Shown one piece after another: positions 1-64,000 of a stretch of 64,000 bases of DNA. The translations under genes were made by a program, and so were the position numbers. The DNA is taken from the IMG/VR virus record IMGVR_UViG_3300029908_000004, positions 1 through 64,000 of that record, one strand, 5' to 3'. How positions within the stretch are numbered: position 1 is the first letter of the stretch; each line of letters begins with the position of its first letter. The notes beneath the pieces are model-generated. The model was not told the origin of the DNA. It did not search any database and was given only the letters and a program-made list of their open reading frames with translations.

Positions 1-841
1 CGACGTGTTCGTATAATGGTAGTTTCAACTTAGCTAACTTGTCCCGCATAGCTTTTACTTTATCTGGGTATTTCTGTAGTCTATCTTGACCTACATCCAT
101 ACTCTCAGAGTCATCAAACCACCCCTCTAAAGCGGGGTCGAAAGCCGTCCATTCATGGCGAGCCCCAGCCCCAACCATACTTAATGTGGCTTTGGAAGAT
201 AACGAAGAGGTACCTATTACAACTAAGTCTCTTCCTTCACTACCCGTGGATAGAACCATGTATCTTTCACCGGGTTTGAACTTAACGTTCGTGCTACCGG
301 GTACTTTATATTCTTTATTACAACGTAGAACTGTACCCTCACAACATCTATCAAACAGAGGTGTGTCACCAGTTACCGGTGGCGGTGGGAAAGGTGTACT
401 TTCTATCTCTTGACGTCTAGCTTCTTTCTTAGCCCAGTTAGTTAGTGTGGGAGAAATATACACTTTTATCCCATAGCTTTCGAATATCTTTGCGTAGGGG
501 TGGTCCTTAAAATCATTCTTTAGATATAACCACAACTCCATATTTAGTTGGCTGTTGTCACAGCACCCAGAAACACCATAGAAAGCAGGATTACGCATTT
601 CCATAACGTGTTTACGCTCTTCTAACTCTCTCCATATATCAACAGCTTCGAGATCATTCGGCTGTATAACTAAATATCTTCCACCCTTATGGAACGTTAC
701 TGATGGGTGTTCTACAACTAATTTTGGAGCTGGTTTAGATGATTTTACTTTCTTCTTTGGTGGCTCCGGTGTTGGATCATTTACTACACTTACGGTCTCT
801 ACCAATCCTACGACTGGAACTTGGATCTTCGTTCTCCTCAA
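1..841 (-). CDS. Large phage protein, N-terminal part (runs off the window start); function unknown
   Basis: Manual translation: an open frame from TTG at 841 to position 1 with no stop (MRRTKIQVPVVGLVETV...KLAKLKLPLYEHV). Absent from the ORF track. Confidence 0.7.
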   Translation of the reverse strand, partial: MRRTKIQVPVVGLVETVSVVNDPTPEPPKKKVKSSKPAPKLVVEHPSVTFHKGGRYLVIQPNDLEAVDIWRELEERKHVMEMRNPAFYGVSGCCDNSQLNMELWLYLKNDFKDHPYAKIFESYGIKVYISPTLTNWAKKEARRQEIESTPFPPPPVTGDTPLFDRCCEGTVLRCNKEYKVPGSTNVKFKPGERYMVLSTGSEGRDLVVIGTSSLSSKATLSMVGAGARHEWTAFDPALEGWFDDSESMDVGQDRLQKYPDKVKAMRDKLAKLKLPLYEHV

Positions 842-846
842 CTTGA

Positions 847-978
847 CTATCCCCCTAAATTAGGGAAAAGCTGTATCTTAAATGGTAGCTTTCCCTTAGT
901 GGCTTGGTAATATAATAAAGCCACATCCATTATTACTGCAACCATTACTACTATAATGGTCACGAAAAACATTCGCAT
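847..978 (-). CDS. Small membrane protein (43 aa)
   Basis: Manual translation MRMFFVTIIVVMVAVIMDVALLYYQATKGKLPFKIQLFPNLGG; one hydrophobic helix. Confidence 0.5.
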   Translation of the reverse strand: MRMFFVTIIVVMVAVIMDVALLYYQATKGKLPFKIQLFPNLGG

Positions 979-987
979 TAACTTCCT

Positions 988-1281
988 TTACATCTTATCG
1001 GGCTTGAACACTATACGTTTCTTCCCTTTGAATTGTGTTACAATCTTTCCTAATCTCCACAATCTCCTTGATGTAGGAGCTTTACGGATGGAAAGAGTCC
1101 CGAGGTTAGGGATTATTATCTCTTCACCTCGGGATATTGCTGCCTGTAAGACAGAAAATACTATGGATACAATAGCCTTAGATTTCCTGATGGGCAAACC
1201 CATCGTTGATGATACTAGCTTTGCTAGTTCTTTCTTGGTTATAGTTCTAGGCTTTTGCCCAAATGTATTCAATTGCCACAT
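988..1281 (-). CDS. HU/IHF-like DNA-binding protein
   Basis: TKKELAKLVS...SKAIVSIVFSVLQAAISRGEEIIIPNLGTLSIRK...KRIVFKP matches the HU/IHF pattern. Confidence 0.8.
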   Translation of the reverse strand: MWQLNTFGQKPRTITKKELAKLVSSTMGLPIRKSKAIVSIVFSVLQAAISRGEEIIIPNLGTLSIRKAPTSRRLWRLGKIVTQFKGKKRIVFKPDKM

Positions 1282-2236
1282 CTACTTTATTCACAATGTC
1301 TGGAATGATATCATCGTAGGACTTTTGCATGTGTCTGCATAGTATCTCTTCGATGGGGCCTTTTACAAAGCCTCTACCATCCTTTATTCTAGCTTCTATC
1401 TCTTTATGTGTTAATATACTACCAGTCTCATCGTATCTTTCTGATAAGTCTTCTCTGGCAGACATAACTATTTCGTCATGGACGACAAATAGGATTCTAG
1501 CATCTTCAGGACCGTAGTTTTTCTCTATCAATTCGTTGTAAACGCCAGCCATTGCTGGTTTTAGCATGTCAACGTTTCCAGCTTGAATAGGTTGATTACC
1601 AGCCCATCTACGTATTTGTGCTAGTAAACCATCTGCGTCTCTATCTTCAGCGGAAGGTAAAGTATAATGTCTAATCCTACCACGAGGAGATGTAGAATAC
1701 CCATAACGTACAGCATTGTTACCTGTTTCTTCTAACCATCTCTTCAAGACATGGAATTTAGCAAAGAAAGCATTTATGAAGTCTTGCGCTGCCTCTGGTG
1801 TCATCCCAGTCATTGCTGCAATTCTAGCAGCACCGGCACCATAAGTAGTGCCAAAGGTTACAGTCTTAATGTTGTTACGGATAGTAGATAATTCTTGGTG
1901 CCTAGGATGTAACGGATCCTTACGAGCTATATTAATAGTGTCATAATCAAAATTTAGTGAGGCACCAAATACTTCTACTGAATTATAACAATGTATGTCT
2001 TTACCTGAGTTAATAGCGGCTATTAGAACTGGATCACGGCTTAGGTGAGCCATAAGCTTCACTTCTATCTGTGCATAATCAGCAGATAGAATCCTATGTC
2101 CTTCTTGTGCTCTAATAGCCTCTCTAATATCAGGAACTCTGGTATAGATATCTGGTGAAACTTTACCATTTTCTTCTATGCGCGCATAGTATTCTTTAAG
2201 GCCGATTTTACCTATTGGCTTATAATTATATTCCAA
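1247..2236 (-). CDS. polA: Family A DNA polymerase, C-terminal (palm/fingers) subunit
   Basis: Motif A ILSADYAQIEVKLMAHLS, motif B RNNIKTVTFGTTYG, motif C ILFVVHDEIV. Confidence 0.93.
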   Translation of the reverse strand: MEYNYKPIGKIGLKEYYARIEENGKVSPDIYTRVPDIREAIRAQEGHRILSADYAQIEVKLMAHLSRDPVLIAAINSGKDIHCYNSVEVFGASLNFDYDTINIARKDPLHPRHQELSTIRNNIKTVTFGTTYGAGAARIAAMTGMTPEAAQDFINAFFAKFHVLKRWLEETGNNAVRYGYSTSPRGRIRHYTLPSAEDRDADGLLAQIRRWAGNQPIQAGNVDMLKPAMAGVYNELIEKNYGPEDARILFVVHDEIVMSAREDLSERYDETGSILTHKEIEARIKDGRGFVKGPIEEILCRHMQKSYDDIIPDIVNKVDVAIEYIWAKA

Positions 2237-2819
2237 TTGCTCCTTCTATTACTAGTTTTACTTTATCTAATGTGTCCTCTATCATTTTTCTGTATTCTAC
2301 AACAGATTTAGTATGCCCAAAACGAGAACATAATTTCATCCATATGGCTACACGAAGTACATCGTCTGGGGACCCGTTACTTTTTATTGTATTAGCTTTA
2401 TGAGATATAACCCAAGAGTTATTTTGTGTGTACCCCTCAATCGGAATGAATTTATCTATCGTTGCCGATTCCGGTACAGGTTTTTCTGTACCAATCATAA
2501 AGCTTGTTCCAAATACGGGGCATGTCTGATTTAGATACTCGTTAACAAAGTCCAATGTTATATCTATTGGAACGTTCTCCAGTCCTGAACGACGTTTAGC
2601 ATTGTTTAGTAAATATCTGGGTTGTTCAGCTTTCCTAGACTTTCTGTAATGTTCTTGTTTCTTAGCCCTCAATTCTATTGCGTTGTTGTGGTGGTGATCC
2701 CTACAGTTACAACGTCTAAGAGTTTGATGGTGTGTTAACTTCCCAGACCTATATTCCTGTAGTAAATCAGGATATTTTTCTAGTCTGGATAATAACTTGG
2801 CTTCTGATAATTTTTGCAT
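2226..2819 (-). mobile_element. Free-standing HNH-type homing endonuclease gene (HEG1)
   Basis: CPVFG...ATIDKFIPIEGYTQNNSWVISHKANTIK beta-beta-alpha motif; insertion flanked by a 7-nt direct repeat AGAGTTC (2134-2140 and 2861-2867, minus strand). Confidence 0.8.
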
Positions 2820-2837
2820 TGGTAATTCTCGTATACC

Positions 2838-3002
2838 TTACATAGTATAGGAGAATTGGTGAACTCTCCAAACAATTTTCTTGTATTGGGTGTTAACAAC
2901 CTCTAGGCCAGTGTCATCCTTGACCACTGGCCTTAAATCATAGTAATATTCTTTACCGTCTTTGATGCCGAGTGGTTGACGTTCGGCTACTATACTACCC
3001 AT
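2838..3002 (-). pseudogene. Displaced original 5' end of the polymerase C-subunit gene (54 aa)
   Basis: MGSIVAERQPLGIKDGKEYYY...KKIVWRV aligns with the current N-terminus MEYNYKPIGKIGLKEYY...PDIYTRV and breaks at the AGAGTTC repeat. Confidence 0.7.
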
Positions 3003-3004
3003 TA

Positions 3005-3454
3005 CTATTCTTCACCCTTTGCTCCATTTGGATCTTCTGTGTCATCCTCGTACAAATCACTAGAGTTAGTGTTATCGTCATTGTTCTCAGCGAGTTGACG
3101 ACCAAGGAGTTCTTGCTGTGCCCTCATGTTATTACGTAGTAACCTCTCAGTAAATCCTTCGAAAGTAATAACACCATTGTTATCTTTGTATGGGATCCAA
3201 ACACGATCACCAGCAATTTGTGTGAAATGAGTAGCTGCAGCCATAAGTAGTTGCAATTCAGCGATTTGTGCGTTGCCCCTACGAATCTGAGCCTGACTAA
3301 CTGCTTTACCAGCTTCACGTTCTGCTGTTACAGCATCAGTCTTTGCTGCTTCTAGATTTAGGAATAGCTGTTCGATTTCCTGTTGTGCCTCTGGTGATAG
3401 TTCATTAATTCTAATCTTTGTGGTTCGAAATGCTTTGCGGAATTGGTTTCCCAT
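3005..3454 (-). CDS. Hypothetical coiled-coil protein between the polymerase halves
   Basis: 149-aa ORF with SD (AGGAG), an alanine/glutamate-rich helix and an acidic tail. Confidence 0.75.
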   Translation of the reverse strand: MGNQFRKAFRTTKIRINELSPEAQQEIEQLFLNLEAAKTDAVTAEREAGKAVSQAQIRRGNAQIAELQLLMAAATHFTQIAGDRVWIPYKDNNGVITFEGFTERLLRNNMRAQQELLGRQLAENNDDNTNSSDLYEDDTEDPNGAKGEE

Positions 3455-3466
3455 AGCTATATTCTC

Positions 3467-3556
3467 CTATTGATACTTCATCCAAACATCTTTGAATTGC
3501 TTTTTAACAAATGCTAACTCTTTTGGATCTTTCACTACTGCGTAGCGCTCTTCCGG
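3467..3556 (-). pseudogene. Displaced original 3' end of the polymerase N-subunit gene
   Basis: PEERYAVVKDPKELAFVKKQFKDVWMKYQ* parallels the current end PTERFCEVKGEELSEIQQLFSEKIKQFTS*; it has no start codon. Confidence 0.7.
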
Positions 3557-3597
3557 ACTATCTGAGTTTCAATTTCGCTTGTTTTCGCTGGATCTAC

Positions 3598-3608
3598 TAT
3601 ACTATATA
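3598..3608 (+). promoter_or_regulatory. TATACTATATA promoter motif of HEG2
   Basis: Lies just upstream of SD AAGGAG and ATG 3626; the same motif precedes all six endonuclease genes. Confidence 0.6.
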
Positions 3609-3625
3609 ATAGCAAGGAGATCAAT

Positions 3626-4261
3626 ATGCGAGGTACTAAGTTAAAGTTAGTTAAAAATCAGGTATTTGGTTACCTAGAAATAATAGAGGAAGACGGATTC
3701 AAACTTCAACCTAGCAACTCTAAGAAGAACTTGAAGGGGATCCGCAAATACCTCTGGAAATGTAGATGTACAGCGCCTAGTATAAAAACCGGAATAGTTT
3801 GTAACAAAATAGTAACTATAGCCGGCTCTGATATGGTTTCTGGACGTGTTATAAGTTGTGGTTGTTGTAGGGGCCATTTCGGTATGGGTGGTTTAGGAAA
3901 AGAGTATTCAAAACGCCGTAACGGAATAGGTAATCCTGCTTTTAGGACTTTGTTACGTAGATATAAGGGTGGTGCTAAAGATCGTAGTATAAAATGGACA
4001 TTAACTGATGAAGAATTCCTGGGATTAACGAGTTCTCCTTGCTTTTATACAGGGAGGTTACCAAGTTCCGAATCCAGATCTGAGAAGTCCAATTTAGGAT
4101 TATATTTATACAATGGCATAGATAGACTAGATAGTTCTAAGGGATATACAAAGGATAATTGCGTACCTTGTTGTAAACAGGCAAACTTCGCTAAACATAC
4201 TCAATCTTTTGATGAATTCATTGAGATGTGTAATATGGTTTCAGACCGTTTTAGGAAGTAA
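3626..4261 (+). mobile_element. Antisense HNH homing endonuclease gene (HEG2)
   Basis: N-terminal WKCRC..C/SCGC element plus CFYTG...NGIDRLDSSKGYTKDNCVPCCKQANFAK; own SD and promoter. Confidence 0.88.
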
Positions 4262-5570
4262 ACTGTTTTATCTTTTCAGAGAAGAGTTGTTGTATCTCAC
4301 TTAGCTCTTCTCCCTTCACCTCACAAAACCTTTCCGTTGGGCGAGGCATTTGCTGGAAGTCACTAGAGTATCTACCTGTAGCGATTGTTCCCTTCTTAGA
4401 TAAACTACCGTCTCCAGAACCTAGTTGATTAAATTCTGGGTGTAACCGTCCAGTCTTTGTATTGACCCTCTTTAGTAGGTTTTCACCGTAAGTCGAAGTA
4501 ACTTTCATTACGTTAGAATACTCTGCTAATGCTTTAGCAATAGGGTGATCAATAGATTCCAATGTTTCTCTCTGGACATTTTCTATATCAAAGTCTAGAT
4601 TTCTCAACGCTGCCAATTTCTGAGCAGGGGAATTAAGATCAAATACATTCTTAACTTCTGGTATTAGGGATAATTCTACTTTACCTTTGCTTTTTAGTTC
4701 CTTGTCATAAGAATTGAGTATTTCTATTTCTAATTCTTTCTGCCTACTCTCCCAATAGGAGAGAGCTAGTTTAAGAGTGTCCCTATCTAAATTAACTCCA
4801 TTGAGTTCCATGGAAGCAGTCACAGGTAGTACGTTAAACTCATCTTGTGCTACTACTTCTAGTTTCCAATGTTTCAGTTGTTCTTTTTGTTCATTCATTA
4901 CTGGAAATAGTAGAATAATATCTCTGGCAGCGTAGTAAGCCATATCTTTGGATATCTTTTCTCCACGTTCTTTGAAGTGGATAAAGTCAGCTCTAACTTC
5001 CTTTGATATCATCCTATAAGGCTTATATCTACGTGCTAGATCTGCTAATCCTACCTTTATTCCATTCAAACCAGAAGTTAGTAGTTGTTCGGCTAGCATA
5101 GTATCATACATATTATTTATATGTATTTTATACTTAACAAATAAGTATTTGAAGTCATATACTAGGTTTTGACCTAGATGTAGAAGTGTTTTATTTTCTA
5201 GGACATCGGCGAGGTAAGGCACTAGTCCGGGTTGTATTAGAAATACTTTACTTTCATTACCTAATTGCAACAGTAATAATTTAGAACCTTCCCGCCAAGG
5301 ATCTAAACCAGATTTCTTATCTTCACCAGTAGTTTCTGTGTCTAACCCAATCGTACCCATTTCAATTAGGGTATCAACTATCCAAGACAGTTGTTTACAT
5401 TCTCTACCTTCATCAATAATTATCCATTGAGAACGAGGGACGGCTTCTGTCTCGAAGCCGTCCTCTAACCATTCTTTATAGCCAACAACATAATAGTTGA
5501 TTGGTATTTTCTCTTCTATTTGATGGCTTACTATCTCTATAGATTTGCCCCGTATTGGAGCTCTACTCAT
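4251..5570 (-). CDS. polA: Family A DNA polymerase, N-terminal subunit (3'-5' exonuclease plus thumb)
   Basis: ExoI GLDTETTG, ExoII GQNLVYDFKYL, ExoIII YAARD, and RLHPEFNQ...TGRYSS. Confidence 0.92.
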   Translation of the reverse strand: MSRAPIRGKSIEIVSHQIEEKIPINYYVVGYKEWLEDGFETEAVPRSQWIIIDEGRECKQLSWIVDTLIEMGTIGLDTETTGEDKKSGLDPWREGSKLLLLQLGNESKVFLIQPGLVPYLADVLENKTLLHLGQNLVYDFKYLFVKYKIHINNMYDTMLAEQLLTSGLNGIKVGLADLARRYKPYRMISKEVRADFIHFKERGEKISKDMAYYAARDIILLFPVMNEQKEQLKHWKLEVVAQDEFNVLPVTASMELNGVNLDRDTLKLALSYWESRQKELEIEILNSYDKELKSKGKVELSLIPEVKNVFDLNSPAQKLAALRNLDFDIENVQRETLESIDHPIAKALAEYSNVMKVTSTYGENLLKRVNTKTGRLHPEFNQLGSGDGSLSKKGTIATGRYSSDFQQMPRPTERFCEVKGEELSEIQQLFSEKIKQFTS

Positions 5571-5583
5571 TACTTAACCTCAT

Positions 5584-6159
5584 TCACTTTTCATTGAAAG
5601 GTCTATAAAATAGGGAGCTATACACAACCTGTGTTGCCATATCTCTCAATAACTCTAGATTACCTGATACCACACCAATAACTAAATCAAATGGGTACCC
5701 GTCTAATTGTGTTTCAGATGCGTGATTAGGATCTCTTGATGGGTCAATGAATTGTGTCCCATCTGGATTAAGTCTAATGATATCAATTACCAATCCACCT
5801 AATGATTTAATCCAGTTCGCTTCATTAATAAATCTTACATCCGTTATCACGGCGATTCCGGGTTCTTCTTGTAGTATTCTAGCGTTTACCTTACTTATCC
5901 AGCAATCTGGGTCTCTTGCTCTTTCTACTTCAGTACCTATGTACTGAAGCATCTTCGGATAATTATAGATTGGATCTGGTTTAGTATCCAATTCAATAAA
6001 TGGATATTTTATTACTAGACTCTCGTGGTTATCCCTACAAAAGATCTTCAATTCCTTCGCAAATGAATAAGTTCTTGCGTATGAATACTCTTCTAATATA
6101 GACTTGGCAAACGTGTCTTTACCTTGTCTAGCTTTGTGTCCTAGACCTATGATTAGCAT
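5584..6159 (-). CDS. Deoxynucleoside monophosphate kinase
   Basis: IIGLGHKARQGKDT P-loop, LQYIGTE, VITDVRFINEA, HASE. Confidence 0.9.
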   Translation of the reverse strand: MLIIGLGHKARQGKDTFAKSILEEYSYARTYSFAKELKIFCRDNHESLVIKYPFIELDTKPDPIYNYPKMLQYIGTEVERARDPDCWISKVNARILQEEPGIAVITDVRFINEANWIKSLGGLVIDIIRLNPDGTQFIDPSRDPNHASETQLDGYPFDLVIGVVSGNLELLRDMATQVVYSSLFYRPFNEK

Positions 6160-6647
6160 TATTTATGTTTGGTTTGGTTATCAAGAACCTTTTGTATATT
6201 TGCTGGTGAGTATGTGTCTGGCGGTTTAATAACCTTACCGTCTTCCCTCTTGTGGATAGTTCCATCTGACCAGACTTTACTCATATTAGAGCGGTTCACT
6301 TCTTCGAATACTTCTTGTCCTTCTACCCCAGCTGCACTGAAGGCTCCATAAGTAACAACTAATTGGTCTGCACAAGCGTCAACGTACTCAACAAAGTCGG
6401 GTTCGAAATTGTCTGTATCAATATAAACATCCTGTGAACCAATTCTTAGGACTTGCCCAGCTCTATCATTAATGAATAAATTACATCCACAAGCTTTTAC
6501 AAATTCCATTGCCTCTTCATATACTAATCTTGCTCTGAGACGCAATGTATCTTTATCAGGCAATTCTGGGCTACTCTTAACCTCTTGGCCAAAGAGTTCC
6601 ATCATCTTATTAACATCGCCTTGTGGATTATATGGTTTTTCTGACAT
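6159..6647 (-). CDS. MazG/PRA-PH-like NTP pyrophosphohydrolase
   Basis: LRARLVYEEAMEF...DACADQLVVTYG...EVNRSNMSK...REDGKVIKP. Confidence 0.85.
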   Translation of the reverse strand: MSEKPYNPQGDVNKMMELFGQEVKSSPELPDKDTLRLRARLVYEEAMEFVKACGCNLFINDRAGQVLRIGSQDVYIDTDNFEPDFVEYVDACADQLVVTYGAFSAAGVEGQEVFEEVNRSNMSKVWSDGTIHKREDGKVIKPPDTYSPANIQKVLDNQTKHK

Positions 6648-7068
6648 CCTTTAATTCCTCTTTCCAAGCTTCAGTTGCTATCCATCCTCTGGATATCCCA
6701 TCTACTGCTATGTAGGCTTCTATTACACTAGACAGCCTCTCTCCCAGTGGACGATCACTATCTTCTATTATACTAGCATGCTCATCTAATCTCAAACCAT
6801 ATTCACGAAGAATATTTTGTAGGACTGGCATTACAATACCCACTCCTAATTTTTCCAAAGACCTTACAACTCTTCCAGCATCTGTTAGATACAGTTTTTT
6901 CCCTTTAGGTTTTTGATATGCATAAACTATGATTTGTTCGTTGTCTTTTGTTTTAAAAGGTAGTTGTATTTGATAGGTAAGGACGAGATCTTTGACTTCA
7001 CTTATGATAATGTGCTTGGCGTTGTATAGTGGCAAAGCTTCTTTTAATATTTTTGCTTCACGTCTCAT
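6628..7068 (-). CDS. DUF1828-like protein
   Basis: QLPFKTKDNEQIIVY...YLTDAGRVV pattern. Confidence 0.55.
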   Translation of the reverse strand: MRREAKILKEALPLYNAKHIIISEVKDLVLTYQIQLPFKTKDNEQIIVYAYQKPKGKKLYLTDAGRVVRSLEKLGVGIVMPVLQNILREYGLRLDEHASIIEDSDRPLGERLSSVIEAYIAVDGISRGWIATEAWKEELKDVRKTI

Positions 7069-7114
7069 TAGTTTCTTTGCACCAGTTGGCTATAGTTTAT
7101 CTAAACAAATGGAA

Positions 7115-7138
7115 GCGCTAGGTATTTAATTCTAGCGC
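7115..7138 (-). terminator. Probable intrinsic terminator hairpin
   Basis: GCGCTAG/CTAGCGC stem followed by a T-rich tract on the minus strand. Confidence 0.45.
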
Positions 7139-7151
7139 CTCCCGTAATAGT

Positions 7152-7418
7152 TTACATACGTTTTGTTTCATTATCCCGCTCCAATGGCGGCTTCACACCT
7201 TCAATATCCAAACTTACAGTAGTGGATGTGTTTAGAGCTTCATACAGGTCTTCAGATAGTGAATCTGATATAACTAACCTAAGGGCTACTTCCATAAACC
7301 TTGGCGCTTTTTCTATCTTAATCAATTGGATACGAGCTGGTACCTTCATATCTTGAAATAGAAAACCACCATTGTTATAAACAGCGTTTACATTGACGTG
7401 TACTTTCCCATTTGCCAC
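7152..7418 (-). CDS. Hypothetical protein
   Basis: 88-aa ORF, GTG start with SD. Confidence 0.55.
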   Translation of the reverse strand: MANGKVHVNVNAVYNNGGFLFQDMKVPARIQLIKIEKAPRFMEVALRLVISDSLSEDLYEALNTSTTVSLDIEGVKPPLERDNETKRM

Positions 7419-7509
7419 GTGTCACCTCTGTATGCGTTTAAATTGAGGATTACTACTTTTCTACAGTCTTAATGTATTTGAGCATAGAACAATCACTCCT
7501 AAAAAATGA

Positions 7510-10032
7510 TTACTTACATTTAGAGTAACCACACAACACACTACATTCTGTGCAGCCTGATATAAATCTTAGCTGTGCCCCACAATCAGGGCATTTAGGT
7601 GTATGTTTTGTTATATTTTCATCTTTGATAGCTGCTAGCTTTGTCTCAATAACAAATGGTATATTGGAAATCTTTGAGGCGAAGTATGGTGCTGCCTTCT
7701 CAAAGATGACTTCATCTATTAGCTGAACGGCAGAAGTAAAACACTTACCGTTATACCATAAAGCAGACTGCCCACCAACTCTTCTTAGTTGTTGGCGTAT
7801 CTCTTTGGAAGACACATTGGATCTAAGCAATAAACTTATTAATCTACCTGCTAATTCTATCCATTCATTACCAGCGTTCTCACGTAGAAATACTTCTATT
7901 ACTCTACCCTCAATCTGATGATTAACGGTTACGTATAGCTTACCATCTCTACCATCTGGGATAACATAAGTTCCCCCATCTAGGAAATCTGGACGCTCAA
8001 TAACTTCTTTCTCTTGTATCGGTTTTAGTACTGTTTTAAGAGATGTGGGCTTCTTCTCTTCTCTTATTAGTACACCTTCACGACATCCGTCTCTGTATAC
8101 AGTTATTCCTTTTAGCTTAAGCTTGAATGCTAGGTTATATACATAAGCAACGTCCTCTACTGTGGACGTAGTTGGCATATTAACTGTTTTGGATATAGCG
8201 TTATCACAATACTTCTGAAATGCAGCTTGCATTCTAACGTGTTGTTCAGGGGTTACTTGACTAGCATCTACAAAATAACTAGGAAGTTTATCTTCTTTGT
8301 GTTCAGCTAACCAAGCTTCTGCCCTTGAATCATAGTACTCTCTTACACCAATTGTATCCTGTCTAGTATATTTAAAAGCAAATATAGGCTCTATACCAGA
8401 AGAACATTCATCTATAAGAGAAATAGTCCCTGTTGGGGCTATAACAGTAACGTGACAGTTTCTAACTCCATGCTTTTTGTACAACGAGTATAAGGTTTGG
8501 TTTTGAGTAATATAACGATGAGCAGGATGACAATTTATATCCTTAGATAATTGTCCCATCTTATTATCAAAGAATTCTACATTATTCTCTAGCTCTGGAA
8601 AGGGTCCAAACTCCTTGGAAAGCATAGTAGATTCAATCCAAGCGTAGTATTGTATCCACTGTCCTATCCTTTCACCCACTTCATATGATTCATCACTACC
8701 ATAAGCGATATGTAAATCTAATAGTAAATCTGCTACTCCCATTACACCTAAACCAATAGGTCTAGAAGCTTTGGTAGTGTCAGTTATCTCTTGGATAGGA
8801 TATTCGTTTTTCTCTATAACCGCATCTAGGAATCTAGCGGCCTTACGGGCTGTAATTGCTAATCTCTTCCAGTCTACATAGTTATACCAAGCATCTGATT
8901 TATCAGATGCTTTAGCTGTAAAGAATTTACTTACATTAATAGAACCAAGATTGCAAGAATTGTGATCTACTTGATAGTATTCCCCACACGGATTGGAATT
9001 ATGTATAGGTCCTAAAGACTTGACTGGGTTATCATCGTTGACAATATCATCAAACATAATTCCGGGTTCGGCAGAGGACCATGCTGATTCTAATATCCTC
9101 TGCCATAACAGCTTAGCTCTAACATATTTGATACCATCCTTCTCGACAACGATGTTAGCGTCATTGCGAGGATCCAGAACTGGACCTCTCCAGGGCTCAT
9201 AGCGTACTTGTTTTGCCCGTGGACCATTCTCCGGGTCATCTACAATAGCTCGGCGCAACATAAAGAGTCCATCTTCTTCAAGTACTTTCATGAACTCATT
9301 AGTTACTTTAACAGAGATATTGAAACCAGAGAATGGGGAATGCCAAGTATCTTGCTGAACACTGTTTCCATGGTCGGTGACGTCAAGCCAACCGACATCC
9401 TGCGCTACCTGGCGAGCTTGCTCTAGGCTCAGACCGTACTGGTTTAGCAGGGTGTTCAACAACCAAGGCCCAGTCTTGACTTTGCAATCTATAAAAGCCA
9501 AGATTTCAGGGTGCCAGACAGCTAACATCCACATCATAGCGATGCGCCTTCTGCCTCCCTGAACAATCGCTTCGCTCATAGCCTGAAATGGACCCATGAA
9601 GCTTATAACACCTGAAGCGATTCCACCTGAATTAGTTAACGCACCATATGGTCGGATTTGAGACCCGTCCATGCCAATACCACCACCAGTCTTCCCAATA
9701 ATGGCACCGTCTTGAATTGCTTTGAAGATACCTGGTATATCATCTGGTACATGGAGGATATAACAAGCAGATAAAGACTTCTTACTTACATAAGGATTCC
9801 CAGCATTAAACCATGTTGGGGAATTAGGAGAAAACTCCTGATTATACATTAGTCTGAAGAAAGATTCTTCTAGACCCTGTGGTTCCCCTGATGGATAAGC
9901 GCTGGAAATATCTTTTGCTACACGACGACAACAATGCTCCCATTCCGTCTCGATTTTATTGCCTTGTGGATCACGGAGATAGTAGCGTTCACTTAACACC
10001 TTTTCGGTGTTAGGTTTTAAAACTCTTCCCAT
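7510..10032 (-). CDS. nrdJ: Class II (adenosylcobalamin-dependent) ribonucleotide reductase with C-terminal TSCPD/zinc-ribbon domain
   Basis: PNSPTWFNAG, SACYIL, SNPCGE, CNLGSIN, RPIGLGVMG, IAPTGTIS, DNAISKTVN, LKGITVYRDG, terminal CPDCG...CSVLCGYSKC; no NrdB nearby. Confidence 0.92.
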   Translation of the reverse strand: MGRVLKPNTEKVLSERYYLRDPQGNKIETEWEHCCRRVAKDISSAYPSGEPQGLEESFFRLMYNQEFSPNSPTWFNAGNPYVSKKSLSACYILHVPDDIPGIFKAIQDGAIIGKTGGGIGMDGSQIRPYGALTNSGGIASGVISFMGPFQAMSEAIVQGGRRRIAMMWMLAVWHPEILAFIDCKVKTGPWLLNTLLNQYGLSLEQARQVAQDVGWLDVTDHGNSVQQDTWHSPFSGFNISVKVTNEFMKVLEEDGLFMLRRAIVDDPENGPRAKQVRYEPWRGPVLDPRNDANIVVEKDGIKYVRAKLLWQRILESAWSSAEPGIMFDDIVNDDNPVKSLGPIHNSNPCGEYYQVDHNSCNLGSINVSKFFTAKASDKSDAWYNYVDWKRLAITARKAARFLDAVIEKNEYPIQEITDTTKASRPIGLGVMGVADLLLDLHIAYGSDESYEVGERIGQWIQYYAWIESTMLSKEFGPFPELENNVEFFDNKMGQLSKDINCHPAHRYITQNQTLYSLYKKHGVRNCHVTVIAPTGTISLIDECSSGIEPIFAFKYTRQDTIGVREYYDSRAEAWLAEHKEDKLPSYFVDASQVTPEQHVRMQAAFQKYCDNAISKTVNMPTTSTVEDVAYVYNLAFKLKLKGITVYRDGCREGVLIREEKKPTSLKTVLKPIQEKEVIERPDFLDGGTYVIPDGRDGKLYVTVNHQIEGRVIEVFLRENAGNEWIELAGRLISLLLRSNVSSKEIRQQLRRVGGQSALWYNGKCFTSAVQLIDEVIFEKAAPYFASKISNIPFVIETKLAAIKDENITKHTPKCPDCGAQLRFISGCTECSVLCGYSKCK

Positions 10033-10068
10033 TAAAACCTTCCTGATATTACGAGATGTATACCTTTA

Positions 10069-10079
10069 TAGTATACTTT
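10069..10079 (-). promoter_or_regulatory. TATACTATAAA promoter motif upstream of nrdJ
   Basis: Same core as the HEG promoter motif, located just upstream of the ATG at 10032. Confidence 0.45.
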
Positions 10080-10282
10080 TACCAGTCTCAGGCTGGTTAA
10101 TTACTCTTTTGACTTCCCATTCTAATATAGCGGTTTCCTTAGGACAGCCACAAGGGATAGGTCTACAATTACAAGTCCTCCAGAGGACTGATACCCCATT
10201 CTCAGAGGCTTTTATAGCCTCTATCAAAGGTACATAAATAAATTTACGATCTAAATTATCTTCCGCAGAAGGAAAGATATAC

Positions 10283-11335
10283 TTACACTTTGGTTCCGGC
10301 ATTCTCGGAGTCTTCCTTTTTAGCAGCAACTATCATAGAACATATTTTGTAGATACTAGCTGCTGTGGAAGACAACGTTAAGCCGTCTTCCCATGATTGA
10401 TATAAAGATAGTTCATGGATAGCATTAGCGCATCTCATAGCGCGTTTACCATCTGATTGGAGTAGTAACCATTTAAATCTATTAGCTAATACAGAACGAA
10501 TAGCTTTACCATCCCCTGTATTAGCTTTGTTTAGGATACCACGAGTCTTTATCCAATCACCAGTTACAACTGCTTGCCATAGTTCAGAGACATTAACACC
10601 AATAAGATCAACAGGTTGAGCAGCTTCTTCTGGACTAGCACCAGCTAAACACTTCTCCATAGCCATCACAGCTAACCCCGGGCTAGTTATACCATTAGCT
10701 TTGAGAGCTATTATTAGCTTATCAGAGACTTTGTCTGGTAACATAGGTTGATTAGCTGCTGCCAAATGTAGATTAACACAGGTTACCAATTCTGCTAGTC
10801 CGTCTTCATTGACCCCCGGCAGAACAAAAGTTAGACATCTCCGCTTTATCGCTGGTAATAACTTGGCAGGATTCGTGGTACAAAGTATCCATATAGTATT
10901 ACTGGATTCCTCTTCAAATGACTTCAACAACACAGTTTGAGCTGGTTCAGTCGTTTTATGAACTTCATCTAGTATAATTATCCTGTGATCACCTTCTAAG
11001 GGGTATCTCCCAGCTAAGCTAACCAATGCCCTAGCATCATCTATACCATTGTTATCTGGTACATTTTGTTCGGTGATACTAAATGAGTTCTCATCATATT
11101 TTTTTATACATTCTATACAAGGCTCACCAAACTCTTTTACATGTTTACATTGTAAAGATACAGCTATGATCCTAGCTATAGTGGTTTTCCCAGAGCCCGG
11201 CTCTCCAATGAAAAGCCAGACTTTGGGGATTCTACCATTGGCTATTTGATTACGAATTTGATCTGTTATACCACGCGTGCCAACCATCATGTCTAAACGT
11301 TTAGGTCGACACGTTATACTAAGATTTTGGTCCAC
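10283..11335 (-). CDS. dnaX: DnaX (gamma/tau)-like clamp loader AAA+ subunit
   Basis: GEPGSGKTT Walker A, C..PCIECI zinc motif, IIILDEVH Walker B, CTTNPAKLLPAIKRRC. Confidence 0.88.
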   Translation of the reverse strand: MDQNLSITCRPKRLDMMVGTRGITDQIRNQIANGRIPKVWLFIGEPGSGKTTIARIIAVSLQCKHVKEFGEPCIECIKKYDENSFSITEQNVPDNNGIDDARALVSLAGRYPLEGDHRIIILDEVHKTTEPAQTVLLKSFEEESSNTIWILCTTNPAKLLPAIKRRCLTFVLPGVNEDGLAELVTCVNLHLAAANQPMLPDKVSDKLIIALKANGITSPGLAVMAMEKCLAGASPEEAAQPVDLIGVNVSELWQAVVTGDWIKTRGILNKANTGDGKAIRSVLANRFKWLLLQSDGKRAMRCANAIHELSLYQSWEDGLTLSSTAASIYKICSMIVAAKKEDSENAGTKV

Positions 11336-11553
11336 TACGGTTCCTCTATATTAAAATCATCAAAATATTTAACATCAGCATCAGTTTCACTGGAAAGAGT
11401 GTCTCTATTATTAGCTATTTTTATCAAGTCGTTGAGTGATGTACCCTCAGGAATGATAATTATCTCTTCGGTGTTGTTACCTTTTATACCAATATGTACA
11501 GGTAACCCAGCTACCAATAGCATTACGTCTGCTGCAGTTATACGTATATTCAT
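11335..11553 (-). CDS. Hypothetical protein
   Basis: 72-aa ORF translationally coupled to dnaX. Confidence 0.55.
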   Translation of the reverse strand: MNIRITAADVMLLVAGLPVHIGIKGNNTEEIIIIPEGTSLNDLIKIANNRDTLSSETDADVKYFDDFNIEEP

Positions 11554-11588
11554 TTAAACTAAACTTCTCCCTACAACTATTCCTAATC

Positions 11589-12347
11589 TTAAATGAGCGA
11601 TCTGCCTAGTATTTGTGAACTATAAGAATCTAACATAGCTGTAAATGTAGCCAATGGATTACGTTTATAAACACTTTCACTTGTAGTAACCGCTCTACCA
11701 AAACCAAAGTGTTCAGATGAGAAGCCACCTTCAGCAAAGCAGACAGCTGACCACTGTTCCTCTGTTGTTGGTATGCCCCTCTTCATTAACTCTACTGCTG
11801 TCTTTGCTTCTGGAGTAAGAATGTCATAGACATTTTCCCTATAAGTAAACACTTGTGCAGGTAGAAACTTTTTACTATTTCTCTGTCTATCTTCATCTGT
11901 AATCTCACGGTATAGCCACACCTTAGCAAAATCATGAAGGAAGATAGTTATAATTAAGTCTGTTTTAGAGAAGGTAAAGTCCCCTGGATATAGTTCCATG
12001 ATGTCTAACCCCATACCTAACATCTCACAACAGTGTTGGTCTAGTCCACCTACCCACCAGTGATGATGCTTAGCACCAGCACATAATTTTCTGAATGCTG
12101 GGTAGGCGTCATGGAGTTCTAAGTATTTCTGCTGTAGTTCTATTGGCTCTATCTGTAATAGGTACTCACGCATATTAGTTTCTAAGTACCTCTTACGGAT
12201 CAGTCTAGCATTCTCTTGCTTAAGCTTGGGTATAACCTCACGTATGTGATATTTAGTTACTTCCACTTTCTCAGGCTCCGGCTGGACTACTGGTACTACC
12301 TCTTTTTCCTTCTCATTCTCCATTTTAATCCTCGTCCCATTCTCCAT
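11589..12347 (-). CDS. HD-domain phosphohydrolase (YhaM-like)
   Basis: AGAKHHHWWVGGLDQHCCEM...IFLHDFAKV. Confidence 0.75.
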   Translation of the reverse strand: MENGTRIKMENEKEKEVVPVVQPEPEKVEVTKYHIREVIPKLKQENARLIRKRYLETNMREYLLQIEPIELQQKYLELHDAYPAFRKLCAGAKHHHWWVGGLDQHCCEMLGMGLDIMELYPGDFTFSKTDLIITIFLHDFAKVWLYREITDEDRQRNSKKFLPAQVFTYRENVYDILTPEAKTAVELMKRGIPTTEEQWSAVCFAEGGFSSEHFGFGRAVTTSESVYKRNPLATFTAMLDSYSSQILGRSLI

Positions 12348-12708
12348 AATTCAATGGTATACATTCATCAAAGTCTGAGTAAGCATCTGATGATAAGTAT
12401 ACAGAAACTCCTTTATCCCCTATGTATGCTATGACTGCTGGTTCACCATTGAAATAAGGAGCTTTAAGATTTATGATAATTTTCTGTCCGACATAAGGCT
12501 CACACATAGCATCTCCTATTTATTGCTTATCTACTCCCTACGTAATGGATAGAGGGCACCTTGGTAATCTGTATACGCTTGATCTGGGTCATCATCTACC
12601 CTTATTGTCTCATCATCTATCTCTACTGCATTGCTCTCAGCATCTACATCTTCTGAGTCAGCTACTCTTAGTGATACATTTACATAGTAGATTTTCATTT
12701 CCTATTAC

Positions 12709-12963
12709 CTAATCCTTCTTCAGGGCGTCGTTTATTTGGCAGCGTAGGCACCCAGCGTCTTCATAATTATCGTGTTTAATTTCAATTAATGCCTCACGTA
12801 GAAGCTCTTCCAATCTTTCTATACGTAGCTCAGCAGCCTTGGTCTCTGCCGTCCTAGCAGCTTTTACTAGCTCTCGTAAACATGACCACTCCGCATTGTT
12901 TAGATGATCGGCATTACGATATTTCTTAAGTAAATCAGATAGTTCTTTCTCAGTAGTTTCCAT
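12709..12963 (-). CDS. Hypothetical protein
   Basis: 84-aa ORF in the gene string. Confidence 0.55.
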   Translation of the reverse strand: METTEKELSDLLKKYRNADHLNNAEWSCLRELVKAARTAETKAAELRIERLEELLREALIEIKHDNYEDAGCLRCQINDALKKD

Positions 12964-12973
12964 ATTTCCAGTA

Positions 12974-13870
12974 TTATTTGTCTAACCTCAAACGATTAAA
13001 TACAGGAAATCTCATGGATTTATCTTCTGTTATTTCCTGAAACTTTACTTCAAATATTTGATCGATTAGCTTGCCTTCTTTATACATTTTCCAGAAGGTT
13101 TCCCTCTGGGTGTCATCAAAACCAGTGCCACATTCGGAGATAACGTGGTAAGATTTGTCATTCCACTCTACATCCCCTTCAAGTAGAACCTTGCCTAACC
13201 TTCCTACATGCTTACCATTACCCTCATAGGCTTCAGTAACAAATAAATCAGCGTCTGTCCATGGCTTAATCTTTAACCAATATGGGGAGCGTCTGCCTAG
13301 TTCATAAGGTCCGTCAGGATCCTTAACCATTCCACCTTCATAGCCCTTCTCTAACAAGTGAACGTACTCTTCTTGTATCTGAGCATAAGATGTAACTATT
13401 TGGTGTTCAACAAGTATCACACCATTAGGGTTAGCAGAACTCAAAGCATTTTCTAGCTTAGCATATCTATCTCGTAGTGGGGCATCTGTCCCACACAACT
13501 GGCCATGTACTAGGGGTACCATATCAAAGATATTAAACCTAATGTTAGCAGCGTCAGGATGTGGTTCTCTCTGTCTCTTCAGAATAGACATGGATTTATT
13601 CCAATTCTCACTGAAGAATTCACCATCGAGGAAATGATTAGCAAACTGTTTGCGAGTAAGTTGTTCTAGTATATGATCAATGTTCCAGAATGGCTTACCA
13701 TTACGGCTAAATCCAACTGCCTTACCTTTATTATCTACGATAACACCACGTAAACCATCTAGTTTTGGTTCCAACCACCATGGCTTGGTAATTTTAAATC
13801 TCTTTGGATTCAGTGTCTTAGCTAGCTGTGGATTTATAAGGAAAGAATGTTCTGGAGTTGTATCGCTCAT
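12974..13870 (-). CDS. lig: ATP-dependent DNA ligase
   Basis: EPKLDGLR adenylation motif, LDGEF, FDMV, EGGMVK, WLKIKP, ECGTGF, RFPVFNRLRLDK. Confidence 0.95.
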   Translation of the reverse strand: MSDTTPEHSFLINPQLAKTLNPKRFKITKPWWLEPKLDGLRGVIVDNKGKAVGFSRNGKPFWNIDHILEQLTRKQFANHFLDGEFFSENWNKSMSILKRQREPHPDAANIRFNIFDMVPLVHGQLCGTDAPLRDRYAKLENALSSANPNGVILVEHQIVTSYAQIQEEYVHLLEKGYEGGMVKDPDGPYELGRRSPYWLKIKPWTDADLFVTEAYEGNGKHVGRLGKVLLEGDVEWNDKSYHVISECGTGFDDTQRETFWKMYKEGKLIDQIFEVKFQEITEDKSMRFPVFNRLRLDK

Positions 13871-13881
13871 TTTATAACCTC

Positions 13882-14532
13882 TTAGAAAGAAATATCAATT
13901 TCTGTTATTATAGGTCCAGTACGTAGAAAGGATTCTGGAGAAAAGTCTTCTACTGTCCTAAATTCACCAATAGCTAGGTATAATGAAGAACATAGAGAAA
14001 ACACATCTACTTTTGATCCGTATATAGATATTGGGTACCCTCCACCACGAGCATTGTTATGGAAGTCAATTCTACTCATGATAGGCTTATCTAGAACCGG
14101 GATATCAGGAGAAACTAATATTCTTTTACATATAAAGTAGCTACGTCTACCTAGACCACACCTATAACATTGTATACCACATTCCTTAAGCTCAACAGAT
14201 GGTAGGTATTGTCGTTTTCTATACAAAGGCCAATTAGTTGGGGTCTCACACTTTATTTCTAACTGCATTGCGTTATACATATCATTTACAAGGTCACGGA
14301 GAGCCCAATCATTACCTTCAAAGTATACAGATGTCTCTGGTACTGACTCTTTCGAATGAAAACCTATTTGATAAAATATAGATTCGTATCTATCTTTTAT
14401 TTTTATGTGAGGCTCAACTTCATTAATAGATATGCTAGCTACTTTAAATCTATCTCTCCAATTTGTGGAGTAGTTATTTCTTTGCACAATTACATTTAGA
14501 CCAGACATATCAAGCTTATCCATTTGTTTCAC
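13882..14532 (-). CDS. Hypothetical protein
   Basis: 216-aa ORF in the operon. Confidence 0.65.
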   Translation of the reverse strand: MKQMDKLDMSGLNVIVQRNNYSTNWRDRFKVASISINEVEPHIKIKDRYESIFYQIGFHSKESVPETSVYFEGNDWALRDLVNDMYNAMQLEIKCETPTNWPLYRKRQYLPSVELKECGIQCYRCGLGRRSYFICKRILVSPDIPVLDKPIMSRIDFHNNARGGGYPISIYGSKVDVFSLCSSLYLAIGEFRTVEDFSPESFLRTGPIITEIDISF

Positions 14533-15211
14533 TAATCTCTTTCATTAAATCTAGTATCTTATTTGAATCTAAGTATTCTCTCTTAAATAGGAGTAAGTTT
14601 TGTTCCACTCTACCAGTCTTCTCTGGAGAAGGCTCTCTAAGTAGATAAGCTGGGTGTACCATGCAGAATACAGCGATGTTTGGTAAAATAGAAGTAGTAA
14701 ACCACCGTCCTTCATGAGTGTTTCCTTTCGGTTCCCCTCCAAGTATGGTTTTAGCCGCTACCCAGCCTAAAGTTATAACCACTTCTAAGTTTGGCATAGC
14801 AGTAAGCACACGAAGGGTTCTACTACCAAAGCAGGCTTTTATTTCATCTTTATCTGGAGGTTTCTGTGAAAGTCTGCCATCTACCCTTTGTTTTCCCGGT
14901 TGACATTGAACTACATTTGTTAATAAACATCTGTTCTGGTCTAGATTTATGAATCTTGCCCACTTATCCCACTCTCTACCTGATACACCTACTAACGGCT
15001 GCCCACGTTCTGTTTCTGTATCGCCCGGCGCTTCGCCTATGACCGCTACATTTCCATCTGGGTTACCACGTAGAATTAATCCCCTATTGTCTGGGTGTAA
15101 ATAAGATAACCTACATTCATTACAGGTTTTGGATAGTTCTTTGATTACTACCCTAGGGTCCTCTTTTATATTCGATTTTGTATCTGTTACAAGGAATGTT
15201 AATTGCCCCAC
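14516..15211 (-). CDS. Uracil-DNA glycosylase, family 4
   Basis: CNECRL, VIGEAPG..E...G.PLVG.SG, LTNVVQC, KAC, MVHPAYLLR. Confidence 0.9.
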   Translation of the reverse strand: MGQLTFLVTDTKSNIKEDPRVVIKELSKTCNECRLSYLHPDNRGLILRGNPDGNVAVIGEAPGDTETERGQPLVGVSGREWDKWARFINLDQNRCLLTNVVQCQPGKQRVDGRLSQKPPDKDEIKACFGSRTLRVLTAMPNLEVVITLGWVAAKTILGGEPKGNTHEGRWFTTSILPNIAVFCMVHPAYLLREPSPEKTGRVEQNLLLFKREYLDSNKILDLMKEISETNG

Positions 15212-15365
15212 GTTCGTTTTCTCCTACCAATTGTAGCTGAAGCGTCCCAGAATATTTCGTCTCTTAATTGGAACCTCCATGACGTCATCAGCACCATTGT
15301 AAAGCTACAAAGTACAAGCATCCAGAACTTCTTTGTGGCTAGTATTGACACAATGAAGTCGATCA

Positions 15366-16526
15366 CTATGGTTTTATCCCCATAACAACATATTTAGTTG
15401 TTATTTCATCCTCACCATCAGTAATAACTAATGGCTGTAACGGACCAGTAATCCCAACTTTCAGAGTTAGAGACTTAGATACACTAACTATATTAGACAA
15501 GTAGTCTATACCAATAGCTATCTTTATTGGTTCCTCTGTGTTAACATCCGCTGGTAACATTACTGGTAGAACATCATAAGAGTCACCTACCCCAGAGTCA
15601 TTCTTGGTAGTTATATATAATTCCGCTTTCTTTAACTCTATGTCTACGTATCCCTTGGAGTTCCGAAAGGTATTTGCCCTATCTAAGGCAGCTTTAAAAG
15701 CCATCCTATCGATAGTGAAAGTGATATTCCCCTTCTTCTCAAACACACTAGTTAGATTAGGATATTTACCAGACAATAAGATAGTGCCATACATAGTGTC
15801 ACCACATTTAAACACTATTTTATTGTTCCCATACCTAATTATGTTTATTACTTCTGTGGATCTCTTACCTAATAGTTTACCTAAAGGGGCTAGGGAAGCT
15901 TGAGGTAACTTAATTCCTTCTAATTCCCCCGGTTGTGCTTTAGATGCTTTAACGATTACACTTACAGCTATACAGTTATCTGTAGCTTGACCTTCATACC
16001 CAGTAGATGTACTTACTACATTCAAACAACTAAATATGTTACTTTGTCCAGTGTTATCTGTTGGTATACAGAACTGAGCACGACGAATGAACTCTGCCAT
16101 GTCTTTACCATTAACCTTGAAGATAGAAGGTTCCGTAAATGGTAACTTCTTTAGCTGATTTTCAACAGCAATAACGTTTATATCTGCAGTAACATGGAAT
16201 TTAGCCTTACCAAAGGCTACCTTTATTTTCTTGCCTTCTGATTCTAACGTAAGAGCAATCTCGTCGTCTCTTGGTCTGCCTTGCAAGCCACCTATTAATT
16301 GATCTGGGTTAAGAAGAACTTTACCCTCTTCCTCAATGATAGCTGGTATTTTAGTTAGGGTTTCTGAAAGTAGATTTGTAGAATAGATATATAAAAACTG
16401 CTGATCTGCTGATTTCTTCACCGCTTGTATATACACACAAGCAGTGGAGGTAGCACGTTTATCCGCAGTAGCAAAAACCTGGTTGACAGCGTCAACCAGG
16501 CTTCCAATGTTTACTTTGAGCCTCAT
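15366..16526 (-). CDS. dnaN: DNA polymerase III beta sliding clamp
   Basis: 386 aa with three-domain clamp features: QATDNCIA, LSGKYPNL, IGIDYL, C-terminal YVVMGIKP. Confidence 0.85.
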   Translation of the reverse strand: MRLKVNIGSLVDAVNQVFATADKRATSTACVYIQAVKKSADQQFLYIYSTNLLSETLTKIPAIIEEEGKVLLNPDQLIGGLQGRPRDDEIALTLESEGKKIKVAFGKAKFHVTADINVIAVENQLKKLPFTEPSIFKVNGKDMAEFIRRAQFCIPTDNTGQSNIFSCLNVVSTSTGYEGQATDNCIAVSVIVKASKAQPGELEGIKLPQASLAPLGKLLGKRSTEVINIIRYGNNKIVFKCGDTMYGTILLSGKYPNLTSVFEKKGNITFTIDRMAFKAALDRANTFRNSKGYVDIELKKAELYITTKNDSGVGDSYDVLPVMLPADVNTEEPIKIAIGIDYLSNIVSVSKSLTLKVGITGPLQPLVITDGEDEITTKYVVMGIKP

Positions 16527-16541
16527 AAGGCTTCTCCCACT

Positions 16542-17378
16542 TTAATTACTTAGTCTATCGTGACTCTCTTGAGAAACACTTGATATATGACGTTTCTTCT
16601 GACAAGAAACACAAAGATTCGCGTTGTACTTTTGCTTACTATTCGAAAGAACTTCTGGTATAGTAAGAGTAACTTCCCTGTTATTCACGGTTAGAATTGT
16701 AGTAGTTATAGGTTCACTGCAATCTTCACACTTCTGTGTGGGTATAAAGTGATCTGGTAGCTTAGGTTCTACTACCCACTTCCTTGCATCAGAATCGTAT
16801 GGAAATTCCATTGCTTCCATCTGATAGAAGTACTTTCCCGGACCGAAGGTAGATATACATCTTTTAACAGCCTGTGCAAAGGCAGAAGTAAAGGCATTCT
16901 CATCGCTACCTTCCTTCTCTCCTGTATCGCTAGCTACGCCTAATCCATCGATCCATACGGTTACCACACAACCTATCTTGTTACCGGGGTATACCTTATC
17001 TTCTGTAGCTGGTGAGCTACCATAACCCTTCTTACCCTTAACTAACTTCTGATAGTCAGTTGGGTACATGTTTTCGATCTTTACGCCCCAGTTCCAACGA
17101 CCAACTACTTTATTAAGTCGATCGTAGTACACACGGGTATCTGCGTATGCTGCTGCTACTGCTGTCTTAGCTCTATAGTTAACACTCTGTGGTCTAAATG
17201 AAACTTCTGAAGGTTCGAAATATTCTTCTAACTTTCTTAGTACTTCTTCGCGATTCTCCTCAGTAACTTTGTCTACTGGGAATCTAATTTCTGGCATCTG
17301 TTTTCTATGGCTCCGGGTAATTAAATAAAAACTTGGTACCTTTTCGATCTCTGATCGTGAAAGTAGCAAGTTCCCCAC
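16542..17378 (-). CDS. Rad52/Rad22-family ssDNA annealing protein
   Basis: AYADTRVYYDRLNKVVGRWNW...FAQAVKRCISTFGPGKYFY, plus a C-terminal zinc finger. Confidence 0.8.
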   Translation of the reverse strand: MGNLLLSRSEIEKVPSFYLITRSHRKQMPEIRFPVDKVTEENREEVLRKLEEYFEPSEVSFRPQSVNYRAKTAVAAAYADTRVYYDRLNKVVGRWNWGVKIENMYPTDYQKLVKGKKGYGSSPATEDKVYPGNKIGCVVTVWIDGLGVASDTGEKEGSDENAFTSAFAQAVKRCISTFGPGKYFYQMEAMEFPYDSDARKWVVEPKLPDHFIPTQKCEDCSEPITTTILTVNNREVTLTIPEVLSNSKQKYNANLCVSCQKKRHISSVSQESHDRLSN

Positions 17379-17480
17379 ACTTTGAACAAGGTTCTTTTTT
17401 ATCTGTATCGTAGTGGGCCACGATTACTTCAAAGGTTTCTTTACATTTAGGGCATATATATTCGTATATAGGAATTTTAT

Positions 17481-17849
17481 TTATCCTTTTACGGCTGGTT
17501 CTTCCACAGCCCCAACACTAGACACACGGTACCTAGTATTAAACTTGAACTTTCCTAGCTTCTTTACATGTTCCATAGCGCGTAGAGCTTTGGTACAAAT
17601 CTCTGTATCAATGGACCCAGAGAAGGCAGTAACAACTTCTTTACTGCCATTCCTATATTGTACCGTATTTGGGCTCTGAAAAGCAAATACTTTAGACGCT
17701 ATTTTCTTGTATGGGATACCTCTTATAGCATTCCCATCTTCCACAATACAAAGATCAACGTAAGCTAGTACACCAGTATTTTTATAGACTTCCTCTGTGC
17801 AAGTTGTTACTATTGCATGTGTTACACCTACCAATAATGGTGGCATCAT
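17481..17849 (-). CDS. Hypothetical protein
   Basis: 122-aa ORF in the operon. Confidence 0.55.
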   Translation of the reverse strand: MMPPLLVGVTHAIVTTCTEEVYKNTGVLAYVDLCIVEDGNAIRGIPYKKIASKVFAFQSPNTVQYRNGSKEVVTAFSGSIDTEICTKALRAMEHVKKLGKFKFNTRYRVSSVGAVEEPAVKG

Positions 17850-17859
17850 ACCCTCCTAG

Positions 17860-20094
17860 TTATGGGGTTAAGGCTTTTCTTAATCTCTGCATAAGAAATG
17901 TGTTTCTTTTACGGACTTCACCATTGTTCACTGCGAAGTTAATCGCTTCTTGTGTCCCCAGAAATAAAGCCATTCTCTTAGCTCTGGTAGTAGCTGTGTA
18001 TAATAGGTTTCTCTCTAACATAGGGCGATGTTGCCATAACATAACAACTATAGTCACTGGGTATTCGCTACCTTGTGACTTATGTATAGTAGTAGCATAG
18101 GCTAACTGTAATTCCTTTTCATCTTCATCATCATAGTTTACAGTAACGTTATCTATTTCTACTTGCATAGTATCTTCAGTATGGTCATAGCCCATCACAA
18201 AGCCTATGTCCCCATTGAAAACCTCTAACTTGTAGTTGTTCTTCATCTGCATAACTCTGTCACCAATACGGAAGCCAGCTTTACCAACTAGACAACCCTC
18301 TGGGTTCAGTGCTGTTCTTAACACTTCATTTAGTTCTATTACACCAGCAGAGTTTTTCTTCATTGGTACTAGAACTTGTACATCTCTTATGGAATTAAGG
18401 AATAGTTTCTGTGGTATGTACTTAGTTACCAGTGAAATCAAAGTCTCCTTTAACCAATGGACATCTTCCATTTTCTTTCCAGCATCTTCACTATAAGTAC
18501 GTGGTACACTCATTAGATACATGTTAGATACTACATCCTTTGGAAAGAATACTGGAGCCTCACCCCTACGTATATGATGGGCATTCTTTATGATAAGAGA
18601 GCCTTCCGCTTGTCTGAATACAGTATCTAGTACTGTCATTGGGAGCTTTCCACAGTCTATGATATCACGTAGCACCATCCCGGGCCCTACAGCAGGTAAC
18701 TGATCTACATCCCCAATAATAATCACTGAACAATGAGGTGGAACAGCATCAAATAGTTTATTAGCTAGGTCAAGATCTACCATTGAGAACTCGTCTAAGA
18801 TCAATAGATCAGCATCAATAGGATCCCAAGCATTGTGTGTAAACTGTCCTGTTATCTTATTGAATCCTAATAATCTATGAATAGTAGATGCTTCTCTTTC
18901 ACTTACTTCTGCTAGCCTCTTGGCTGCTCTACCTGTGGGACAAGCTAAAACTACATTCAATCCTAGTCTCTCTGCCACACGTACAATAGTCAAGGTGGTT
19001 GTCGTTTTCCCGGTACCCGGACCACCAGTAATAATAGATCCATGGTAGGAAAAGGCTTTTAATACAGCTTCTTTCTGTTCAGAACTAAGAACCATGTTAT
19101 GTTCCTTCTGAACAGCTTGTAACCTATCTTCTAGGTTAGGATTAGGTGTAAACCTATGAGTGGCCATTTCCACCAATCTTTTGGTGAGGTCTACCTCAGC
19201 TTTATGTATCATAGGTAAGTAAAGAATCTTTAATTCATTGCCAGCTCGATCTTTAATTGTTTCTTGGATTAAAGTCCCTGAAGATATAACATTATCTAGT
19301 TCTACATTAGTAATTTCACTGCTAGCACCAGTGAATACTATTACTTCTTCTATAAGCTTACCTCTATCTAAGAAGCAATGCCCATTTACCGTGGCTTCTT
19401 GTAGTACAAAGGTGAAAGCTGCCCTAACTCTTTCTGGGGATGTAGCCCAGCTAGAACTTATTAGCAGCGCCATTTTATCAGCAGTTTTAAACCCAATACC
19501 CTCTACTTGTGTTAGTCTATAAGGGTTTTCGATGAGTGTGACCTGTGCGTTAGCTCCAAACTCATTAGTAATTTTCCTAGACCAATCAGGACTAATCCCA
19601 TGATGAGCTAGGAAAATCTTCAATGGCTGTTGTGGTACAGTCATCGCCCAGTTATCTGCTATTTTCTTTGCCTTGGCTTGTGTTATCCCGACTACTTCAG
19701 TTAACCTATTTGGGTTATTGTCCAGTATGAACTTCAGCTCACTACCGAAGTGTACAGCCATTCTTCTTGCTATGACTGGTCCTACTCCCTTTATCTCTTT
19801 GTATAGGAACTTTTCTAAACCAGCGGTAGATGTAGGAATAAGTCTAATGGAACTAGTTGCTTTAAACTGTCTTCCATATATTTTATGGTCTTCCCAATTA
19901 CCAGTAAATTCTATGCACTCATCGATATCTGCTTCTGGCATGTACCCAGTTACTGTAATCTCTTTATGCTTTGACTTACATGTAGTGTAATCTAGCTCTC
20001 TAACGACACCTATCTTCCACAATCCCTCTGGTTGTCGGTACACAACACGGAGTATGTTCCCACGAATCGTTTCTATGTTATTTGTAGTTGCCAA
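17860..20094 (-). CDS. recD2: RecD2-like SF1B helicase
   Basis: N-terminal OB/HhH region (GVGPVIA), GGPGTGKTT, ILDEFSMVD, GDVDQLPAVGPG, YATTIHKSQGSEY, LLYTATTRAK. Confidence 0.95.
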   Translation of the reverse strand: MATTNNIETIRGNILRVVYRQPEGLWKIGVVRELDYTTCKSKHKEITVTGYMPEADIDECIEFTGNWEDHKIYGRQFKATSSIRLIPTSTAGLEKFLYKEIKGVGPVIARRMAVHFGSELKFILDNNPNRLTEVVGITQAKAKKIADNWAMTVPQQPLKIFLAHHGISPDWSRKITNEFGANAQVTLIENPYRLTQVEGIGFKTADKMALLISSSWATSPERVRAAFTFVLQEATVNGHCFLDRGKLIEEVIVFTGASSEITNVELDNVISSGTLIQETIKDRAGNELKILYLPMIHKAEVDLTKRLVEMATHRFTPNPNLEDRLQAVQKEHNMVLSSEQKEAVLKAFSYHGSIITGGPGTGKTTTTLTIVRVAERLGLNVVLACPTGRAAKRLAEVSEREASTIHRLLGFNKITGQFTHNAWDPIDADLLILDEFSMVDLDLANKLFDAVPPHCSVIIIGDVDQLPAVGPGMVLRDIIDCGKLPMTVLDTVFRQAEGSLIIKNAHHIRRGEAPVFFPKDVVSNMYLMSVPRTYSEDAGKKMEDVHWLKETLISLVTKYIPQKLFLNSIRDVQVLVPMKKNSAGVIELNEVLRTALNPEGCLVGKAGFRIGDRVMQMKNNYKLEVFNGDIGFVMGYDHTEDTMQVEIDNVTVNYDDEDEKELQLAYATTIHKSQGSEYPVTIVVMLWQHRPMLERNLLYTATTRAKRMALFLGTQEAINFAVNNGEVRKRNTFLMQRLRKALTP

Positions 20095-20096
20095 AA

Positions 20097-20351
20097 TTAT
20101 CTAGCTTCCTCTATCCTATTAGCGCTTATTATATGCTTTGATGTTATAGACATTGGGTCTATAGCTATTTTACCATTAACTGCCCCGCCTGTCACTGGCA
20201 CGTCTATAAAGCCTTCATTATCTATGGTTTCTAACATAGCCCGTCTGGCTCTATCAACAGCCTCCAACTCTCCACTAGCACAAATATCGAAGGAGAAATC
20301 TACTATCTCTCCTTCGTCTCTGAATCTAATGTGGTATAAAAACATTGACAC
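20097..20351 (-). CDS. Hypothetical protein
   Basis: 84-aa ORF with SD. Confidence 0.55.
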   Translation of the reverse strand: MSMFLYHIRFRDEGEIVDFSFDICASGELEAVDRARRAMLETIDNEGFIDVPVTGGAVNGKIAIDPMSITSKHIISANRIEEAR

Positions 20352-20368
20352 TTCTATTGGTTCCTTTC

Positions 20369-21142
20369 CTATATCTCGAACTCTGACTTTGGGTATTCTT
20401 CGTTATATAGCTCAAGTGGGTACCCAATAGCATTGCACAATAGTCTAGTATTATGCTCTGTAAAGTCTCTACGTGAATGTGTGTGTCCAAATATCCATAC
20501 ACTTGGTTCATTAGCAGTAATAATATCTTTCATATCACTTACAAAGTAGGGGCTAGTTTCGTGGTTTCTAAATTGAACCGGTTGACATTCATTGGTAGGA
20601 AGGTGATGAGTTATAACAATATCACCTTTCCTACATTCCTTACTAACCCAATTCCTAAAATCTGTGTTCTTATTATATGCCCACGGTAGTAAATCTTTGA
20701 TTAGGAAGGTGTCATTAATGCAACCTTTATTAATCTCAACCTCTGGGATATTTGGAAACCACATCGTGTCTCCTATGAAACGCTTATCTTCATATAGAAA
20801 CACCTCATTAGTTCGTAACACTTTGAGGTTTGTGAGCTCTGACTCTATCTCACTTATCCTATCATCTACATAAGCAGTTGACACAGCTTTATAATACTCA
20901 TGATTACCGGGTAGATATATTACCATTGGTGCTTGATCACAAAGATAATCCAATATTGTTTCTGGTTCCCATCTAGAATAACTAGGTGTACGAAAAGTAG
21001 TAAGATCCCCCGGTATTATCAATGGCATATCTTTACTAATCTTAAATTCTTCCAAATGTTTACGTTCACTTCCGCCCCAAAACTCAAGGTGTAGATCTGA
21101 TAGCAATGTTACAAACAATTTAACTCCTATCGTGCAAACCAA
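20369..21142 (-). CDS. Metallophosphoesterase
   Basis: SDLHLE, PGDL, PGNHEYY, ITHHLP, WIFGHTH. Confidence 0.9.
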   Translation of the reverse strand: MVCTIGVKLFVTLLSDLHLEFWGGSERKHLEEFKISKDMPLIIPGDLTTFRTPSYSRWEPETILDYLCDQAPMVIYLPGNHEYYKAVSTAYVDDRISEIESELTNLKVLRTNEVFLYEDKRFIGDTMWFPNIPEVEINKGCINDTFLIKDLLPWAYNKNTDFRNWVSKECRKGDIVITHHLPTNECQPVQFRNHETSPYFVSDMKDIITANEPSVWIFGHTHSRRDFTEHNTRLLCNAIGYPLELYNEEYPKSEFEI

Positions 21143-21486
21143 CTAAATCCAAGTTCGCCTTCAAACTTCTTATCAATTTCTTCAGTATGTGTATACCAAT
21201 TATAACGACATAGAATGACATAATCTTTCATTAGGGTTTTGTATAATTCAGGACTTTCTTTCTTTATCACAGAGATTACAGAGGCTCTTGGTCTTACTCT
21301 AATCTTCCTACCAGATATAACAGCTCTGATTAAAGCCAACGCTACTTCTCTTGCTTTTGGGTTCATACCACTGGTGTATCTAGTTGCTAGTATTATTCTT
21401 TCTATTAACTGATACTTTTGTTCTTCGTTTAAAGGCCGGCTTGTTACGCCTAAGTTTGTCTGGTTTTCTATTAAAGGTAGTGGCAT
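21127..21486 (-). CDS. Hypothetical protein (related to ORFs at 39476 and 40414)
   Basis: ALALIRAVIS...VISVIKKESPELY resembles the other two ORFs. Confidence 0.55.
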   Translation of the reverse strand: MPLPLIENQTNLGVTSRPLNEEQKYQLIERIILATRYTSGMNPKAREVALALIRAVISGRKIRVRPRASVISVIKKESPELYKTLMKDYVILCRYNWYTHTEEIDKKFEGELGFSWFAR

Positions 21487-21656
21487 TCGTTCTTTCTAAG
21501 AGCCCACCTAAATACCTCCTAACTCTGTTGTAGTACCATATAAAATCATAATCATACGGTCTCCATAACTCAAGAGAGTACTCTAATGGGAGAGATTTAA
21601 AACAAGGGTTACATATAGTTAGGAACTCTTCTTTCCTTCCTAAGCAAACACATTTA

Positions 21657-21950
21657 TTAGATCGTATTATTTGGATCGCCTGCTCTAGGCTGATTGACTT
21701 CTTCAAGACTTCCGCTAATGGAATTGGGATTTTCTCCATTTAATAGCTCTCTTCTCTTGAGTTCTTCTTTTACCTGTTCTTGTATACTCTTTTCAACTGG
21801 TAAAGACTCAAAGATAAATAACATACCTTGAGGTGTGCTCTCAATAAACTTTAATGAGAACCCTTCTGAAGCAATGTTATTCAAGGAAGCTTCCAATGAC
21901 GTTGCTTGGGTGTTCGTATATAAAAAACGTTTATAGGTAGGTCCCTTCAT
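21657..21950 (-). CDS. Hypothetical protein
   Basis: 97-aa ORF. Confidence 0.55.
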   Translation of the reverse strand: MKGPTYKRFLYTNTQATSLEASLNNIASEGFSLKFIESTPQGMLFIFESLPVEKSIQEQVKEELKRRELLNGENPNSISGSLEEVNQPRAGDPNNTI

Positions 21951-21960
21951 ATTATGTCCT

Positions 21961-22281
21961 TTATTCGATATCGGATCTAGTCATTTGATTATTTGTGCTG
22001 GCATGCTCGTATAGACACTCTTCAATTATTTGTTCCACGTCTACTACCGCTTGCATATAAACAAGGTCCTTAGATGTAAGAGCCATTGTCTTTCTAAGTA
22101 CCTTCCTTAGAACTTCTACAATAGCTTTATCCTTACAATCTTCCAAAGCATGATAAAGTCTAGCGCTAACGTCCGAGATACTAACTTGTTCCATCTCTGG
22201 CGAGCGTAATATCTCTCTTGCTACCTCTGGTCTGTCCTCAATGAAAGCTATTACAGCGTTCAGAGTTTTATTGTAAGACAT
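21961..22281 (-). CDS. Hypothetical protein
   Basis: 106-aa ORF. Confidence 0.6.
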   Translation of the reverse strand: MSYNKTLNAVIAFIEDRPEVAREILRSPEMEQVSISDVSARLYHALEDCKDKAIVEVLRKVLRKTMALTSKDLVYMQAVVDVEQIIEECLYEHASTNNQMTRSDIE

Positions 22282-22490
22282 TTTAACCTTCTTCGTCTTC
22301 TACGATATCACCAAAGAAATCATCTAATCTATCAGATAAATCTACCAATTCTTCTTCTTGTAGCTCAGTTCTCCCAAGCTCTTGCCATTTAAGGTTCAGG
22401 TATCCTATGCTCTCTTCTATAAAACTATCGAACTGTTCGTTATCCATCTATAAACGGGCAGAGAAGGCCAACTCCTCTGCCCAATCCTCT

Positions 22491-22892
22491 CTAAAAGGGT
22501 ATATCGTCGGGTGAAATACCACCAGCAGCCCCGGTTGATGCTACTGCAGTTGCTGTTTGTTCACTTACCTTACTAGCGCCTTCTCCAGAACGAGACAAGT
22601 TCTCTACACGATTAACAATAATCTTAGGGGCAACATGCTTAACGTTGTCCTTTGTATATTCTTCAATCTTGAGTTCACCCTCGACATATACCATTGAGCC
22701 TTTCTTCAAGTTGTTGCCTATATATTCTGCAGTCTTGTTAAAAGCTACCATGTTAATCCAAGTCGTTTCTTTCTTCTCTCCGCTGCCTTTATTCACAGCT
22801 ATAGAGAAAGTACAGAAAGGCGTTCCTGATTGACTTGTCTTGAGCTCGGGATCCTTGCCTATATTCCCGATGAACGTACATAAATTTGCCAC
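22491..22892 (-). CDS. ssb: Single-stranded DNA-binding protein
   Basis: IGNIGKDPEL...FSIAVN...WINMVAF...GSMVYVEGEL, C-terminal DDIPF; GTG start. Confidence 0.95.
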   Translation of the reverse strand: MANLCTFIGNIGKDPELKTSQSGTPFCTFSIAVNKGSGEKKETTWINMVAFNKTAEYIGNNLKKGSMVYVEGELKIEEYTKDNVKHVAPKIIVNRVENLSRSGEGASKVSEQTATAVASTGAAGGISPDDIPF

Positions 22893-23121
22893 GTAACTAC
22901 CTCATAATAAAATGTTTATTGGTTGTACTTCTTGTTGATGTTTATTGTGCAGCACTGTATACAGTATGCCTTCTCGCGGCATGCACAATTTAATGACAGA
23001 TTGCCTATGTCAACTCGAACAATCTGTCCTTTAATTGTATCTAATTGACATATTAGATACAAATTCTACGCTCTACTAACAGTCCGGATATATCGCAACG
23101 GGGTAATAGAAGCAGAAGAAA

Positions 23122-24009
23122 TTATGAATAACTGTAAGAAGACCTCTCCCTAGGTGGGGTAGGAGGCACAGGCTTAGAAAGTTTCTCAAGGGTAGGCTTG
23201 TTTCCTTGTTGCATTCTTTCTATTTCTAAGAATAATTCTGCCTTCAATGCAGACCTATCTACTTCACCTAAACACTTGATAGAACTGATACTCCACGTAA
23301 GTATATTAGCCAAGTCATTAGGACCTATGCTATAACCTCTTGCTATGAATTTAAGTAGCCTTGCTATATGCCCAGCACCTTCGTTACCGGGTACTCCACT
23401 AGAGTAGACTATCCTCTTGGCAGCTAGGTCTTGATAGTATGTATCACATACTAAACCACACCAATCACTACCATTATACCATATAACCGCTTTGGCGATT
23501 GTGAAATCAAACTTGTCTATTAAGTCCTTTGCATCTGTGAACTTCCATCGCCAAATGAATTGGATCGGGGGACAATCTAATCTCTTTGGTATAAGGAAAG
23601 AGTTTTCTGTTTCCTCAATCCCAGCTAGATCCGCAGAAGGTGACCATGTATGTAGATGACTTTGTAAATTAGCTTTGTCATAGGAAAAAAAGATATCATA
23701 ATCAGATATAGGTTCATTACCAATTACTGATCTTAAGTACCCACCAGCCAAATAAGCTTTGTTTGAATTAACTTTTAAGAAGTGAACAATCTTGTCTGGT
23801 AGAAGTAGAACAGCATTATACAAGTCTGTTTCATTCATATCTATTGTAATAGTAGCAGATGGTTTTTCTACCTCTTCCATAAAACATCTTACACATCCAC
23901 TACCTTCTCCATGAGGACAAGCGTCTTTCTTAGGCTTAACCTTTGCTTTGGCTCCAGCATTAGCTACTCTCTTTATCTCGTCTTCACTTTTCTTGTTGAA
24001 CCAAGTCAT
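23122..24009 (-). CDS. Nucleotidyltransferase (CCA-adding/poly(A) polymerase head-like)
   Basis: YLAGGYLRS...DYDIFF and FDFTI motifs. Confidence 0.65.
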   Translation of the reverse strand: MTWFNKKSEDEIKRVANAGAKAKVKPKKDACPHGEGSGCVRCFMEEVEKPSATITIDMNETDLYNAVLLLPDKIVHFLKVNSNKAYLAGGYLRSVIGNEPISDYDIFFSYDKANLQSHLHTWSPSADLAGIEETENSFLIPKRLDCPPIQFIWRWKFTDAKDLIDKFDFTIAKAVIWYNGSDWCGLVCDTYYQDLAAKRIVYSSGVPGNEGAGHIARLLKFIARGYSIGPNDLANILTWSISSIKCLGEVDRSALKAELFLEIERMQQGNKPTLEKLSKPVPPTPPRERSSYSYS

Positions 24010-24030
24010 AATGCTGCCTCCAAAGGGAAA

Positions 24031-24050
24031 GGGAACCAGTTAAGGTTCCC
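24031..24050 (-). terminator. Hairpin downstream of tRNA-Pro, probable terminator
   Basis: GGGAACC/GGTTCCC stem followed by TTT on the minus strand. Confidence 0.45.
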
Positions 24051-24057
24051 TTATAAA

Positions 24058-24134
24058 TGGTCGGAAAGGAGAGGCTCGAACTCCCAATTGTTCTCGGACC
24101 CAAACCGAGTGCCATACCATTAGGCGACTTTCCG
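24058..24134 (-). tRNA. tRNA-Pro(TGG)
   Basis: Cloverleaf; anticodon arm CTCGG-TT TGG GT-CCGAG; encoded CCA. Confidence 0.92.
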
Positions 24135-24150
24135 ATTAAACTGAATAGCT

Positions 24151-24543
24151 TTAAATATGAGGAGGTATGATACTATCATAGTCTTCCATCTCATGCGTTT
24201 GTTTGAACTTCTTAGCGGTTACAAATCCAACCTTATCACCTTTGTTAACTAGGATTAGAGCCATCTTCTGCATTTGATATAGATCTGGTTTACCCTTCTC
24301 TACGTATTCAGAACACTCTTTAACATTACAAGTGATCTCCAGTGGACCACCATAAATGCCAGTGAACTCTCTACAGAAGAAGTGCCTTTCGCTCTCAGAT
24401 TCACCAATTATCTTTGAACAATGCTCACAACTCATACAAAGGCTAGATTTACTATATTGTGGAGTTCCGTCTCTAATGTGTCTTTTCATTGGATACTCTA
24501 ATCCTTTAATCTTGGAGCGAGGGGTGAGAATTGAACTCACCAT
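24151..24543 (-). CDS. Cys-rich hypothetical protein (probable start at MKRHIRDG)
   Basis: CMSCEHC...C...C..C pattern; the upstream extension overlaps tRNA-Cys. Confidence 0.55.
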   Translation of the reverse strand: MVSSILTPRSKIKGLEYPMKRHIRDGTPQYSKSSLCMSCEHCSKIIGESESERHFFCREFTGIYGGPLEITCNVKECSEYVEKGKPDLYQMQKMALILVNKGDKVGFVTAKKFKQTHEMEDYDSIIPPHI

Positions 24544-24589
24544 TTATTAGTTTTGCAGACTAAGCCCTGAAGCCGATTGGATCCCCCGC
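24513..24589 (-). tRNA. tRNA-Cys(GCA)
   Basis: TTAGT-CT GCA AA-ACTAA; U73; CCA. Confidence 0.88.
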
Positions 24590-24937
24590 TTATGAAATTC
24601 TATAATACACGAGGACAGTAACCTCACTGTCCTCAGTTAGTTCGTTTCTATACGCACTCTTAAGAGAAGAAAGTAATGAGGAATAACTCCTGTCCTCTAC
24701 TATCTGTTCCATCTCCACATATCTAGCCGGTATATCCCTAAATATTCCTACCCAACGATCAAGTATCCTAGCGGTACCTATTACTTCATGTTGTTTCCCA
24801 CTAGGGGAACATATACAGATATCAACTATTTCTTCTAACCCAGCTAGCTCCAACCATTTTTGACCAAGGCGCACAGTAGAACCCTCGAACCCTACCTGAG
24901 TGTCAATGCTCCTTCTAGTGTGAAGAATCTTATTCAT
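24590..24937 (-). CDS. Hypothetical protein
   Basis: 115-aa ORF with SD. Confidence 0.6.
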   Translation of the reverse strand: MNKILHTRRSIDTQVGFEGSTVRLGQKWLELAGLEEIVDICICSPSGKQHEVIGTARILDRWVGIFRDIPARYVEMEQIVEDRSYSSLLSSLKSAYRNELTEDSEVTVLVYYRIS

Positions 24938-24982
24938 GTCGTCTCCAACAAGTTATAACTACTGTGTTTATTATACCATAGC

Positions 24983-25303
24983 CTAGTAAACTTCTCTGTC
25001 TAATCTTTCATTTGTTTTAACAGAAGTCTCTTCCGCACTCTTAGCTATAAGATCCCCTACAGAATTATGTTCAGGATAGTATTTCCTAAAGTGTATTATC
25101 AATGCTTGTCTAGAAGTTTCATATTTTTTAGTGTACTCTTCTAGTTCTTTATTATACTTCGCCAAGATCTGTTGTTCTCTGCTTATTACGTCTTGTATTC
25201 TAATGATGTTAGACGCTTCTGATGATAGTGTACCTGATAGACCTTGTTCCACTTTCAGTAGGCTTACACCGTCTAATTTTACGTCCTCTTTCTTGTGAGA
25301 CAT
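24983..25303 (-). CDS. Coiled-coil hypothetical protein
   Basis: Ends ERLDREVY, like the adjacent ORF (NRLDREVF). Confidence 0.6.
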   Translation of the reverse strand: MSHKKEDVKLDGVSLLKVEQGLSGTLSSEASNIIRIQDVISREQQILAKYNKELEEYTKKYETSRQALIIHFRKYYPEHNSVGDLIAKSAEETSVKTNERLDREVY

Positions 25304-25689
25304 TAGAACACCTCTCTATCTAGCCTGTTACTAATCTTCTGTTCTATAGCTATCACTGAGGTTTCCGTAGGTCTAAGAGGGTTAATTGAATGGAATACAA
25401 TTAATTCAGCTCGCAACTTTTCAGCTTCGTTTATTAAATCATCGAGCTCTTTCCTCTTGGTATTTAACACTTCGTTCAGTTGTGCGATCTTCTTTATGCA
25501 GGTATCCGCGTTACTCTCATACTCCGTTATAACAGCTATCTTTGTGGAAATGTTACCAAGCTTTTCATAGATGGAGCCTATCAATGCGCGCTCTTTATCA
25601 GCTATTTCTTTTAATGAGAAGGGTTTAACACTTACATCTGTGTTAGTACCCCCAGTAGGGCCCTCTGTTGCTTTGGAGTTCTCTGTCAT
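25303..25689 (-). CDS. Coiled-coil hypothetical protein (start MTENSK)
   Basis: SD GAGGAG precedes this ATG; the track's longer start overlaps tRNA-Leu. Confidence 0.6.
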   Translation of the reverse strand: MTENSKATEGPTGGTNTDVSVKPFSLKEIADKERALIGSIYEKLGNISTKIAVITEYESNADTCIKKIAQLNEVLNTKRKELDDLINEAEKLRAELIVFHSINPLRPTETSVIAIEQKISNRLDREVF

Positions 25690-25714
25690 GATAGACTCCT
25701 CTCTATTAATAAGT

Positions 25715-25797
25715 TGGTACTGGCGGAGGGACTCGAACCCCCAATCCCGAAGGCATCCGATCTTAAGCCGGATGTGTATGCATTCCACCACGCCAGC
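25715..25797 (-). tRNA. tRNA-Leu(TAA)
   Basis: TCCGG-CT TAA GA-TCGGA; long variable arm; CCA. Confidence 0.92.
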
Positions 25798-25803
25798 ACA
25801 TTG

Positions 25804-26124
25804 TTATAATGCTATAGTACCTGTACGGAAGGCATCCTGAGGTAAACCTTGTGCCTTTGCTCTACCTTCTTCAGCTACACCATCGTTAGGTGGTGGTGCT
25901 AATTGGAAGGAATTCCTAATCGTTTCTACTAACCCCGGTAGATCTTCAGCAGCTTGATCAACGAAAGATTGTGCTGCTTGATAATCAGATGCGTTTATAG
26001 CTATTACTGACCCATCTGAAGTATGAATACGTAGTTCAATGGCATCTCCTGATACCTTTGTTATAGTCGCTGTAACAATACAATGAAACTTTCCATTGTT
26101 TAACACTAAGTTAATAGTCTGCAT
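25804..26124 (-). CDS. Hypothetical protein
   Basis: 106-aa ORF with SD. Confidence 0.6.
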   Translation of the reverse strand: MQTINLVLNNGKFHCIVTATITKVSGDAIELRIHTSDGSVIAINASDYQAAQSFVDQAAEDLPGLVETIRNSFQLAPPPNDGVAEEGRAKAQGLPQDAFRTGTIAL

Positions 26125-26144
26125 TTTATCCTTTGTTTAATTTG

Positions 26145-26347
26145 TGGTGCTCACGGCGAGATTCGAACTCGCGACCCACACATTAGATTGTGTGTCTAAG
26201 TAGCTATAACGCGCTTTCCTACACATTTCAGTGATAGGAGTTAATCCTATCTCGGTTACGATGTACCTTTCGGGGCCTCCGCAACTCACTACCTATGACG
26301 AGCTTCCTAAGTTTGCTCCGCTCTTTCCATTCTAAGCTATCGTGAAC
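26145..26347 (-). ncRNA. 203-nt tRNA-like RNA: acceptor, D and T arms intact, anticodon region replaced by a long insertion
   Basis: GTTCACG/CGTGAGC-A-CCA acceptor; GCTT..GAGC D arm; GCGAG-TTCGAAT-CTCGC T arm. Confidence 0.7.
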
Positions 26348-26353
26348 AATATT

Positions 26354-26404
26354 TGGTACCGACGACGGGGATCGAACCTGCAACGGCTTTCGCCTCAACT
26401 GATT
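26354..26404 (-). pseudogene. Orphan 3' half of a type II tRNA (Leu-like)
   Basis: Variable arm GGCGAAAGCC, degenerate T arm, CGTCGGT-A-CCA; abuts the CCA of tRNA-Leu(TAG). Confidence 0.7.
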
Positions 26405-26481
26405 TGGTCCGGGAGGTCGGACTTGAACCGACAGAATCGAGTTCCTAAGACTCGCACGTTTGCCAATTACGTCACCCCCGG
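26405..26481 (-). tRNA. tRNA-Leu(TAG) with a short variable loop
   Basis: CGAGT-CT TAG GA-ACTCG; 5-nt variable region; CCGGGGG/CTCCCGG-A-CCA. Confidence 0.85.
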
Positions 26482-26508
26482 TTATTGGTTTCTATAGCAT
26501 GGCAATTT

Positions 26509-26733
26509 TTAGTTAGGTTTAGAGTATAGAAAAACTTGTTCGTTGTTCGGATTACCAAGGTTCATTAAACCATTCTGTATATTTCTCCCCAAGTCATTGG
26601 CTTCTTGGTCCGAATCGGTAGCCCATATCTTATGGGCCCATTCACCCTTACCTAATACTACCAGATGAACTTCATTCTTCAATAACTTTGTTAATTCATT
26701 ATTATTGGTATACTTGATGTGTCTAATAGACAT
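26509..26733 (-). CDS. Hypothetical protein
   Basis: 74 aa; its SD AGGAGG overlaps the anticodon loop of the tRNA 5' fragment just upstream. Confidence 0.6.
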   Translation of the reverse strand: MSIRHIKYTNNNELTKLLKNEVHLVVLGKGEWAHKIWATDSDQEANDLGRNIQNGLMNLGNPNNEQVFLYSKPN

Positions 26734-26740
26734 TGTAGTC

Positions 26741-26779
26741 CTCCTAAGCGTGCGCGTCTTTCAGTTCCACCATCTGGGC
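26741..26779 (-). pseudogene. Orphan 5' half of tRNA-Leu(TAG)
   Basis: GCCCAGATGGTGGAACTGAAAGACGCGCACGCTTAGGAG; stops at the anticodon loop. Confidence 0.65.
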
Positions 26780-26782
26780 TTA

Positions 26783-26974
26783 CTACGCTATCCTTATAAT
26801 TTGGAGCAATTCTTCTTTGCTTCTACAAAAATCGGTGTACAGTTTAGCAAAATCATTTGCTGCCATACAAGTACATCCAGAGAAACTACAACTTACTTTA
26901 TGAGTTCTAGTATGTATTACTTTAATAGCTAAGTCAAGAGTCTCTAGAACTTTCTCGTGTTCATCAAGTGTCAT
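26783..26974 (-). CDS. Hypothetical protein
   Basis: 63-aa ORF with SD. Confidence 0.5.
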   Translation of the reverse strand: MTLDEHEKVLETLDLAIKVIHTRTHKVSCSFSGCTCMAANDFAKLYTDFCRSKEELLQIIRIA

Positions 26975-26983
26975 AAATAACTC

Positions 26984-27366
26984 CTAGAAGTATTCTATTT
27001 TTATATTCTCTTGGGACATCATCTGGTCTACCTTCTTCCAGATTTCTTCATCAGTCATTTCTATGATAACATTACTTTGACCTAGTCTACGTGCTACTTC
27101 TATTTTATGCCAAGCTTTGAACGCAGAGGTATTAACACACTTAACGAACGCCTGTTCTTTGTTCTTGGCTTGGTCTCTACCATCTCTATGCTCAGCTGTT
27201 GCTCCAGAATCAATGTGGATACACCTTACACCATTCTGTTTGGCGTTTCTGTGAATATAGGTCTCCCGACCTAATGCTGACCGCCGTTACCGCCCGTGCA
27301 GAAAGTCTCAAAGGTAAAATCCTTGCGAGTGAGAGTAAATAATAGGTGCTTTTCTTTTTTAGACAT
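26984..27366 (-). CDS. GGQ peptide-release-factor-like protein (RF-1 domain, ArfB-like), interrupted by a 20-nt coding gap
   Basis: Frame 1, 27366-27274: MSKKEKHLLFTLTRKDFTFETFCTGGNGGQH then TAG. Frame 2 resumes at CAC 27253: HRNAKQNGVRCIHIDSGATAEHRDGRDQAKNKEQAF...IKIEYF*. The joined product would be 119 aa. Confidence 0.85.
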
Positions 27367-27949
27367 CTTGATTCCCCTTCTTGTGTTTAGCTAGGTAAGC
27401 AATGGCTTCTTCTAGGAGATGCTCATCTTCATTCAATAAACCTATGGCTGTGTTGCATTTGCTACATAGTAATCCTCTATGCTTCCCAGAGGAGTGGCAG
27501 TGATCCAGAGACAATCTAATCAATTTACCTTGTCTTGTCTTTGTTTCTTTCTCTTTACAGATAGCACACTTGCCTTCCTGTGCTTCATGAAGGTTATTAT
27601 ATTCCTGCCTTGTGACTCCGTACTTAGTTTTCAAGCAACTATTATAAGACTGCTCATATATCTTATCTTTGTTCTTGTGTCTGTTTCTAGTTGTTATCAG
27701 TCCTGTAGACTTGCTCCAGCAGGTTTTACAGATATGCCTTTTTCCTAATCTATCCCTCCGGTCGTAAAATTCACCTGATGTTTTATCAAGCTTGCATTTA
27801 GTACATATTCTTCCGGTTGGAGTTTCCAGTATAGATTTCTGGTATAGATTAAAGCAATTAGTAGAACAGAATGATTTACGGTTTGGTTTTATTTGACTGG
27901 GCTTCTTGGGGTGTACTTTCGTACAGTAGGTACATATTACATTCATCAT
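27359..27949 (-). mobile_element. Endonuclease VII-like HNH homing endonuclease gene (HEG3)
   Basis: LKTKYGVTRQEYNNLHEAQEGKCAIC...LSLDHCHSSGKHRGLLCSKCNTAIG; N-terminal zinc fingers. Confidence 0.9.
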
Positions 27950-28074
27950 GTACCTATATAGTATGTGACCTCCGTTACCTTTCTGTGTTGTCCACCCTTA
28001 CCGCCTGTACAGAAGGTCTGAAACTCAAAGTCTTTCCTTGTCAGAGAGAATAAGAGGTGTTTCTCCTTAGACAT
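27946..28074 (-). pseudogene. Original 5' part of the release-factor-like gene, truncated by HEG3
   Basis: MSKEKHLLFSLTRKDFEFQTFCTGGKGGQHRKVTEVTYYIGT*; breaks at CACAGAAA, which is repeated at 27246-27253. Confidence 0.85.
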
Positions 28075-28093
28075 AACTAACTCCTGTTGGGAG

Positions 28094-28333
28094 CTAGCTT
28101 AACCCCCCAACCTTCCAGTCCGTATGTAATAAGTCTTTATGTCGTAAGGTTGTAAACATACGGGAAACTTTCCATAGACGAGAGTCATCCATAAGTGAGA
28201 TTATACTATCTACTTGATAACCTTTTGTCTTTGGCAACCATACAACCACTTTTACTCCAGTTGGTTGATAATACTTAGCATCCAATTCTTGGAGTTCACA
28301 CTGAACATATAGCTCTTCTTCTTTTCCAATCAT
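28094..28333 (-). CDS. Hypothetical protein
   Basis: 79-aa ORF. Confidence 0.55.
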   Translation of the reverse strand: MIGKEEELYVQCELQELDAKYYQPTGVKVVVWLPKTKGYQVDSIISLMDDSRLWKVSRMFTTLRHKDLLHTDWKVGGLS

Positions 28334-28336
28334 ACA

Positions 28337-28639
28337 CTAGCTGTCCTTATCCTTAGACATATTCTTTATGTTTTCTATTAGTTCATCCACTAAATGGATC
28401 TTCACCCCATTGTTCTTATCCATGGCAATGATCCCCGACATAACTATTTCCTGATTCTCTGTGTGTTCCTTCAGCAAGTCTTTTTTGTTTAGTAAATCTA
28501 GCATTGCCTGTCCACCAGCCTGAACACCATCCCTTATACCTATTTTAAACCCCATCAGCAACCCCCTCCTTCTACCCTCAAAGAAGCAGGCCACTCCACC
28601 TACAATGTAGATAGCCATTATCATAAATACCTGTGTCAT
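28337..28639 (-). CDS. Membrane-anchored hypothetical protein
   Basis: N-terminal hydrophobic helix; SD. Confidence 0.6.
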   Translation of the reverse strand: MTQVFMIMAIYIVGGVACFFEGRRRGLLMGFKIGIRDGVQAGGQAMLDLLNKKDLLKEHTENQEIVMSGIIAMDKNNGVKIHLVDELIENIKNMSKDKDS

Positions 28640-28659
28640 AAATTCTCCTTGGTGGAAGC

Positions 28660-28735
28660 TGGTGGGAACGAAGAGATTCGAACTCTTATGGTCGACGCTT
28701 AAAAGGCGTGTGCATCACCCTTCTGCCACGTTCCC
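28660..28735 (-). tRNA. tRNA-Lys(TTT)
   Basis: ACGC-CT TTT AA-GCGT; CCA. Confidence 0.9.
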
Positions 28736-28761
28736 CAGTTTAAAAGAATAGTCTAGGTAGT

Positions 28762-29583
28762 CTACCACCCAAGCCATCTATCATTGTTTGATGTTTCACT
28801 TATTGAAGCGGACCTCTTACCATACTTAAGGATATATCCGCGTTCTTTCTCAAGTAGTTCTTCTATCCTTAATAGTTCTCTGGAGTTAGCCAGACGGGAA
28901 CCGACAAGAATTTTCTCCCCAACTTCATAGATACGTGATTCTCCGATATTTGGATCCCATCGCATCTCTGGCTTGGTAAGGGTTACCCAGCTATTCTTAC
29001 GCCATCTTTCTTCATTGACCTTATTAACGTAGTTGTACCCACGAATTAATCTATACTCACAAGCAGAGTCTACCCACAAGGTCCGAATGTTCTTCGCCAT
29101 CTGCTTTGTTATATTGTGGTTATCGATATAACTATACTTCTTATAGCAAAGGAGATTAGTTATTGGATGAACATAGAAACCAGAGACCTCCATTTTATGT
29201 AAATGGGAAGGTATTGCCATAACGGTTTTACCATCTTTTCCCATGAAGCAATTGGTGGTAACGTTCCATTTAATCCAGTGTAAGATAAAATTATTCACAT
29301 TGGTACGGGCGTCTACTACTTCCCGAATCTCACTGTATATTTTATCCCATGGTTTTCCAACACTCTTGTGTAAAAATCTTGTCAAAGGGGTTGTATATTC
29401 TATCTTGTCGTTACAATCCCATCCGTAGACACGGCCTCTCAAAGACAGGTGCGTGATGTTATCACTCGTACCTTCTTCATATTTTGAAACGTCTTTGGTA
29501 TCGAGCTTCTTTGCAGTCTTCGCAGTGGGGTATTTGTTGACACGACCACGTTCATAGACTATTTTGCCAAAGTCTTTACGCAT
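28762..29583 (-). CDS. Hypothetical protein
   Basis: 273-aa ORF with SD; PLTRFLHKSVGKPWDKIYSEI motif. Confidence 0.75.
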   Translation of the reverse strand: MRKDFGKIVYERGRVNKYPTAKTAKKLDTKDVSKYEEGTSDNITHLSLRGRVYGWDCNDKIEYTTPLTRFLHKSVGKPWDKIYSEIREVVDARTNVNNFILHWIKWNVTTNCFMGKDGKTVMAIPSHLHKMEVSGFYVHPITNLLCYKKYSYIDNHNITKQMAKNIRTLWVDSACEYRLIRGYNYVNKVNEERWRKNSWVTLTKPEMRWDPNIGESRIYEVGEKILVGSRLANSRELLRIEELLEKERGYILKYGKRSASISETSNNDRWLGW

Positions 29584-29598
29584 ATTATCCTTTAAGTA

Positions 29599-29675
29599 TG
29601 GTGCCCATGACTAGATTCAAACTAGCACCCTCTGTCTTCGGAGGACAGTGCTCTATTCATTTGAGCTACACGGGC
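29599..29675 (-). tRNA. tRNA-Arg(CCG)
   Basis: CTGTC-CT CCG AA-GACAG; CCA. Confidence 0.92.
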
Positions 29676-30042
29676 GATATGGGTCAATAATGAAACGACA
29701 GTGCCCTCTTAATTCATTGGCTATGTTCATAGCACCAACTGGGTTTAGCGAGTGTATTATTATCAGTGGTGGTGGTACACCTTGCTTGTCTATAACTCTT
29801 AATAGGTACCTAGCACAATCAAGACCAGTCTTCTCATTGTAAGTGGTATATGGAACAGGTCTATTTGGGTCGCCCTCGCCCTCAATGTACTCAAAGTAAT
29901 GTTCCATAGATAAATCATGATCAAGGCTAACAATATCTGGCATCCCATTTTCATCTATAAACTTAACAAATGCTTTATAATCTCTTACCACGATCCATGT
30001 TTTATCATAGGGATCACGAATGTCATCTAGGAATAAATTCAT
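29653..30042 (-). CDS. Cyclic-phosphate-processing receiver-like domain protein
   Basis: NLFLDDIRDP...IVSLDHDL...TGLDCARYL...IIHSLNPVGA. Confidence 0.75.
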   Translation of the reverse strand: MNLFLDDIRDPYDKTWIVVRDYKAFVKFIDENGMPDIVSLDHDLSMEHYFEYIEGEGDPNRPVPYTTYNEKTGLDCARYLLRVIDKQGVPPPLIIIHSLNPVGAMNIANELRGHCRFIIDPYRPCSSNE

Positions 30043-30335
30043 ATTTTTACCTCTTTAAACAAACCTAATTTATTATATCCATGACAAGGACGAGTGTAGC
30101 TATGTGGTTCCCCATGACTGTGGTATGTAACAATCTTTGGGAGTTTACAGATGATATAGCGATCTTTGGAAAAGATTCCGCAAAGTACGGAATTAAAGGT
30201 AGGTGCACGCCCACGATGTTTAACTCTTTCCTTAAAGAAACAAGTATTATTTAAAACCGTAAACTTGTCTCCATCCAGTTCGATGAATAGATAACCACCA
30301 CAAGTACTACATTTTCTGCTTAGAATCGTCAGCAT
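30039..30335 (-). CDS. Cys-rich hypothetical protein
   Basis: 98-aa ORF. Confidence 0.5.
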   Translation of the reverse strand: MLTILSRKCSTCGGYLFIELDGDKFTVLNNTCFFKERVKHRGRAPTFNSVLCGIFSKDRYIICKLPKIVTYHSHGEPHSYTRPCHGYNKLGLFKEVKI

Positions 30336-30552
30336 TTTTTATACTCTCTAAGATACCTTCCACTGAACCAGAGAAATTATACATGTAGTCAAAGAGTTTA
30401 TCATCTTGGAGGGAACCTCTTTCATTCTTCACTCCCTCTTTAATGTTTAACTCTTTACAACATTTAGAGTATATCTCATCTCGTTTCTTGGTGATACCAC
30501 GAATCTTCTTGGAATACTTACTTATGATTTTGGTTTTATCCTTCTTATCCAT
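30307..30552 (-). CDS. Hypothetical protein
   Basis: 81-aa ORF. Confidence 0.5.
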   Translation of the reverse strand: MDKKDKTKIISKYSKKIRGITKKRDEIYSKCCKELNIKEGVKNERGSLQDDKLFDYMYNFSGSVEGILESIKNADDSKQKM

Positions 30553-31111
30553 CTATCACCTCTGGGGTGTACCCATCAAACTTAGGATGTTCCCCAATAG
30601 TTCTAGTGTCCATATAAACTTTCAACTCTTCGAAACTTACTGGAGAAAAGTTCCAACAATCAACACCTATATCACAGGACTTCCCGTATGGTGGTAACCC
30701 TCCATGAGAGTGCCCATATAGATGCCAAGTTCCCCTCAGATCATGTCGCCAAGTACGCATAGCATAGTGACACAGCACTATACTCTGAGCCCCTACTGTG
30801 ACTTCTAACATAGAGTAACAGCCAATGAAAGGACTAGTTTTAGCTCTTATCCGCATAAGTAGGTTGTCATGGTTACCATCTACCAAAATGATACGACCAT
30901 GTAGTTTACGAATTATGGGTTCTAAGTCTACTGGTTTCATCTTCATAGCAAAATCACCAAGATGATATACCAAATCGTTTGGTTTGATCTTACTATTCCA
31001 ATTTTCTATGAGCTTGCTGTTCATCTCTGATACATCAGCAAATGGGCGCTTACAAAGTCTTATGATATTTTCGTGACCGAAATGGGTATCGGCAGTGAAG
31101 AAAGTGTTCAT
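30545..31111 (-). CDS. Calcineurin-like phosphoesterase
   Basis: TADTHFGHENI, YHLGDF, GNHD, LCHY, HLYGHSH, DIGVD. Confidence 0.92.
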   Translation of the reverse strand: MNTFFTADTHFGHENIIRLCKRPFADVSEMNSKLIENWNSKIKPNDLVYHLGDFAMKMKPVDLEPIIRKLHGRIILVDGNHDNLLMRIRAKTSPFIGCYSMLEVTVGAQSIVLCHYAMRTWRHDLRGTWHLYGHSHGGLPPYGKSCDIGVDCWNFSPVSFEELKVYMDTRTIGEHPKFDGYTPEVIDG

Positions 31112-31141
31112 ACGAGTCTCTCAAATTCTAGATTTTTATGT

Positions 31142-31218
31142 TGGGAGCCCTAGTAGGATTCGAACCTACCTAATCCATCTACAGTAAACTGTTTAGGAAA
31201 CAGTGCTGGTATAGGGCC
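31142..31218 (-). tRNA. D-armless tRNA-Arg(CCT)-like RNA with a long variable region
   Basis: GGCCCTA/TAGGGCT acceptor; only TACCAGC before ACTGT-TT CCT AA-ACAGT; canonical T arm; CCA. Confidence 0.65.
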
Positions 31219-31244
31219 TTATCAATTATTGTGGTCTCTTAGAA

Positions 31245-31321
31245 TGGTGCACCCGGAGAGAGTCGAACTCCCGGCCTTTTCGTTCGTAGCGAATTGCTCT
31301 TGTCCACTGAGCTACGGGTGC
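31245..31321 (-). tRNA. tRNA-Arg(ACG)
   Basis: TTCG-CT ACG AA-CGAA; CCA. Confidence 0.92.
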
Positions 31322-31837
31322 TTATTTCTCACTACGGGCTAACCAACCAGCTAGGTACTTAGAATACTTAGCGGGATCAGTGCTTACCAGATGTTCATAG
31401 TAAACCTTTTGCTGTAGCCTAATAATTGGTAGTAAATAATTTCTTTCTAATTCAGTATATCCTATTGTAGAAGGATTTAAACTACCATCTGCTTTTATCT
31501 TGGCACCTAGTGAAATCAAAGCTTTCTGTAATATTAGTATTGCCTCCTTGGGAGAAGCATTAACAGCTATATCAAATATCTTGTTTGCTATGTCTTGCGT
31601 TGGTAATCTATTAATAGCTGTAGCTAACCAATAATCATTGGAATATATCTTCTTAGCATATTCTAATGCTTCAGCAGTGTCCATGGTATAGAAACCATCA
31701 CTAACTGCCTTAGGATGTGCACTACTGTTGATACCAAATCTAGCCTGAGCTCCATCGGGTTCTGTGGTAACTACACCAGTTCTGGCATAGTCCTCGGATA
31801 ACATCATGAAATCGAATGCTGAATCAAAGGTGTTCAT
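31322..31837 (-). CDS. Glycoside hydrolase family 108-like peptidoglycan hydrolase
   Basis: FDFMMLSED...DGAQARFGI...IYSNDYW...FDIAVN...ILQKAL...DG...GWLARS. Confidence 0.8.
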   Translation of the reverse strand: MNTFDSAFDFMMLSEDYARTGVVTTEPDGAQARFGINSSAHPKAVSDGFYTMDTAEALEYAKKIYSNDYWLATAINRLPTQDIANKIFDIAVNASPKEAILILQKALISLGAKIKADGSLNPSTIGYTELERNYLLPIIRLQQKVYYEHLVSTDPAKYSKYLAGWLARSEK

Positions 31838-31867
31838 ATCTTTGATTAGTATACTTATTTCTTGATA

Positions 31868-31953
31868 TGGTGCACGCAGGAGGACTCAAACCTCCGAAGG
31901 TCTAAGACCGACGGGTTTACAGCCCGTAGTAATTGTCGCTATACGATACGTGC
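31868..31953 (-). tRNA. tRNA-Tyr(GTA)
   Basis: ACGGG-CT GTA AA-CCCGT; long variable arm; CCA. Confidence 0.92.
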
Positions 31954-31957
31954 ATTT

Positions 31958-32362
31958 CTATTCCTTAACTCTATACTTTTCTATCTGGTTTTCCTGCACT
32001 ATTTTCTGTCTTGCTTCGTCTAAATATAGTAGGGCCACGGCTCGCTTTTTAAACTCATCAGGGTCCCAATAACCAACGAAGTTTGAGTTAGGGTTCATTC
32101 CTAATGAGTCTACCTCATCGTTGTTCCATTGACTTCTAGTGGGTATATGCCCACAATCCTTTAGAACGTGGATGATAGCAGCTCTACGCCCCATCTCACC
32201 AAACAATTCTTCTGCTTTGTTTATGCCTTCATCATGGTGGCGATCGAACCTATGTCTTGGCCCATATCTATCAAAAGCGGAGTCCATCCAAAGGTTTGCT
32301 TCTTCGCACCTATCACCTAGTATACGCTCACAATCTCTACAATGCTCATCAAAGTGTGCCAT
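31958..32362 (-). CDS. His-rich conserved hypothetical protein (DUF6915-like)
   Basis: HFDEHC...WMD...HRFDRHHDEGI...HVLKDCGHIPT. Confidence 0.6.
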   Translation of the reverse strand: MAHFDEHCRDCERILGDRCEEANLWMDSAFDRYGPRHRFDRHHDEGINKAEELFGEMGRRAAIIHVLKDCGHIPTRSQWNNDEVDSLGMNPNSNFVGYWDPDEFKKRAVALLYLDEARQKIVQENQIEKYRVKE

Positions 32363-32678
32363 TATTAGTCTCTTTCATTTGCTCGAACTTAGATATTGAT
32401 GCTTTCCTATTACAAGAACTACACCTCACATATTTAATAGGAACATCAATTAGCCCTAAAGATAATGGATGTTGTCTGCACTTGCCAACCACTGTCTTAT
32501 CTACCTTTGTTACACCACAACAATGAAATGCAGTGTCACCAGAGATCAAGTCTCTAGCTCGTGGTCTCCACCAGTGATATTCTACATCTATAATTATTGG
32601 ACGATAGGAGCTTATCCTTAAAATCTCTCCACAACTACATTTACGAGCGTACCATATCTTTTCCATGAGAGTTTTCAC
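32349..32678 (-). CDS. Cys-rich paralog family member 1
   Basis: WYARKCSCGEILRI...CSSC..KASISKF. Confidence 0.7.
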   Translation of the reverse strand: MKTLMEKIWYARKCSCGEILRISSYRPIIIDVEYHWWRPRARDLISGDTAFHCCGVTKVDKTVVGKCRQHPLSLGLIDVPIKYVRCSSCNRKASISKFEQMKETNNGTL

Positions 32679-32985
32679 TATCCACCATTAATTCAAATTT
32701 AGATATATGTGCCCTCTTAGAACAAGACATACAATTTAAATTTAAGATACCTACACAAGATTTATGCATGTAATGGATCGTATTACAATCTTTAAGTGTT
32801 TTTTTATCTACCTTAGTTAATTCGCATCCATAAAAACTAATATCCCCATTTATAAGTTCTTTATGGCTAGGTATCCAAATTTTAATACCAATTAGATTTA
32901 AACGATGGAGTGATAATGGATGGGGAGTCTTTATTCTAAGAACCTCCCCACAACTACATTTACGGGCGTACCATAATTCTTTCGT
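32641..32985 (-). CDS. Cys-rich paralog family member 2, with ACG at the start position
   Basis: Manual translation (T/M)KELWYARKCSCGEVLRI...CMSCSKRAHISKF; SD AAGGAG lies 6 nt before the ACG; no in-frame ATG upstream. Confidence 0.6.
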   Translation of the reverse strand, partial: TKELWYARKCSCGEVLRIKTPHPLSLHRLNLIGIKIWIPSHKELINGDISFYGCELTKVDKKTLKDCNTIHYMHKSCVGILNLNCMSCSKRAHISKFELMVDSENSHGKDMVRS

Positions 32986-33001
32986 ATGATTCTCCTTAGA
33001 A

Positions 33002-33078
33002 TGGAGTTCCCGGAGAGGCTCAAACTCTCAACCTAAGGGTTAGAAACCCTTTGCTCTGTTCAATTGAGCTACGGGAAC
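33002..33078 (-). tRNA. tRNA-Arg(TCT)
   Basis: AAGGG-TT TCT AA-CCCTT; CCA. Confidence 0.93.
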
Positions 33079-33084
33079 TTATAT

Positions 33085-33408
33085 CTATACATCAGGCAAT
33101 GAGTTAAACTTTGATACCGAAACTCTACTTTTACAGCTAGAGCAAACGAAGTTAAAAAACCGATAATAACTCTCTGGGTATAGTTTATGCATTGTCTTAT
33201 CTATTTCTGTTAGTTCACAGTCAAATAGTTTAGCGTGTTTATTAAAGCTTTTCATTTCGGGTCTCCAAACACATAGTCCTTTTCTACCAGCAGTAGTGTC
33301 TAGATTACTAAATAAAGGCTCATGCATACATATTCTTATTATTTGACCACATTTACAAATAGCTGCCATCCAATGTTCTTGCATATAAACTCTTTGTGGC
33401 GGAGACAC
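33085..33408 (-). CDS. Cys-rich paralog family member 3
   Basis: WMAAICKCGQIIRI...CSSCKSRVSVSKF. Confidence 0.65.
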   Translation of the reverse strand: MSPPQRVYMQEHWMAAICKCGQIIRICMHEPLFSNLDTTAGRKGLCVWRPEMKSFNKHAKLFDCELTEIDKTMHKLYPESYYRFFNFVCSSCKSRVSVSKFNSLPDV

Positions 33409-33485
33409 CCGGGCTCGAACCGAGACTGCCTTTACAGGTCAGGATGGGTTAGCAACCCACTGCAATGCCATTATGCCATGTCTCC
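33397..33485 (-). tRNA. tRNA-Ser(GCT)
   Basis: GTGGG-TT GCT AA-CCCAT; long variable arm; G73; CCA. Confidence 0.9.
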
Positions 33486-33851
33486 ACTTTTCTCTCTTAA
33501 GTATTGTATTTCTGGGTAAGTCTTAAACTTCTCTTCCGCTTCTAAGTATAGGTCATTAAGCTCTTTAGCTTCTTCATTAACTTTTCCTCTATACTTATCA
33601 ATATCACGTAGCATATAAGTTTTTACTATATCAGAGGTACCTTTTGCCTTTCCAGTAAGCCATAGCACCCTTACTTCAGAGACGTATATACTCATGTAGA
33701 GGTTTGTGTCCTCAGAATCAGCTGGGGTTATCCCAATTATTATCCCAATGTTCTTCTTATGAGTGGAACGACAAACATGTTTACCCATTAGACTCTGTGC
33801 GTTAGCATGGGGTATCCATCCTAATCTACATCCAGTTATCAATGTACCCAT
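33471..33851 (-). CDS. Hypothetical protein
   Basis: 126-aa ORF. Confidence 0.6.
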   Translation of the reverse strand: MGTLITGCRLGWIPHANAQSLMGKHVCRSTHKKNIGIIIGITPADSEDTNLYMSIYVSEVRVLWLTGKAKGTSDIVKTYMLRDIDKYRGKVNEEAKELNDLYLEAEEKFKTYPEIQYLREKSGDMA

Positions 33852-33862
33852 TATATAATCCT

Positions 33863-33889
33863 TGGCTCCGACTTAGGGATTCGAACCCC
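33863..33889 (-). pseudogene. Orphan tRNA 3' end (Gln-like)
   Basis: GGGGTTCGAATCCCTAAGTCGGAGCCA. Confidence 0.65.
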
Positions 33890-33900
33890 AATAAACAGCT

Positions 33901-33986
33901 TGGCTGGGAAGGAGGGACTCGAACCCACACGTCTTTCGACACTGGTTCCAAAGACCAGCGCGTCTAATCCATTTCGCCACTTCCCA
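33901..33986 (-). tRNA. tRNA-Gln(TTG) with a long variable arm
   Basis: CTGGT-CT TTG GA-ACCAG; U1-A72, G73; variable arm TGTCGAAAGACG. Confidence 0.85.
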
Positions 33987-34177
33987 ATTATTAAGGCTTC
34001 TCGCCTTTCTTCACTACTACTACAGTGAGAGGTCTATTATTCCCAAGTGCAGAGAACCTTTTCCTCTGTAAGTCTTCTAAACTACCTTCTACTATTGGTT
34101 CTGGCTTAGCAGTAGGTTCAAAGTGAACCACCTTCTTCTTCTTTTCCCTAGCCTTCTTCTTCATACACCTTCCTAAT

Positions 34178-34252
34178 TGGTAGCACTAATGAGCTTCGAA
34201 CTCATATTCTCACTGTGAAGGAGTGGCGACCTAACCCTTAGTCGATAGTGCT
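34178..34252 (-). tRNA. tRNA-Glu(TTC), C33 variant
   Basis: CCACT-CC TTC AC-AGTGA; CCA. Confidence 0.8.
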
Positions 34253-34255
34253 ATA

Positions 34256-34846
34256 TTAATGTTTCTTAACTTCTTTCACATTGACGCTGCTAACATCTAT
34301 ATCTTTAGGACACCAATTAAAGACTGGGCTTTTAGACACTTCATTTAACGCCATCATTTGGGCATGTCCTGCGTTATACGCACTTTTTATTATTACCAAA
34401 CGTGAGATAGTAGTCATTGTTTCTACAGTCACATAGTAATCACCAGTTTCCTCTGTGATTCCCATTTCTTCAAGGACACTGTTCGCCCAGTTAACTTCCT
34501 TATCAGTTGCTGTGGTAGCAGTGAACTCGAAGTAATGATCAGGAATATATTGACACTTGGGAAACTGTTCCCTAGTACGTCTCACAATTAATCTTTGATG
34601 TGGATGAGTCTTAGGATAGACATGTTCGTCTGTTGTTAAATTAGACGTCCCACTTGTATCAGACCAGTTCCAACTACTACGTGATTTACTTTTCATGAAA
34701 AATATAACTTTTACAGACTTCACCTTATGATTAATGGTGTTACCTATCGTAAGATTTAAGTCCAATATTGCCAGAGCTTTCACTCTCTTTTGTATCTCTG
34801 TACCTATCTTGATACGTTCTTCTTCAGTCATTCTTGCTATTGCCAT
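34256..34846 (-). CDS. Hypothetical protein
   Basis: 196-aa ORF with SD. Confidence 0.7.
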   Translation of the reverse strand: MAIARMTEEERIKIGTEIQKRVKALAILDLNLTIGNTINHKVKSVKVIFFMKSKSRSSWNWSDTSGTSNLTTDEHVYPKTHPHQRLIVRRTREQFPKCQYIPDHYFEFTATTATDKEVNWANSVLEEMGITEETGDYYVTVETMTTISRLVIIKSAYNAGHAQMMALNEVSKSPVFNWCPKDIDVSSVNVKEVKKH

Positions 34847-34861
34847 GATTTCCTTTGTATC

Positions 34862-34938
34862 TGGTGGTGCTAGTGAGATTCTAACTCACATTCTGTATCT
34901 TGAGAGGATACCTACCTATCCAGTTAGTAGATAGCACC
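34862..34938 (-). tRNA. tRNA-Glu(CTC)
   Basis: GTATC-CT CTC AA-GATAC; T loop TTAGAAT; CCA. Confidence 0.78.
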
Positions 34939-34950
34939 TTTTATAAGAAT

Positions 34951-35025
34951 TGGTAGTCCCGGTTGGAATTGAACCAACAACCTTTCCGTTATCAGCAGAA
35001 TGCTCCACCCTTGAGCTACGGAACT
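34951..35025 (-). tRNA. tRNA-Ile(GAT)
   Basis: TTCTG-CT GAT AA-CGGAA; CCA. Confidence 0.93.
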
Positions 35026-35256
35026 ACGAGATTAAATAATGCTGGGGACTTAAGTGTTATATCTAATTGGTAAATACCCTACATACACAGTAGTTAACTT
35101 ATTTAATTCCTCACAACAAATTGAGCAAGCGTTAACATAATAATAAATCTTAGGTTCATTGTTAAACGTACCCAAAGATTGTCTTACTATTTGTTTAGTC
35201 CCATTACACTTCCAACATATTCTTGAATGTATAGTTTTTCTATCGAACATAACTCT

Positions 35257-35330
35257 TGGCTCCGACCGGTGGATTCGAACTACCATAACAACTTCCAGAG
35301 AGTTGTGTCCTACCATTAAACGAGGTCGAA
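35257..35330 (-). tRNA. tRNA-Gln(CTG)
   Basis: CAACT-CT CTG GA-AGTTG; U1-A72; G73; CCA. Confidence 0.88.
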
Positions 35331-35933
35331 TTAATTCTTTAACACAGCCCAAGCGTTTACTAATGTTTCAAATGTTTCTTCTACCCTAGTAATCTTAGAA
35401 ACTCTTGGTACTTCCTTAAGATCTTTTATAGCTTCCTCATGGGCTAGCAAAGCTTCTAGTAGCCTCTGATCAACTTCAGAACGCCTGTCAAGTGCTATTA
35501 CCTCTGGCTTCATACCTCTATCCATTGCTAGATTAGCTAATGAATCGGCATGTTTATTCTGTTCTCTAGGTACCCACTTCAATGTAAGATTAACTCCAAG
35601 CTTCTTCAGCTTGGCCATTCTAATACGGGCTGCTTTGTATAGCTCTAATAAGTCTACACTTTTAACATTCCAGTTACCGCTCAGTTGCTCGATTATTAGC
35701 TTGGAATCAGAGTGAACTACAACAATATTATAGTTCATTTCTATAGCATAATCCAGAGCTCTAATAAGTGCTGTGTACTCGGCATAGTTATTACTTTTAT
35801 CTTTAAGATAGTCGCTCTTCTCAAGGATACAAGTCTTCTTATTACCCTCTACAAGTATACCTGATACGCCTATCCCTGCTGCTCCCGGGTTAGCTCTTGA
35901 ACCACCATCACAGTAGAGCCAAAGCTCAGGCAT
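35331..35933 (-). CDS. rnhA: Ribonuclease HI
   Basis: YCDGGSRANPG.AGIG...NNYAEYTAL...HSDSKL...WVPREQNKHADSLAN. Confidence 0.93.
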   Translation of the reverse strand: MPELWLYCDGGSRANPGAAGIGVSGILVEGNKKTCILEKSDYLKDKSNNYAEYTALIRALDYAIEMNYNIVVVHSDSKLIIEQLSGNWNVKSVDLLELYKAARIRMAKLKKLGVNLTLKWVPREQNKHADSLANLAMDRGMKPEVIALDRRSEVDQRLLEALLAHEEAIKDLKEVPRVSKITRVEETFETLVNAWAVLKN

Positions 35934-35952
35934 CTTGTACCTCTACTTTCCT

Positions 35953-36026
35953 TGGAGAGATGTATCGGGTTCGAACCGATGATTACGCGTTGGCAACGCA
36001 TTATTTTGCCCCTAAATTAACATCTC
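35953..36026 (-). tRNA. tRNA-Gly(GCC)
   Basis: ATGCG-TT GCC AA-CGCGT; U73; CCA. Confidence 0.8.
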
Positions 36027-36282
36027 GTATCTGTTCTACACTAAACTTAGATTTAAGGCGTATGACACCCTCTAAATCTGTAGTAAATTTAAAGAAGATC
36101 CCACGTCTATTCAATTTATCTATTAGGGTATCGATATGTATTTTACGAGATTCATCATCCCCACCAACATGGCTTATTACATCACGTAATGTACGTATCT
36201 CATCATAACTAAGTACAATAGAATAGAGTTCTACATTAGAATCAGCCTTAGAACGGAAGATATTTATCCTTGTACTCTTCAT
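36001..36282 (-). CDS. Tandem paralog family (RINIF...VGG...R) member 1
   Basis: LRDVISHVGG; similar to the ORFs at 36331 and 36533. Confidence 0.6.
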   Translation of the reverse strand: MKSTRINIFRSKADSNVELYSIVLSYDEIRTLRDVISHVGGDDESRKIHIDTLIDKLNRRGIFFKFTTDLEGVIRLKSKFSVEQIRDVNLGAK

Positions 36283-36330
36283 GATTAAGCCTCAGTGAAG
36301 TATATGGAATCCTTCATATCCTCTCATCCA

Positions 36331-36555
36331 CTATTGTAGATACCACTTTGAAATTCGTATGTTATCAACATACTTCCTACGACTTGTAATAGCAGACCCA
36401 CCAACAGACCCCAGTATATCACGTAATACTTGCGCTTCTTCGAAGTTGAGGGTTATAGTGTAGTAGGTTGTTTCATTAGGTATGCTTATACGAATGGAAT
36501 TGAATACATTTATTCTTATATGTTTCATAATGTTACCTGAAATAAATAGCGCCAA
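36331..36555 (-). CDS. Tandem paralog family member 2
   Basis: RINVF...LRDILGSVGG...SRRKYVD. Confidence 0.55.
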   Translation of the reverse strand: MALFISGNIMKHIRINVFNSIRISIPNETTYYTITLNFEEAQVLRDILGSVGGSAITSRRKYVDNIRISKWYLQ

Positions 36556-36796
36556 AATCCATATCAGATCTTCTGCGTCCGACGTTATCTTTTATTCCAC
36601 TTGCGTCAAGGCTTCTTAGTACCTCATCGGCATAGCACCTTCGAGTGGTGCGAGGGCCGCCGACACTCATTAAGATATCAAACAAAGTCTCAGCTTGCTT
36701 AGTATTCAACTTCAGTATAATAGGAGCTTCTTCTTTCACAGGTCTATTATTCTGCAAAAATATATTCAATCTATCGGTTAAATGTGGATTTTCCAT
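36533..36796 (-). CDS. Tandem paralog family member 3
   Basis: RLNIF...LFDILMSVGG...TRRCYAD. Confidence 0.55.
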   Translation of the reverse strand: MENPHLTDRLNIFLQNNRPVKEEAPIILKLNTKQAETLFDILMSVGGPRTTRRCYADEVLRSLDASGIKDNVGRRRSDMDFGAIYFR

Positions 36797-37029
36797 TTGT
36801 GTCCGTTTTTACAAGAACCAACCTTCGTTTTGGTTTGACATACGACTTGTGGATTCGTTTCAGGACGAGCTGGGTTACATGATGCGGGGGACTCACTTGG
36901 ACAATGAGGACAGTAGCTAACTATTCTCATTCTACCTCTTGCTCCTCCCGGGGAACTATGCGCTCTACCATTCATTTGTTTCAACTTACGTTTCGTAACC
37001 GTTGAATGTTTAACTACCCCTGCTGCCAT
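36778..37029 (-). CDS. Small Cys-containing hypothetical protein
   Basis: CPHC...C...CKNGH. Confidence 0.5.
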   Translation of the reverse strand: MAAGVVKHSTVTKRKLKQMNGRAHSSPGGARGRMRIVSYCPHCPSESPASCNPARPETNPQVVCQTKTKVGSCKNGHKWKIHI

Positions 37030-37056
37030 ATTTTCCTTCCCTGTGTTAAGTCATAC

Positions 37057-37191
37057 GGATATAGTTTGAACAAGATGTTTTTCGATGCTACCATTACACC
37101 AAGCTGGCATAAATTATTAAATGGTGCCAGCCCTGGGATTTGAACCCAGACCCGTTCGTTATGAGTGAAGATAACCTTGCTCTGTCGACCC
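37057..37191 (-). ncRNA. YrlA-like Y RNA 1 (permuted tRNA-like domain)
   Basis: GGGTCGA-N8-GGTTATC, then T arm CTGGG-TTCAAAT-CCCAG, acceptor GGCTGGC/GCCAGCT closed by a loop, D arm GTGT-AATGGTA-GCAT, and 3' CTTGTTCAAACTATATCC pairing with the 5' end. Confidence 0.85.
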
Positions 37192-37214
37192 GTATGATTT
37201 GAATTTAATGATGA

Positions 37215-37348
37215 GGATATGGGGTGGAATTGGGTAAGCCTTTCGGCTGACGGATGTTCTACCATTTGAACTACATCCACTCGATTGAATGGAAGATTGG
37301 ACTCGAACCAATAACATTCTGTTTGAGATAACCAATTTCTATCGACCC
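37215..37348 (-). ncRNA. YrlA-like Y RNA 2
   Basis: GGGTCGA-N8-GGTTATC; ATTGG-TTCGAGT-CCAAT; acceptor hairpin; GTTC-AAATGGTA-GAAC; 3' CCAATT...ATATCC. Confidence 0.85.
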
Positions 37349-37359
37349 TCATCTAATAC

Positions 37360-37824
37360 TTATTGTGTAGCTTCCTTTTCGTTCCTTGATGGTGAGGTGC
37401 ACTCCTTGCGCGTGTTGGCCACCATCTCCTCGTACATGTGACCAAGCTGCTCTGATTCTTGGGCATGAGCTTCTGCCACTTCATCTACCACTACAGCTTC
37501 TGCCTGTGGTTGAGTACGTGGTGTCTTCAGCCAAAGAAGAGCAGCTTCCTGCGTACGCTGTGGGAACTTATCGTAACACAAGATTGCAGAAAGGATATTT
37601 ACTTTGATATCCCCTTCAACCTTTACAGTATCAGAGAGCCAGCTACCATTGGTCAGTCTTGATACAGCGATATGACGCCCCAACTTCTTGTTGAAACAAT
37701 CCTTTGGGTTGTGTGTGGAAACGGCGAAGATAGCTTCGTCTTCGGTCTGGGTATAAGCAACGCAAGCAACGGGGAAGCGATTCTCGTTGCGAAGAGAAAA
37801 TACCTTTACTGTTGGTTCAGTCAT
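37360..37824 (-). CDS. Conserved phage hypothetical protein
   Basis: 154 aa with SD; FAVSTHNPKDCFNKKLGRHIA motif. Confidence 0.65.
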   Translation of the reverse strand: MTEPTVKVFSLRNENRFPVACVAYTQTEDEAIFAVSTHNPKDCFNKKLGRHIAVSRLTNGSWLSDTVKVEGDIKVNILSAILCYDKFPQRTQEAALLWLKTPRTQPQAEAVVVDEVAEAHAQESEQLGHMYEEMVANTRKECTSPSRNEKEATQ

Positions 37825-37846
37825 ACTACTTCTCCTTTGGGGTTAA

Positions 37847-37920
37847 TGGTGGGACTAGGAGGAGTCGGACCTCCCTCGACGAATTAAGAATCCGCTGCAT
37901 GGCCGATGTGCTATAATCCC
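37847..37920 (-). tRNA. tRNA-Lys(CTT)
   Basis: GCGGA-TT CTT AA-TTCGT; CCA. Confidence 0.85.
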
Positions 37921-38119
37921 TTATTGTTTAGTCCTGTACTGCTATCACGTATTCTAAGAGACCTATTAGATCCTGAGCTATGCTTTTTAGCATAGCGGCT
38001 CCAACAACATCTCCTTTTTCTCGTAAATGTTTATCTAACAGCTCAAATCCATTGACAAACATTTCCGCTTGAGCTTCTGCTTCTTCTTGGGTTAACTCTG
38101 GCATATCATATCCTTTGTA

Positions 38120-38197
38120 TGGTGGCTAGAGAGGGAGTTGAACCCCCGACACACGGATTTTCGGTCCGCTGCTCTACCGAGACTGAGCTATCTAGCC
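38120..38197 (-). tRNA. tRNA-Phe(GAA), C33 variant
   Basis: GCGGA-CC GAA AA-TCCGT; CCA. Confidence 0.9.
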
Positions 38198-38380
38198 ATA
38201 TTTAAACTACGATTTTCTGTTAAGGAATCGTTCTAACACTACGAAAATAATGAACATAACTAATACTAAAACAATAGTCATAATTACCTTTATGTATTAA
38301 GTCTTATGTTGTAGTAGTTATAGTACAGATTCTGGATGGGCCTGAGGTCTAGAATTTATAACTACAACTACTACAAGCTC

Positions 38381-38899
38381 TTACAAGCTCTGGCGTTGGG
38401 AGATAGGTACTGCTGAGTTACATAACCACAAAGGTAAGTAGTCTGTTATACCTACTAGCCTAGAACTTTCTATTGGTTCTGTACAAATAGCTGTTAGTAC
38501 TAGTCCATCTATTCCATATATCTTCGGATTCTGATCATGGAAGGCATGGATAGGTATAAAAGCTTTGTTTAATAATGTTACTACATGCCATAGTTCATCA
38601 CTATTTCTGGCACCTAGTATCACTGTTGTAATAGGTATTATATCATCGGCCCTAGAGAATTTCATTAAACTAATAAGTCCTGGAGCGATACCCTTCTTCT
38701 TTCCCTTAGTTCTAGCATTATGTTCTTGAACTCTATCTAGGGAAACTCTCATCTTAGATACGACATGAGCTACTTGAGCAGCCGCTCTACCCCAATCTTG
38801 AGGTATGGTTCTACGAATTCTACGTGTAGTAAGGTGAGAAAATATTTCTACTTGTACTGTCTCAGCAACCACTACTACTATTCTTTTCTCTTCTGTCAT
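38381..38899 (-). CDS. Peptidyl-tRNA hydrolase PTH2-like protein
   Basis: GRAAAQVAHV...VILGARNSDEL...HAFHDQN...LTAI...P...ITDYLPLW. Confidence 0.75.
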   Translation of the reverse strand: MTEEKRIVVVVAETVQVEIFSHLTTRRIRRTIPQDWGRAAAQVAHVVSKMRVSLDRVQEHNARTKGKKKGIAPGLISLMKFSRADDIIPITTVILGARNSDELWHVVTLLNKAFIPIHAFHDQNPKIYGIDGLVLTAICTEPIESSRLVGITDYLPLWLCNSAVPISQRQSL

Positions 38900-38901
38900 A
38901 T

Positions 38902-39111
38902 CTAATCCTTGAAGGAAGAAGGAGAGTCAGATATTATTATTTCTGTTGGTGGTTCTACAGGATAAGCATTTACCGCGTCAAGAATAAACTTCATTACATG
39001 ACTACGATCACAGGCAAGTCCAACTGGTTCTCCATCGGCTGAAATGATTTCCATTCCTTCTTGCTTCCATGGTCGTGGTGGTACCTTAGGTAGTCGTATT
39101 GTTCTACTCAT
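38902..39111 (-). CDS. Hypothetical protein
   Basis: 69-aa ORF. Confidence 0.5.
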   Translation of the reverse strand: MSRTIRLPKVPPRPWKQEGMEIISADGEPVGLACDRSHVMKFILDAVNAYPVEPPTEIIISDSPSSFKD

Positions 39112-39127
39112 AAATCCTTTGAAGTAA

Positions 39128-39156
39128 TGGCGGTAGAGAGGAGAGTCGAACTCCTA
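39128..39156 (-). pseudogene. Orphan tRNA 3' end (Ser-like, G73)
   Basis: TTAGGAGTTCGACTCTCCTCTCTACCGCCA, just downstream of tRNA-Ser(TGA). Confidence 0.6.
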
Positions 39157-39181
39157 AGTCCGGTTAGGGTACTATAGTTTA

Positions 39182-39274
39182 TGGAGGAAGCGGTCCGATT
39201 CAAACGGACGGACCCCATCATTGGGCATCGGAAGTTTTCAGGACTTCTGCATTAGTTCGCTCTGCCACGCTTCC
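39182..39274 (-). tRNA. tRNA-Ser(TGA), C33 variant
   Basis: GAAGT-CC TGA AA-ACTTC; long variable arm; CCA. Confidence 0.87.
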
Positions 39275-39397
39275 AATAACCGGTAACCTCTGTTTCTAAC
39301 TGAAAATTGGACCCCTCAGTTATGCGTCGGACTAGCTAGAACGAGTTGATGCTACGCCCCATCACCGGTTACTACAACAACTCTAATTACTTATAAT

Positions 39398-39485
39398 TGG
39401 AGGAAGGAGAGGGAGTCAGACTCTCAAGTCCCTTACGGGCACCCTGAGTTTCTAGCTCAGTTGGCTTATCGATGCCTACCCTTCC
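39398..39485 (-). tRNA. tRNA-Ser(AGA)-like, degenerate D and T loops
   Basis: CTGAG-CT AGA AA-CTCAG; long variable arm; GGAAGGG/TCCTTCC-T-CCA. Confidence 0.6.
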
Positions 39486-39859
39486 TTTAATTCTAATTTC
39501 TTACAATTACATTCATTACATGCAGAATTATCATAATTATGAGACCAATAGAAATGTCCACAAATACATGTGTCTATTCCTATTGACATGAATGGTGTTA
39601 TTTGATGAAGAAGCACTTGATCTTGTTTCAAGAACCTATATAGAGAAGATCGCTTCTCTGTTCGACATCTTTTTGCATTAGGATTAAGTATTGTATGCAT
39701 CAAATCTAACAAATCTAATCCTAATGTTCTAGAACCACAGAACTTTTTATCCTTACTAACTTTCTTTAACAAGTGTAAGGCTAAAGTATCCCTGTCCTCT
39801 TGTGGTAATTGTATACGCTTCTGACTATAAAAATTCGCTAATATCTCTAATCTTTTCAT
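39476..39859 (-). CDS. Hypothetical protein (paralog of the ORF at 40414)
   Basis: LALHLL...TILNP...LKQDQVLLHQITPF...CICGH. Confidence 0.6.
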   Translation of the reverse strand: MKRLEILANFYSQKRIQLPQEDRDTLALHLLKKVSKDKKFCGSRTLGLDLLDLMHTILNPNAKRCRTEKRSSLYRFLKQDQVLLHQITPFMSIGIDTCICGHFYWSHNYDNSACNECNCKKLELKEG

Positions 39860-40167
39860 GGTGTTATAGATGTTATCTTTGGTAGAGTTGGTAGTTCTCT
39901 AGGTGATAGTGTTGGTAAACAAGGTTCATGTAATACTAATGTGGGCTGGATAAGGAGCGTCTTGTTCTTAGAGAATCGTTTGTAATATTCGATCCAAATA
40001 GCAGCATCCTGATTGGAACTTTCTAAAGCTGCATCCCAAACAAGGCTACATTCAGCCCAATGTCCGTGCCCAACGAACCCTGTGACACCTTCCATCCAAA
40101 CCACTCTGCACTTATTTTTGGCGAACGCAGAAGAACATAGTAGAAGTATAATTAATAGTTTTTTCAT
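39856..40167 (-). CDS. Secreted hypothetical protein
   Basis: Signal peptide MKKLLIILLLCSSAFA. Confidence 0.6.
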   Translation of the reverse strand: MKKLLIILLLCSSAFAKNKCRVVWMEGVTGFVGHGHWAECSLVWDAALESSNQDAAIWIEYYKRFSKNKTLLIQPTLVLHEPCLPTLSPRELPTLPKITSITP

Positions 40168-40493
40168 TTACTAGACCCTATCTTACAATCACAACCAAAT
40201 GTTTCTGGTTGTGATACCTCAGTTATGAAGCGGTCTGGGGCTCTTCTTGGTTTATCACATACCGAACAAACTTTTCCTGCTCCACAACAATCCTCGCAGG
40301 TAGTGGTCTTACCATGACAGTAGACACACACTTTTGTTGGTGGGAGTAACACGTCTAACTCATCTACTTGAATGGCAAGATTATCCAAAGTAATCCATTC
40401 ATTTTTGTCGTAGTTAGCAGGCCTCTCTGATGTACACCCACGAGCTTTCCCCCATAGATGTACTACTAAGCTGTGCATACTTTGTTTGTTCAT
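40164..40493 (-). CDS. Cys-rich hypothetical protein
   Basis: CVYCHG...CEDCCGAGKVCSVC. Confidence 0.55.
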   Translation of the reverse strand: MNKQSMHSLVVHLWGKARGCTSERPANYDKNEWITLDNLAIQVDELDVLLPPTKVCVYCHGKTTTCEDCCGAGKVCSVCDKPRRAPDRFITEVSQPETFGCDCKIGSSK

Positions 40494-40926
40494 GAGGTTT
40501 CTCCCTAGAACCCAGACTTGATTTTGAGCTCTTCACACTTACCCTTGGCTTTACCGCGTGTTCACAACCAGTGCACTTCCATTTTTTACCTATGTAATCA
40601 TGATTAAAGGATATATGCCCACATTCACAATATGGATCGTAATCACATATGAAAGGGCTTAGTTGTCCTAATAACACTGGGTCGTCTTTCTTTAGCTGAC
40701 GGATAAAGTTAGATTGTTTAAATAATAAAACTTTACTCTGTGTTGGATCTAGTATAGCCCTCGTCGTCTCTGCTAAGTCTTTTATAGAGGCGTTGGTGTC
40801 CCAGATATGCTCGTTGGTTAAAGACCACTTGAACAAGAATAACGCTAAGGCTTCCCTAAGTGCAGTGTCCATTACTATAGTCTGTTTACTATAGTCTTCC
40901 ATAATTTGTTGATATTTAGATTTCAT
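40414..40926 (-). CDS. Hypothetical protein (paralog of the ORF at 39476)
   Basis: ALALFL...AILDP...LKKDDPVLLGQLSPF...CECGH. Confidence 0.6.
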   Translation of the reverse strand: MKSKYQQIMEDYSKQTIVMDTALREALALFLFKWSLTNEHIWDTNASIKDLAETTRAILDPTQSKVLLFKQSNFIRQLKKDDPVLLGQLSPFICDYDPYCECGHISFNHDYIGKKWKCTGCEHAVKPRVSVKSSKSSLGSREKPHEQTKYAQLSSTSMGESSWVYIREAC

Positions 40927-40936
40927 AATATATGTT

Positions 40937-40966
40937 TGGAGCTATCGAAGAGTCTCGAACTCTTGA
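40937..40966 (-). pseudogene. Degenerate tRNA 3' part
   Basis: AAGAG-TTCGAGA-CTCTT-CGATAGC-T-CCA with no matching 5' acceptor or D arm. Confidence 0.5.
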
Positions 40967-41006
40967 GTTTTATTTGTAGATTAAAATTGTAGCTGAACTC
41001 CCTCAA

Positions 41007-41270
41007 CTATAAAACCATTATCTTGTCACATTCAGCTTTGTTCTTTTCTTCTTTTAGTCTTGCATCTTCTACAAGGAATGGAAGATATAATCGTTCGGCA
41101 TATTCTAGCTTAGCATTTAGCTGGGCTATTTTGTAGTTGTACGCCTCTACTTCAAGGATATCCGGGCCTACTACACTCCATGCACTAGGATTATATAATT
41201 CTCTTATTTCTTTACGACAGTTAACTATCGTTGTTCCTAATTCTTTTCTTATTGATTCAAGTGTCCACAT
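41007..41270 (-). CDS. Hypothetical protein
   Basis: 87-aa ORF. Confidence 0.55.
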   Translation of the reverse strand: MWTLESIRKELGTTIVNCRKEIRELYNPSAWSVVGPDILEVEAYNYKIAQLNAKLEYAERLYLPFLVEDARLKEEKNKAECDKIMVL

Positions 41271-41277
41271 ATATGTA

Positions 41278-41301
41278 TGGAGCTGAGAGTCGTGATTGAA
41301 C
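41278..41301 (-). pseudogene. Orphan tRNA 3' end (Thr-like)
   Basis: GTTCAATCACGACTCTCAGCTCCA, downstream of tRNA-Thr. Confidence 0.55.
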
Positions 41302-41319
41302 GGACGCTAGCTTATAAGT

Positions 41320-41394
41320 TGGAGCTACCAGAGAGATTTGAACTCCCGATTGACTGATTACAGATCAGTTGCTGTTCCACTGAGCCATGGTAGC
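41320..41394 (-). tRNA. tRNA-Thr(TGT), C33 variant
   Basis: ACTGA-TC TGT AA-TCAGT; GCTACCA/TGGTAGC-T-CCA. Confidence 0.82.
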
Positions 41395-41426
41395 TAATAA
41401 GACTTTCCTTTTGGTGACCGGTGGGT

Positions 41427-41448
41427 TGGGGTGCATGATGGGAGTCGA
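41427..41448 (-). pseudogene. 3' fragment of the original tRNA-His
   Basis: TCGACTCCCAT-CATGCAC-C-CCA pairs at all 8 positions (one G-U) with the 5' fragment GGTGCGTG at 42278-42285. Confidence 0.8.
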
Positions 41449-41488
41449 TTGACACTTTCGACTAAGTTATTCTATACTATATAGTTAT

Positions 41489-42154
41489 ATGATAACCCTA
41501 AGTATGGAACAATTTACCAAACTAAATAGTCGCTCACCAGTAGAATGTAAATGTGAACAATGTAACAGTCTTTTCTACAGAGTAAAACATGATTTACAGA
41601 CAGCTATTCGTAGGAAAGAACCAATATCATTTTGTTCGCCGAAGTGTTATGGTTTATACAGAAACACTAAGACTACTGTCAAATGTTTATGGTGTAAGTC
41701 TGAAGTAGTTAGAATACCAACTACTAAGAATGTCTTCTGTTCGAGATCGTGTTCTGCAAAATATAATAACACACATAAAACATTTGGGACTAGAAGATCG
41801 AAACTTGAGAGATTTCTAGAAGAACAAATAAAATTATCGTACCCCAATTTGGAGCTTATATGCAATAGCAAATCAGTCATCGGTTCAGAGTTAGATTTCT
41901 ATTTCCCGAGGCTCAGATTGGCGATAGAACTCAATGGTATTCTGCACTACGAACCAATCTATGGGACAGATAAATTCTCTAAAATTGTTGACAATGATAG
42001 ACAAAAAGTTAGATTATGTGAAGCTATGGGTATTGAGCTAGCAGTTATTAATTCTTCGTCATGTTCACGCATGAGCGCAGTATTTAAAACTAAGTATTTG
42101 GGGATAACACGTGAATTAATAGACTCTGTTATTGATAGAGGAAATTTGGGGTAG
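41489..42154 (+). mobile_element. Antisense PD-(D/E)XK/Vsr-like homing endonuclease gene with zinc fingers (HEG4)
   Basis: ELDFYFPRLRLAIELNGILHY; CSPKC/CSRSC repeats; TTGACA-18nt-TATACT promoter at 41449-41478. Confidence 0.8.
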
Positions 42155-42221
42155 ATAGAGAGGTTCAAACTCTCGCTAAGGGAGCCACAGACCCTCGTGC
42201 TTTCATTACACTATACCTACC
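42147..42221 (-). tRNA. tRNA-His(GTG), replacement copy
   Basis: G-1:C73; AGGGT-CT GTG GC-TCCCT; CCA. Confidence 0.88.
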
Positions 42222-42244
42222 ATACTAAAAACTCCGTCGTCAGA

Positions 42245-42285
42245 GGTGCCACAGACCAGCGCCTCACCGTTTGGCTTCACGCACC
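42245..42285 (-). pseudogene. 5' fragment of the original tRNA-His
   Basis: GGTGCGTGAAGCCAAACGGTGAGGCGCTGGTCTGTGGCACC. Confidence 0.8.
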
Positions 42286-42288
42286 ATG

Positions 42289-43393
42289 TTAATATTTTGA
42301 AAGTTGTTCCATATTTCTATGTACTATTGACTTATTTGTTAGTTTAACATAACAGTAACCCGGATTACTGGAATAGTACATAACCTTACCTACCCGACCC
42401 CTCAGATTATCATTGTCACCTATGAGTATTACGTCATCACTAATATTTAGCTTGGGGAGTATTGGATTAGTCCAAATTATTATACGATCAATGTTATACC
42501 TTTTTGGCAATGGAACTCAAATATTCTATACAATCTTTGTCAAGTTCTACTGCGTATTGATAAGCAAACAAAGCTAATACGTGGGACAGCCTTTGTTCAT
42601 TATCAGTCCCTTCATGTCTTATAACTAAATCCCTTATACCGCCTCGCTTTAAGAAAGATTCTGCTTCTTTTATTAACTTACCTTCTAAAACTGTGGTAGG
42701 AAATGGTTCGCCTAGTCTCCACATATCTATCCTATATTCTCTCCAGAAATTCTTCTGGGACACAATATACCTTTGAATTAAAGAATGCATCATAGTACTC
42801 AACATAATAGTTACAATTTAAGTTGATTGGACCATTGTATGTAGGAGAGTAGGTACGAGAACATATAATCTTTACTAGTGAGTGTGATGGTATTTGTGTA
42901 TATCCTGTTTTCGTTAACGCGAAGGCACCATAACGAAAGGGTTCAGGCTTGATTAATATACATATCCTATCCATGGCACGCCCTCTCTAACTGTTCAGCC
43001 GCCACCAAGAGACACCTTCCTGTCCGTAATTCTTCAATCAAGAAAAGAATATTACTAATACTATCATTGAGGGGAAATTGTACTATAAAAATACTGCCTT
43101 TATTAGGTCCACTTATAAAAGTTACTGCTTCTCCAGCTTCCAGTTTGGTAGGTCTTGGACCATTATATAAACAAATTCTATCCATATCACAATCTTTCTA
43201 TATACTTAGATGGAATAATATACCTCTGGCCATTTCTTATGATTTCACAGCATTCATCATTTAAATATATGAGGCCCTTTAGATAAATGTCTGTTATTAC
43301 CCCAGTAAATTCATAGCCAGATCCTGCTCGTACGTTTACTCTAAGACCAACTTCAAGATTCTTCGGTATATGCCAGATACACATACGGTCCAT
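42289..43393 (-). other. Tandem array of small DRIC/DRMC-motif paralogs (42289-42510, 42732-42974, 42967-43185, 43187-43393) plus an unrelated ORF at 42494-42805
   Basis: N-termini IDRIIIW, MDRICIL, MDRICLY and MDRMCIW; SH3/KOW-like beta pattern; ends E(Q)LS/LERI/LERA/IERL. Confidence 0.65.
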
Positions 43394-43591
43394 AGCATGC
43401 CTCTGGTTACCTCTTTTGCAAGTCCTTAATCAGTGAGTTTAAGGCTTTATTCTCGAAGAAACCAGAAGGATCAAATTCTAGTTCAGCAACTGTGTCGTCC
43501 TGTAAGTAGAAGATTTGTGTCTTACCTTGGGTGTTCTTTACGATCTTGATATGTCCTGTCCATAGTGTCTGTTCATCCATAATTATCTCCT

Positions 43592-43667
43592 TGGAGCTAC
43601 CGCCGGGGATCGAACCCGGGACCTCTACTATACCAAAGTAGCACTCTACCGACTGAGCTACAGTAGC
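43592..43667 (-). tRNA. tRNA-Thr(GGT)
   Basis: CTACT-TT GGT AT-AGTAG; CCA. Confidence 0.93.
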
Positions 43668-44042
43668 TTATACTTCATTCCTTGATTCCAATTCGTCAAC
43701 AACAGTTCGTTCTTTATTAGCATGAACTGGCTTTTTATTAATCTTTACTTTATCTATATTAATCTTCTGAAGACAGGCTATTATTCGCTTCTTGTCTGAA
43801 TCAACTTTTTTCATAGCAGCTTCGACTTGTCCTTGTATCTTATTAACTTCAGACTGTCGCTGCTCCAGATTCTTCTCGGCTTGCGCGAAGCTGGCAAGTG
43901 CCCGTTTATTTTCGTAATCCAGATTTGCTATTTCACTTAAATGAGATTGGATACTATCCAACATTCTCCTACCCGTTGGATCGATGATCCTGTCAAGGAT
44001 TGATCCTTTCGCTACACTTTTCTTTACTATCTTTTTCATCAT
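43668..44042 (-). CDS. Coiled-coil hypothetical protein
   Basis: 124-aa ORF. Confidence 0.6.
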   Translation of the reverse strand: MMKKIVKKSVAKGSILDRIIDPTGRRMLDSIQSHLSEIANLDYENKRALASFAQAEKNLEQRQSEVNKIQGQVEAAMKKVDSDKKRIIACLQKINIDKVKINKKPVHANKERTVVDELESRNEV

Positions 44043-44178
44043 TGTGCCACCGCCTCTGAAAATGTAAGAATCGAAATTAGTGAATCTGGAAAAATAAGTG
44101 CTATACCACTAAATCTGAAGATTAAAGAAGAGCTTTTTTGTCTCGCGTGTTGACTTTAGGACAACCTCTCTAGTTAGC

Positions 44179-44514
44179 TTACTTAGGCAACTTACCCTTG
44201 CTTCTAAGCTTTTCTTCAGATTCATCAAATTCGTGTTTTAGCTGTTGCCCCTGAACTGCCACTTTTACGCATAATTCCAAATATTCATCAAAATCTGACC
44301 AGTAGTCATAAGACATGGGTTCGGATTTACGACCAGAGGTGTAAGTTACAACTATATTAGGGGAACCATACACCCCGTTTTTCTTTATTTCTGTTATAAC
44401 ACCATTTTTTGTAGGATAACACGTCTTGTAAACACGTTTACCAATTTTCAACTGGTCATTTTTTATGTGAGCTCTGCTTTTCAGAATTACTTGTGATGGA
44501 AGAAGTTTTGCCAT
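44179..44514 (-). CDS. Hypothetical protein
   Basis: 111-aa ORF. Confidence 0.6.
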   Translation of the reverse strand: MAKLLPSQVILKSRAHIKNDQLKIGKRVYKTCYPTKNGVITEIKKNGVYGSPNIVVTYTSGRKSEPMSYDYWSDFDEYLELCVKVAVQGQQLKHEFDESEEKLRSKGKLPK

Positions 44515-44559
44515 AAACTAGAAACCTTTTGTCTATACTATATAATAGTGAGGTGATCA

Positions 44560-44781
44560 ATGAACGATAATTTGATTAAAATCTGCCGTAAATGTAAAAT
44601 CCCTAAAGATCGTGACGAATTCCCGTGGAAGAACAAATCCAAAGGAATTCGCCATAATACTTGTAAGCATTGTACACGGGACTATAGTGAAAACTATTAC
44701 AAGTCAAATCAAAATGAACTATCAGAGAAAGCTAAACTACACCAAAGGGAGAAAAGAGCTGCTAAACCAAATGTGGTTTAA
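44560..44781 (+). pseudogene. Truncated antisense homing endonuclease (N-terminal zinc finger only; HEG5)
   Basis: KICRKCKIPK...EF...TCKHC; promoter TATACTATATA at 44534-44544 and SD GAGGTG; no nuclease domain. Confidence 0.65.
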
Positions 44782-46502
44782 GCTTCTAATTCCTTCTCTC
44801 GTGGTTCAGCATCATAGCTATCAATAGACAGTTTCATGTCCTCAGAGAACTTTATAGCCACTTCTACTGATCTCTTGATATCTCCTATTCTAATCTCACG
44901 ACCATTATCTGCCCGAGCTAGTGTTTGTGACAAACGGATGGCATTTTTGATTTGTCGTCCGTTTAGATTATAAACACTCATCTCTTTCGACCACTGTGCA
45001 TTCATTTTGGCCGCTTCTAGTAGGTTGTACCAGATTTTCTCTCTCTTTTCCTGTCCGTTGTTACAGAAATGAAGTGCTACAGAGATGCGGCTATAAAATG
45101 CCTTATCAATATTCTTGACACGATTGGTGGTAAGGAAAAGTACTCCGTTGTGATATTCTAGCAAACGAAGGAAAACACCAACCATAGCATTTCTTTCGAT
45201 GTCGTGCTCATCACGAGCTTCCAAGAAGATATCTGCCTCATCCAGAAGGATAACAGCATCCCAAATCGTTGCTACCTCCAAGATATTGCGTAAATGAGAT
45301 TCCAAGTGTTCTGTATCTGTTCCCAATTCTCCTACTGAGACTGAATACAGTGGCTTGTGAAGAATTTCTGCAACTGCTTCAGCAGAAGCAGTTTTACCTA
45401 ACCCCGGTTCTCCATGAAGCAGGAAGATGCAGCCTCCACCTTTACCTTCAATGATATCGGTGAATCCGCCACCATGGTATTTAACCAGAGAGTAAATCAA
45501 ATCCTTACTGTCTTGATCCAACACCAGTCGATCAAAAGCATCCTCACGGAAATTGATCTCGCTCAAGCCAGAAAGTCTTAGACGTCCCCATTCCTTAACT
45601 TGTAAGCTAAACCCCAGAAGATATGGATAACAGCGCCAATAGTCTTCTTCTTTTAACTTGGTTTCATCTTTTTGGGTAACTTCTACTTCATCGTCGTCTT
45701 CCAAATTGATACCCAACATACGTCCACATTGGCCCCAAACGTCAGGTTTTAATCTGGAGAAGGAAACTGGATCGATTACCACACGACCAGAAGCTCTCGT
45801 TATCTTGTTCCCGAGCCAACTTGGTGATATCATGTTGCCTTCGTAATGAAGGTACCTACCCGGTTTAGACATTGATAGAATCTTCTCTCCACGTTCGGAC
45901 ATGGACTTCTTCTCAGAGTCAGTGACCAACCGAATTGGTAACGAACTAATTGGTACGCTACCCGGGAATCCGTTTATTCCGAATGAATAATCATTCTCCA
46001 CGATTTTGCCGCATAACCCATGTATAACCCTTAGGGAGATCCTGAATACAGGACCCATCCATGTATAATCTATTCTTGACTTCCTGACGATACCACCAAT
46101 GGCTTCTTCCCCTTGGATAACAACTTCTTTCTCTTCTGGGAAATATCTTATCATATCGTTAAGGGTAAGAACTCCGTTATCGATTCTTGCTAAGAATAAT
46201 TTCTCTAACAATTCCCCCATCGACTGAATATATTTATAAAGGTCTTTACCCTTTTTGTCAGTTTTCAGCGATGTCCCCTCGTTTGATACATAGCCGTGAT
46301 AAAACTGACACAATACATAGATAGGGTATCTATGACGATATATAATTGCGGCTTCGTAATCCCATACTTTTGTTAGATCGCTAAACACTAAAGTCTTTAT
46401 ATATTGGTCTTTAACAGATCGGAAACAGACCACTTCTTCACCAGAAATATCAAGAATTGTGTAGAAGTCTGTTGCATTAATTAATTTCTCTGCGATTTCC
46501 AT
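44778..46502 (-). CDS. AAA+ ATPase
   Basis: LLHGEPGLGKTASAEAVAE, ILLDEADIFLE, LFLTTNRV..IDKAFYSRI; start placed at MEIAEK because the longer frame overlaps two tRNAs. Confidence 0.88.
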   Translation of the reverse strand: MEIAEKLINATDFYTILDISGEEVVCFRSVKDQYIKTLVFSDLTKVWDYEAAIIYRHRYPIYVLCQFYHGYVSNEGTSLKTDKKGKDLYKYIQSMGELLEKLFLARIDNGVLTLNDMIRYFPEEKEVVIQGEEAIGGIVRKSRIDYTWMGPVFRISLRVIHGLCGKIVENDYSFGINGFPGSVPISSLPIRLVTDSEKKSMSERGEKILSMSKPGRYLHYEGNMISPSWLGNKITRASGRVVIDPVSFSRLKPDVWGQCGRMLGINLEDDDEVEVTQKDETKLKEEDYWRCYPYLLGFSLQVKEWGRLRLSGLSEINFREDAFDRLVLDQDSKDLIYSLVKYHGGGFTDIIEGKGGGCIFLLHGEPGLGKTASAEAVAEILHKPLYSVSVGELGTDTEHLESHLRNILEVATIWDAVILLDEADIFLEARDEHDIERNAMVGVFLRLLEYHNGVLFLTTNRVKNIDKAFYSRISVALHFCNNGQEKREKIWYNLLEAAKMNAQWSKEMSVYNLNGRQIKNAIRLSQTLARADNGREIRIGDIKRSVEVAIKFSEDMKLSIDSYDAEPREKELEA

Positions 46503-46519
46503 ACGAATTGTCCTTTTCT

Positions 46520-46595
46520 TGGAGCTGGTGACCGAAGTCGAATCGATAACCTCTACTTTACGAAAGTATTGCTCTTCCAATTGAGCTACACCAGC
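46520..46595 (-). tRNA. tRNA-Thr(CGT)
   Basis: TACT-TT CGT AA-AGTA; CCA. Confidence 0.88.
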
Positions 46596-46604
46596 GTTGA
46601 TATC

Positions 46605-46689
46605 TGGAGCGAGAGACGGGATTTGAACCCGCATGTCTTTCAACGGTAGCTTGGAAGGCTACTGACCAACCGAGTAGGTCATCTCCCGC
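46605..46689 (-). tRNA. tRNA-Gly(TCC) with a long variable arm
   Basis: GTAGC-CT TCC AA-GCTAC; variable region CGTTGAAAGACAT; U73; CCA. Confidence 0.82.
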
Positions 46690-46959
46690 TTATGTATTCG
46701 CTGTTGCTTCTGTGAAATCCAGATATACGTACTTTCCGGTACAGGAGGCAGTATCTGGCCCCAACTTCTCGAAAAACTCGATAGCCGCTGGGTTGGTAAG
46801 CGTCAGCTCGACGCTTCCTGATGGTGTAGAATTGGAAAAGCTCTCGTTTTCCGGGTTAGATTCGTCGCCCTTGTAAACGGCATAAAGCTTGACTACCACA
46901 TTCCCATATTGATCCTTGAGAATGTTGCTTACGGTGAACTTTGCTCGTACTCTTTCCAT
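46690..46959 (-). CDS. Conserved hypothetical protein
   Basis: VRAKFTVS...ENESFSNSTPSGSVELTLTNPAA...YVYLDF. Confidence 0.75.
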   Translation of the reverse strand: MERVRAKFTVSNILKDQYGNVVVKLYAVYKGDESNPENESFSNSTPSGSVELTLTNPAAIEFFEKLGPDTASCTGKYVYLDFTEATANT

Positions 46960-47546
46960 TTGATTTTCCTTTTCCCGTAGTTACGGGAGTCAAGTGTGTA
47001 ATTCCCAAAAATAAGATGGTGGGACCACGAGCGCGAACACAGCTCAAGCTGTATCCCACCATCAATAAAGCTATTCAGTTGTCAAATATCTATAATAGAC
47101 TGCCTAGGCAACCTATTGGTAAGCGTTAAGATTTATCATAATTCACTAGATGATCAAGCTCGCCTAAATCTAGTTCGTCTATATCTTCGGACTCATAGCC
47201 CTGTTCTTTGGCTAAAGCTAACATTGAGTATACTTGTTCATCCGAGTATTCCCAATGTCCCTTCCCTCTTATCTTGTGGTAAATTCCAAATCCCATTTGC
47301 CTACCTAAACTAAAAGGGAGAATGATTAACATTCTCCCTCTGTGATACAGAAACTTGTATGCTTAAGCTACAAGATTTTACCAAGAGGGTTCGTAGTGTT
47401 AATATGGGTGAATGAACTACCCGAATACACGAGTCCTGTGCGCCCCGTAAAGGGTGTTTCACTGGATAATACGAATTGATATCTTGGTTTCATTTTTGCT
47501 TAACTCTGATTAGTATAGCACTTCTTAGTACAAAGTCCAGAACTAT

Positions 47547-48095
47547 TTATCCAATACTTTCGGGGTCATCATCAACATAGTTTACTGTAGCCATAGAAGC
47601 AGGCATACAAAACTCATTCACTGACATTTTGTAACCACGGTTTGAGATTGTGAATGAATCTTTCCAGTTCCATTCGTCCATTACATAATTACGGAAATCT
47701 TCTTCCGTTACTTCAATGATCGTGTCAGAAGACATTTCTAGCATTGTAATCGCTCTGTCGTAGGACCTAAGATAACAACATGGGGCTGATTCAGATATGC
47801 TTAGTGAACTTATTTGTTTTGAAATGTCAATCTTAGCATCAGGCTCTTTGACTTTTGAGACTGCCCAAGTAAGTTTCTTCTTACACAGAGTCCGGAAATC
47901 GGCTACTGCTTCACGATATTCCTTCTCGTGTTTGATCCTGTTTGATTTCAGTTTCGTAACAAGGTCGGAGACCTTCATTTTTACGGATTTCATTTGAATC
48001 TCTTCTCCTAAGGTATATGGTTTGAAAGGACGATATTGTTGGTAGTTAGTAGGCTGTATATCAGTGAATTCAGCGAATAATATTGGATTTGGCAT
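47547..48095 (-). CDS. Hypothetical protein
   Basis: SYDRAITMLEMSSD...FRNYVMDEWNWK. Confidence 0.7.
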   Translation of the reverse strand: MPNPILFAEFTDIQPTNYQQYRPFKPYTLGEEIQMKSVKMKVSDLVTKLKSNRIKHEKEYREAVADFRTLCKKKLTWAVSKVKEPDAKIDISKQISSLSISESAPCCYLRSYDRAITMLEMSSDTIIEVTEEDFRNYVMDEWNWKDSFTISNRGYKMSVNEFCMPASMATVNYVDDDPESIG

Positions 48096-48121
48096 ATGAC
48101 AGGGAGTACACCACTGTATTC

Positions 48122-48316
48122 CTAGTTATCTTTAGATCCACATTTCAAAACGTTCTGAAATATATTTATTAATAACTGTCTATTAAGTTCTTGTTGTTCA
48201 ATTATACTCTTCAAAGCTGCCCTTGAGTAGGAGTTATGGAAATACAAAGTTACTATCAAAGCTACAAACCATGCAGTTGTAGGTAGTACAAAGACCCAAA
48301 ATTCATGAGCGGTCAT
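48122..48316 (-). CDS. Small membrane protein
   Basis: N-terminal transmembrane helix. Confidence 0.55.
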   Translation of the reverse strand: MTAHEFWVFVLPTTAWFVALIVTLYFHNSYSRAALKSIIEQQELNRQLLINIFQNVLKCGSKDN

Positions 48317-48853
48317 TTATATCTTCTCTCCTTGACCCTTCTCTGCGGATTCTTCTTTAGTACCTACCAAACCAATGTGAGTTAATCTCCCCGGGGTGTC
48401 AGCTTCAGTTAGAACCTTCTTCATAACTCCCAATAGGAGAAGAGCACTTTCACGTTGACCTTCTGTTATATCCTCGTGCGTATCAACTGAACGCTTAACT
48501 AATAGTTCCTTAAGAACTATACGTTCGTCGTCACTGATAGTTAGAGTATCTAATTTCTCTAATAACTTGTCCATTTGAAGATATCGAGGGTGAGGATGAT
48601 GCAAATCAGCTGTTAATTTAGCTTGGACTGTCGCCCATAACGGTGTGACTTGAGTATTTAGAACTGTTAGTTGTTTATCGATATCTTGTTTCCATACCAA
48701 CAACGCGTCCTCAGCTTCTTTTCTGTCTTTTTTAGCTTGTACATATAACGTATACACCAAGCCAAGTGTAGCAGAAAACCCAGCTAGTAAAAAACTGAAC
48801 CACCAATTTCCTGTTGTTGCTAACTCTGTAAATACTATTGTAAAAAGTAACAT
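48317..48853 (-). CDS. Membrane-anchored coiled-coil protein
   Basis: Transmembrane helix followed by a helical region. Confidence 0.6.
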   Translation of the reverse strand: MLLFTIVFTELATTGNWWFSFLLAGFSATLGLVYTLYVQAKKDRKEAEDALLVWKQDIDKQLTVLNTQVTPLWATVQAKLTADLHHPHPRYLQMDKLLEKLDTLTISDDERIVLKELLVKRSVDTHEDITEGQRESALLLLGVMKKVLTEADTPGRLTHIGLVGTKEESAEKGQGEKI

Positions 48854-48929
48854 AACTCAATGTCCCCGTCTATCCATTAAATGCTTGGAACTCTGGGGTT
48901 CACTGGTTGTAATGGGTCTTTCTGTTCCC

Positions 48930-49260
48930 AGGTAGACCCTAACCCGGTTAATCAACTAAGAAGATTAACAATACGCTGGGGCAGAAACACTGGCTAGGCT
49001 GGAAATCATCCAGGCTGGCAGAGTGTCGATACCAACAGCGTTTACGTTAACAGTTTTGCCTGTTATTGTTGTATAGTCGTTTAACGTGAGCCTATAGCAC
49101 GACCTGTCATTATTTGCAATTCATACCAAGCGAACCCGGGAGCGGCCCCTATGGTGGACACTCGGGATTCAACCTCCGTGCCCTTATAATTGGTGGACCG
49201 CGAGGGAGTTGAACCCTCGTTAATGGTCATGCTTACAAATAAATCATACAGGTTTAACCG
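48930..49260 (-). ncRNA. ssrA: Circularly permuted two-piece tmRNA
   Basis: The acceptor piece (49260-49191: T arm GAGGG-TTCAACT-CCCTC, GCGGTCC-A-CCA) precedes the coding piece starting GGGCCGC at 49148 (G3:U70). Helix 2 TTGCAAATAA/TTATTTGTAA; pk1-like element; AATAACA-GGC resume context; tag ORF 49060-48965. Confidence 0.85.
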
Positions 49261-49746
49261 TTAGAACTTAAATACTATTCCACCGCTATAACGAAACCCA
49301 GAGACCCCTTTACCATCATGAATTGAATATATGTGGTCTAGGTCAATGGCTCTAATAGCAACATGTTTAAATAGGTTGTAATCAACTGCTCCGCCAGTGG
49401 CTATAGCAAATCCAGAATCCGAAAACTTATTAATCTCTGCACGTTCCCAGCCTAGTAATACGTGGCTGGATACGTCTATGTTTCCTACTGAGAATAACTT
49501 TACAGTAGGACCAACAGAGTATACATAAGCTCGCTTACCGTCTGAGAAATTGCCACTTAGGTCTACTGTTGCACCAAACCTAGGAGTGAAGAAGTAAGTT
49601 CCATCTGCTTGATACCCAAGCACGTTGGAAAACTGACTTACATCTGTATGGCGATATTGAATACCACCGTAGACCTCGACCTTGTCTTGGGCGAGTGCGA
49701 AAGTACTTAATAGTACCATAGCAACAGCTAACATGAAATTACGCAT
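49261..49746 (-). CDS. Outer-membrane beta-barrel protein (8-stranded, OmpX/Ail-like)
   Basis: Signal peptide, amphipathic strands, C-terminal GIVFKF. Confidence 0.75.
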   Translation of the reverse strand: MRNFMLAVAMVLLSTFALAQDKVEVYGGIQYRHTDVSQFSNVLGYQADGTYFFTPRFGATVDLSGNFSDGKRAYVYSVGPTVKLFSVGNIDVSSHVLLGWERAEINKFSDSGFAIATGGAVDYNLFKHVAIRAIDLDHIYSIHDGKGVSGFRYSGGIVFKF

Positions 49747-49863
49747 TTATATTTCTCTCCTTGGAAATCTTATGGGAATCAGGTGCAGGGCTTTAGGCTA
49801 CAATCCCATCTTGTAGTAGCTCCTAAAGTGTCTAGTGTTACCTAGAGCCTACACCCTCACTAT

Positions 49864-49938
49864 TGGCGATCCAGATCGGATTTGAACCGACACAAACTTC
49901 AGAGACAGTGAAGTGCACTGCCGTTATGCTACTGGACC
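49864..49938 (-). tRNA. tRNA-Asp(GTC)
   Basis: CTTCA-CT GTC TC-TGAAG; G73; CCA. Confidence 0.9.
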
Positions 49939-49950
49939 AAAATCTTAGGT

Positions 49951-50213
49951 GGATATAATTGGAATTGGATATTTCGGATATCTTAGTCCAGCAAACATCA
50001 CCAGCGTCAAATATCCTACACCTTTATGTGGTCAAAGGTAACCGCACTGACTTCTCAATACTAGTAGTGTCTTAACCAGACACAGGCTTATAACTATTTA
50101 ACCTCTGTGTTTGCTATTCTTTCAAATAGCTCTTCTCTATCAGAGAAGGTTTAATTGTCCCCGAGGTAACGGGTACTTGCACGGTTATAGAGATAACCAA
50201 GTTCCGGCGACCC
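49951..50213 (-). ncRNA. Long Y-RNA-family member (about 263 nt)
   Basis: GGGTCGC-N8-GGTTATC at the 5' end; GGAACTTGG pairs with the 3' CCAATTCC; ends TATATCC; several internal hairpins. Confidence 0.65.
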
Positions 50214-50223
50214 ACCAAAGGTC

Positions 50224-50394
50224 TTAATGCTTTATTGTTACTCCTGCTGTGTTTACAAAACCTAATAACACGGTTAGAGCCCAGAAGAATAACCCCCAAG
50301 CTAGCATATTAAATCTAGGATTGGGGAAATTAACACCACAAGCTGCGATCAATAAACAAACCACAGCTAAAATCATTAGAACTAAACCTACCAT
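50224..50394 (-). CDS. Small membrane protein with two transmembrane helices (56 aa)
   Basis: MVGLVLMILAVVCLLIAACGVNFPNPRFNMLAWGLFFWALTVLLG... Confidence 0.65.
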   Translation of the reverse strand: MVGLVLMILAVVCLLIAACGVNFPNPRFNMLAWGLFFWALTVLLGFVNTAGVTIKH

Positions 50395-50445
50395 TGTAAA
50401 ACCCCCATATTTACCTTCTAGAGGTTCAACGAACGTAGTTTGTTG

Positions 50446-50667
50446 TTATTGCAATCCAAGTAGTGGAAGTTTTGCTCCACCACTCTTACCTCTTGTCTTC
50501 TTGCCGGGCTTGAACTTAGCCTTGGCATATCTGACAGAGGGTGGGTATGCTTTCATTACCCTTTCACGATGAGCTTCACGTTCAGCTGCCTTACGAAGTC
50601 TCGTAGCTTCTTTCTGCTCTTCAGTCCTTGGGAGATGTACAGTTTCTCCATTCACTCGACAGCGCAT
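50446..50667 (-). CDS. Small basic protein
   Basis: 73 aa, K/R-rich; SD AAGGAG. Confidence 0.55.
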   Translation of the reverse strand: MRCRVNGETVHLPRTEEQKEATRLRKAAEREAHRERVMKAYPPSVRYAKAKFKPGKKTRGKSGGAKLPLLGLQ

Positions 50668-50709
50668 ATGTAGCTCCTTTTAATGTTTGGAACTATTTAT
50701 TCATCTCTC

Positions 50710-50784
50710 GGATATGGATTGACAAAGGTATTGCCTGCACGCAGGCTGTCATTTTAATTGTAGATAACCTTTATACTTCGACCC
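50710..50784 (-). ncRNA. Short Y-RNA-family member
   Basis: GGGTCGA-N8-GGTTATC...CCTTTGTCAATCCATATCC; ends pair. Confidence 0.8.
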
Positions 50785-50802
50785 GAGATTCTTTGTTGCT
50801 TA

Positions 50803-50904
50803 AGATGTAGATTGATAAGGGAATGCCTTTTCCCGAGATGGATCCGGGAACCACTGTAGGCAACAGCTAGCTTGCGCTTTTAGATAACCCTTGTCGTTCG
50901 ACCC
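50803..50904 (-). ncRNA. Y-RNA-family member
   Basis: GGGTCGA-N8-GGTTATC...CCCTTATCAATCTACATCT. Confidence 0.8.
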
Positions 50905-50926
50905 TAAGCGGAATTTATATTGTTAT

Positions 50927-51026
50927 GGATATGGATTGATAAGGTTATGCCTTATTTGGGTATCGAAACCCGCTGCAGGCGACAGTTAGACTTTCGTCCA
51001 TCCAGATAATCCTCGTCGGTCGACCC
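50927..51026 (-). ncRNA. Y-RNA-family member with a T-loop-like hairpin
   Basis: GGGTCGA-N8-GATTATC...GGGTTTCGATACCC...CCTTATCAATCCATATCC. Confidence 0.8.
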
Positions 51027-51044
51027 ATAACAAAGTTGTTAAAA

Positions 51045-51188
51045 CTACTTCTTTTTACCACCCTTACCACGGTTACCACCAACGGTTGTGGTGGCTGTCT
51101 TGTTCAATGACTCGAAGCCGCCCTTTTTACTTGGTTTGCCAGTGCTACCGATCTTACCCTGACCCGGATCTTTACCCTTGTGAATCAT
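51045..51188 (-). CDS. Gly/Lys-rich basic peptide (47 aa)
   Basis: MIHKGKDPGQGKIGSTGKPSKKGGFESLNKTATTTVGGNRGKGGKKK; SD upstream. Confidence 0.55.
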   Translation of the reverse strand: MIHKGKDPGQGKIGSTGKPSKKGGFESLNKTATTTVGGNRGKGGKKK

Positions 51189-51219
51189 CGTACTCTCCCT
51201 TATTTGTACTACTTAATAT

Positions 51220-51240
51220 TGGTGGACCCAGCGAGAATTG
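51220..51240 (-). pseudogene. 3' fragment of the original tRNA-Ala
   Basis: CAATTCTCGC-TGGGTCC-A-CCA (U70) pairs with the 5' fragment GGGCTCT. Confidence 0.72.
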
Positions 51241-51283
51241 CACCTTTGTAAATGTTATACTATATAGATACGAAAGGATTTGT

Positions 51284-51362
51284 TGGTGGATCGTATGAGA
51301 ATCGAACTCATCTGAAATCTTCTTTGCAAAAGAAGTGACCACCCCGTGCAGTCCCACAACCC
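51284..51362 (-). tRNA. tRNA-Ala(TGC), replacement copy
   Basis: CTTCT-TT TGC AA-AGAAG; G3:U70; CCA. Confidence 0.88.
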
Positions 51363-51368
51363 ATTTAT

Positions 51369-51899
51369 ATGCCAATTCGTAACTGTTTATATTGTAACAA
51401 ACTATTTGATGCTCCACAACGTGATATTACCAGAGGTAATGGTAAATACTGTTCCAGGAAATGCTCTGGAAACTATAAGAGCTCTCTTCCTAGTAAAGCT
51501 CCTATTATAGAGCTTACTTGTGCTTATTGTAATAGTACATTTACTAAGCCTTCCAGATACGTTAGAAAAGCCAATTCTAGAAGCGGATTGCGCTTTTGTA
51601 ACCGTAAGTGTAAAGAACTTGGACAGCGATTAGACGGTGGTAACATAAAAGCTATACAACCATCTCATTTTGGCACAGGTACCGGAGAACACCATTATAG
51701 AGCAAAAGCTCTAAACGCATTCCCAAATAAGTGTAATAGATGTGGATATGATGAATTAATAGGGATCCTTGTTGTACACCACAAGGATCGTAACCGTTCC
51801 AATTCTCATCTATCAAACTTAGAGATTCTGTGCCCAAATTGTCACGCTAAAGAACATTACATTAATCACGATGGATCGTATAGCTCAAAGAGAAAATGA
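51369..51899 (+). mobile_element. Antisense HNH homing endonuclease gene (HEG6)
   Basis: CNRCG...VHHKDRNRSNSHLSNLEILCPNCHAKEH; CSRKC repeats; promoter motif at 51256-51266. Confidence 0.9.
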
Positions 51900-51900
51900 T

Positions 51901-51944
51901 GCTGCTTTGCAAGAGCATTGCTCTCCCGAATGAGCTAAGAGCCC
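51901..51944 (-). pseudogene. 5' fragment of the original tRNA-Ala(TGC)
   Basis: GGGCTCTTAGCTCATTCGGGAGAGCAATGCTCTTGCAAAGCAG, abutting the HEG6 stop codon. Confidence 0.8.
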
Positions 51945-52284
51945 ACGTCGTGCTTTCCTATTTAGTATACCACCAAATGTTGGAAAACACTAGAATCTTT
52001 AATCTCTTTCTCTTTCTCTTTCGCGACTCAACGCCTTCTGTTCGCGAGACCACCAGAACTTCCATGAAACACTTCTACCATCGTAGTACCAGCCAAGCGC
52101 TTTCAAACGTTCGTACGTTTCTGGTGAGGTTCCTGTCTTCTTAAGTTCTTCTGGCATTTTCTTTTCCTCATCTTGGGATTTTAGTGGAGTAGCCCGGCTA
52201 TCCGCGTCGGGCTACCCCGGTTAATTTGATGTCAAACCTAAATGGTTTTAACAAATTACGGTAGTTGTATAAACACGTGTCTGG

Positions 52285-52465
52285 AACTACGATTGTTTAC
52301 GTTAATCTCGGTGCTTTACCATTGAGCTACTCAGGCATATGTTTTGGGGCCCGAGGAGAGCATCGAACTCTCATACCCGATTTTGAAAGAAATCGTCTAC
52401 CAGATGTTGTTTCTACCAAGTGAACCTCTTGGGTAATAGATTAACGTTAAACTTAATCGTTTATT
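52285..52465 (-). ncRNA. Permuted tRNA-like RNA with a long closing stem and no GGGUCGA motif
   Basis: T arm GAGAG-TTCGATG-CTCTC, CTCGGGC-C-CCA, short linker, GCCTGAG, D arm GCTC-AATGGTA-AAGC; flanks ACGTTAATCT/AGATTAACGT pair. Confidence 0.7.
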
Positions 52466-52790
52466 TAACCTGACCCTGAGGTTGAAAGAATCCTTGCGGA
52501 CTCTTCCCAAGCTTGTTAGTTATTAGCCACTTTGTCTTTGTACTTAAGACCGGGCTTATTGCGTTTGTCCATCTTTTTCTTTGCTGATGCAATGTGTTTC
52601 TGCTTGTTACTGAACTTCATTGTACCACCTCTATAAAACATTTCTCCTACGGCAAGAAGACGAATCTTCTAGGTGGTAACATCGCATTAAACCCACGACT
52701 CTTGTTGGTTATGACCCAACCTCCGTTTACTACGTCCGTGCGACTAGTTCGTAGCGACCTCGGGGATTCCGTCCTATAGGAGAAAACTTA

Positions 52791-53549
52791 TTATGCTAAT
52801 GGAACAAGGATATAATCCATCAGCTTCTTGCCAATCTTTGAGCTTGATACGTCAATGTCCTGCTCATTGGCGCGGGCTCTTGCCTTCTTGACGAATCTTG
52901 ACAGGTTTTCAACCCTCTCCAGAAGTGAAGCTTTCATAACTGGAGTCAACATTGAGGACCATTCCTGAGTTCTCAATAGACCTGTTGCAATGGTTTCTTC
53001 CAGAATTTGACACTGTGCTGGATGTTTGTCTGTAGCCGGGTACAGAACTAGTGGTTTCTTTACAAGTGTTTTGCGCTCTGATTCCACGTCTCTCGCTTGA
53101 TAGATTCCTACTGAGCGGTTATCGTCTTGCTTGAACCCTTTTGTTGGATCAAGTGTTGGAATAGCTGTCAGAAGAACCTGAACTTCCTTCAACCTCTTTT
53201 CCAACTGCAATAGACTTGTGGCGGGGACATCCTTCAGGATTGTGTTTCCGTCATCGTCTACCACATCTGCTCTTGCTTGAGTATTTGCTACATCAACCTG
53301 ATGTGACAGGTCAATACTCTTGATCTGGAATGCCGACCACCACAACAGTTCATCTTTCACTGTTGTCTGAATCTCTGACACTTCCTCGATCTTGACTGGT
53401 GCACCTTCTGTATAAGCAGAGTAGGTCTTACGAATCTCACTGAAATGAGATCTTTTCTTCTCGAAGGTGGCCTCTAATTCAGTCCGTGTTTTTGCGGCTT
53501 GATTTTCCAAATTCTTCTCAACCGCTAGTAACTCATGTAGCTTTGGCAT
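52791..53549 (-). CDS. Conserved phage coiled-coil protein
   Basis: MPKLHELLAVEK...VPATSLLQLEK...IPTLDP...YPATDKHPAQ...KKARARAN. Confidence 0.8.
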   Translation of the reverse strand: MPKLHELLAVEKNLENQAAKTRTELEATFEKKRSHFSEIRKTYSAYTEGAPVKIEEVSEIQTTVKDELLWWSAFQIKSIDLSHQVDVANTQARADVVDDDGNTILKDVPATSLLQLEKRLKEVQVLLTAIPTLDPTKGFKQDDNRSVGIYQARDVESERKTLVKKPLVLYPATDKHPAQCQILEETIATGLLRTQEWSSMLTPVMKASLLERVENLSRFVKKARARANEQDIDVSSSKIGKKLMDYILVPLA

Positions 53550-53610
53550 ATCTGAACCTCACTTGGGTTTCTCTTTGTAAGTTTGAGTTTAGTTAAAAGG
53601 GCATGGTACT

Positions 53611-53844
53611 TTAGTACATGTCCTGATCTTGTGGTGATATAAAAGGAGGAGGTGGTGCGCCCGGTTCCCCAGTGGCTAATGCATTGCGACCAGCAGCTAA
53701 GATAATACGAATTTCTTGTATTACTCTCCAGTTCTCGTATGAGAATCTTTGAGCTGCTGTTTGGTCGTATTCAGTCATTACTTCTTCTATCATATCAAAC
53801 TGAATACGATTAAATGTTACTGTAATCTGTTCTTCCTGTCCCAT
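53611..53844 (-). CDS. Hypothetical protein
   Basis: 77-aa ORF. Confidence 0.55.
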   Translation of the reverse strand: MGQEEQITVTFNRIQFDMIEEVMTEYDQTAAQRFSYENWRVIQEIRIILAAGRNALATGEPGAPPPPFISPQDQDMY

Positions 53845-53872
53845 TTTACCTTTGTTTAGAATTGCAGATTGT

Positions 53873-54016
53873 CTAGATATTTCTGCCAGAGAATAGCCCT
53901 ATCATTAATACTATAAAGGCTAGTACTAGTAAAAGGTGGATTAAACCGCCTGCTATATGGAGACCGAAACCAAGTAACCATAAAAATAGTAAAATTATTA
54001 ATATCGTCCAAAGCAT
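53873..54016 (-). CDS. lmo0937/DUF5670-like small membrane protein (47 aa)
   Basis: MLWTILIILLFLWLLGFGLHIAGGLIHLLLVLAFIVLMIGLFSGRNI. Confidence 0.8.
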   Translation of the reverse strand: MLWTILIILLFLWLLGFGLHIAGGLIHLLLVLAFIVLMIGLFSGRNI

Positions 54017-54068
54017 ATGAATCCTTCACGTTATTGTAGGGTGGTTCCCCACCCTACAATGTTGAATG

Positions 54069-54224
54069 TTAGAGCCTACCCAATACTAGAAGTATAATGA
54101 GGATTAAAAGAACTAATCCTATTCCTCCACTTGGAAAGTATCCCCAATTCTGACTGTGTGGCCAAGAAGGCAACGCACCGACGAAGAAGAAGATCAATAG
54201 TATTACTAGGATTATTCCTAACAT
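54069..54224 (-). CDS. DUF3309-family small membrane protein (51 aa)
   Basis: MLGIILVILLIFFFVGALPSWPHSQNWGYFPSGGIGLVLLILIILLVLGRL. Confidence 0.85.
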   Translation of the reverse strand: MLGIILVILLIFFFVGALPSWPHSQNWGYFPSGGIGLVLLILIILLVLGRL

Positions 54225-54235
54225 CTGTTACTCCT

Positions 54236-54895
54236 TTACATTGATACGTTTATTGCTATTGCTACACCAGCATGTCTACTATCATATAGATAATACCCAC
54301 CACCTTCATAAACAATATAGCAATCATCTGTATCATACCAGTTATCGCCCCAGTCCCCGGGATAAGGGTCAGCTAGTACAAACCAAAAACCGTTATATTG
54401 GAAGCTTGGGAACCCATTAACCAATCTATATGGGTAGCTGCCAATTCTGAATGAGTGTTCTCTTCCGAATGACGTTCTAAACCTATCATCTGGAATATGA
54501 TACCCGTTATACCCGCCACGAGCTGCCCAAGTCTTATGTTCACCAGCCCAATTACCTGACTTGTGAGCTTGCCAATCACTTCTTTGTTCTTTTGGTCTCT
54601 GTTCTTGTTTAGGCTGTTGAGCTTGCTTCGGAGCATGTTGTTGTTTAGGCTGTTGATCTCTTTGTTCTACTCGTTGAGCGCTCGGCTTCGACATCTGAGA
54701 AGGCTGGCTGCGTGGATGTGATTGAGGACGCTGTTGGTCCATATTATGTTGTGGTTTCGCACTCTGTTGTGATTTAACTTGTTCGTGCTGTTGAGCTGGC
54801 TTTTCTTGCTTTTCACCAGACTTCTGTGCGTATACTGGGGCTATCCCAATAAGTGCACACATCAAGATACCTAAGTATCTACTTTTCATGAACAT
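54236..54895 (-). CDS. Secreted Q/P-rich protein with an aromatic beta-rich C-terminal domain (RcnB-like)
   Basis: Signal peptide, low-complexity QQP region, HIPDDRFRTSFGREHSFRI...WYDTDDCYIVY. Confidence 0.7.
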   Translation of the reverse strand: MFMKSRYLGILMCALIGIAPVYAQKSGEKQEKPAQQHEQVKSQQSAKPQHNMDQQRPQSHPRSQPSQMSKPSAQRVEQRDQQPKQQHAPKQAQQPKQEQRPKEQRSDWQAHKSGNWAGEHKTWAARGGYNGYHIPDDRFRTSFGREHSFRIGSYPYRLVNGFPSFQYNGFWFVLADPYPGDWGDNWYDTDDCYIVYEGGGYYLYDSRHAGVAIAINVSM

Positions 54896-54974
54896 TGTTC
54901 TCCATTGCTACTAATAAAAGCTCAATGGCTTTCACTTGTTTCAGTCCTACATGTTTAATTAGTATACGATAATT

Positions 54975-55373
54975 CTATCCATCTATGTTAGTGTTTTGTT
55001 TCTTCTTCCAGTCACGTATTGCAGCCGCTATCGCGTCTTGGGCAAGAACCGAGCAATGAATCTTGACCGGAGGCAGTGACAGCTCTTTCACTATGTCGGT
55101 GTTCTTGATCTGCAGAGCCTCGTCCACCGTCTTGCCTTTTACCCACTCGGTCGCCAGCGATGACGATGCGATCGCCGAGCCGCAGCCGAACGTCTTGAAC
55201 TTCGCGTCCTCGATGATCCTGGTCTGCGGGTTTACCCGGATTTGCAGCTTCATGACGTCGCCGCATTCCGGAGCGCCGACCAGCCCGGTGCCAACCTCAT
55301 CTGCATTCTTGTCCATGGTGCCGACGTTGCGCGGATTGGTGTAGTGATCCAGTACCTTATCGCTGTAAGCCAT
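54975..55373 (-). CDS. iscU: Fe-S cluster scaffold protein IscU/NifU
   Basis: YSDKVLDHYTNPRNVG...GAPECGDVMKLQI...KFKTFGCGSAIASSS...LPPVKIHCSVLA. Confidence 0.97.
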   Translation of the reverse strand: MAYSDKVLDHYTNPRNVGTMDKNADEVGTGLVGAPECGDVMKLQIRVNPQTRIIEDAKFKTFGCGSAIASSSLATEWVKGKTVDEALQIKNTDIVKELSLPPVKIHCSVLAQDAIAAAIRDWKKKQNTNIDG

Positions 55374-56067
55374 CCATCTCCTCTACTTGTTGCAAAACAC
55401 TTCTTACCTTGTTTATATCTAAGCTACTATCATCTTCAGTTCTAACTCTACGCTGCATGTCGATCCAATATGGAGCACGGCAAACGTCATTAATTCTTGA
55501 GATCTCTTCCTTCACGTTATCTGGTCCTAATCCACCAGCAAACCCTATCGGGAATGCAAACGTTGGTGACGGCCATTTGTCTGGGATGATACCCCTTCCA
55601 CCGGATTTGTCAAATAATCCTTGAGCTCTGAATCCACAAGATTTCAGTGCATAAGGTAGTAGGTTATTTACCCCGTCCAACTGAAAGATAAACTTTTTCT
55701 GACTAAGCTCCTTAAGTCTGTTTACCATACTAAATGTGGAACTGTGTGTTTCGCTGTGAGTGTTAATCTGAATTCTATCGCTTATATTAACACAAGCAGG
55801 TAGAGCTGTCCAGTCTAACTCACCAATCAGTAATTCTTTAACCCATGCACCACAGATATGTGTAGCTACCTGAAGTTCATTTATCTCAGCAGCTTTGGAG
55901 AATTGTGATATCCAATGATTGAATGGAAATCTAGGCTCACCGAAGTGGTCTCTAGATACTAAGATCCCCCATTCTACGAATGGGAACTCTTTACTAAGCT
56001 CAACCAGATCGTTGATATTGGTAGCATCATCAGCTCCAGTGATTGTTACTGTGTGTGGATAAAACAT
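55357..56067 (-). CDS. TIM-barrel protein (phosphoribosylanthranilate isomerase-like)
   Basis: VTITGADD...VEWGIL...LFDKSGGRG...GFAGGLGPDNV...YWIDM; start placed at MFYPH. Confidence 0.65.
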   Translation of the reverse strand: MFYPHTVTITGADDATNINDLVELSKEFPFVEWGILVSRDHFGEPRFPFNHWISQFSKAAEINELQVATHICGAWVKELLIGELDWTALPACVNISDRIQINTHSETHSSTFSMVNRLKELSQKKFIFQLDGVNNLLPYALKSCGFRAQGLFDKSGGRGIIPDKWPSPTFAFPIGFAGGLGPDNVKEEISRINDVCRAPYWIDMQRRVRTEDDSSLDINKVRSVLQQVEEMDGLQR

Positions 56068-56116
56068 AAACTCCTTTGTTTGGCATGGGCACGAGGGCGG
56101 AGATAGAACTAAGTTT

Positions 56117-56143
56117 TGGCACCAGATGGAAGAATCGGACTCC
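56117..56143 (-). pseudogene. Orphan tRNA 3' end (Trp-like)
   Basis: GGAGTCCGATTCTTCCATCTGGTGCCA, downstream of tRNA-Trp. Confidence 0.55.
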
Positions 56144-56166
56144 TGAGTCCTGATACTTAAATTCTT

Positions 56167-56240
56167 TGGCACAAGCACCAGGATTTGAACCCGTACGAAC
56201 TGTTTTGGAGACAGTCATGCTACCGTTACATCATGCTTAT
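56167..56240 (-). tRNA. tRNA-Trp(CCA)
   Basis: ACTGT-CT CCA AA-ACAGT; G73; CCA. Confidence 0.92.
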
Positions 56241-56282
56241 GCGATAGCCTTTTACTACATGGAAAGGCCTTCCATGTCCATA

Positions 56283-56603
56283 TTACTTCTTAAACAGTCT
56301 TTCTAATTCTCTTACATCCGGGTTAATAGGCTCTGGTTCATCCATGTTGTCATCATCATCATCATCATCGTCATCGTCATCATTGTCAAAGTATCGGTCG
56401 TAGACATATACTTGACAATTACACCTTGTAAGTGCATTTTCCATTACACAACAACCATGTTTACCTTCAGTGTGACGACATCTGAAGTGCCCACATTGAC
56501 ATACACCCGGTTTGAGTCTCAAGAGTTCTTTTATAAGTAATAATATAACAATAATCATCATTATTGCTACTACAATGATAAACAACTGAGTTATCAAGGT
56601 CAT
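56283..56603 (-). CDS. Membrane-anchored protein with a Cys/His motif and a poly-Asp tract
   Basis: Transmembrane helix, CQCGH..C.H, and a long Asp run encoded by GAT/GAC repeats. Confidence 0.65.
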   Translation of the reverse strand: MTLITQLFIIVVAIMMIIVILLLIKELLRLKPGVCQCGHFRCRHTEGKHGCCVMENALTRCNCQVYVYDRYFDNDDDDDDDDDDDNMDEPEPINPDVRELERLFKK

Positions 56604-56621
56604 AATAGCCTCTCTTTACAT

Positions 56622-56696
56622 TGGTACGCCGTGAGAGATTTGAACTCCCAACCTCTTGCTTGTAACGCAAATACTCTACCATTGAGCTAACGGCGT
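56622..56696 (-). tRNA. tRNA-Val(TAC)
   Basis: TTGC-GT TAC AA-GCAA; CCA. Confidence 0.9.
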
Positions 56697-56698
56697 AT

Positions 56699-56956
56699 TT
56701 ATTGTATCTCGTTATCGGTTATGTGGATCTTGCCTTTTTCCGTTGGTTCCACTCGGATATGTGGTTTGATGTAGCTTTTATCAATCAGTCCATTATTTAA
56801 CAGTGTAACATGAATTCTCATGTTATCTTGGATTACATCCGTTAGAACGTCATTCTGTACGATTACTGCTTCGTTTAAGTTACGAAGGGTAAGGTATTGT
56901 GAGATATTAATTAAAGCTAACCCAATCATTGAAATGATCATAATTCTCTTTGCCAT
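56699..56956 (-). CDS. Membrane-anchored hypothetical protein
   Basis: N-terminal hydrophobic segment. Confidence 0.55.
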   Translation of the reverse strand: MAKRIMIISMIGLALINISQYLTLRNLNEAVIVQNDVLTDVIQDNMRIHVTLLNNGLIDKSYIKPHIRVEPTEKGKIHITDNEIQ

Positions 56957-56986
56957 TACCCTACCCTTCTTTCTTAAGAGGCGGAT

Positions 56987-58687
56987 TTACTCCGCTTCTG
57001 CTTCTTCAGTTTCCAATACTTCCGTTTTCCCTGAAACGAATTGGGCAATCAACGAAGGCACATTGGTATCGAATCCAACCACGTCCAACGAACGTACATC
57101 GTTTGGATCTGCGATCGAGAATCCAGTTGCTGTCATCCCGATGACAATCTGATGAGCGTTACGTCCAGAACTCTGACGATAGCTCTCCAAAGCGCTAAAT
57201 ACGTGTTTAGGTCCTGCCCAAGTCTCGTTGTCAGTGATGTTGACAAACACATCGACTGGCATCTTCTTTTCTTGTGCATCCTTATATGGAAGTGAACAAT
57301 CTGTTCCTCCCCACCCTGTGCGTAGTGCCTTGGATATTGCTGCGTCTAGCTTCATGGATTTAACCAATCCAACATCAATCATCTTGGTGTTGTAGGAAGC
57401 AACGTGATGCCATGGCTCATTATGCATGATTACCATAGCCATTGCTACTGCACCCATGATTGGTGACATGTTTGGACAACCAACAAGATTTCCCCATCCC
57501 ATTGAGCCGGAACAATCCAAGCCAATGTAATAGTTCAAATTGGTGGTTTCAGCATTCTTAAACGTCTTATAGAACGCTGCGTCCATAGCATCCAAAACTG
57601 GTTTCACCACTGTCCAAGTCAACGAGCCACGAATGCCATGACCAGTTTGATAGGTTAACATAGCATTCAGAACAGTTAGTGGGTGAACACGACTACGTTG
57701 CAGATATTCCTGATCCGACAGACGTGTTACTACTAGCTTTGACGCCTCTGATAGAGGAGCTAACAGCTTGATGCTACTCATCTTACCAAGGTTCCTGATC
57801 ATTGCGTTCATGGGCATTTTCTGAAGCAATGCCTCCCAAACTGCAACGTGGTTCAATGCCTCTGTAGGGATCATTTCGCGAGTGAGGTTGTACTTCTGAA
57901 TCGCTGAAATGATTACCTTTGGGTCTTTTTCATTCTTCATTGCCTCGAACTGCTTAATCAGTTCTGGCAAGTCCTTCTCTAAATCGGTTGCTCCGTGCAG
58001 ACCTTTGGTAGCCCAATCAAACAAGGCTTTCTGCCCATTCGACAACGTAGCATGGGTACCTGCATGGGTGGCACGAAGGATGTCGCGATGGCTCCATCCT
58101 TGTGTTCCATCCACACGCCGTGATTGGTATTTCACCATCTGATAAGCCAGTTTCTGCTCATCTTTCTGTGTGTACCAATCTGCTACGCCGTTGCGTAGTG
58201 ACCTATTCCAACGCATCTTTGCGGCACCTTCGGCCTGTTTTGACCGCATGCCTTTCAGATATTCCATTAGTTGGAACAAATGCGTTCCGATACGTGCTAC
58301 GTCTGGCAGTTTATCCAAGGCGTAACCACGAGTGGATTTGTCACCGAATGCTATACACTGTGCCAACGCGAACAGGGCATAGTCATTCTTTGGAGCCCGG
58401 CCAGATACAGAGATATCGACAATCGTTTTTACTGTCTTCTCTCCATCTGCCGAAATACAGCGTTCAACGCACTTTGCGTTGTCACGCGTCAACTTGTCGG
58501 CACCAACATAATAAGTGCCACCTTCGCTTCCAAGAATTATAAATCTCTGGAGTCGGTCCCAGTCACTCAGTTCAAAAACATAACCTCCAGCGTTATTCTG
58601 AACTTGATTCTTTTCTGGGAATGGTTCACTTTGAGGAATTGTTGGCTTCATCGCCCCATACACATTTGTTAGGTTGGGTTTCTTCAT
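56987..58687 (-). CDS. rsr: Ro60/Rsr TROVE-domain RNA-binding protein with a vWA domain
   Basis: QVQNNAGGYVF...DRLQRFIILGSEGGTYY...KYQSR..GWSHRDILRATH...MIRNLGKMS...SRVHPL...LDCSGSM...GGTDCSLP...TDNETW...VVGFDTNVP. Confidence 0.96.
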   Translation of the reverse strand: MKKPNLTNVYGAMKPTIPQSEPFPEKNQVQNNAGGYVFELSDWDRLQRFIILGSEGGTYYVGADKLTRDNAKCVERCISADGEKTVKTIVDISVSGRAPKNDYALFALAQCIAFGDKSTRGYALDKLPDVARIGTHLFQLMEYLKGMRSKQAEGAAKMRWNRSLRNGVADWYTQKDEQKLAYQMVKYQSRRVDGTQGWSHRDILRATHAGTHATLSNGQKALFDWATKGLHGATDLEKDLPELIKQFEAMKNEKDPKVIISAIQKYNLTREMIPTEALNHVAVWEALLQKMPMNAMIRNLGKMSSIKLLAPLSEASKLVVTRLSDQEYLQRSRVHPLTVLNAMLTYQTGHGIRGSLTWTVVKPVLDAMDAAFYKTFKNAETTNLNYYIGLDCSGSMGWGNLVGCPNMSPIMGAVAMAMVIMHNEPWHHVASYNTKMIDVGLVKSMKLDAAISKALRTGWGGTDCSLPYKDAQEKKMPVDVFVNITDNETWAGPKHVFSALESYRQSSGRNAHQIVIGMTATGFSIADPNDVRSLDVVGFDTNVPSLIAQFVSGKTEVLETEEAEAE

Positions 58688-58771
58688 TTTCTTTTGACCT
58701 CTTACGAGACTACCAAGATAATCTGGCTTCTCGCATCCTTTATATTTGCTTTGGAGATTTTGGTTTACCCT

Positions 58772-58930
58772 TTAAGAACGATTTTCTTTGGTGAGCAGCT
58801 GGGCAACCGTTTCCAGTGAATTGAAGCTTGGGACGTGGGCGTCTGGAGGCGCTGGGTGCAAACCCTTTGCCACAGCCGTCATCTCCTCACGCAACGATTT
58901 CAGCGATTGAATTTTCAACTTGCTCGTCAT
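58772..58930 (-). pseudogene. Truncated bacterial HTH regulator (HVO_A0114/MarR-like N-terminus)
   Basis: MTSKLKIQSLKSLREEMTAVAKGLHPAPPDAHVPSFNSLETVAQLLTKENRS*; stops before the HTH. Confidence 0.5.
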
Positions 58931-58940
58931 CCTACACCCC

Positions 58941-58993
58941 GGATATGATGTTGCATAGGGTTTGTTGTCAAGGTAACCCTACGCGTTCGACCC
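58941..58993 (-). ncRNA. Minimal Y-RNA-family member (53 nt)
   Basis: GGGTCGA-N8-GGTTACC...CCCTATGCAACATCATATCC. Confidence 0.75.
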
Positions 58994-59014
58994 GTGGTCG
59001 AATTTTGTTGCTAT

Positions 59015-59076
59015 GGATATAATACGATTGAAGGCGTTTTTATCTGCAATGATTGATAACCTTCATTCTTCGACCC
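59015..59076 (-). ncRNA. Minimal Y-RNA-family member
   Basis: GGGTCGA-N8-GGTTATC...CCTTCAATCGTATTATATCC. Confidence 0.75.
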
Positions 59077-59096
59077 ATAGCCGATATTAATAGAGT

Positions 59097-59164
59097 GGAT
59101 ATAAACAACTTTGCTGGGATATTGTTTAAATTAGCAGTTTAAGGTAACCCAACGATCTCGACCC
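59097..59164 (-). ncRNA. Minimal Y-RNA-family member
   Basis: GGGTCGA-N8-GGTTACC...CCCAGCAAAGTTGTTTATATCC. Confidence 0.75.
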
Positions 59165-59331
59165 ACTCCATGATTTGATGGTGGAAAGAGGTATTGTATG
59201 TTTGGCCCAACACCGGCCTAGATATATCCGCAGTGCTGGTTTCCTCTCTTACAAATTACCTAGTTCTAGGCACCAAATAACCGTAAGCCACCAAACTTTA
59301 TTACTTCGTTTCAAAATCTTTAATATCTAGT

Positions 59332-59452
59332 AGATATAAATTTGACTGGATGTTTTAGAGTGTCCTGCCAATTAGACGATGCCGGTTACCCGGTAGAGAG
59401 ATTCGAACTCCCATAACCCGCTCCATAGGCGATAACCCAATCGGGTCGACCC
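59332..59452 (-). ncRNA. YrlA-like Y RNA 3
   Basis: GGGTCGA-N8-GGTTATC; GGGAG-TTCGAAT-CTCTC; acceptor hairpin ACCGG-GTAA-CCGG; D arm GTCT-AATTGGC-AGGAC; 3' ATATCT. Confidence 0.85.
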
Positions 59453-59502
59453 ACTAGATAAATTCATTTGCTCCCTAGGAGCGCTTTACATTCTTATGGT
59501 GT

Positions 59503-59565
59503 GGATATAAACAACTTAGTCAGGAAGTTTATCAAAGTAATAAGGTAATCCTAACTATTCGACCC
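59503..59565 (-). ncRNA. Minimal Y-RNA-family member
   Basis: GGGTCGA-N8-GATTACC...CCTGACTAAGTTGTTTATATCC; shares its 3' 17 nt with the 59097 copy. Confidence 0.75.
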
Positions 59566-59688
59566 AAACCATTTCCTATGCGAGGAGCAATAACAATATA
59601 ATAAAGAGAACTGGGTGAAGGTTCCAGAAAGCCAGAATTAGTGCTCCCTTTCCTAGTAGGGCAAGTAGAATTAGAATTAATATCATAA

Positions 59689-59919
59689 TTACCTCTCAAT
59701 TGTTGTTTCTTCTTCTTCTTTGTGTTTATTTCTTAGAGAGAGAATCATACGGGAAACTTCTTCTGCCGTTAACATTACGTCTCCCATCCTTCTGAACGCT
59801 TCTGCTAAGTTAGTAAGTGTTAGGTCGTAAAGGGTATCCATCCCATTTTCCACAATTTCCTTTACTCCACTTTCTTTCTTTTGATCCACAAACCATTTAT
59901 CCCAAAACATAGTATTCAC
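59689..59919 (-). CDS. Hypothetical protein
   Basis: 76-aa ORF. Confidence 0.55.
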   Translation of the reverse strand: MNTMFWDKWFVDQKKESGVKEIVENGMDTLYDLTLTNLAEAFRRMGDVMLTAEEVSRMILSLRNKHKEEEETTIER

Positions 59920-59955
59920 CTTAAGTGTTTCTACTTCCCGTAGTATTCTCTAAAT

Positions 59956-60032
59956 TGGCTGAGAGGGAGGGATTCGAACCCTCGGAATCTCTGGCTTAAC
60001 AGGCCAGCGCATTACCACTTTGCTACCTCTCA
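59956..60032 (-). tRNA. tRNA-Asn(GTT)
   Basis: CTGGC-CT GTT AA-GCCAG; G73; CCA. Confidence 0.93.
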
Positions 60033-60454
60033 TCATTGTTACAACTTTCTTTCTCACGTGGTAACTTTATGATACCTTTTGGTTTATTAGATTTGTATTT
60101 AGTATTGAGTTCATCAGTACCCATACATATATAATGTCCATTAAGTGGATGTTCTGGTAATTCATCTAACATAGCCATAGCTAACCTATTGAAAATGAAG
60201 TCTTTAAGGTATTTAGATTTCTTCAATTTCCCTAAATTGTGAAAGCTATAGCCGAGTCTAGAGGAACCATTTGTTCTATGTTCCCATCTACGAAACATCT
60301 TACCATTAACTATCTTACCGTCTATCTCAGCTATGAATAGATGTTCAGCTCTCATTCCTGTACGTTGTATATAAGAATGGGCTAATATCTTTACCTTGTG
60401 ACCATCTTTGGTAATGTACTTTTCTTTATTCATAATGAGGAATAAACTTTTCAT
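60023..60454 (-). CDS. Hypothetical protein
   Basis: 143-aa ORF. Confidence 0.55.
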   Translation of the reverse strand: MKSLFLIMNKEKYITKDGHKVKILAHSYIQRTGMRAEHLFIAEIDGKIVNGKMFRRWEHRTNGSSRLGYSFHNLGKLKKSKYLKDFIFNRLAMAMLDELPEHPLNGHYICMGTDELNTKYKSNKPKGIIKLPREKESCNNDER

Positions 60455-60680
60455 TTGCTTCGTTACGTAATGTAACTCTACCAGTTAAACCAGATTTTAC
60501 GCTGGTTAGGGTATAGACACCTTTAGTTTCAGATCTGGTTATAGTTACTTCCTCTTCTATATGGAAGGGTAGACGTTTGTAATAGTCCATGTCAACTATT
60601 ATTTCCATTCCATTGTCACTTAATAGTTGAACTGTTACATCACCCATTGCACCTATGTACATTATTCCACCTATAAACAT
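60426..60680 (-). CDS. Hypothetical protein
   Basis: 84-aa ORF. Confidence 0.5.
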   Translation of the reverse strand: MFIGGIMYIGAMGDVTVQLLSDNGMEIIVDMDYYKRLPFHIEEEVTITRSETKGVYTLTSVKSGLTGRVTLRNEANEKFIPHYE

Positions 60681-60687
60681 GTTGTAC

Positions 60688-60978
60688 CTACTGACGTTTC
60701 AACTCTACATCTTCAAGCCAGAACGTAACTGTCTGTAATACTTTTGTAAAATCATGAGTTATACTTGATACTCTTCCAATACCGTGACCTCTTTCACTAG
60801 GCATCGCATCAAACACTGCTAGTGAAACAGAATCTGGTATCGTAAATCTTAGATTATCCCCAATTGCTGGTATGGCTTCAATTGTGGGCGTTAGTTCCGC
60901 TTCCATATATACACTTGAGTGTTTGTGATCGCTCTGCTTCCAACCAACAATGGCTTTCATATTCCCCCTATGCAACAA
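60688..60978 (-). CDS. Hypothetical protein
   Basis: 96-aa ORF. Confidence 0.5.
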   Translation of the reverse strand: MLHRGNMKAIVGWKQSDHKHSSVYMEAELTPTIEAIPAIGDNLRFTIPDSVSLAVFDAMPSERGHGIGRVSSITHDFTKVLQTVTFWLEDVELKRQ

Positions 60979-61028
60979 ATCCCTCTAATTATAGAGGGAT
61001 TGGTAGAGTTAACTCATCTACACCCTCA

Positions 61029-61634
61029 TTATTTACGCAAGTTCCCCCATACGCTTGAACTGGCGTTGAGATCGACGGTATTGTAGGTTTCCATTCCCAT
61101 GTCTTTACTATTTAGTATAGTATGATTTTGTGTAAATTGGAAATCATGATAATCATTTACTAAATGTATGCTTGTGCCTTCGTACGCGGCGGTCTCTTTT
61201 AACCCGATAGCCGCACCAGAAAAGGTGAAATCTTTTACTATCAGTATATCAAGATCTTCATAAATTTCTGTCTGTACATTAACTATTTCATAGCTCATTC
61301 CTAATCTTGAGCTGTGGTCCTCTAATTCACGAACAACCAGTGGAAAGTTAACAGCAAATATATAACCATATACCTTTACATAGGTTATATCGTCTTTAAC
61401 TTCCAGACTTCCAAAGTTAATGATACCAACCGGTCTTTCCGCGTTATGAGAACGAAAGTCATAATTACAGTTGACTGGTGTTCCCTCCAAGGTCGGCAAT
61501 GCCTTGATTGTGCCTGACTCTGTTAGGATAACCTTTTTACCGTTGGTTCCCTTTGGTGTTCTTGTTGAGACAACGCCAATAACTGTTAATATTCCTTCAA
61601 AATATCTCTTGTTAGGATGAGCTTCTGTGAGCAT
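61029..61634 (-). CDS. Prohead-protease-like protein
   Basis: LPTLEGTPVN...H...VGII...GYIFAVNFP...LGMSYEI...FTFSGAAI.LKETAAY..TSI; start placed after the tRNA remnant. Confidence 0.55.
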   Translation of the reverse strand: MLTEAHPNKRYFEGILTVIGVVSTRTPKGTNGKKVILTESGTIKALPTLEGTPVNCNYDFRSHNAERPVGIINFGSLEVKDDITYVKVYGYIFAVNFPLVVRELEDHSSRLGMSYEIVNVQTEIYEDLDILIVKDFTFSGAAIGLKETAAYEGTSIHLVNDYHDFQFTQNHTILNSKDMGMETYNTVDLNASSSVWGNLRK

Positions 61635-61652
61635 TGTAACAGTCCTCAAGAT

Positions 61653-61679
61653 TGGGAGCGGAGGTTGGATTTGCACCAA
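61653..61679 (-). pseudogene. Orphan tRNA 3' end (Met-like)
   Basis: TTGGTGCAAATCCAACCTCCGCTCCCA shares the CCGCTCCCA end with the adjacent tRNA. Confidence 0.65.
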
Positions 61680-61683
61680 ATTA

Positions 61684-61757
61684 TGGGAGCGGGTTCTGGT
61701 AACGATCCAGCTTTTGGGCTTATGAGGCCCACGTAGCAACCTGTCTACTTACCCGCA
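61684..61757 (-). tRNA. tRNA-Met/Ile2(CAT), atypical T loop and 1-72 mismatch
   Basis: TGGGC-CT CAT AA-GCCCA; T loop ATCGTTA; CCA. Confidence 0.75.
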
Positions 61758-61808
61758 TATTGTTTGTCTAAATCACTTCCGTTAGGAAGTGATTTTAGTC
61801 TTAGAAGT

Positions 61809-62084
61809 TTAGAGTAAATCGTCCTCTGTCCCTTTTGGACTTGATGGTACAATTGCAAATCTCTTATTTTCAATGAATCTATGAATAATTTCGTGGATCT
61901 GATCTGCATCTAACACGTCAAGGTCACCACCTTGAGTCCTTTGATGTACAGGACTTAGTGCTGTAGATATGTTGTTTATCTCTAAGTATCCAAAGGGTAC
62001 ACCGAAACGGAGTATTTCTACTCTTAGACACGTAGTTAAATGATAAGTTATCGTACCATTCTTTAACTCTTCTTTTGTATTCAT
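61809..62084 (-). CDS. Hypothetical protein
   Basis: 91-aa ORF. Confidence 0.55.
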   Translation of the reverse strand: MNTKEELKNGTITYHLTTCLRVEILRFGVPFGYLEINNISTALSPVHQRTQGGDLDVLDADQIHEIIHRFIENKRFAIVPSSPKGTEDDLL

Positions 62085-62338
62085 TATTTCTTTACCACCA
62101 ACACTACACTTAATGCATTACTGGATATACGTCTCCATTTAGCTTTGAGTGGGTCTGATGCCTCTTCCCATATTTCGACAGAGCAAAATCCGTTAAATGC
62201 TGCTTCTGCAGCTTTTTCTATCACCGCTAGTAACATTTCTTTTGATACTTCTATCTTCAAAGAGCTTTCTTTTCGATATCTTTGTCACTTGGATAATCAT
62301 CTTCTATACTTAGACTGAATTTTTTGTCTACCATAGTG

Positions 62339-62590
62339 TCACTTCTTCTTTTTTATTAGTGGTTCCAAGACAAGTCTGACTATTTTTATCCACAGATCTC
62401 TGTTGTATGGTGAACACTCTTGCCAATCGTGTTCAGAAAGACCAGTATGGCCCATATACGCTCTACGAGCAGCTTCTTCTATAAAATCCTCTACATTATC
62501 TACTACTAAAGATAATAAATCTTTGGCATTAACTACTTCCTTCTTAATAGGATAGTCTCGTTCTATCTCTAAACTGTTTTTATCTGCCAT
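62339..62590 (-). CDS. Hypothetical protein
   Basis: 83-aa ORF. Confidence 0.55.
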   Translation of the reverse strand: MADKNSLEIERDYPIKKEVVNAKDLLSLVVDNVEDFIEEAARRAYMGHTGLSEHDWQECSPYNRDLWIKIVRLVLEPLIKKKK

Positions 62591-62909
62591 GGATCATTAC
62601 ACCTATTCTTAATCCTAAAGCTGTTACCTGTATTATTAAACAAGCAAAGAAAAGTAAAGCAGACCACCACATATCCCTTTGAATACACTTTCTCATACTT
62701 ATTAGGGCAAGGACACTGAATGAACCACACCATACTATCCAAAATATGTTCATATCATTCTTTCCACCACTCAGGTTTAACCTTCGCTAAGATTAGCGCA
62801 AGTGTACTTGGATACACAACAGCATGGTCTGATAGGATATCGTGGTTAAAGGTTAAATAAGCTACTTCTTTAAAGAAGATTCTTAATAATCTTAACTCTT
62901 CTTCTTCTG

Positions 62910-63176
62910 TCATAACCCTACCTTATTGTGATATTTATTCTTATGGACATTTTCTTTCTGGTTACCTATATGATAATGCCCACAATCACAACCATAGACC
63001 AAGCACTTACAATCTGGGTCTTTCCTTAGCATCCCTCTCAGATGTGCTTTTGCTTGACCTATGGTATCGTGACAATGCTTGTGTAATTGACAACTACAGG
63101 AGGTATTCATAAACCCTCTTGATATGATTATTTCAAAGAACTTTGTGAGGCAGGGAATTTCCAACCATGCCCACAC
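62910..63176 (-). CDS. Cys/His-rich hypothetical protein
   Basis: CSC..HKHCH...AKAH...VYGCDCGHYHIG. Confidence 0.55.
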   Translation of the reverse strand: MWAWLEIPCLTKFFEIIISRGFMNTSCSCQLHKHCHDTIGQAKAHLRGMLRKDPDCKCLVYGCDCGHYHIGNQKENVHKNKYHNKVGL

Positions 63177-63358
63177 TCAACCCACCAAGCTGGTGAAGTA
63201 AGGTATTTGTCTCCATCTTTTGATACTGAATATTTGGAGAGAATGGTTACTTCTTCTCCTATAGATGGATACTTTACCTTATCGCCCACTTTCATTGTGC
63301 GAGTATTTACTTTGTTTTTCATTGAATCTCCAATCGGTAGAGCTTCCCGATTCTCCAA
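63128..63358 (-). CDS. Hypothetical protein
   Basis: MKVGDKVKY SH3-like pattern. Confidence 0.5.
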   Translation of the reverse strand: MENREALPIGDSMKNKVNTRTMKVGDKVKYPSIGEEVTILSKYSVSKDGDKYLTSPAWWVECGHGWKFPASQSSLK

Positions 63359-63595
63359 CTCTACATGGTTTTCTGTCCTTTCGGACTGGGCCGTAACCCT
63401 CGAAGCTGAAAAACCTCGTGTTCAGGATGGAGTATCATCCTACGATTAGATTAGTGAGGTCGCATCAGAGCCCTAATCTAATCTTCACTTAGCGTCTAAT
63501 TTATTGATCGTATCTTTTCCGCCACGATTGGAGCATCTAAGGTGGAAATGTGAAAGCACATTTTATGGTTGATGAGACCAACCACCTAAGACATT

Positions 63596-63826
63596 TTACT
63601 TCTTCTTCTTCTTTTCTTCCAATGCAACTTCCCTGATACGCAACTCATTGGGTTTGGTCCCAACATCAGTGATGTGGTCGCCAAGGTGCTTACGCAAGCC
63701 ACTTCCCCTGCGCTTGGAATGAACCTGACCAGACGGATCAATCTTGCCACGATATTTCTTGTGGATCCCGTCAACTTTTGCTTCGTTTCTTTCCTGCTTC
63801 GGGTTGAACAACGTCAAGTCGGACAT
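63596..63826 (-). CDS. Small basic protein
   Basis: 76 aa; SD AAGGGA; poly-Lys tail. Confidence 0.6.
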   Translation of the reverse strand: MSDLTLFNPKQERNEAKVDGIHKKYRGKIDPSGQVHSKRRGSGLRKHLGDHITDVGTKPNELRIREVALEEKKKKK

Positions 63827-63843
63827 AATTTCCCTTCTGTTGT

Positions 63844-64000
63844 TTAAAGTTTGTTGTAAAGGTTGTTTAAGGTTGTTATTTCTTCTTGAGCTGTGTGAGG
63901 CATCCCAATAAGATCTCTTAGTTCTCTTTCTTGTTTACATATTGGACAAGGTTGCCCCATAACGTAGCCATTTATACATAGGCTACAATTGTGGTAGGAT
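63844..64000 (-). CDS. 3' end of an ORF that begins beyond the window
   Basis: ...SYHNCSLCINGYVMGQPCPICKQERELRDLIGMPH...YNKL*. Confidence 0.5.
   Translation of the reverse strand, partial: SYHNCSLCINGYVMGQPCPICKQERELRDLIGMPHTAQEEITTLNNLYNKL

What the first reader, a model, noticed from the sequence alone, without database searches (positions are those of the whole stretch)
26145..26347. 203-nt tRNA-shaped RNA with the anticodon arm replaced by a structured insertion
Seen: acceptor, D and T arms and CCA are intact, but about 130 extra nt lie in between. These include a GAGC/GCTC hairpin whose loop contains CTTAGGA, a GATAGGA/TCCTATC hairpin, and a possible pseudoknot TTAGA-CACAC-AA-TCTAA-T-GTGTG. 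There is no G3:U70 and no resume motif, so it is not a tmRNA, and it looks too short and lacks core motifs for a group I intron. Inference: a new tRNA-scaffolded ncRNA or a tRNA with a protein-spliced intron.
Basis: partly seen in the sequence, partly recalled or inferred. Interest (0 to 1): 0.62.

Follow-up and report, generated by a model that had tools for sequence, protein, structure and literature searches.

The report
tRNA-framed structured RNA in a jumbo phage
A 215-kb peat phage carries a 203-nt RNA gene with an intact tRNA frame (acceptor, D arm, T arm, CCA) but a well-folded 106-nt four-way-junction domain where the anticodon region should be. It appears unspliced in an RNA library and is most likely a tRNA-scaffolded non-coding RNA, not a decoding tRNA.

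Summary
On the minus strand, 26347→26145 has a 7/7 acceptor stem, a D arm with GG, a canonical T arm (UUCGAAU loop), a GGGUC variable loop and an encoded ACCA. It lies inside a same-strand array of 31 tRNAs. About 125 extra nt sit between the D and T arms: hairpin A (loop contains CUUAGGA), a closed 106-nt domain (10-bp helix plus three hairpins; z = -3.1) and hairpin B.

It is not a standard tRNA, tmRNA or group I intron. The genome encodes no RtcB, splicing endonuclease or SmpB. All 20 amino acids are already covered, and the code is standard. One metatranscriptome contig covers 26150-26534 colinearly, with no joint and with an adapter 5 nt from the predicted 3' end.

My best reading (about 0.5) is a stable, unspliced tRNA-scaffolded ncRNA. 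The main rival is a transcribed relic of tRNA-gene rearrangement.

No homologue exists outside this one clonal phage, so covariation cannot be tested and the function is inferred.

The context is notable. The phage encodes Ro60 and at least 10 Y-RNA-like genes, three of them of the YrlA tRNA-mimic type. X203 lacks their signature.

The parts
26145..26347 (-). X203, the whole 203-nt tRNA-shaped RNA gene
   Evidence: ARAGORN with the intron option calls exactly this span. MFE fold z = -3.09. Identical in at least 10 assemblies.
26341..26347 (-). Acceptor 5' strand GUUCACG (pos 1-7), followed by a 3-nt connector AUA
   Evidence: Pairs 7/7 with pos 193-199; base-pair probability 1.00.
26320..26337 (-). 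D arm (pos 11-28): 4-bp stem and a 10-nt loop with A14, G15 and G18G19 equivalents
   Evidence: Base-pair probability 0.83.
26300..26318 (-). Hairpin A (pos 30-48): 4-bp GAGC/GCUC stem. Its 11-nt loop contains CUUAGGA, the same 7 letters as the anticodon loop of the neighbouring tRNA(UAG).
   Evidence: Base-pair probability 0.95.
26194..26299 (-). 106-nt insert domain (pos 49-154). A 10-bp closing helix with one bulged A leads to a four-way junction with only two unpaired A residues.
   Evidence: Folded alone: -34.3 kcal/mol, z = -3.13, 1 of 200 shuffles as stable; the centroid is nearly the same as the MFE.
26253..26288 (-). Insert arm 1 (pos 60-95), ending in a C-GAAA-G tetraloop
   Evidence: Base-pair probability 0.98.
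26233..26251 (-). Insert arm 2 (pos 97-115): GAUAGGA-UUAAC-UCCUAUC
   Evidence: Base-pair probability 0.99.
26204..26231 (-). Insert arm 3 (pos 117-144)
   Evidence: Base-pair probability 0.98.
26178..26193 (-). Hairpin B (pos 155-170): ACACA/UGUGU stem with loop AUCUAA. It lies where a V arm or the 3' side of an anticodon arm would be.
   Evidence: Base-pair probability 0.83.
26173..26177 (-). Variable-loop equivalent GGGUC (pos 171-175). C175 can form a Levitt pair with G15.
   Evidence: Read from the sequence. The same GGGUC precedes the T arm in the YrlA-type unit at 37197-37051.
26156..26172 (-). T arm GCGAG-UUCGAAU-CUCGC (pos 176-192)
   Evidence: Base-pair probability 0.93.
26145..26155 (-). 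Acceptor 3' strand CGUGAGC, discriminator A and encoded CCA (pos 193-203)
   Evidence: An RNA-library contig ends with an adapter at 26150.
26350..26404 (-). Upstream 55-nt orphan element: GGC-GAAA-GCC hairpin, T-arm-like GCAGG-UUCGAUC-CCCGU, CGUCGGU and ACCA, ending 6 nt before X203
   Evidence: It is co-covered with X203 by the RNA contig 26150-26534.

Best explanation
X203 is a stable, unspliced, non-decoding tRNA-mimic RNA, in effect a natural 'tRNA scaffold'.

Shown:
- It has a complete tRNA frame: a 7-bp acceptor, a D arm and T arm that retain the elbow-forming nucleotides, a G15:C48-type pair, and an encoded ACCA.
- A compact 106-nt four-way-junction domain, flanked by two small hairpins, emerges where the anticodon stem would be.

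Inferred mechanism:
- It is transcribed with the neighbouring tRNA(UAG) as part of the long minus-strand tRNA operon.
- RNase P cuts at G1, and 3' trimming stops at the encoded CCA.
- The tRNA fold protects the RNA from exonucleases. This is the role proposed for the tRNA-like module of bacterial YrlA and exploited in engineered tRNA scaffolds.
- The 106-nt domain is the working part, a platform for a protein or RNA partner that is still unknown.
- The tRNA frame may also let it engage tRNA-handling proteins as a mimic or decoy. Candidates are the phage's own CCA-adding enzyme, host modification enzymes and tRNA-targeting defence nucleases.
- It does not decode codons.
For: - The frame and insert are real and strongly folded.
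- The Rfam tRNA model and default ARAGORN both reject it as a tRNA.
- No splice gives a uniquely canonical anticodon arm.
- tRNAs for all 20 amino acids exist elsewhere in the genome, so a further decoder is not needed.
- The code is standard.
- Metatranscriptome run X20 has a 408-nt contig colinear with 26150-26534, without a joint. An Illumina adapter abuts 26150, 5 nt from the predicted 3' end. Run X21's contig stops at 26345, 2 nt inside the predicted 5' end.
- No splicing enzymes are encoded.
- The same genome invests heavily in tRNA-mimic ncRNAs. It encodes Ro60, at least 10 Y-RNA-like units of which three are YrlA-type with T arm, acceptor-like hairpin and D arm, and a CCA-adding enzyme.
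- Another Ro60 phage (L055) carries native-topology tRNA-shaped RNAs with 45-75 nt in place of the anticodon arm.
Against: - There is no homologue outside one clonal phage population. Hence there is no covariation and no evidence of selection on the insert.
- The RNA evidence is Logan contigs from one or two libraries. These cannot exclude DNA carry-over, a precursor, or a rarer spliced form.
- No partner protein has been identified.
- Orphan tRNA 3'-half elements nearby show that this region has been rearranged, so X203 could be a by-product of that.
- The 3-nt acceptor-to-D connector is non-canonical.
Confidence: 0.5

Rival explanations
1. X203 is a transcribed relic: a former tRNA gene that took up foreign or duplicated sequence during recombination or homing-endonuclease-driven rearrangement of the tRNA island. 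It is still made and processed because the tRNA frame survives, but it has no function of its own.
For: - The island holds at least 5 orphan 'T arm + acceptor 3' strand + NCCA' pieces. One lies 6 nt upstream of X203.
- An Endonuclease VII-type gene lies 1 kb away.
- X203 has two half-placed anticodon-arm-like hairpins, as if two tRNA halves had been joined.
- Hairpin A's loop copies that of the adjacent tRNA(UAG).
- The RNA has no relatives.
Against: - The acceptor strands still match 7/7, and all elbow nucleotides are intact.
- The insert folds far better than shuffles (z = -3.13), into a tight junction with well-defined helices. That is not expected of random filler.
- No other copy of the insert exists in the genome, so it is not a repeat or MITE.
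Confidence: 0.27
2. X203 is an intron-containing tRNA. The roughly 104-125-nt insert would be removed, by self-splicing or by proteins, to give a class II-like decoding tRNA such as ARAGORN's Tyr(AUA), with hairpin B as its variable arm.
For: - ARAGORN with the intron option gives tRNA-Tyr(ata) with intron i(35,104).
- The proposed intron ends in G.
- The exon stretch AACUU could pair with GAGUU in the insert, giving a U.G pair at the would-be splice site (read from the sequence).
Against: - There is no Rfam group I or II match, even at E <= 10 on a 121-nt query.
- From general knowledge, the smallest natural group I introns are about 200 nt.
- The proposed anticodon stem has a C/A mismatch and a G.U pair, and A34 in the anticodon is unusual.
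- ARAGORN accepts 745 of 3,192 arbitrary splice variants, with dozens of different anticodons.
- The phage has no RtcB and no splicing endonuclease.
- The RNA contig is colinear, with no joint.
- A normal tRNA-Tyr(GUA) already exists.
Confidence: 0.08
3. X203 is a miniature tmRNA-like RNA. In this reading the tRNA-like domain is joined by a long helix to a ring of hairpins carrying a short tag frame (pos 66-92, 8 codons then UAA), and it is charged with an amino acid other than alanine.
For: - The topology matches tmRNA: tRNA-like domain, long helix, ring of elements, T arm.
- The Rfam tmRNA model aligns to the 3' part (18.8 bits, E = 1.6e-05).
- A distant relative of the phage (G001) carries a canonical tmRNA at the end of its tRNA array.
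Against: - There is no G3:U70.
- The score is far below the gathering score of 47.
- ARAGORN finds no tag.
- The putative start and stop codons are paired with each other in a stable stem.
- The tag lacks the usual hydrophobic ...AA end.
- X203 has a true D arm, unlike tmRNA.
- The phage has no SmpB.
Confidence: 0.04

Closest known systems
YrlA-type bacterial and phage Y RNAs (Ro60/Rsr-bound tRNA mimics; Chen et al. 2014, PMC4201824; Wang et al. 2018, doi 10.1101/312249)
   Same: - Both have a tRNA-like module with T arm, D arm and acceptor-like stem, and a long helix where the anticodon stem would be.
- Both have an extra V hairpin before the T arm.
- In M. smegmatis YrlA, and in this phage's unit 37197-37051, an ACCA follows the acceptor 3' strand.
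- The genome encodes Ro60 and YrlA-type units.
   Different: - X203 has the native tRNA topology, with its ends at the acceptor stem. YrlA is circularly permuted, with its ends at the Ro-binding stem.
- X203 lacks the family signature GGGUCGA...GGUUAYC...AUAUCC (nhmmer finds no hit at E <= 100).
- X203 lies 30 kb from the Ro60 gene.
- Its long helix is closed by a three-hairpin cap.
tmRNA
   Same: Both have a tRNA-like domain with acceptor, T arm and ACCA. In both, a long helix leads to a closed ring of structured elements.
   Different: X203 has no G3:U70, no credible tag frame and no pseudoknots. It has a true D arm, is 203 nt against about 350 nt, and scores 18.8 bits against a gathering score of 47.
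Engineered tRNA scaffolds (from memory: Ponchon and Dardel, a structured RNA inserted in the anticodon stem of a tRNA for stable expression)
   Same: The architecture is the same: an intact acceptor, D and T frame with a structured payload in the anticodon region. Processing by the tRNA machinery and nuclease resistance would be expected.
   Different: Those are man-made. X203 is natural and keeps two extra small hairpins beside the payload.
Intron-containing tRNAs (bacterial group I introns in the anticodon loop; archaeal bulge-helix-bulge introns)
   Same: Both have extra sequence between the D and T arms of a tRNA gene.
   Different: X203 has no group I core, is too short, and has no canonical exon anticodon arm. 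The phage has no splicing enzymes, and the RNA contig is unspliced.
Native-topology tRNA-shaped RNAs beside Ro60 in IMGVR_UViG_3300028384_001071 (L055:8507-8635, 8707-8828, 9386-9481)
   Same: They have an acceptor, D arm and T arm in normal order, with 45-75 nt in place of the anticodon arm. They lie in a phage tRNA and Y-RNA array.
   Different: Their inserts carry Y-like motifs (...GUUAUC just before the T arm) and are shorter. Covariance model R1 built from the X203 insert does not match them.

Membership tests
tRNA (RF00005 / ARAGORN) | 7-bp acceptor stem, D arm, T arm with a UUCRANY loop, and a 3' discriminator (plus CCA) | tested here: met
tRNA (RF00005 / ARAGORN) | Anticodon arm with a 5-bp stem and a 7-nt loop (U33, R37), contiguous or after removal of one intron | tested here: not met
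   Hairpin A is 4 bp with an 11-nt loop. Hairpin B is 5-6 bp with an 8- or 6-nt loop. The best splice has a mismatched stem and is not unique.
tRNA (RF00005 / ARAGORN) | Detected by the family model at its threshold | tested here: not met
   There is no RF00005 hit at gathering score or at E <= 10. Default ARAGORN is silent.
tmRNA (RF00023) | G3:U70 alanine identity pair | tested here: not met
   3:70 is U-A and 2:71 is U.G.
tmRNA (RF00023) | Resume codon and tag reading frame; family model score | tested here: not met
   ARAGORN with the tmRNA option finds none in the genome. Rfam gives 18.8 bits against a gathering score of 47.
Group I intron (RF00028) | Conserved P3-P9 catalytic core; length of about 200 nt or more | tested here: not met
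   No Rfam match at E <= 10. The insert is 104-125 nt.
Group I intron (RF00028) | Spliced product present in RNA | tested here: inconclusive
   Only a colinear contig is seen. Contigs cannot exclude a rarer spliced form.
Protein-spliced (bulge-helix-bulge) tRNA intron | A splicing endonuclease and an RtcB-type ligase are available | tested here: not met
   PF01974 and PF01139 are absent from the complete phage genome. The host's enzymes are not testable.
Phage Ro60-linked Y RNA family (this genome and at least 12 IMG/VR contigs) | Stem + GGGUCGA + N7-10 + GGUUAYC ... AUAUCC + stem | tested here: not met
   Regex and an nhmmer profile of 38 instances find all 10 units in the genome. Neither finds anything in 26100-26560, even at E <= 100.
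Phage Ro60-linked Y RNA family (this genome and at least 12 IMG/VR contigs) | Ro60 gene in the same genome, with the RNA adjacent to it | tested here: inconclusive
   Ro60 lies at 56987-58687, but X203 is 30 kb away. Other Y-like clusters lie 6 kb and 20 kb from the gene.
Phage Ro60-linked Y RNA family (this genome and at least 12 IMG/VR contigs) | Physical binding to Ro60 | not testable with these tools
   This needs RIP or EMSA.

The most novel reading that the evidence does not exclude
X203 is the first natural 'tRNA scaffold' RNA of a new class. In this reading a phage ncRNA keeps a complete tRNA frame in native topology for RNase P and CCA processing, and for entry into tRNA-binding proteins. 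It displays a 106-nt four-way-junction effector domain. It works together with the phage's Ro60, Y-RNA and CCA-adding-enzyme RNA-handling module, for example as a tether or as a decoy against host tRNA-targeting defences. It would be distinct from both tmRNA and the permuted YrlA.
Probability: 0.25. Interest if true: 0.78.

Novelty: new variant of a known kind. Interest (0 to 1): 0.58.

Why it matters
Only a few natural RNA classes reuse the tRNA fold for something other than decoding: tmRNA, YrlA Y RNAs, viral tRNA-like structures and mascRNA. A phage RNA that keeps the whole tRNA frame in its normal topology and carries a large folded payload in the anticodon position would be the natural counterpart of the laboratory tRNA scaffold. 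It would also be a new route by which phages could engage or mislead the host's tRNA machinery and tRNA-directed defences.

The genome around it makes this testable. It is a 40-kb RNA island with 31 tRNAs, a Ro60 gene, at least 10 Y-RNA-like genes and several orphan tRNA-like pieces. The function of phage Ro60/Y-RNA systems has been open since 2014.

If X203 is only a rearrangement relic, it is still a useful warning for tRNA-intron callers.

Tried and rejected
Homologue searches that returned only the same clonal phage:
- blastn against 50,697 phage records.
- Exact 28-mer search in IMG/VR.
- Synteny searches with the downstream 106-aa ORF and with the RecD2-like helicase.
- Search of 5.8 billion proteins with two flanking ORFs.
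- Ten encoding contigs, all 100% identical.
- TerL relatives are only 46-53% identical. The one complete relative (G001) has no X203-like gene and no Ro60, but does have a canonical tmRNA.
- The Ro60 protein has no close IMG/VR relative by the pattern search.
- Covariance model R1 of the insert found nothing in 341 kb of held loci or in five whole Ro60/Y-RNA phage records.

Ideas rejected:
- Group I intron, other ribozyme or any Rfam family.
- tmRNA.
- Member of the phage's Y-RNA family.
- Repeat or MITE: the genome holds a single copy.
- Amber-suppressor or recoding reading of hairpin B's AUCUAAU loop. The genome uses the standard code, and TAG ends 38 of 151 long ORFs.
- Kissing of loops A and B: -2.0 kcal/mol, and 177 of 2000 shuffles do as well.
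- A 12-nt identity of pos 54-65 (AGGUAGUGAGUU) to the 5' part of vertebrate Y1 RNA (PMC3928194). It is rare in shuffles (5 of 5000). But I noticed it post hoc, the 3' strand shows no significant match, Rfam Y_RNA does not hit, and from memory that Y1 segment is not the Ro-binding part. I treat it as probable chance.
- A 15/16 match to X203 pos 48-63 at 92381-92396 lies inside a 197-aa ORF, so it is chance.
- ARAGORN 'intron tRNAs' in other Ro60 phage loci are mostly artefacts of the pattern tRNA + Y unit + tRNA.
- Promoter and terminator scan: nothing above the shuffles.

One protein-family call was wasted on a reference that was too short.

Full report
WHAT IS THERE

The window is the first 64 kb of a complete 215,291-bp IMG/VR virus genome (41% GC) from peat. 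ARAGORN and Rfam find 31 tRNA genes, all on the minus strand between 24 and 65 kb, and all ending in an encoded CCA. They include a tRNA-His at 42147-42220 that only Rfam sees. Every amino acid is therefore served without the element under study.

The finding (X203) reads 26347→26145 on the minus strand. Its parts are:
- Acceptor stem GUUCACG/CGUGAGC, 7 of 7 pairs.
- A 3-nt connector AUA.
- A D arm with the GG of the elbow.
- A T arm GCGAG-UUCGAAU-CUCGC, preceded by GGGUC.
- Discriminator A and CCA.

Between the D and T arms lie 147 nt instead of about 22:
- Hairpin A (pos 30-48; 4 bp; an 11-nt loop containing CUUAGGA).
- A closed 106-nt domain (pos 49-154). A 10-bp helix with one bulged A opens into a four-way junction with three hairpins.
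- Hairpin B (pos 155-170).

The whole RNA folds with z = -3.09 and the 106-nt domain alone with z = -3.13. All helices have pairing probabilities of 0.83-1.0, except the three innermost pairs of the closing helix at 0.62. The same sequence is present, letter for letter, in at least 10 independent assemblies.

WHAT IT IS NOT

It is not a standard tRNA.
- Rfam's tRNA model does not match even at E <= 10, and default ARAGORN is silent.
- With introns allowed, ARAGORN calls tRNA-Tyr(AUA) with a 104-nt intron, but the anticodon stem has a G.U pair and a C/A mismatch.
- I spliced the sequence at 3,192 arbitrary pairs of points. ARAGORN accepted 745 of them, with dozens of anticodons, so that call carries no weight.

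It is not a group I intron or any other Rfam family, and the insert is far shorter than the smallest natural group I introns.

It is not a tmRNA.
- It has no G3:U70.
- It scores 18.8 bits against a gathering score of 47, and no tag is found.
- The only short frame (pos 66-92) has its start and stop paired in a stable stem.
- The phage has no SmpB.

Protein splicing is unsupported. The phage has no tRNA splicing endonuclease and no RtcB. Its gene content points to a bacterial host: a GH108 lysin with a peptidoglycan-binding domain, NifU, RNR and Pol III clamp-loader parts.

Hairpin B's loop AUCUAAU could be read as an amber anticodon loop. However, the genome uses the standard code, and TAG ends 38 of 151 long ORFs.

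RNA EVIDENCE

The locus stands in 19 runs labelled DNA by guess and in 4 peat metatranscriptomes. The key results are:
- In RNA run X20, a 408-nt contig (depth 12) lies colinear on 26150-26534. It spans X203, the 55-nt element upstream and tRNA(UAG), with no joint.
- An Illumina adapter abuts 26150, 5 nt from the predicted 3' end. My inference from the adapter orientation is that this fits a minus-strand RNA ending there.
- Run X21's contig covers 26345-26560 and stops 2 nt inside the predicted 5' end.
- Contigs of the downstream ORF (25905-26101) are separate.

This is what an unspliced RNA processed at tRNA-like ends would give. But contigs cannot exclude DNA carry-over, a precursor, or a minor spliced form.

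No promoter or terminator stands out. The next ORF's ribosome-binding site begins about 12 nt after the CCA, so X203 is part of a long processed transcript.

CONTEXT

The window encodes a Ro60/Rsr orthologue (TROVE plus Ro60 vWA domains, 56987-58687). I searched for the bacterial Rsr-binding motif GNCGAA(N)G of Chen et al. (PMC4201824) and found at least 10 Y-RNA-like units on the minus strand, in three clusters: 59569-58935, 51033-50706 and 37353-37051.

Each unit has a terminal stem, then GGGUCGA, 7-10 nt, GGUUAYC, a variable apex, AUAUCC and the closing strand.

Three units are of the YrlA type, with a T arm, an acceptor-like hairpin and a D arm in the permuted order. In unit 37197-37051, the acceptor-like hairpin reads acceptor 3' strand, ACCA, spacer, acceptor 5' strand. 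This recalls M. smegmatis YrlA, which is cut by RNase P and carries CCA.

Rfam does not recognise these units.

The same pattern occurs on 18 other IMG/VR contigs. Seven of those loci also encode a Ro60 homologue, and most carry tRNA arrays. An alignment of 14 units from 10 contigs shows compensatory changes at 4 positions of the terminal stem and 3 of the inner stem.

The phage also encodes a CCA-adding-enzyme family protein and a second ligase-like protein. This phage therefore invests heavily in tRNA mimics.

IS X203 ONE OF THEM?

No, by sequence. An nhmmer profile of 38 motif instances recovers all 10 units and finds nothing in 26100-26560, even at E <= 100.

By architecture it is a cousin. 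It has a tRNA module, a long helix in the anticodon position, a hairpin after the D arm (as in unit 37353-37210) and a V-like hairpin before GGGUC and the T arm. The difference is that its ends are at the acceptor stem, and the long helix is capped by three hairpins instead of being open.

Another Ro60 phage (L055) has native-topology tRNA-shaped RNAs with 45-75 nt in place of the anticodon arm. One of them (9386-9481) is a closed Y module inside a normal tRNA frame. So 'a tRNA frame with a payload' is not unique to this genome. Even so, covariance model R1 of the X203 insert matches nothing in those phages.

MOST LIKELY MECHANISM

Shown: an intact tRNA frame, a compact folded insert, no decoding-competent arm, and an unspliced form in an RNA library.

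Inferred:
- RNase P and 3' trimming release a 203-nt RNA.
- The tRNA fold stabilises it.
- The 106-nt domain binds an unknown partner.
- The frame may engage tRNA-handling proteins as a mimic or decoy.

I put this at about 0.5.

The main rival (0.27) is a transcribed relic. The island contains at least 5 orphan 'T arm + acceptor 3' strand + NCCA' pieces, one of them 6 nt upstream of X203. An Endonuclease VII-type gene lies 1 kb away. Hairpin A's loop repeats that of the neighbouring tRNA(UAG). Against the relic reading stand the perfect acceptor pairing, the preserved elbow nucleotides and the strong fold of the insert.

An intron-containing tRNA (0.08) and a mini-tmRNA (0.04) are poor fits.

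LIMITS

Every search for relatives returned only the same clonal phage. No covariation test of the insert is therefore possible, and the function is inference.

The 12-nt identity to vertebrate Y1 RNA is noted, but I treat it as probable chance.

VERDICT

X203 is a real, unusual, probably expressed tRNA-framed RNA. It is a new variant among tRNA mimics, and its function is unproven. Its setting, a phage RNA island with Ro60 and a large Y-RNA family, raises its interest and offers direct experiments.

Noticed in passing
window 56987-58687 (-): The phage encodes a 566-aa Ro60/Rsr orthologue (TROVE 1.3e-39, Ro60 vWA 2.3e-47). tRNA-Val and tRNA-Trp lie directly downstream.
   Followed up: partly
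window (-): ~59569-59505, 59459-59325, 59171-59090, 59081-59010, ~59002-58935; 51033-50920, 50909-50798, 50788-50706; 37353-37210, 37197-37051: At least 10 Y-RNA-like genes in three clusters, which Rfam does not recognise. The signature is stem + GGGUCGA + N7-10 + GGUUAYC ... AUAUCC + stem. Three are of the YrlA type (T arm, acceptor-like hairpin, D arm). Unit 37197-37051 has ACCA in the loop of its acceptor-like hairpin. The same family occurs on 18 other IMG/VR contigs, 7 of them with a Ro60 gene in the fetched locus. Compensatory changes support both stems.
   Followed up: yes
window (-): 26350-26404, 33863-33900, 39128-39181, ~40937-40990, ~49191-49240: Orphan 'T arm + 7-nt acceptor 3' strand + NCCA' elements with no matching 5' acceptor strand. 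Three sit directly after a normal tRNA (Leu-UAG, Gln-UUG, Ser-UGA), and several lie just upstream of an ORF. They may be relics of tRNA rearrangement, or processing signals like plant mitochondrial t-elements.
   Followed up: partly
window 31142-31218 (-): A 77-nt tRNA-like RNA that both detectors miss. It has a 7/7 acceptor stem, a canonical T arm and CCCA, but no D arm. A 10-bp hairpin with a 3-nt loop stands in place of the anticodon arm.
   Followed up: partly
window 33901-33986, 46605-46689, 26405-26481 (-): tRNA-Gln(UUG) and tRNA-Gly(UCC) carry extra variable-arm hairpins with GAAA loops, giving 86 and 85 nt. The tRNA with anticodon UAG, called 'Leu', has only a 5-nt variable loop, which is the class I shape.
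   Followed up: no
window 42147-42220 (-): A tRNA-His (GUG anticodon, G-1:C73) is found by Rfam but missed by ARAGORN. It completes the set of 20 amino acids.
   Followed up: yes
window 27359-27949 (-): An Endonuclease VII-type (HNH-like) protein with N-terminal Cys clusters lies 1 kb upstream of X203. It is plausibly a free-standing homing endonuclease inside the tRNA island.
   Followed up: no
G000 73310-74821 (-) and 84489-86111 (-), outside the window: There is a CCA-adding enzyme / poly(A) polymerase family protein with an RNA-binding domain. There is also a second ATP-dependent ligase-like protein (540 aa, with a weak RNA-ligase match) besides the ordinary DNA ligase at window 12974-13870.
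   Followed up: partly
L032:17139-17484 (IMGVR_UViG_3300018004_000004): A distant relative of the phage (TerL 48% identical, 215 kb) carries a canonical tmRNA (tag AEFEELPLAA) at the end of its tRNA array. It has no Ro60.
   Followed up: partly
L055:8507-8635, 8707-8828, 9386-9481; L060:~10308-10410; L061:~9470-9565: Other Ro60/Y-RNA phages carry further odd tRNA-shaped RNAs. Some have native-topology frames with Y-like inserts (L055). Others are 95-101-nt RNAs with a G3:U70 acceptor and a T arm but no D arm (L060, L061).
   Followed up: partly
window 26283-26294 (-), X203 pos 54-65: AGGUAGUGAGUU is identical to 12 nt of the 5' part of vertebrate Y1 RNA, as printed in PMC3928194. Only 5 of 5000 shuffles do as well, but I noticed it post hoc and the 3' strand gives no supporting match.
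   Followed up: yes

What the first reader, a model, noticed from the sequence alone, without database searches (positions are those of the whole stretch)
26354..61679. Recurrent orphan 3' ends directly downstream of a tRNA with the same apparent identity
Seen: T-arm-plus-CCA remnants follow Leu (26354), Gln (33863), Ser (39128), Thr (41278), Trp (56117), Met (61653) and even the tmRNA acceptor piece (49152-49182), with matching discriminator or acceptor ends. These cases have no nuclease next to them. Inference: repeated in-place replacement of tRNA genes by diverged versions, through recombination near the T arm or via since-lost HEG cassettes, consistent with an arms race against anticodon nucleases.
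Basis: partly seen in the sequence, partly recalled or inferred. Interest (0 to 1): 0.62.

Follow-up and report, generated by a model that had tools for sequence, protein, structure and literature searches.

The report
Leftover tRNA ends in phage tRNA island
A 215-kb phage carries, just after about eight of its tRNA-type genes, broken end pieces of a second gene for the same amino acid, which look like debris from gene gain and loss rather than a new kind of working element.

Summary
T-arm + acceptor + CCA pieces lie 0-26 nt after tRNA-Leu(UAG), Gln(UUG) and Ser(UGA). Weaker or degenerate ones follow Thr(UGU), Trp, a non-canonical tRNA-Met and the tmRNA acceptor piece. I found more: after tRNA-Ala(UGC), after tRNA-Met at 64032, and a gutted tRNA-Thr at 40937. 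The strict motif occurs 33 times on this strand against 0.1 expected, and the remnants' acceptor ends resemble same-amino-acid tRNAs best in 5 of 6 cases.

Two details are wrong. The Ser discriminator does not match (G against U). An HNH homing endonuclease gene sits 95 nt from tRNA-Thr(UGU), and another sits 7 nt from tRNA-Ala.

Only distant relatives exist (about 50% protein identity). They keep the intact genes as clade-typical versions, and hold both tRNA-Gln(UUG) types intact. One has a decaying Leu-like element and a tmRNA-like remnant plus an HNH gene at the matching loci.

Best reading: these are pseudogene debris from tRNA/tmRNA gene duplication, insertion and deletion, with homing endonucleases involved at some loci. 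Replacement by diverged alleles under an anticodon-nuclease arms race is not shown. No RNA data could be obtained. Other "orphans" in the island are parts of Y-RNA-like genes next to a phage Ro60 gene.

The parts
26405..26481 (-). Intact tRNA-Leu(UAG), 77 nt, without the long variable arm expected of Leu.
   Evidence: ARAGORN and Rfam 58.8 bits. Relative G002 has a 78-nt counterpart.
26354..26404 (-). Leu remnant: the 3' half of a long-arm (class II) tRNA-Leu. It holds the 3' anticodon-stem strand, a GGC-GAAA-GCC variable arm, a T arm (4/5 pairs), CGTCGGT, A73 and CCA.
   Evidence: Best match of 166 is the element after tRNA-Leu(UAG) in G002 (38/47). Acceptor end is most like own Leu(UAA).
26145..26347 (-). 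tRNA-like gene with a 104-130 nt insert. GTTCACG pairs with CGTGAGC; perfect T arm, A73, CCA. Not an orphan.
   Evidence: ARAGORN intron mode calls it.
33901..33986 (-). Intact tRNA-Gln(UUG), 86 nt, with a long variable arm; U1:A72, G73.
   Evidence: 85-86-nt counterparts in G002 and G004.
33863..33900 (-). Gln remnant: the 3' 38 nt of an ordinary (class I) tRNA-Gln. It runs from the 3' anticodon-stem strand to CCA and abuts the upstream CCA directly.
   Evidence: 29/37 to own Gln(CUG) and 28/38 to G002 class I Gln(UUG), with a compensatory T-stem pair. No exact match in 185,579 prokaryote genomes.
39398..39485 (-). Degenerate tRNA-Ser(AGA)-like gene (T loop TCTGACT, U73). It is a paralogue of the Ser(UGA) gene 123 nt downstream.
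   Evidence: Only relaxed ARAGORN calls it.
39182..39274 (-). Intact tRNA-Ser(UGA), 93 nt, U73.
   Evidence: Same acceptor stem as Ser(UGA) in relatives.
39128..39181 (-). Ser remnant: perfect T arm AGGAG/TTCGACT/CTCCT, CTCTACC, G73, CCA. The 26 nt before it are long enough for an anticodon-stem strand plus a variable arm.
   Evidence: Its top three matches are tRNA-Ser of relatives. No exact match in prokaryote genomes, and in metagenomes only the same phage.
41489..42154 (+). HNH homing-endonuclease-like gene with its own promoter-like site (41449-41478). It is wedged between tRNA-His (42147-42220) and tRNA-Thr(UGU).
   Evidence: PHROG HNH/homing endonuclease, E 5e-14 to 7e-9. Promoter match 11/12.
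41320..41394 (-). Intact tRNA-Thr(UGU).
   Evidence: Same acceptor stem as in G004.
41278..41312 (-). Thr remnant, degenerate. It folds as a minihelix (acceptor-like stem + T-arm-like hairpin) and ends AGC-U-CCA like all Thr tRNAs here.
   Evidence: Fold z = -2.3.
40937..41000 (-). Internally deleted tRNA-Thr pseudogene: GCTAC..., 22 nt, perfect T arm, CGATAGC, U73, CCA.
49191..49253 (-). Acceptor piece of a permuted (two-piece) tmRNA-like gene, ending GCGGTCC-A-CCA.
   Evidence: Rfam RF04321, 42.5 bits, E 3e-7, below the 47-bit cut-off. 25/31 identical to the G004 tmRNA acceptor end.
49152..49183 (-). tmRNA remnant inside the spacer between the two tmRNA pieces. It folds as a minihelix with G1:C72, G2:C71, G3:U70, A73 and CCA.
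   Evidence: 24/31 identical to the acceptor piece 3' end. The G004 spacer is only 4 nt and has no remnant.
49010..49148 (-). Start of the tmRNA coding piece. GGGCCGC pairs with GCGGTCC. The tag frame is atypical.
51284..51362 (-). Intact tRNA-Ala(UGC), 79 nt.
51220..51283 (-).
   Evidence: 41/59 identical to 49191-49253 (D3, 97, 105). 23/30 identical to the element after tRNA-Ala in G002.
51369..51899 (+). HNH homing endonuclease gene, 7 nt from the 5' end of tRNA-Ala.
   Evidence: Pfam HNH 22.2 bits, PHROG E 2e-21.
56167..56240 (-). Intact tRNA-Trp(CCA).
56117..56144 (-). Trp remnant, the weakest case: T loop TCCGATT, 4/5 stem pairs, ATCTGGT, G73, CCA.
   Evidence: No specific match in relatives.
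61686..61756 (-). Non-canonical or pseudo tRNA-Met(CAU), with a GGGC/GCCC anticodon stem and T loop ATCGTTA.
   Evidence: Only relaxed ARAGORN calls it; no Rfam hit.
61653..61683 (-). Met remnant: TTTGG/TGCAAAT/CCAAC, CTCCGC, then U-CCCA.
   Evidence: 25/30 identical to the 3' end of a G002 tRNA-Met with the same rare T loop; 20/30 to the gene just upstream.
63992..64000 (-). Start of a further fragment (63992-64020), GGCTCT + T-arm piece + CCA, after tRNA-Met 64032-64108. It runs over the window's end.

Best explanation
The pieces are pseudogene debris: what is left of second copies of tRNA and tmRNA genes that once lay directly behind a gene of the same identity.

Proposed course of events:
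1. In this clade of huge phages, tRNA islands often hold two genes for the same anticodon or identity next to each other.
2. Once one copy is dispensable it is eaten away by deletions. Some cases are 5' truncations that leave a '3' half'. Others are internal deletions that leave an acceptor + T-arm minihelix. In the tmRNA case, about 2 kb of other genes, with a fresh acceptor piece at its far end, now separates a degenerate acceptor-piece copy from the tmRNA gene; I read this as an insertion.
3. The 3' end probably survives because it directly abuts the ribosome-binding site of the next gene.
4. Breaks made by HNH homing endonucleases, repaired through short homologies, are the likely source of at least some events.

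Shown: the pieces exist, are non-random, are homologous to same-identity genes, and have counterparts in relatives. HNH genes sit next to two loci here and one in G002.

Inferred: that the pieces have no function, the order of events, and the part played by the endonucleases.
For: 1. Non-random, same-identity pieces.
2. A graded series of decay. T stems have 5/5 pairs in Gln and Ser, 4/5 in Leu, Trp and Met, and 3/5 in Thr. The copy after Ala is nearly unrecognisable. This is expected of relics of different ages, not of one working design.
3. The shapes differ between loci: 3' halves (Leu, Gln, Ser), minihelix-like internal deletions (Thr 41278, Thr 40937, the tmRNA second copy, the fragment after Met 64032), a whole degenerate tmRNA acceptor piece after Ala, and a doubled 3' end at Met.
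4. Relatives show the earlier stages. G002 and G004 have both tRNA-Gln(UUG) types intact. G002 has a full-length but broken Leu-like gene after its tRNA-Leu(UAG), and that gene is the best match of our Leu remnant.
5. The surviving genes are the clade-typical ones.
6. Duplication at the DNA level happens in this island. Arg(ACG) and Arg(UCU) share flanks (D5), and Ser(AGA)-like and Ser(UGA) are tandem paralogues.
7. The only two HNH genes of the island adjoin debris-bearing tRNAs, and G002 has an HNH gene after its Ala remnant.
8. Precedent: T6 SegB cuts inside tRNA genes at a motif whose reverse complement I read as the T-loop sequence (my reading, not stated in the paper). It drives recombination-dependent, microhomology-bounded amplification of tRNA segments that collapses without selection (PMC13096335).
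Against: 1. The Leu, Gln and Ser remnants all begin within a few bases of the 3' side of the anticodon loop. Random deletions would not do this, though it is a post-hoc count of three.
2. No 5' remnants were seen next to intact tRNAs. The bias towards 3' ends needs the ribosome-binding-site argument or a directed mechanism.
3. The Leu and Ala/tmRNA remnants resemble the matching G002 elements (81% and 77%) more than expected for neutral DNA in phages that share only about 50% protein identity. This could mean constraint, or exchange of tRNA cassettes between phages.
4. All other copies of this phage found in public data are 99.93-100% identical, so there is no test of constraint.
5. No RNA data could be obtained.
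Confidence: 0.6

Rival explanations
1. Each locus held one tRNA gene that was overwritten in place by a diverged, nuclease-resistant allele, through recombination near the T arm or on a homing-endonuclease cassette that was later lost. The driver is an arms race with host anticodon nucleases.
For: - HNH genes next to tRNA-Thr(UGU) and tRNA-Ala(UGC), each followed by a remnant on the far side of the tRNA, and an HNH gene at the G002 Ala locus.
- The SegB precedent (PMC13096335).
- The surviving Leu, Gln and Gly tRNAs have unusual architectures.
- The phage encodes a CCA-adding-enzyme-like protein.
Against: - The surviving genes are conserved, clade-typical versions.
- Relatives carry both Gln(UUG) types intact, so the pair predates the loss.
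- Breakpoints lie at the anticodon loop, not the T arm, in the three best cases.
- Five of the seven listed loci have no detectable nuclease gene nearby. Besides the HNH gene at Thr, an EndoVII-type gene (27359-27949) lies about 880 nt upstream of tRNA-Leu(UAG).
- Nothing here bears on anticodon nucleases.
Confidence: 0.22
2. The remnants are kept because they do something. They might be decoys for proteins that bind or cut tRNA 3' ends, 5' hairpins that stabilise the downstream mRNA after tRNA processing, or, for the tmRNA spacer piece, an alanine-accepting minihelix.
For: - Perfect T arms in Gln and Ser.
- The tmRNA second copy and the Thr remnant fold as minihelices (z -1.9 and -2.3), the former with G3:U70.
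- The Leu and Ala/tmRNA remnants resemble elements at the matching loci in a distant relative.
- The phage also encodes Ro60, Y-RNA-like tRNA mimics and a CCA-adding-enzyme-like protein.
Against: - Decay is graded and the shapes differ between loci.
- T arms are degenerate in Thr, Ala and the tmRNA copy.
- Most remnant folds are no better than shuffled sequence.
- No promoter-like or terminator-like site coincides with them.
- The G004 tmRNA has no such piece.
Confidence: 0.12
3. They are attachment-site scars: 3' tRNA segments duplicated when an integrase-borne element inserted into a tRNA gene.
For: tRNA 3' fragments of this kind are the classic signature of integration in prokaryote genomes (bioRxiv 10.1101/2022.07.05.498093). 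The starting points (anticodon loop, T loop) match known integrase sublocations; this last point rests on my own knowledge.
Against: - The remnant and the intact gene share no identical core, and their acceptor strands are incompatible (Gln: CTTCCCA against AGTCGGA).
- Only 0-26 nt lie between them, so there is no element.
- No integrase was found near any locus.
- The Ser and Gln remnants match no tRNA in 185,579 prokaryote genomes.
Confidence: 0.03
4. They are the 3' halves of split or permuted tRNA genes that pair with 5' halves encoded elsewhere.
For: Some other T-arm + CCA pieces in the island are followed by a complementary 5' strand (37122, 52345). The tmRNA here is permuted.
Against: - For the listed remnants, no complementary 7-mer followed by a D arm exists within 6 kb upstream.
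- The pieces that do have partners are better explained as Y-RNA-like modules next to Ro60 (PMC4201824).
Confidence: 0.02

Closest known systems
Homing-endonuclease-driven rearrangement of phage tRNA regions (T4/T6 SegB; PMC13096335)
   Same: A free-standing endonuclease gene sits among phage tRNA genes. The enzyme cuts inside tRNA genes. Repair through short homologies creates and then collapses partial or whole tRNA duplications.
   Different: The enzymes here are HNH, not GIY-YIG SegB. Their cutting was not tested. Most remnant loci have no endonuclease gene. No tandem repeat units remain.
Tandem duplication and random loss of tRNA genes in mitochondrial genomes, which leaves tRNA remnants (PMC3326299)
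   Same: Redundant tRNA copies decay next to a working copy and leave recognisable fragments. Relatives show the intermediate stages.
   Different: This is a phage island with protein genes between the tRNAs. Survival is strongly biased towards 3' ends. Endonuclease genes are involved at some loci.
tRNA 3' fragments at the ends of integrated elements (att sites) in bacteria and archaea (bioRxiv 10.1101/2022.07.05.498093)
   Same: An orphan tRNA 3' portion lies downstream of an intact gene of the same identity.
   Different: There is no shared identical core, no element between the two, no integrase, and no match to any sampled host tRNA.
Bacterial and phage YrlA Y RNAs with a tRNA-like domain (PMC4201824)
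   Same: This explains the other T-arm + CCA 'orphans' in the island (37122, 52345, 59392): a T arm, a closed acceptor-like stem and a D arm, in a genome that encodes Ro60.
   Different: It does not explain the seven listed remnants. Rfam YrlA scores are far below the cut-off (26.6 against 69 bits).

Membership tests
tRNA gene (Rfam RF00005 / ARAGORN) | Full cloverleaf that scores above threshold. | tested here: not met
   None of the listed remnants gives a tRNA hit, even at E up to 10 or with default ARAGORN. Relaxed ARAGORN only merges them with parts of the neighbouring tRNA.
tRNA pseudogene debris (duplication and loss) | The piece is homologous to a tRNA of the same identity as the adjacent intact gene. 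| tested here: met
   A same-amino-acid tRNA ranks first in 5 of 6 cases. Best matches among 166 sequences: same identity or the matching element in a relative for Leu, Gln, Ser, Ala/tmRNA and Met; not for Thr or Trp.
tRNA pseudogene debris (duplication and loss) | Relatives keep both copies intact or at an earlier stage of decay. | tested here: met
   Both Gln(UUG) types are intact in G002 and G004. G002 has a full-length broken Leu-like gene after Leu(UAG). Not seen for Ser, Thr or Trp.
tRNA pseudogene debris (duplication and loss) | No selective constraint on the piece. | not testable with these tools
   All other copies of this phage are 99.93-100% identical. The nearest relatives share about 50% protein identity.
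Integrase attachment-site scar | An identical core repeat shared by the intact gene's 3' end and the fragment. | tested here: not met
   The Gln remnant is 25/34 identical to its neighbour, needs a 4-nt gap, and has an incompatible acceptor strand. Repeat family D4 gives 63%.
Integrase attachment-site scar | An integrated element with an integrase lies between the repeats. | tested here: not met
   Spacers are 0-26 nt. No integrase was found among the neighbours.
Homing-endonuclease-associated tRNA rearrangement | An endonuclease gene within about 1 kb of the tRNA. | tested here: inconclusive
   Met for Thr(UGU) (95 nt) and Ala(UGC) (7 nt), and for G002 Ala. For Leu there is only an EndoVII-type gene about 880 nt away. 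Not met for Gln, Ser, Trp, Met and the tmRNA.
Homing-endonuclease-associated tRNA rearrangement | The enzyme cuts inside tRNA genes at or near the breakpoints. | not testable with these tools
   This needs in vitro cleavage mapping.
Permuted two-piece tmRNA (Rfam RF04321) | Score at or above the 47-bit cut-off. | tested here: not met
   42.5 bits, E 3e-7 for the 501-nt search. Relative G004 scores 70.6 bits.
Permuted two-piece tmRNA (Rfam RF04321) | The acceptor piece (T arm + CCA) comes before a coding piece whose 5' end pairs with it, including G3:U70. | tested here: met
   GGGCCGC pairs with GCGGTCC over 7 bp with G3:U70. The tag frame is atypical.
YrlA-type Y RNA (for the other orphans 37122, 52345, 59392) | Rfam RF02553 at or above 69 bits. 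| tested here: not met
   26.6 bits.
YrlA-type Y RNA (for the other orphans 37122, 52345, 59392) | A T arm, a closed acceptor-like stem and a D arm, in a genome that encodes Ro60. | tested here: met
   Ro60: TROVE + vWA, E 1e-39 and 2e-47. Module anatomy seen in the sequence and the fold. A repeated GGGTCGA...GGTTATC motif recurs (D6).

The most novel reading that the evidence does not exclude
The 3' remnants are not junk but a kept class of tRNA-end mimics. They would be 3' halves and acceptor + T-arm minihelices, including an alanine-type minihelix in the tmRNA spacer. Released when the upstream tRNA is processed, they would act as decoys or substrates for proteins that recognise tRNA 3' ends: host tRNA-targeting toxins, the phage CCA-adding enzyme, or the Ro60 / Y-RNA system. 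This would explain why similar pieces sit at the matching Leu(UAG) and Ala/tmRNA loci of a phage that shares only about 50% protein identity.
Probability: 0.1. Interest if true: 0.7.

Novelty: new variant of a known kind. Interest (0 to 1): 0.38.

Why it matters
Phage tRNA islands are now seen as counter-defence against host enzymes that cut tRNAs. How these islands gain and lose genes is poorly documented.

This phage gives a dense fossil record, with at least eight loci at different stages of decay. A distant relative shows earlier stages, and homing endonuclease genes sit at some of the loci. That makes it a useful natural case for how tRNA sets turn over in huge phages, and for which copies win: here, the structurally unusual ones.

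On present evidence it does not reveal a new mechanism or a new class of RNA.

Tried and rejected
- Megablast and blastn against 50,697 phage records found only isolated tRNA matches.
- tblastn of a helicase gave at most 36% identity.
- An IMG/VR scan with Ro60 found nothing, and one with RNase H found only unrelated loci.
- Word searches with two small neighbouring proteins gave only this phage, plus one 43%-identical protein whose contigs have no DNA on file.
- Eleven loci of the same phage were 99.93-100% identical. An apparent 'variant' contig differed only in gene calls.
- The AAA ATPase alignment gave 42 IMG/VR loci at 51% identity or less. Most have no tRNAs nearby.

Exact-pattern scans:
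- The Gln remnant in IMG/VR and the Ser remnant in metagenomes hit only the same phage.
- The Ser and Gln remnants in prokaryote genomes gave nothing. This counts against a host-derived or att-site origin.

Explanations rejected:
- Split or trans-paired tRNA halves: no partner 5' halves exist.
- Segmental duplication of tRNA-Gln together with its downstream ORF: the two ORFs are unrelated, and the similar flanks may be no more than ribosome-binding sites.
- Promoter or terminator roles: counts are at chance level and none coincides with a remnant.
- The G002 element after tRNA-Ala as a working tmRNA: only 16.9 bits.
- RtcB: absent.

Full report
**What the window is.** The window is the first 64 kb of a single 215,291-bp contig, a JGI metagenome record, rated 100% complete as a virus. 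It encodes a DNA polymerase, ribonucleotide reductase, a helicase and similar phage genes.

All 30 tRNAs that ARAGORN calls lie on the minus strand between 24,058 and 65,367 (28 of them in the window). Rfam adds a tRNA-His at 42147-42220. All 31 encode CCA. The genes are spread out. Nearly every tRNA is followed within 8-20 nt by a ribosome-binding site and the start codon of a small ORF.

**Checking the observation.** I scanned both strands of the whole genome for a 5-bp stem, a TTCRANN loop, the matching stem strand, then 7 nt, one nt and CCA.
- With 4 or more stem pairs, the motif occurs only on the minus strand of the island: 24 times inside called tRNAs and 9 times outside.
- Markov simulations of the island give 0.1 such motifs. 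A relaxed loop adds 11 more against 2.4 expected.
Leu, Gln and Ser are strong. Thr and the second tmRNA piece are degenerate. Trp and Met appear only with the relaxed loop.
- Over acceptor strand plus discriminator, a same-amino-acid tRNA ranks first (ties included) among the 31 tRNAs for Leu, Gln, Ser, Thr and Trp.

- The Ser remnant has G73 but its neighbour has U73.
- The 'tRNA-Met' ahead of 61653 is non-canonical. Default ARAGORN and Rfam do not call it.
- An HNH gene lies next to tRNA-Thr.

**Not every T-arm + CCA piece is an orphan.**
- 26145-26172 closes a 203-nt tRNA-like gene with a 104-130-nt insert.
- 31142-31169 closes a compact tRNA-like sequence with an Arg(CCU)-type loop and no D arm.
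- 37122-37149 and 52345-52372 are each followed by a 5' strand that pairs perfectly with their acceptor strand, and then by a D arm. 59392 has the same layout with a GNRA-closed stem.
- The island encodes a Ro60 orthologue (TROVE + vWA), and Rfam gives weak YrlA hits at two of these places. I therefore read them as Y-RNA-like tRNA mimics of the kind described for bacteria and phages (PMC4201824).
- 49191-49218 is the end of the acceptor piece of a permuted tmRNA-like gene (42.5 bits, E 3e-7).

**Anatomy of the true remnants.**
- *3' halves.* The Leu piece (51 nt) has the 3' anticodon-stem strand, a GGC-GAAA-GCC variable arm, a T arm and an acceptor strand. That is the 3' half of a long-arm tRNA-Leu, whereas its intact neighbour lacks the long arm. 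The Gln piece (38 nt) runs from the 3' anticodon-stem strand to CCA and touches the CCA of the neighbour. The neighbour is an 86-nt tRNA-Gln(UUG) with a long variable arm, while the remnant is of the ordinary short-arm type. The Ser piece has a perfect T arm, and the 26 nt ahead of it fit a stem strand plus a variable arm.
- *Minihelices.* The Thr piece and the second tmRNA piece fold as an acceptor-like stem stacked on a T-arm-like hairpin. The tmRNA one has G1:C72, G2:C71 and G3:U70. A gutted tRNA-Thr lies at 40937-41000, and a similar fragment follows tRNA-Met 64032.
- *After tRNA-Ala.* The 64-nt spacer is a degenerate copy (41/59) of the whole tmRNA acceptor piece, including the bases after CCA. 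The tmRNA gene now lies 2 kb further on. About 2 kb of ORFs, tRNA-Asp and a fresh acceptor piece separate the old copy from the coding piece.
- *At Met.* A 3' end whose best match is a tRNA-Met of a relative (25/30, sharing the rare T loop TGCAAAT) sits behind a different 3' end that pairs better with the 5' strand.

So the debris is of several kinds and at several stages of decay.

**Relatives.** Every other contig of this phage is 99.93-100% identical. The nearest proteins are 43-55% identical. Using an alignment of the AAA ATPase (44778-46634), I fetched 42 loci of related huge phages and then the tRNA regions of three of them: G002 (332 kb), G003 and G004. They show the following.
- *The surviving genes are the clade-typical ones.* 85-86-nt long-arm tRNA-Gln(UUG) genes with the same acceptor stem occur in G002 and G004. 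G002 has a 78-nt short tRNA-Leu(UAG). tRNA-Thr(UGU) and tRNA-Ser(UGA) share acceptor stems with relatives.
- *Both Gln(UUG) types exist intact in relatives.* G002 has the ordinary and the long-arm gene 4 nt apart. G004 has both in one cluster. The Gln remnant matches the ordinary type, with the same TTAT variable loop and a compensatory C:G to U:A change in the T stem.
- *Leu.* In G002, tRNA-Leu(UAG) is followed after 7 nt by a full-length but broken bacterial-type tRNA-Leu. This is the best match of our Leu remnant among 166 sequences (38/47).
- *Ala.* In G002, tRNA-Ala(UGC) is followed by a chimeric pseudo-tRNA whose 3' end is tmRNA-like and 23/30 identical to our remnant. An HNH gene follows directly (Pfam 25.2 bits).
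- *tmRNA.* G004 has a clear permuted tmRNA (70.6 bits) with only 4 nt between its pieces and no remnant.

**Nucleases.** Pfam and PHROG scans of some forty ORFs of the island, together with the precomputed Pfam calls for 23.4-43.9 kb, found four nuclease-type genes:
- two HNH genes (41489-42154 and 51369-51899), which are the only credible plus-strand genes in the island; the first has an 11/12 promoter-like site;
- one EndoVII-type gene (27359-27949);
- one RNase H gene.

Each HNH gene adjoins a tRNA that has debris on its far side. A published case gives a mechanism: T6 SegB cuts within tRNA genes at RAWTSGAAC, and drives recombination-dependent tRNA segment amplification with microhomology at the repeat junction; the amplification collapses when selection is removed (PMC13096335). 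The reverse complement of that motif is the T-loop sequence GTTCSAWTY. This last point is my reading, not the paper's. Whether the HNH enzymes here cut tRNA genes is untested.

**Explanations weighed.**
- *Best fit: duplication or insertion followed by deletion of a redundant same-identity copy.* It accounts for the graded decay, the mixed shapes, the intact pairs and half-decayed copies in relatives, and the conservation of the surviving genes.
It mistakes which copy is the lineage's own, and its arms-race motive is untested.
- *Attachment-site scars.* Excluded by the lack of a shared core, of any intervening element, of an integrase and of any matching host tRNA.
- *Split tRNA halves.* Excluded because no partner 5' halves exist.
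- *A function for the pieces.* Not excluded. The Leu, Gln and Ser pieces all start at the 3' side of the anticodon loop. No 5' remnants are seen. Two remnants resemble the matching elements of a distant relative more than neutral decay would predict. Two fold as minihelices. I could obtain no RNA data.

**Verdict.** On present evidence this is tRNA and tmRNA gene debris in a fast-turning phage tRNA island: a variant of known gene-decay and endonuclease-linked rearrangement, and of moderate interest. The surroundings may be more notable than the remnants themselves: Ro60 with several Y-RNA-like genes, a permuted tmRNA, and tRNAs with switched architecture that are conserved across a clade of huge phages.

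Noticed in passing
window 56987-58687 (-); 37086-37348, 50190-50213, 50881-50904, 52311-52434, 59361-59453 (-): The phage encodes a Ro60 orthologue (TROVE + vWA). At least five Y-RNA-like elements share the motif GGGTCGA...GGTTATC. Three of them have a tRNA-like module (T arm, closed 7-bp acceptor stem with CCA in the loop, D arm). Rfam YrlA scores are far below the cut-off.
   Followed up: partly
window 33901-33986, 46605-46689, 26405-26481 (-); L057:7599-7684, L058:1544-1628, L055:13248-13325: Some tRNAs have switched architecture. Gln(UUG) (86 nt) and Gly(UCC) (85 nt) have a long variable arm, and Leu(UAG) (77 nt) lacks one. The Gln and Leu forms recur in phages that share only about 50% protein identity, so they are old and presumably functional. 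Which enzymes charge them is unknown.
   Followed up: partly
window 49010-49253 (-): A permuted (two-piece) tmRNA-like gene scores just below the Rfam cut-off (42.5 against 47 bits). ARAGORN predicts a 31-residue tag that does not end in the usual Ala-Ala. Relative G004 has a clear permuted tmRNA (70.6 bits).
   Followed up: partly
window 26145-26347 (-): A tRNA-like gene has a perfect acceptor stem and T arm but 104-130 extra bases between the D-arm region and the T arm. It also holds an 8-nt loop AAUCUAAU that could present CUA. Whether this is an intron, a giant arm or a broken gene is not resolved.
   Followed up: partly
window 31142-31218 (-): A compact 77-nt tRNA-like sequence follows tRNA-Arg(ACG). 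It has a 7-bp acceptor stem, an anticodon arm with loop UUCCUAA (CCU, Arg), a perfect T arm and C73-CCA, but no D arm.
   Followed up: no
window 24058-60032 (-): Almost every tRNA is followed within 8-20 nt by a ribosome-binding site and the start codon of a small ORF of unknown function. This suggests long transcripts in which tRNA processing sets the mRNA ends.
   Followed up: no
L056:3419-3717 (relative G002): The 332-kb relative encodes a bacterial class A RNase P RNA (189 bits) inside its tRNA array. The Rfam scan of this window at gathering threshold gave no RNase P hit.
   Followed up: no
loci L024, L026, L057, L058 and others (relatives): ARAGORN calls ten tRNAs with anticodon CUA (labelled Pyl) in the related huge phages. 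This hints at amber-codon reassignment or suppression in some of them. None was called in this window.
   Followed up: no
G000:C1 73310-74821 and 84489-86111 (outside the window): There is a CCA-adding-enzyme-like gene (PolyA_pol, 95 bits) and a weak RNA-ligase-like match (23 bits, below the cut-off). No RtcB was found.
   Followed up: partly
window 32612-32656 and 32931-32975; 31238-31329 and 32995-33086: A 45-nt direct repeat (87% identical) lies 319 nt apart downstream of tRNA-Arg(UCU). tRNA-Arg(ACG) and tRNA-Arg(UCU) share their flanks (72% over 92 nt). Both are signs of duplication at the DNA level inside the island.
   Followed up: no
L058:2399-2550 (relative G004): A 150-nt element between two tRNA-Ile genes begins GGGGCGG and ends ACGCTCC-A-CCA, so it has G3:U70 and an alanine-type end. 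It has two T-arm-like hairpins. It is neither a called tRNA nor the tmRNA of that phage.
   Followed up: no

Follow-up and report, generated by a model that had tools for sequence, protein, structure and literature searches.

A homing-nuclease cassette with a candidate ribosome hop in a small release-factor-like gene of a phage

A selfish nuclease gene has inserted into a small release-factor-like gene of a phage and has brought with it a spare copy of the front end of that gene, followed by a 20-nt gap made of a stop codon and a hairpin that looks like the only well-studied phage "ribosome hop", that of T4 gene 60. The cassette may therefore be a second, independent example of translational bypass, a reading to which a probability of about 0.5 is given, but the hop is inferred from sequence alone and nothing here shows that it occurs. 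The window analysed was a stretch of 64,000 nucleotides (positions 1 to 64,000 of IMG/VR record IMGVR_UViG_3300029908_000004) and the locus is read on its minus strand (Table 1). An initial annotation had described a GGQ gene with two 5' parts, an EndoVII-type HNH gene between them, a stop-plus-hairpin gap with matched His codons on either side, an SD-like motif and flanking repeats, and this observation proved correct in every coordinate. Its interpretation, that the gap is a bypass element that immunises the site against the nuclease and makes synthesis of the release factor depend on inefficient UAG termination, was only partly supported. The analysis supports a homing-endonuclease insertion in a GGQ (RF-1 domain) gene, with the gap at the presumed target site.

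Table 1. Features of the interrupted GGQ gene and its cassette, in coordinates of the window.
Feature	Position	Strand	Description
ORF1	27946..28074	-	42 aa, ending in TGA; own SD AGGAG 7 nt before the ATG
Parental 5' end of the GGQ gene	28074-27979	-	First 32 codons of ORF1, through GGKGGQHRK
ORF1 tail	27978-27949	-	10 new codons (VTEVTYYIGT)
Left repeat	27980..27987	-	8-nt CACAGAAA; homology of ORF1 to the gene ends here, marking the left edge of the insertion
Hairpin at HNH start	27927..27956	-	9 bp (UAGGUACAU ... AUGUACCUA), enclosing the HNH start codons and the ORF1 stop
EndoVII-type HNH gene	27359..27949	-	196 aa; ATG overlaps the ORF1 stop (ATGA), stop overlaps the ORF2 start (ATGTCTAA, 8 nt)
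Deletion in one population variant	27693-27721		29 nt, frameshifting the HNH gene
ORF2	27271..27366	-	Cassette-borne copy of the first 31 codons (MSKKEK...GGNGGQH), ATG at 27366; SD-like AAGGGG 7-8 nt before the ATG
Take-off codon	27276-27274	-	CAT
Stop codon	27273-27271	-	TAG
Coding gap	27254..27273	-	20 nt: UAG, hairpin, then UAUU; contains no CAY triplet
Gap hairpin	27273-27258	-	UAGGUC-GGGA-GACCUA, 6 bp
SD-like motif	27267-27263	-	GGGAG, 9 nt before CAC
Possible AUU start	27256-27254	-	In frame with CAC
3' part of the GGQ gene	26984..27253	-	89 codons plus TAG, in the -1 frame, beginning CAC AGA AAC; no ATG, GTG or TTG in frame until near its end
Landing codon	27253-27251	-	CAC
Right repeat	27246..27253	-	8-nt CACAGAAA

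The gene belongs with RF-1/GGQ-domain proteins (Pfam PF00472). The separate pieces at this locus score only 13.9-18.2 bits each, below the 35-bit cut-off, but intact relatives score 39.8 and 42.1 bits and align to domain 3 of RF1/RF2 structures at E 2e-7, and the GGQ motif is present in both 5' copies. The relatives are about 110 aa long and match only residues about 215-290 of RF1/RF2, so that the codon-recognition domains (PxT / SPF) of class I release factors are absent. The nuclease carries the Endonuclease_7 catalytic domain (PF02945, E 5e-22, residues 106-187), matches PHROG 2633 (endonuclease VII) at 1e-30 and is 38.6% identical, over 73% of the query, to the gene of cyanophage S-PM2 annotated as the F-CphI homing endonuclease. 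F-CphI is free-standing, sits beside its target gene and is protected by an intron at the target site, whereas here the nuclease sits inside the gene and the proposed protection is a coding gap. A search for close relatives of the HNH protein, intended to identify a donor, gave a best match of 41-55% identity over part of its length. Three contexts of such relatives that were checked (labelled P0007, P0013 and P0016) are not next to RF-like genes, no 5' duplication was found around four other HNH loci, no paralogues of either the HNH or the GGQ gene were found elsewhere in the window, and no nucleotide similarity to isolate phages was detected. HEGs do, however, lie next to this gene in two other lineages (L095 and L039), making it a recurrent homing target, and the insertion edge lies in the most conserved DNA of the gene. 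These two observations give only indirect support to the predicted cleavage of nuclease-free alleles.

The case for a hop rests on the junction itself. About 120 relatives (36 from IMG/VR, 78 from metagenomes and five from genomes) read straight through GGQHRNAKQ with a single His, and none was interrupted between GGQ and H. In an alignment with intact relatives the last His of ORF2 and the first His of the 3' part fall in one column, which is the only column invariant across all rows, and both ORF2 and the 3' part keep every residue conserved in the family. Only a hop from CAU to CAC restores the family sequence, since frame 0 stops 14 codons after the TAG and the -1 frame adds 7-8 residues next to GGQ. 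It might be supposed that -1 frameshifting near CAG-CAU nevertheless yields a full-length protein with the additional residues (...LGRETYI...), as the -1 frame is open from upstream of the TAG through the whole 3' part. This is very unlikely, as there is no X XXY YYZ slippery site, neither tRNA-His nor tRNA-Gln can re-pair in -1, and an insertion abutting GGQ in a stretch invariant across about 120 relatives is unlikely to be tolerated.

The hairpin of the gap has a dG of -8.3 kcal/mol (z -4.5) and none of 200 shuffled sequences folded as well, but no convincing 5' stem-loop was found upstream of take-off (z about 0), nor one stronger in ORF2 than in ORF1. A search of the window for the hairpin with up to three mismatches returned only itself and one three-mismatch chance hit, and a search of IMG/VR for the pattern CATTAG-N(8-38)-HRNAKQNG-coding matched only this phage. 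A caution is needed regarding chance, since a looser pattern of stop, hairpin, matched codon within 60 nt and open frames on both sides turns up about once per 64-kb strand in this window, including on antisense strands. The significance of the locus therefore rests on the seamless, homology-defined junction and not on the pattern alone. The hairpin at the HNH start was seen in a centroid structure and may mask that start until ORF1 is translated, but the region as a whole is not significant (z -1.15). A similarity between the gap and the sequence following the ORF1 homology, suspected by eye, was not significant (361 of 2000 shuffles).

The possibility of an assembly artefact, in which the two 5' copies derive from two co-occurring strains, was one of the conditions set beforehand as refuting the hypothesis, and it is highly unlikely. 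The same arrangement appears in 12 contigs from independent JGI and ENA assemblies, from several samples, and the two copies are only 71% identical in DNA, too far apart for an assembler to collapse or join them. The 12 contigs, on all of which the ORF1 protein is on record, are nevertheless a single phage. They show no base substitutions at the locus, and the only variation is a pair of private deletions outside the gap in one contig, one of them the frameshifting deletion in the nuclease gene. No empty-site or gap-free allele with the nucleotides of this phage was found in IMG/VR, and a search for other alleles interrupted between GGQ and H among short proteins in a set of 5.8 billion proteins found none, returning only ORF1 itself and members of a clade with a +1 frameshift site (see below). 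With no second lineage carrying it, the gap has no comparative support and no covariation.

The weakness of the comparative evidence leaves open a possible, though less favoured, alternative in which the gene is dead. In this view the homing event, or a later error-prone repair of a self-inflicted cut, left a filler of 20-23 nt at the cleavage site that protects the allele from the nuclease but inactivates an accessory gene, and the resemblance to a bypass cassette is coincidental. The confinement of the cassette to one phage without sequence variation means that nothing shows selection on the gap or the 3' part since insertion, and the event may be too recent for decay to show. The CA...CA flanks could reflect microhomology at a repair junction, loose patterns of this type occur by chance at the rate given above, and many phages lack the gene altogether, a tblastn search of 50,697 phage records having found it in only 205. 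On the other hand, a random 23-nt filler would have to combine an immediate in-frame stop (about 3/64), a perfect 6-bp hairpin starting on that stop (about 1e-3), a terminal triplet read by the same tRNA as the preceding codon (about 2/64) and an SD-like purine run, for which a rough joint estimate is below 1e-5. Furthermore, neither hairpin arm is copied from the flanks, as snap-back synthesis would predict, and the conserved residues are retained on both sides. The initial annotation had argued that, because the two 5' copies differ mostly at synonymous sites, the copy in front of the TAG looks selected as protein. The copies differ at 27 of 93 aligned bases (17 synonymous codons, four non-synonymous codons and one extra Lys codon), but this excess shows only that they diverged as working genes in separate lineages before they were joined and does not show that ORF2 is under selection now.

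Removal of the interruption at the RNA level, with the 726-nt insertion an intron joining ORF1 to the 3' part or the 20 nt spliced out, is also very unlikely. HEGs inside genes are often carried by group I introns, the 8-nt repeats would allow a seamless join, and the ends of the cassette share 8 nt of complementarity, although this is marginal (31 of 2000 shuffles). However, no Rfam family, including group I and group II introns, matched in a scan of 26500-28600 at E up to 10, which returned only two chance snoRNA/lncRNA matches. Only about 50 nt of the insertion is non-coding, too little for an intron core, there is no U at a possible 5' splice site within the repeat and there are no group II boundary motifs. 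An intron would moreover have no reason to carry a second, intact, RBS-equipped 5' exon. A further suggestion is that two pieces are made, ORF2 yielding a 31-aa GGQ peptide and the 3' part being initiated separately at the AUU, and that they then assemble, as split Topo2L and split NrdA do. GGAG-N6-AUU is a well-spaced initiation context and HEG-split proteins that reassemble are known, but the proposal is unlikely because AUU is a very weak start codon, the SD sits in a stable hairpin, a split exactly at the catalytic GGQ loop would leave the motif on the free end of a 31-aa peptide and no tails that could act as dimerisation aids are present.

The layout mirrors that of the T4 gene 60/MobA element, dozens of homologues of which occur in Topo2L genes of T4-like phages (bioRxiv 10.1101/2022.08.31.505936). 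In both there is an HNH homing endonuclease inside a gene, an in-frame tail on the upstream fragment (10 codons here, shorter than the roughly 44 aa of MobA elements), out-of-frame overlaps of the nuclease ORF with both neighbours (1-20 and 8-32 nt there, 4 and 8 nt here) and an insert-borne, diverged copy of host coding sequence (67-81% identical to the parent there, 66 of 93 nt or 71% here). UAG directly follows take-off, the take-off and landing codons differ at the wobble position and are read by one tRNA, the insert ends at or just after the landing codon, and the nuclease decays in some genomes, seen here as the 29-nt deletion variant. The gap here is 20 nt and not 50 nt as in T4, although a 20-nt gap is found in the Aeromonas clade of these elements, and GNRA loops occur in some members. 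In the known cassettes the take-off codon lies in the 5' arm of a stem-loop with a stable tetraloop and a mini-SD lies 5-7 nt before landing, followed by an AU-rich spacer, whereas here the stem starts at the UAG and the CAU is unpaired, and the SD-like motif is more distant from landing and lies within the loop and 3' arm of the hairpin, with a spacer (ACCUAUAUU) that is 6/9 A or U. Neighbouring genes have clear AGGAG sites, so the host of this phage uses SD pairing. The nascent chain is only 31 aa and is the ordinary conserved N-terminus of the family, with no counterpart of the gene 60 nascent-peptide signal that is important for efficient bypass in T4, and this weighs against a working hop, as do the unpaired take-off codon and the position of the SD-like motif. 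The target is a GGQ/RF-1-domain gene and not a topoisomerase, and the nuclease is of the PF02945 type whereas the T4 mobA remnant hits the classical HNH family PF01844; BLASTP against the T4 gene 60.1 product, which lies in the same insert, gave no similarity (E 5.3), although only the decayed copies of T4 were compared. The cassette also duplicates the whole 5' end with the parental copy retained, so that the protein is rebuilt and not split into two subunits, and no parental sequence is deleted.

Other systems offer partial parallels. The terminase gene of Streptomyces phage Hau3 (PMC10732093) has a short gap (10-nt blocks), a slow-to-decode A-site codon, a stem-loop and SD signals and a proposed regulatory role, but the trigger is the rare UUA codon and not a stop, no homing endonuclease is involved, and there is reporter and mass-spectrometry support of a kind that the present case does not have. 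The mitochondrial byps of Magnusiomyces capitatus are short inserts (27-55 nt) with matched take-off and landing codons that behave as mobile DNA, but they number 81 copies, have an unassigned sense codon in the A site and have no nuclease gene attached, whereas here a single copy is tied to a HEG. In the nrdA gene of Aeromonas phage Aeh1, split by MobE, a HEG has likewise inserted inside an ORF with no intron or intein and function is rescued by features that the insert brings along, but there the two halves reassemble as separate proteins, whereas here the cassette supplies a full replacement 5' end. The prfB +1 programmed frameshift (CUU UGA C; PMC12421855) also concerns a release-factor-domain gene whose full-length product needs recoding at an internal stop. 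The window allele has no CUU-U-stop site and would need a 23-nt hop, but seven diverged relatives of the gene carry an almost identical site, (U/C)AU CUU UAA C/U, the shift site being present in the relatives labelled L038, L039, L040, L131 and P0002-P0006. Stop-dependent recoding thus does recur in this family, and this +1 frameshift clade, which has better comparative support than the bypass itself, is, as far as the literature searches went, an unreported use of the prfB device in phage GGQ proteins.

Taken together, the best explanation is that a mobile cassette built around an EndoVII-type HNH homing endonuclease has inserted into the GGQ-domain gene at the DNA encoding the invariant GGQ-HRN stretch. 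The cassette closes the parental 5' fragment with its tail, ORF1 being most likely a remnant that delivers ribosomes to the translationally coupled nuclease gene, rebuilds the gene downstream of the nuclease with ORF2, and ends with an insert exactly between the His and Arg codons. In this model the insert would break the nuclease target and so protect the cassette-bearing allele, and ribosomes translating ORF2 would pause with peptidyl-tRNA-His on CAU and UAG in the A site. The hairpin would form in or at the A site, the tRNA would let go of CAU, the mRNA would slide 23 nt, the same tRNA would re-pair with CAC, a stronger pair than CAU, and translation would resume at AGA to give the exact family sequence, while ribosomes that terminate at UAG would release a 31-aa peptide. 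The anatomy, the homology of all the pieces, the seamless junction and the family of the nuclease can be regarded as established by the analysis, but the immunity, including any cleavage by the nuclease, the hop and its efficiency are inferences. The proposal in the initial annotation that synthesis is autoregulated through UAG termination remains speculation, since the protein has only the GGQ domain and no codon-reading domains, and direct feedback like that of RF2 is not expected.

A more far-reaching, and doubtful, possibility that is not ruled out is that the design of HEG, replacement exon and coding gap arose a second time, independently of the MobA element, in a GGQ-only ribosome-rescue-type factor. 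With sister alleles of the same gene family using a prfB-like CUU-UAA +1 frameshift, the family as a whole would then be tuned by stop-codon-dependent recoding, the factor being made in full only when termination is slow, which would make it a phage-borne sensor of the termination or rescue capacity of the host. It would also show that translational bypass is a general way for homing nucleases to enter essential-looking coding DNA without an intron or intein. In the literature read, programmed long-range bypass in phages is known from one homologous element family (gene 60/MobA, always in topoisomerase) and one partly tested Streptomyces phage case. A working cassette in an unrelated gene, with an unrelated HNH subfamily and a minimal 20-nt gap, would show that the design is convergent and general, would provide a compact natural variant, with no nascent-peptide signal and only a short hairpin, for asking which bypass signals are really needed, and would change how interrupted phage genes next to homing nucleases are annotated.

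Read on the minus strand, the locus is a tightly packed string of four reading frames. The first, ORF1, has a good AGGAG ribosome-binding site and encodes the first 32 residues of a small GGQ protein, ending GGKGGQHRK, followed by ten unrelated residues and a TGA. The TGA is overlapped, as ATGA, by the ATG of a gene encoding a 196-aa EndoVII-type HNH nuclease (Pfam PF02945, E 5e-22; PHROG endonuclease VII, 1e-30), which is 38.6% identical to the cyanophage S-PM2 gene annotated as F-CphI homing endonuclease and whose start is enclosed by a 9-bp hairpin. The nuclease stop in turn overlaps by 8 nt (ATGTCTAA) the start of ORF2, a second, complete copy of the first 31 codons of the same GGQ gene, which ends GGNGGQ-CAT-TAG. 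The TAG is the first base triplet of the hairpin TAGGTC-GGGA-GACCTA, and after TATT the remaining 89 codons of the gene open in the -1 frame with CAC AGA AAC and run down to a TAG. The sequence CACAGAAA occurs both at the point where ORF1 loses homology and again at the landing site. The observation made in the initial annotation was thus confirmed, every coordinate being correct.

Coordinates of the cassette, of other features of the window and of related loci
Feature	Coordinates	Strand
ORF1	28074-27946	-
Repeat CACAGAAA, where ORF1 loses homology	27987-27980	-
9-bp hairpin enclosing the nuclease start	27956-27927	-
EndoVII-type HNH gene	27949-27359	-
ORF2	27366-27271	-
Hairpin TAGGTC-GGGA-GACCTA	27273-27258	-
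3' part of the GGQ gene, from CAC to TAG	27253-26984	-
Repeat CACAGAAA, at the landing site	27253-27246	-
Mutually complementary ends of the insertion (ATATAGGT / ACCTATAT)	27950-27957 and 27255-27262	
29-nt deletion in the HNH gene (variant L050/L135, Ga0302186_10011708)	27693-27721	
18-nt in-frame deletion (same variant contig)	28843-28860	
273-aa ORF carrying the 18-nt deletion	28762-29583	
28 tRNA genes	24058-60032	-
221-aa ORF, possible homing nuclease	41489-42154	+
L095, HNH gene overlapping an intact GGQ gene	778-1089 and 1061-1444	
L039, nuclease-like ORF, GGQ gene and related downstream ORF	3211-3828, 3914-4187, 4927-5475	
Probable +1 frameshift site, L038	2343-2357	
Probable +1 frameshift site, L039	4079-4093	
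Probable +1 frameshift site, L040	1902-1916	
Probable +1 frameshift site, L131	1675-1689	

The pieces of the GGQ gene on their own give only weak RF-1 domain hits, but intact relatives pass the Pfam threshold (39.8 and 42.1 bits against a cut-off of 35) and align to the GGQ domain (domain 3) of RF1 and RF2 structures. Relatives are about 110 aa and lack the codon-reading domains; they are GGQ-only factors, by analogy of the general kind that includes ArfB and ICT1. The closest isolate phages are Tunturiibacter phages at 52-60% amino-acid identity, and genome hits lie in Acidobacteriota MAGs, with uninterrupted relatives on contigs binned as Candidatus Angelobacter (L143) and Terracidiphilus (L144), which together point to an acidobacterial host range for this gene family. 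The gene is embedded in the phage's tRNA cluster, the window holding 28 tRNA genes with no tRNA-His and no suppressor among them, and among minus-strand ORFs of at least 120 codons the stops are TAA 37, TAG 13 and TGA 2. A 221-aa ORF on the opposite strand to its surroundings has several CxxC pairs and, by eye, an endonuclease-like C-terminal half and may be another homing nuclease, although Pfam gave no hit at E up to 0.01.

An important consideration in attempting to establish how the gap might be decoded is that the site is otherwise never interrupted. In 36 IMG/VR relatives, 78 metagenome relatives and 5 genome relatives the sequence reads straight through ...FCTGG.GGQHRNAKQNGVR... with exactly one His, and in an alignment the last residue of ORF2 and the first residue of the 3' part fall on that same His column. 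The other routes across the gap fail. Frame 0 after the TAG runs 14 codons to a TAA, whilst the -1 frame would add 7-8 residues next to GGQ and no slippery site exists for a -1 shift, so that -1 frameshifting is a very unlikely reading. The 3' part has no ATG, GTG or TTG until near its end, and its separate initiation is likewise regarded as improbable. The family sequence can therefore be produced only if peptidyl-tRNA-His leaves CAU and re-pairs at CAC, 23 nt on. An assembly artefact is all but excluded, as the arrangement is identical in 12 contigs from separate JGI and ENA assemblies, one of which has private deletions elsewhere. Removal at the RNA level is very doubtful, since an Rfam search found no intron or other family at E up to 10, only about 50 nt of the 726-nt insertion is non-coding and the boundaries do not fit group I or group II rules. 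The two ends of the insertion do carry 8 nt of mutual complementarity, but this is marginal against shuffles (31 of 2000).

Manning and Atkins (bioRxiv 10.1101/2022.08.31.505936) described the MobA element that carries the gene 60 bypass, and the window cassette has a counterpart of each of its parts. The in-frame tail on the upstream fragment is about 44 aa in the MobA element and 10 aa here; the upstream tail and the nuclease ORF overlap by 1-20 nt there and 4 nt here, and the nuclease ORF and the downstream ORF by 8-32 nt and 8 nt respectively. The insert-borne copy of host coding DNA is 67-81% identical to the parent in MobA elements and 71% identical here. The codon after take-off is usually UAG and is UAG in the window, the take-off and landing codons are read by one tRNA and may differ in the wobble base (CAU and CAC here), and the hairpin loop is UUCG, or GNRA in some, compared to GGGA. 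The distance from the mini-SD to the landing codon is 5-7 nt, compared to 9 nt for the SD-like motif of the window, and the spacer before landing is AU-rich, as against 6 of 9 A/U. The gap is 50 nt, or 20 nt in the Aeromonas clade, and 20 nt here, and the insert ends at or just after landing in the MobA element and at or within 8 nt after landing in the window, the repeat making the edge ambiguous. The nuclease is often pseudogenised in MobA elements and here too one population variant has a 29-nt deletion that frameshifts the HNH gene, with ORF1, ORF2, the gap and the 3' part unchanged; the nuclease is decaying after fixation, and the same contig has an 18-nt in-frame deletion in a 273-aa ORF. 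On direct comparison the T4 region reads GGA-UAG-CC-UUCG-GG-CUA and the window CAU-UAG-GUC-GGGA-GAC-CUA.

There are, however, a number of differences from the gene 60 system. The host gene is different, and the nuclease belongs to PF02945, whereas the T4 mobA remnant hits PF01844, with no BLASTP similarity to the T4 gene 60.1 product, which lies in the same insert. The take-off codon is outside the stem, the SD-like GGGAG lies in the loop, no 5' stem-loop stands out and the nascent chain is only the ordinary 31-aa N-terminus with no dedicated signal. The insertion point is just 30 codons into the gene, so the homologous region of the cassette covers the entire 5' end, and the protein would be rebuilt whole rather than split into two subunits. 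The parental 5' end survives as ORF1, which most plausibly serves only to feed ribosomes to the nuclease start.

The hairpin is clearly non-random, with a dG of -8.3 kcal/mol that no shuffle out of 200 matched, but a control tempers the case. A loose search for a stop, a hairpin of at least 5 bp starting on the stop, a matched codon within 60 nt and open frames on both sides gave four hits in the two strands of the window, of which three are plainly chance hits, lying antisense to a large gene or out of frame with a real one. The weight therefore lies on the homology-defined, single-His junction and on the match of the whole cassette architecture. The gap itself has no comparative support: all contigs with it are one phage, with no base substitutions, no empty site or other interrupted allele was found in IMG/VR, the JGI metagenomes or a set of 5.8 billion proteins, and the nuclease has no close relatives that could mark a donor. 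The possibility that the gene is dead and the gap an immunising scar thus remains the main rival, although a less favoured one.

The interpretation offered in the initial annotation is supported only in part. The excess of synonymous differences between the two 5' copies (17 synonymous against 4 non-synonymous) is real, but it shows that the copies diverged as working genes in different lineages before a homing event joined them, and does not show, as had been proposed, that ORF2 is under selection in its present place. The suggestion of autoregulation through UAG termination is not supported by the present data, and a GGQ-only protein has no obvious way to read UAG.

Whilst the arrangement of the reading frames and the single-His junction were read from the sequences themselves, the hop, the protection of the allele from the nuclease and the history of the insertion are inferred. 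In this view a donor phage carried the nuclease just upstream of its own gap-bearing copy of the gene, the nuclease cut a naive allele near CACAGAAA, repair copied the donor's gap, 5' end and nuclease, and the left end then joined without homology, which left the recipient's 5' end as ORF1. Two observations fit this history. In L095, a locus carrying an intact, uninterrupted gene of this family, a 103-aa EndoVII-type HNH gene (PF02945, E 1e-20; 45% identical to the catalytic part of the window nuclease) overlaps the start of the GGQ gene by 29 nt, a free-standing arrangement like that of the presumed donor. In L039, a locus with a diverged relative, a His-Me-finger type homing-endonuclease-like ORF lies directly upstream of a GGQ gene that reads GGQR instead of GGQH and ends early after ...EVAR, the missing C-terminal part not being found nearby, and a related ORF lies downstream. 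This gene is therefore a recurrent homing target.

There is also evidence of stop-dependent recoding among relatives of the gene. Seven diverged relatives (loci L038, L039, L040 and L131, the last corresponding to protein P0003, and proteins P0002, P0005 and P0006) end their first frame at ...EHRDGR(D/E)Q(Y/H)L-stop and continue in +1 with N(K/R)(R/K)... across the sequence (T/C)AT CTT TAA C/T, where uninterrupted relatives read ...CTA AAT... or ...TTA AAC.... Pairs among L038, L039 and L040 differ at 19-24 synonymous codons before the site and at 8-15 after it, and both frames stay open. This is the prfB shift site (CUU U-stop), with UAA in place of UGA and without an obvious upstream SD, and as it is conserved it is probably a programmed +1 frameshift in a phage GGQ protein, of which literature searches found no report. 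This probable frameshift shows that stop-dependent recoding is used in this gene family, which modestly raises the prior for the hop in the window allele.

The presence of a homing-nuclease cassette is nearly certain. Decoding of the gap by a ribosomal hop remains the best explanation, with a probability of about 0.5, and there is a small residual chance of some explanation not considered here. If the hop is real, the locus represents the gene 60 design re-created in another gene, with another nuclease and a minimal gap.
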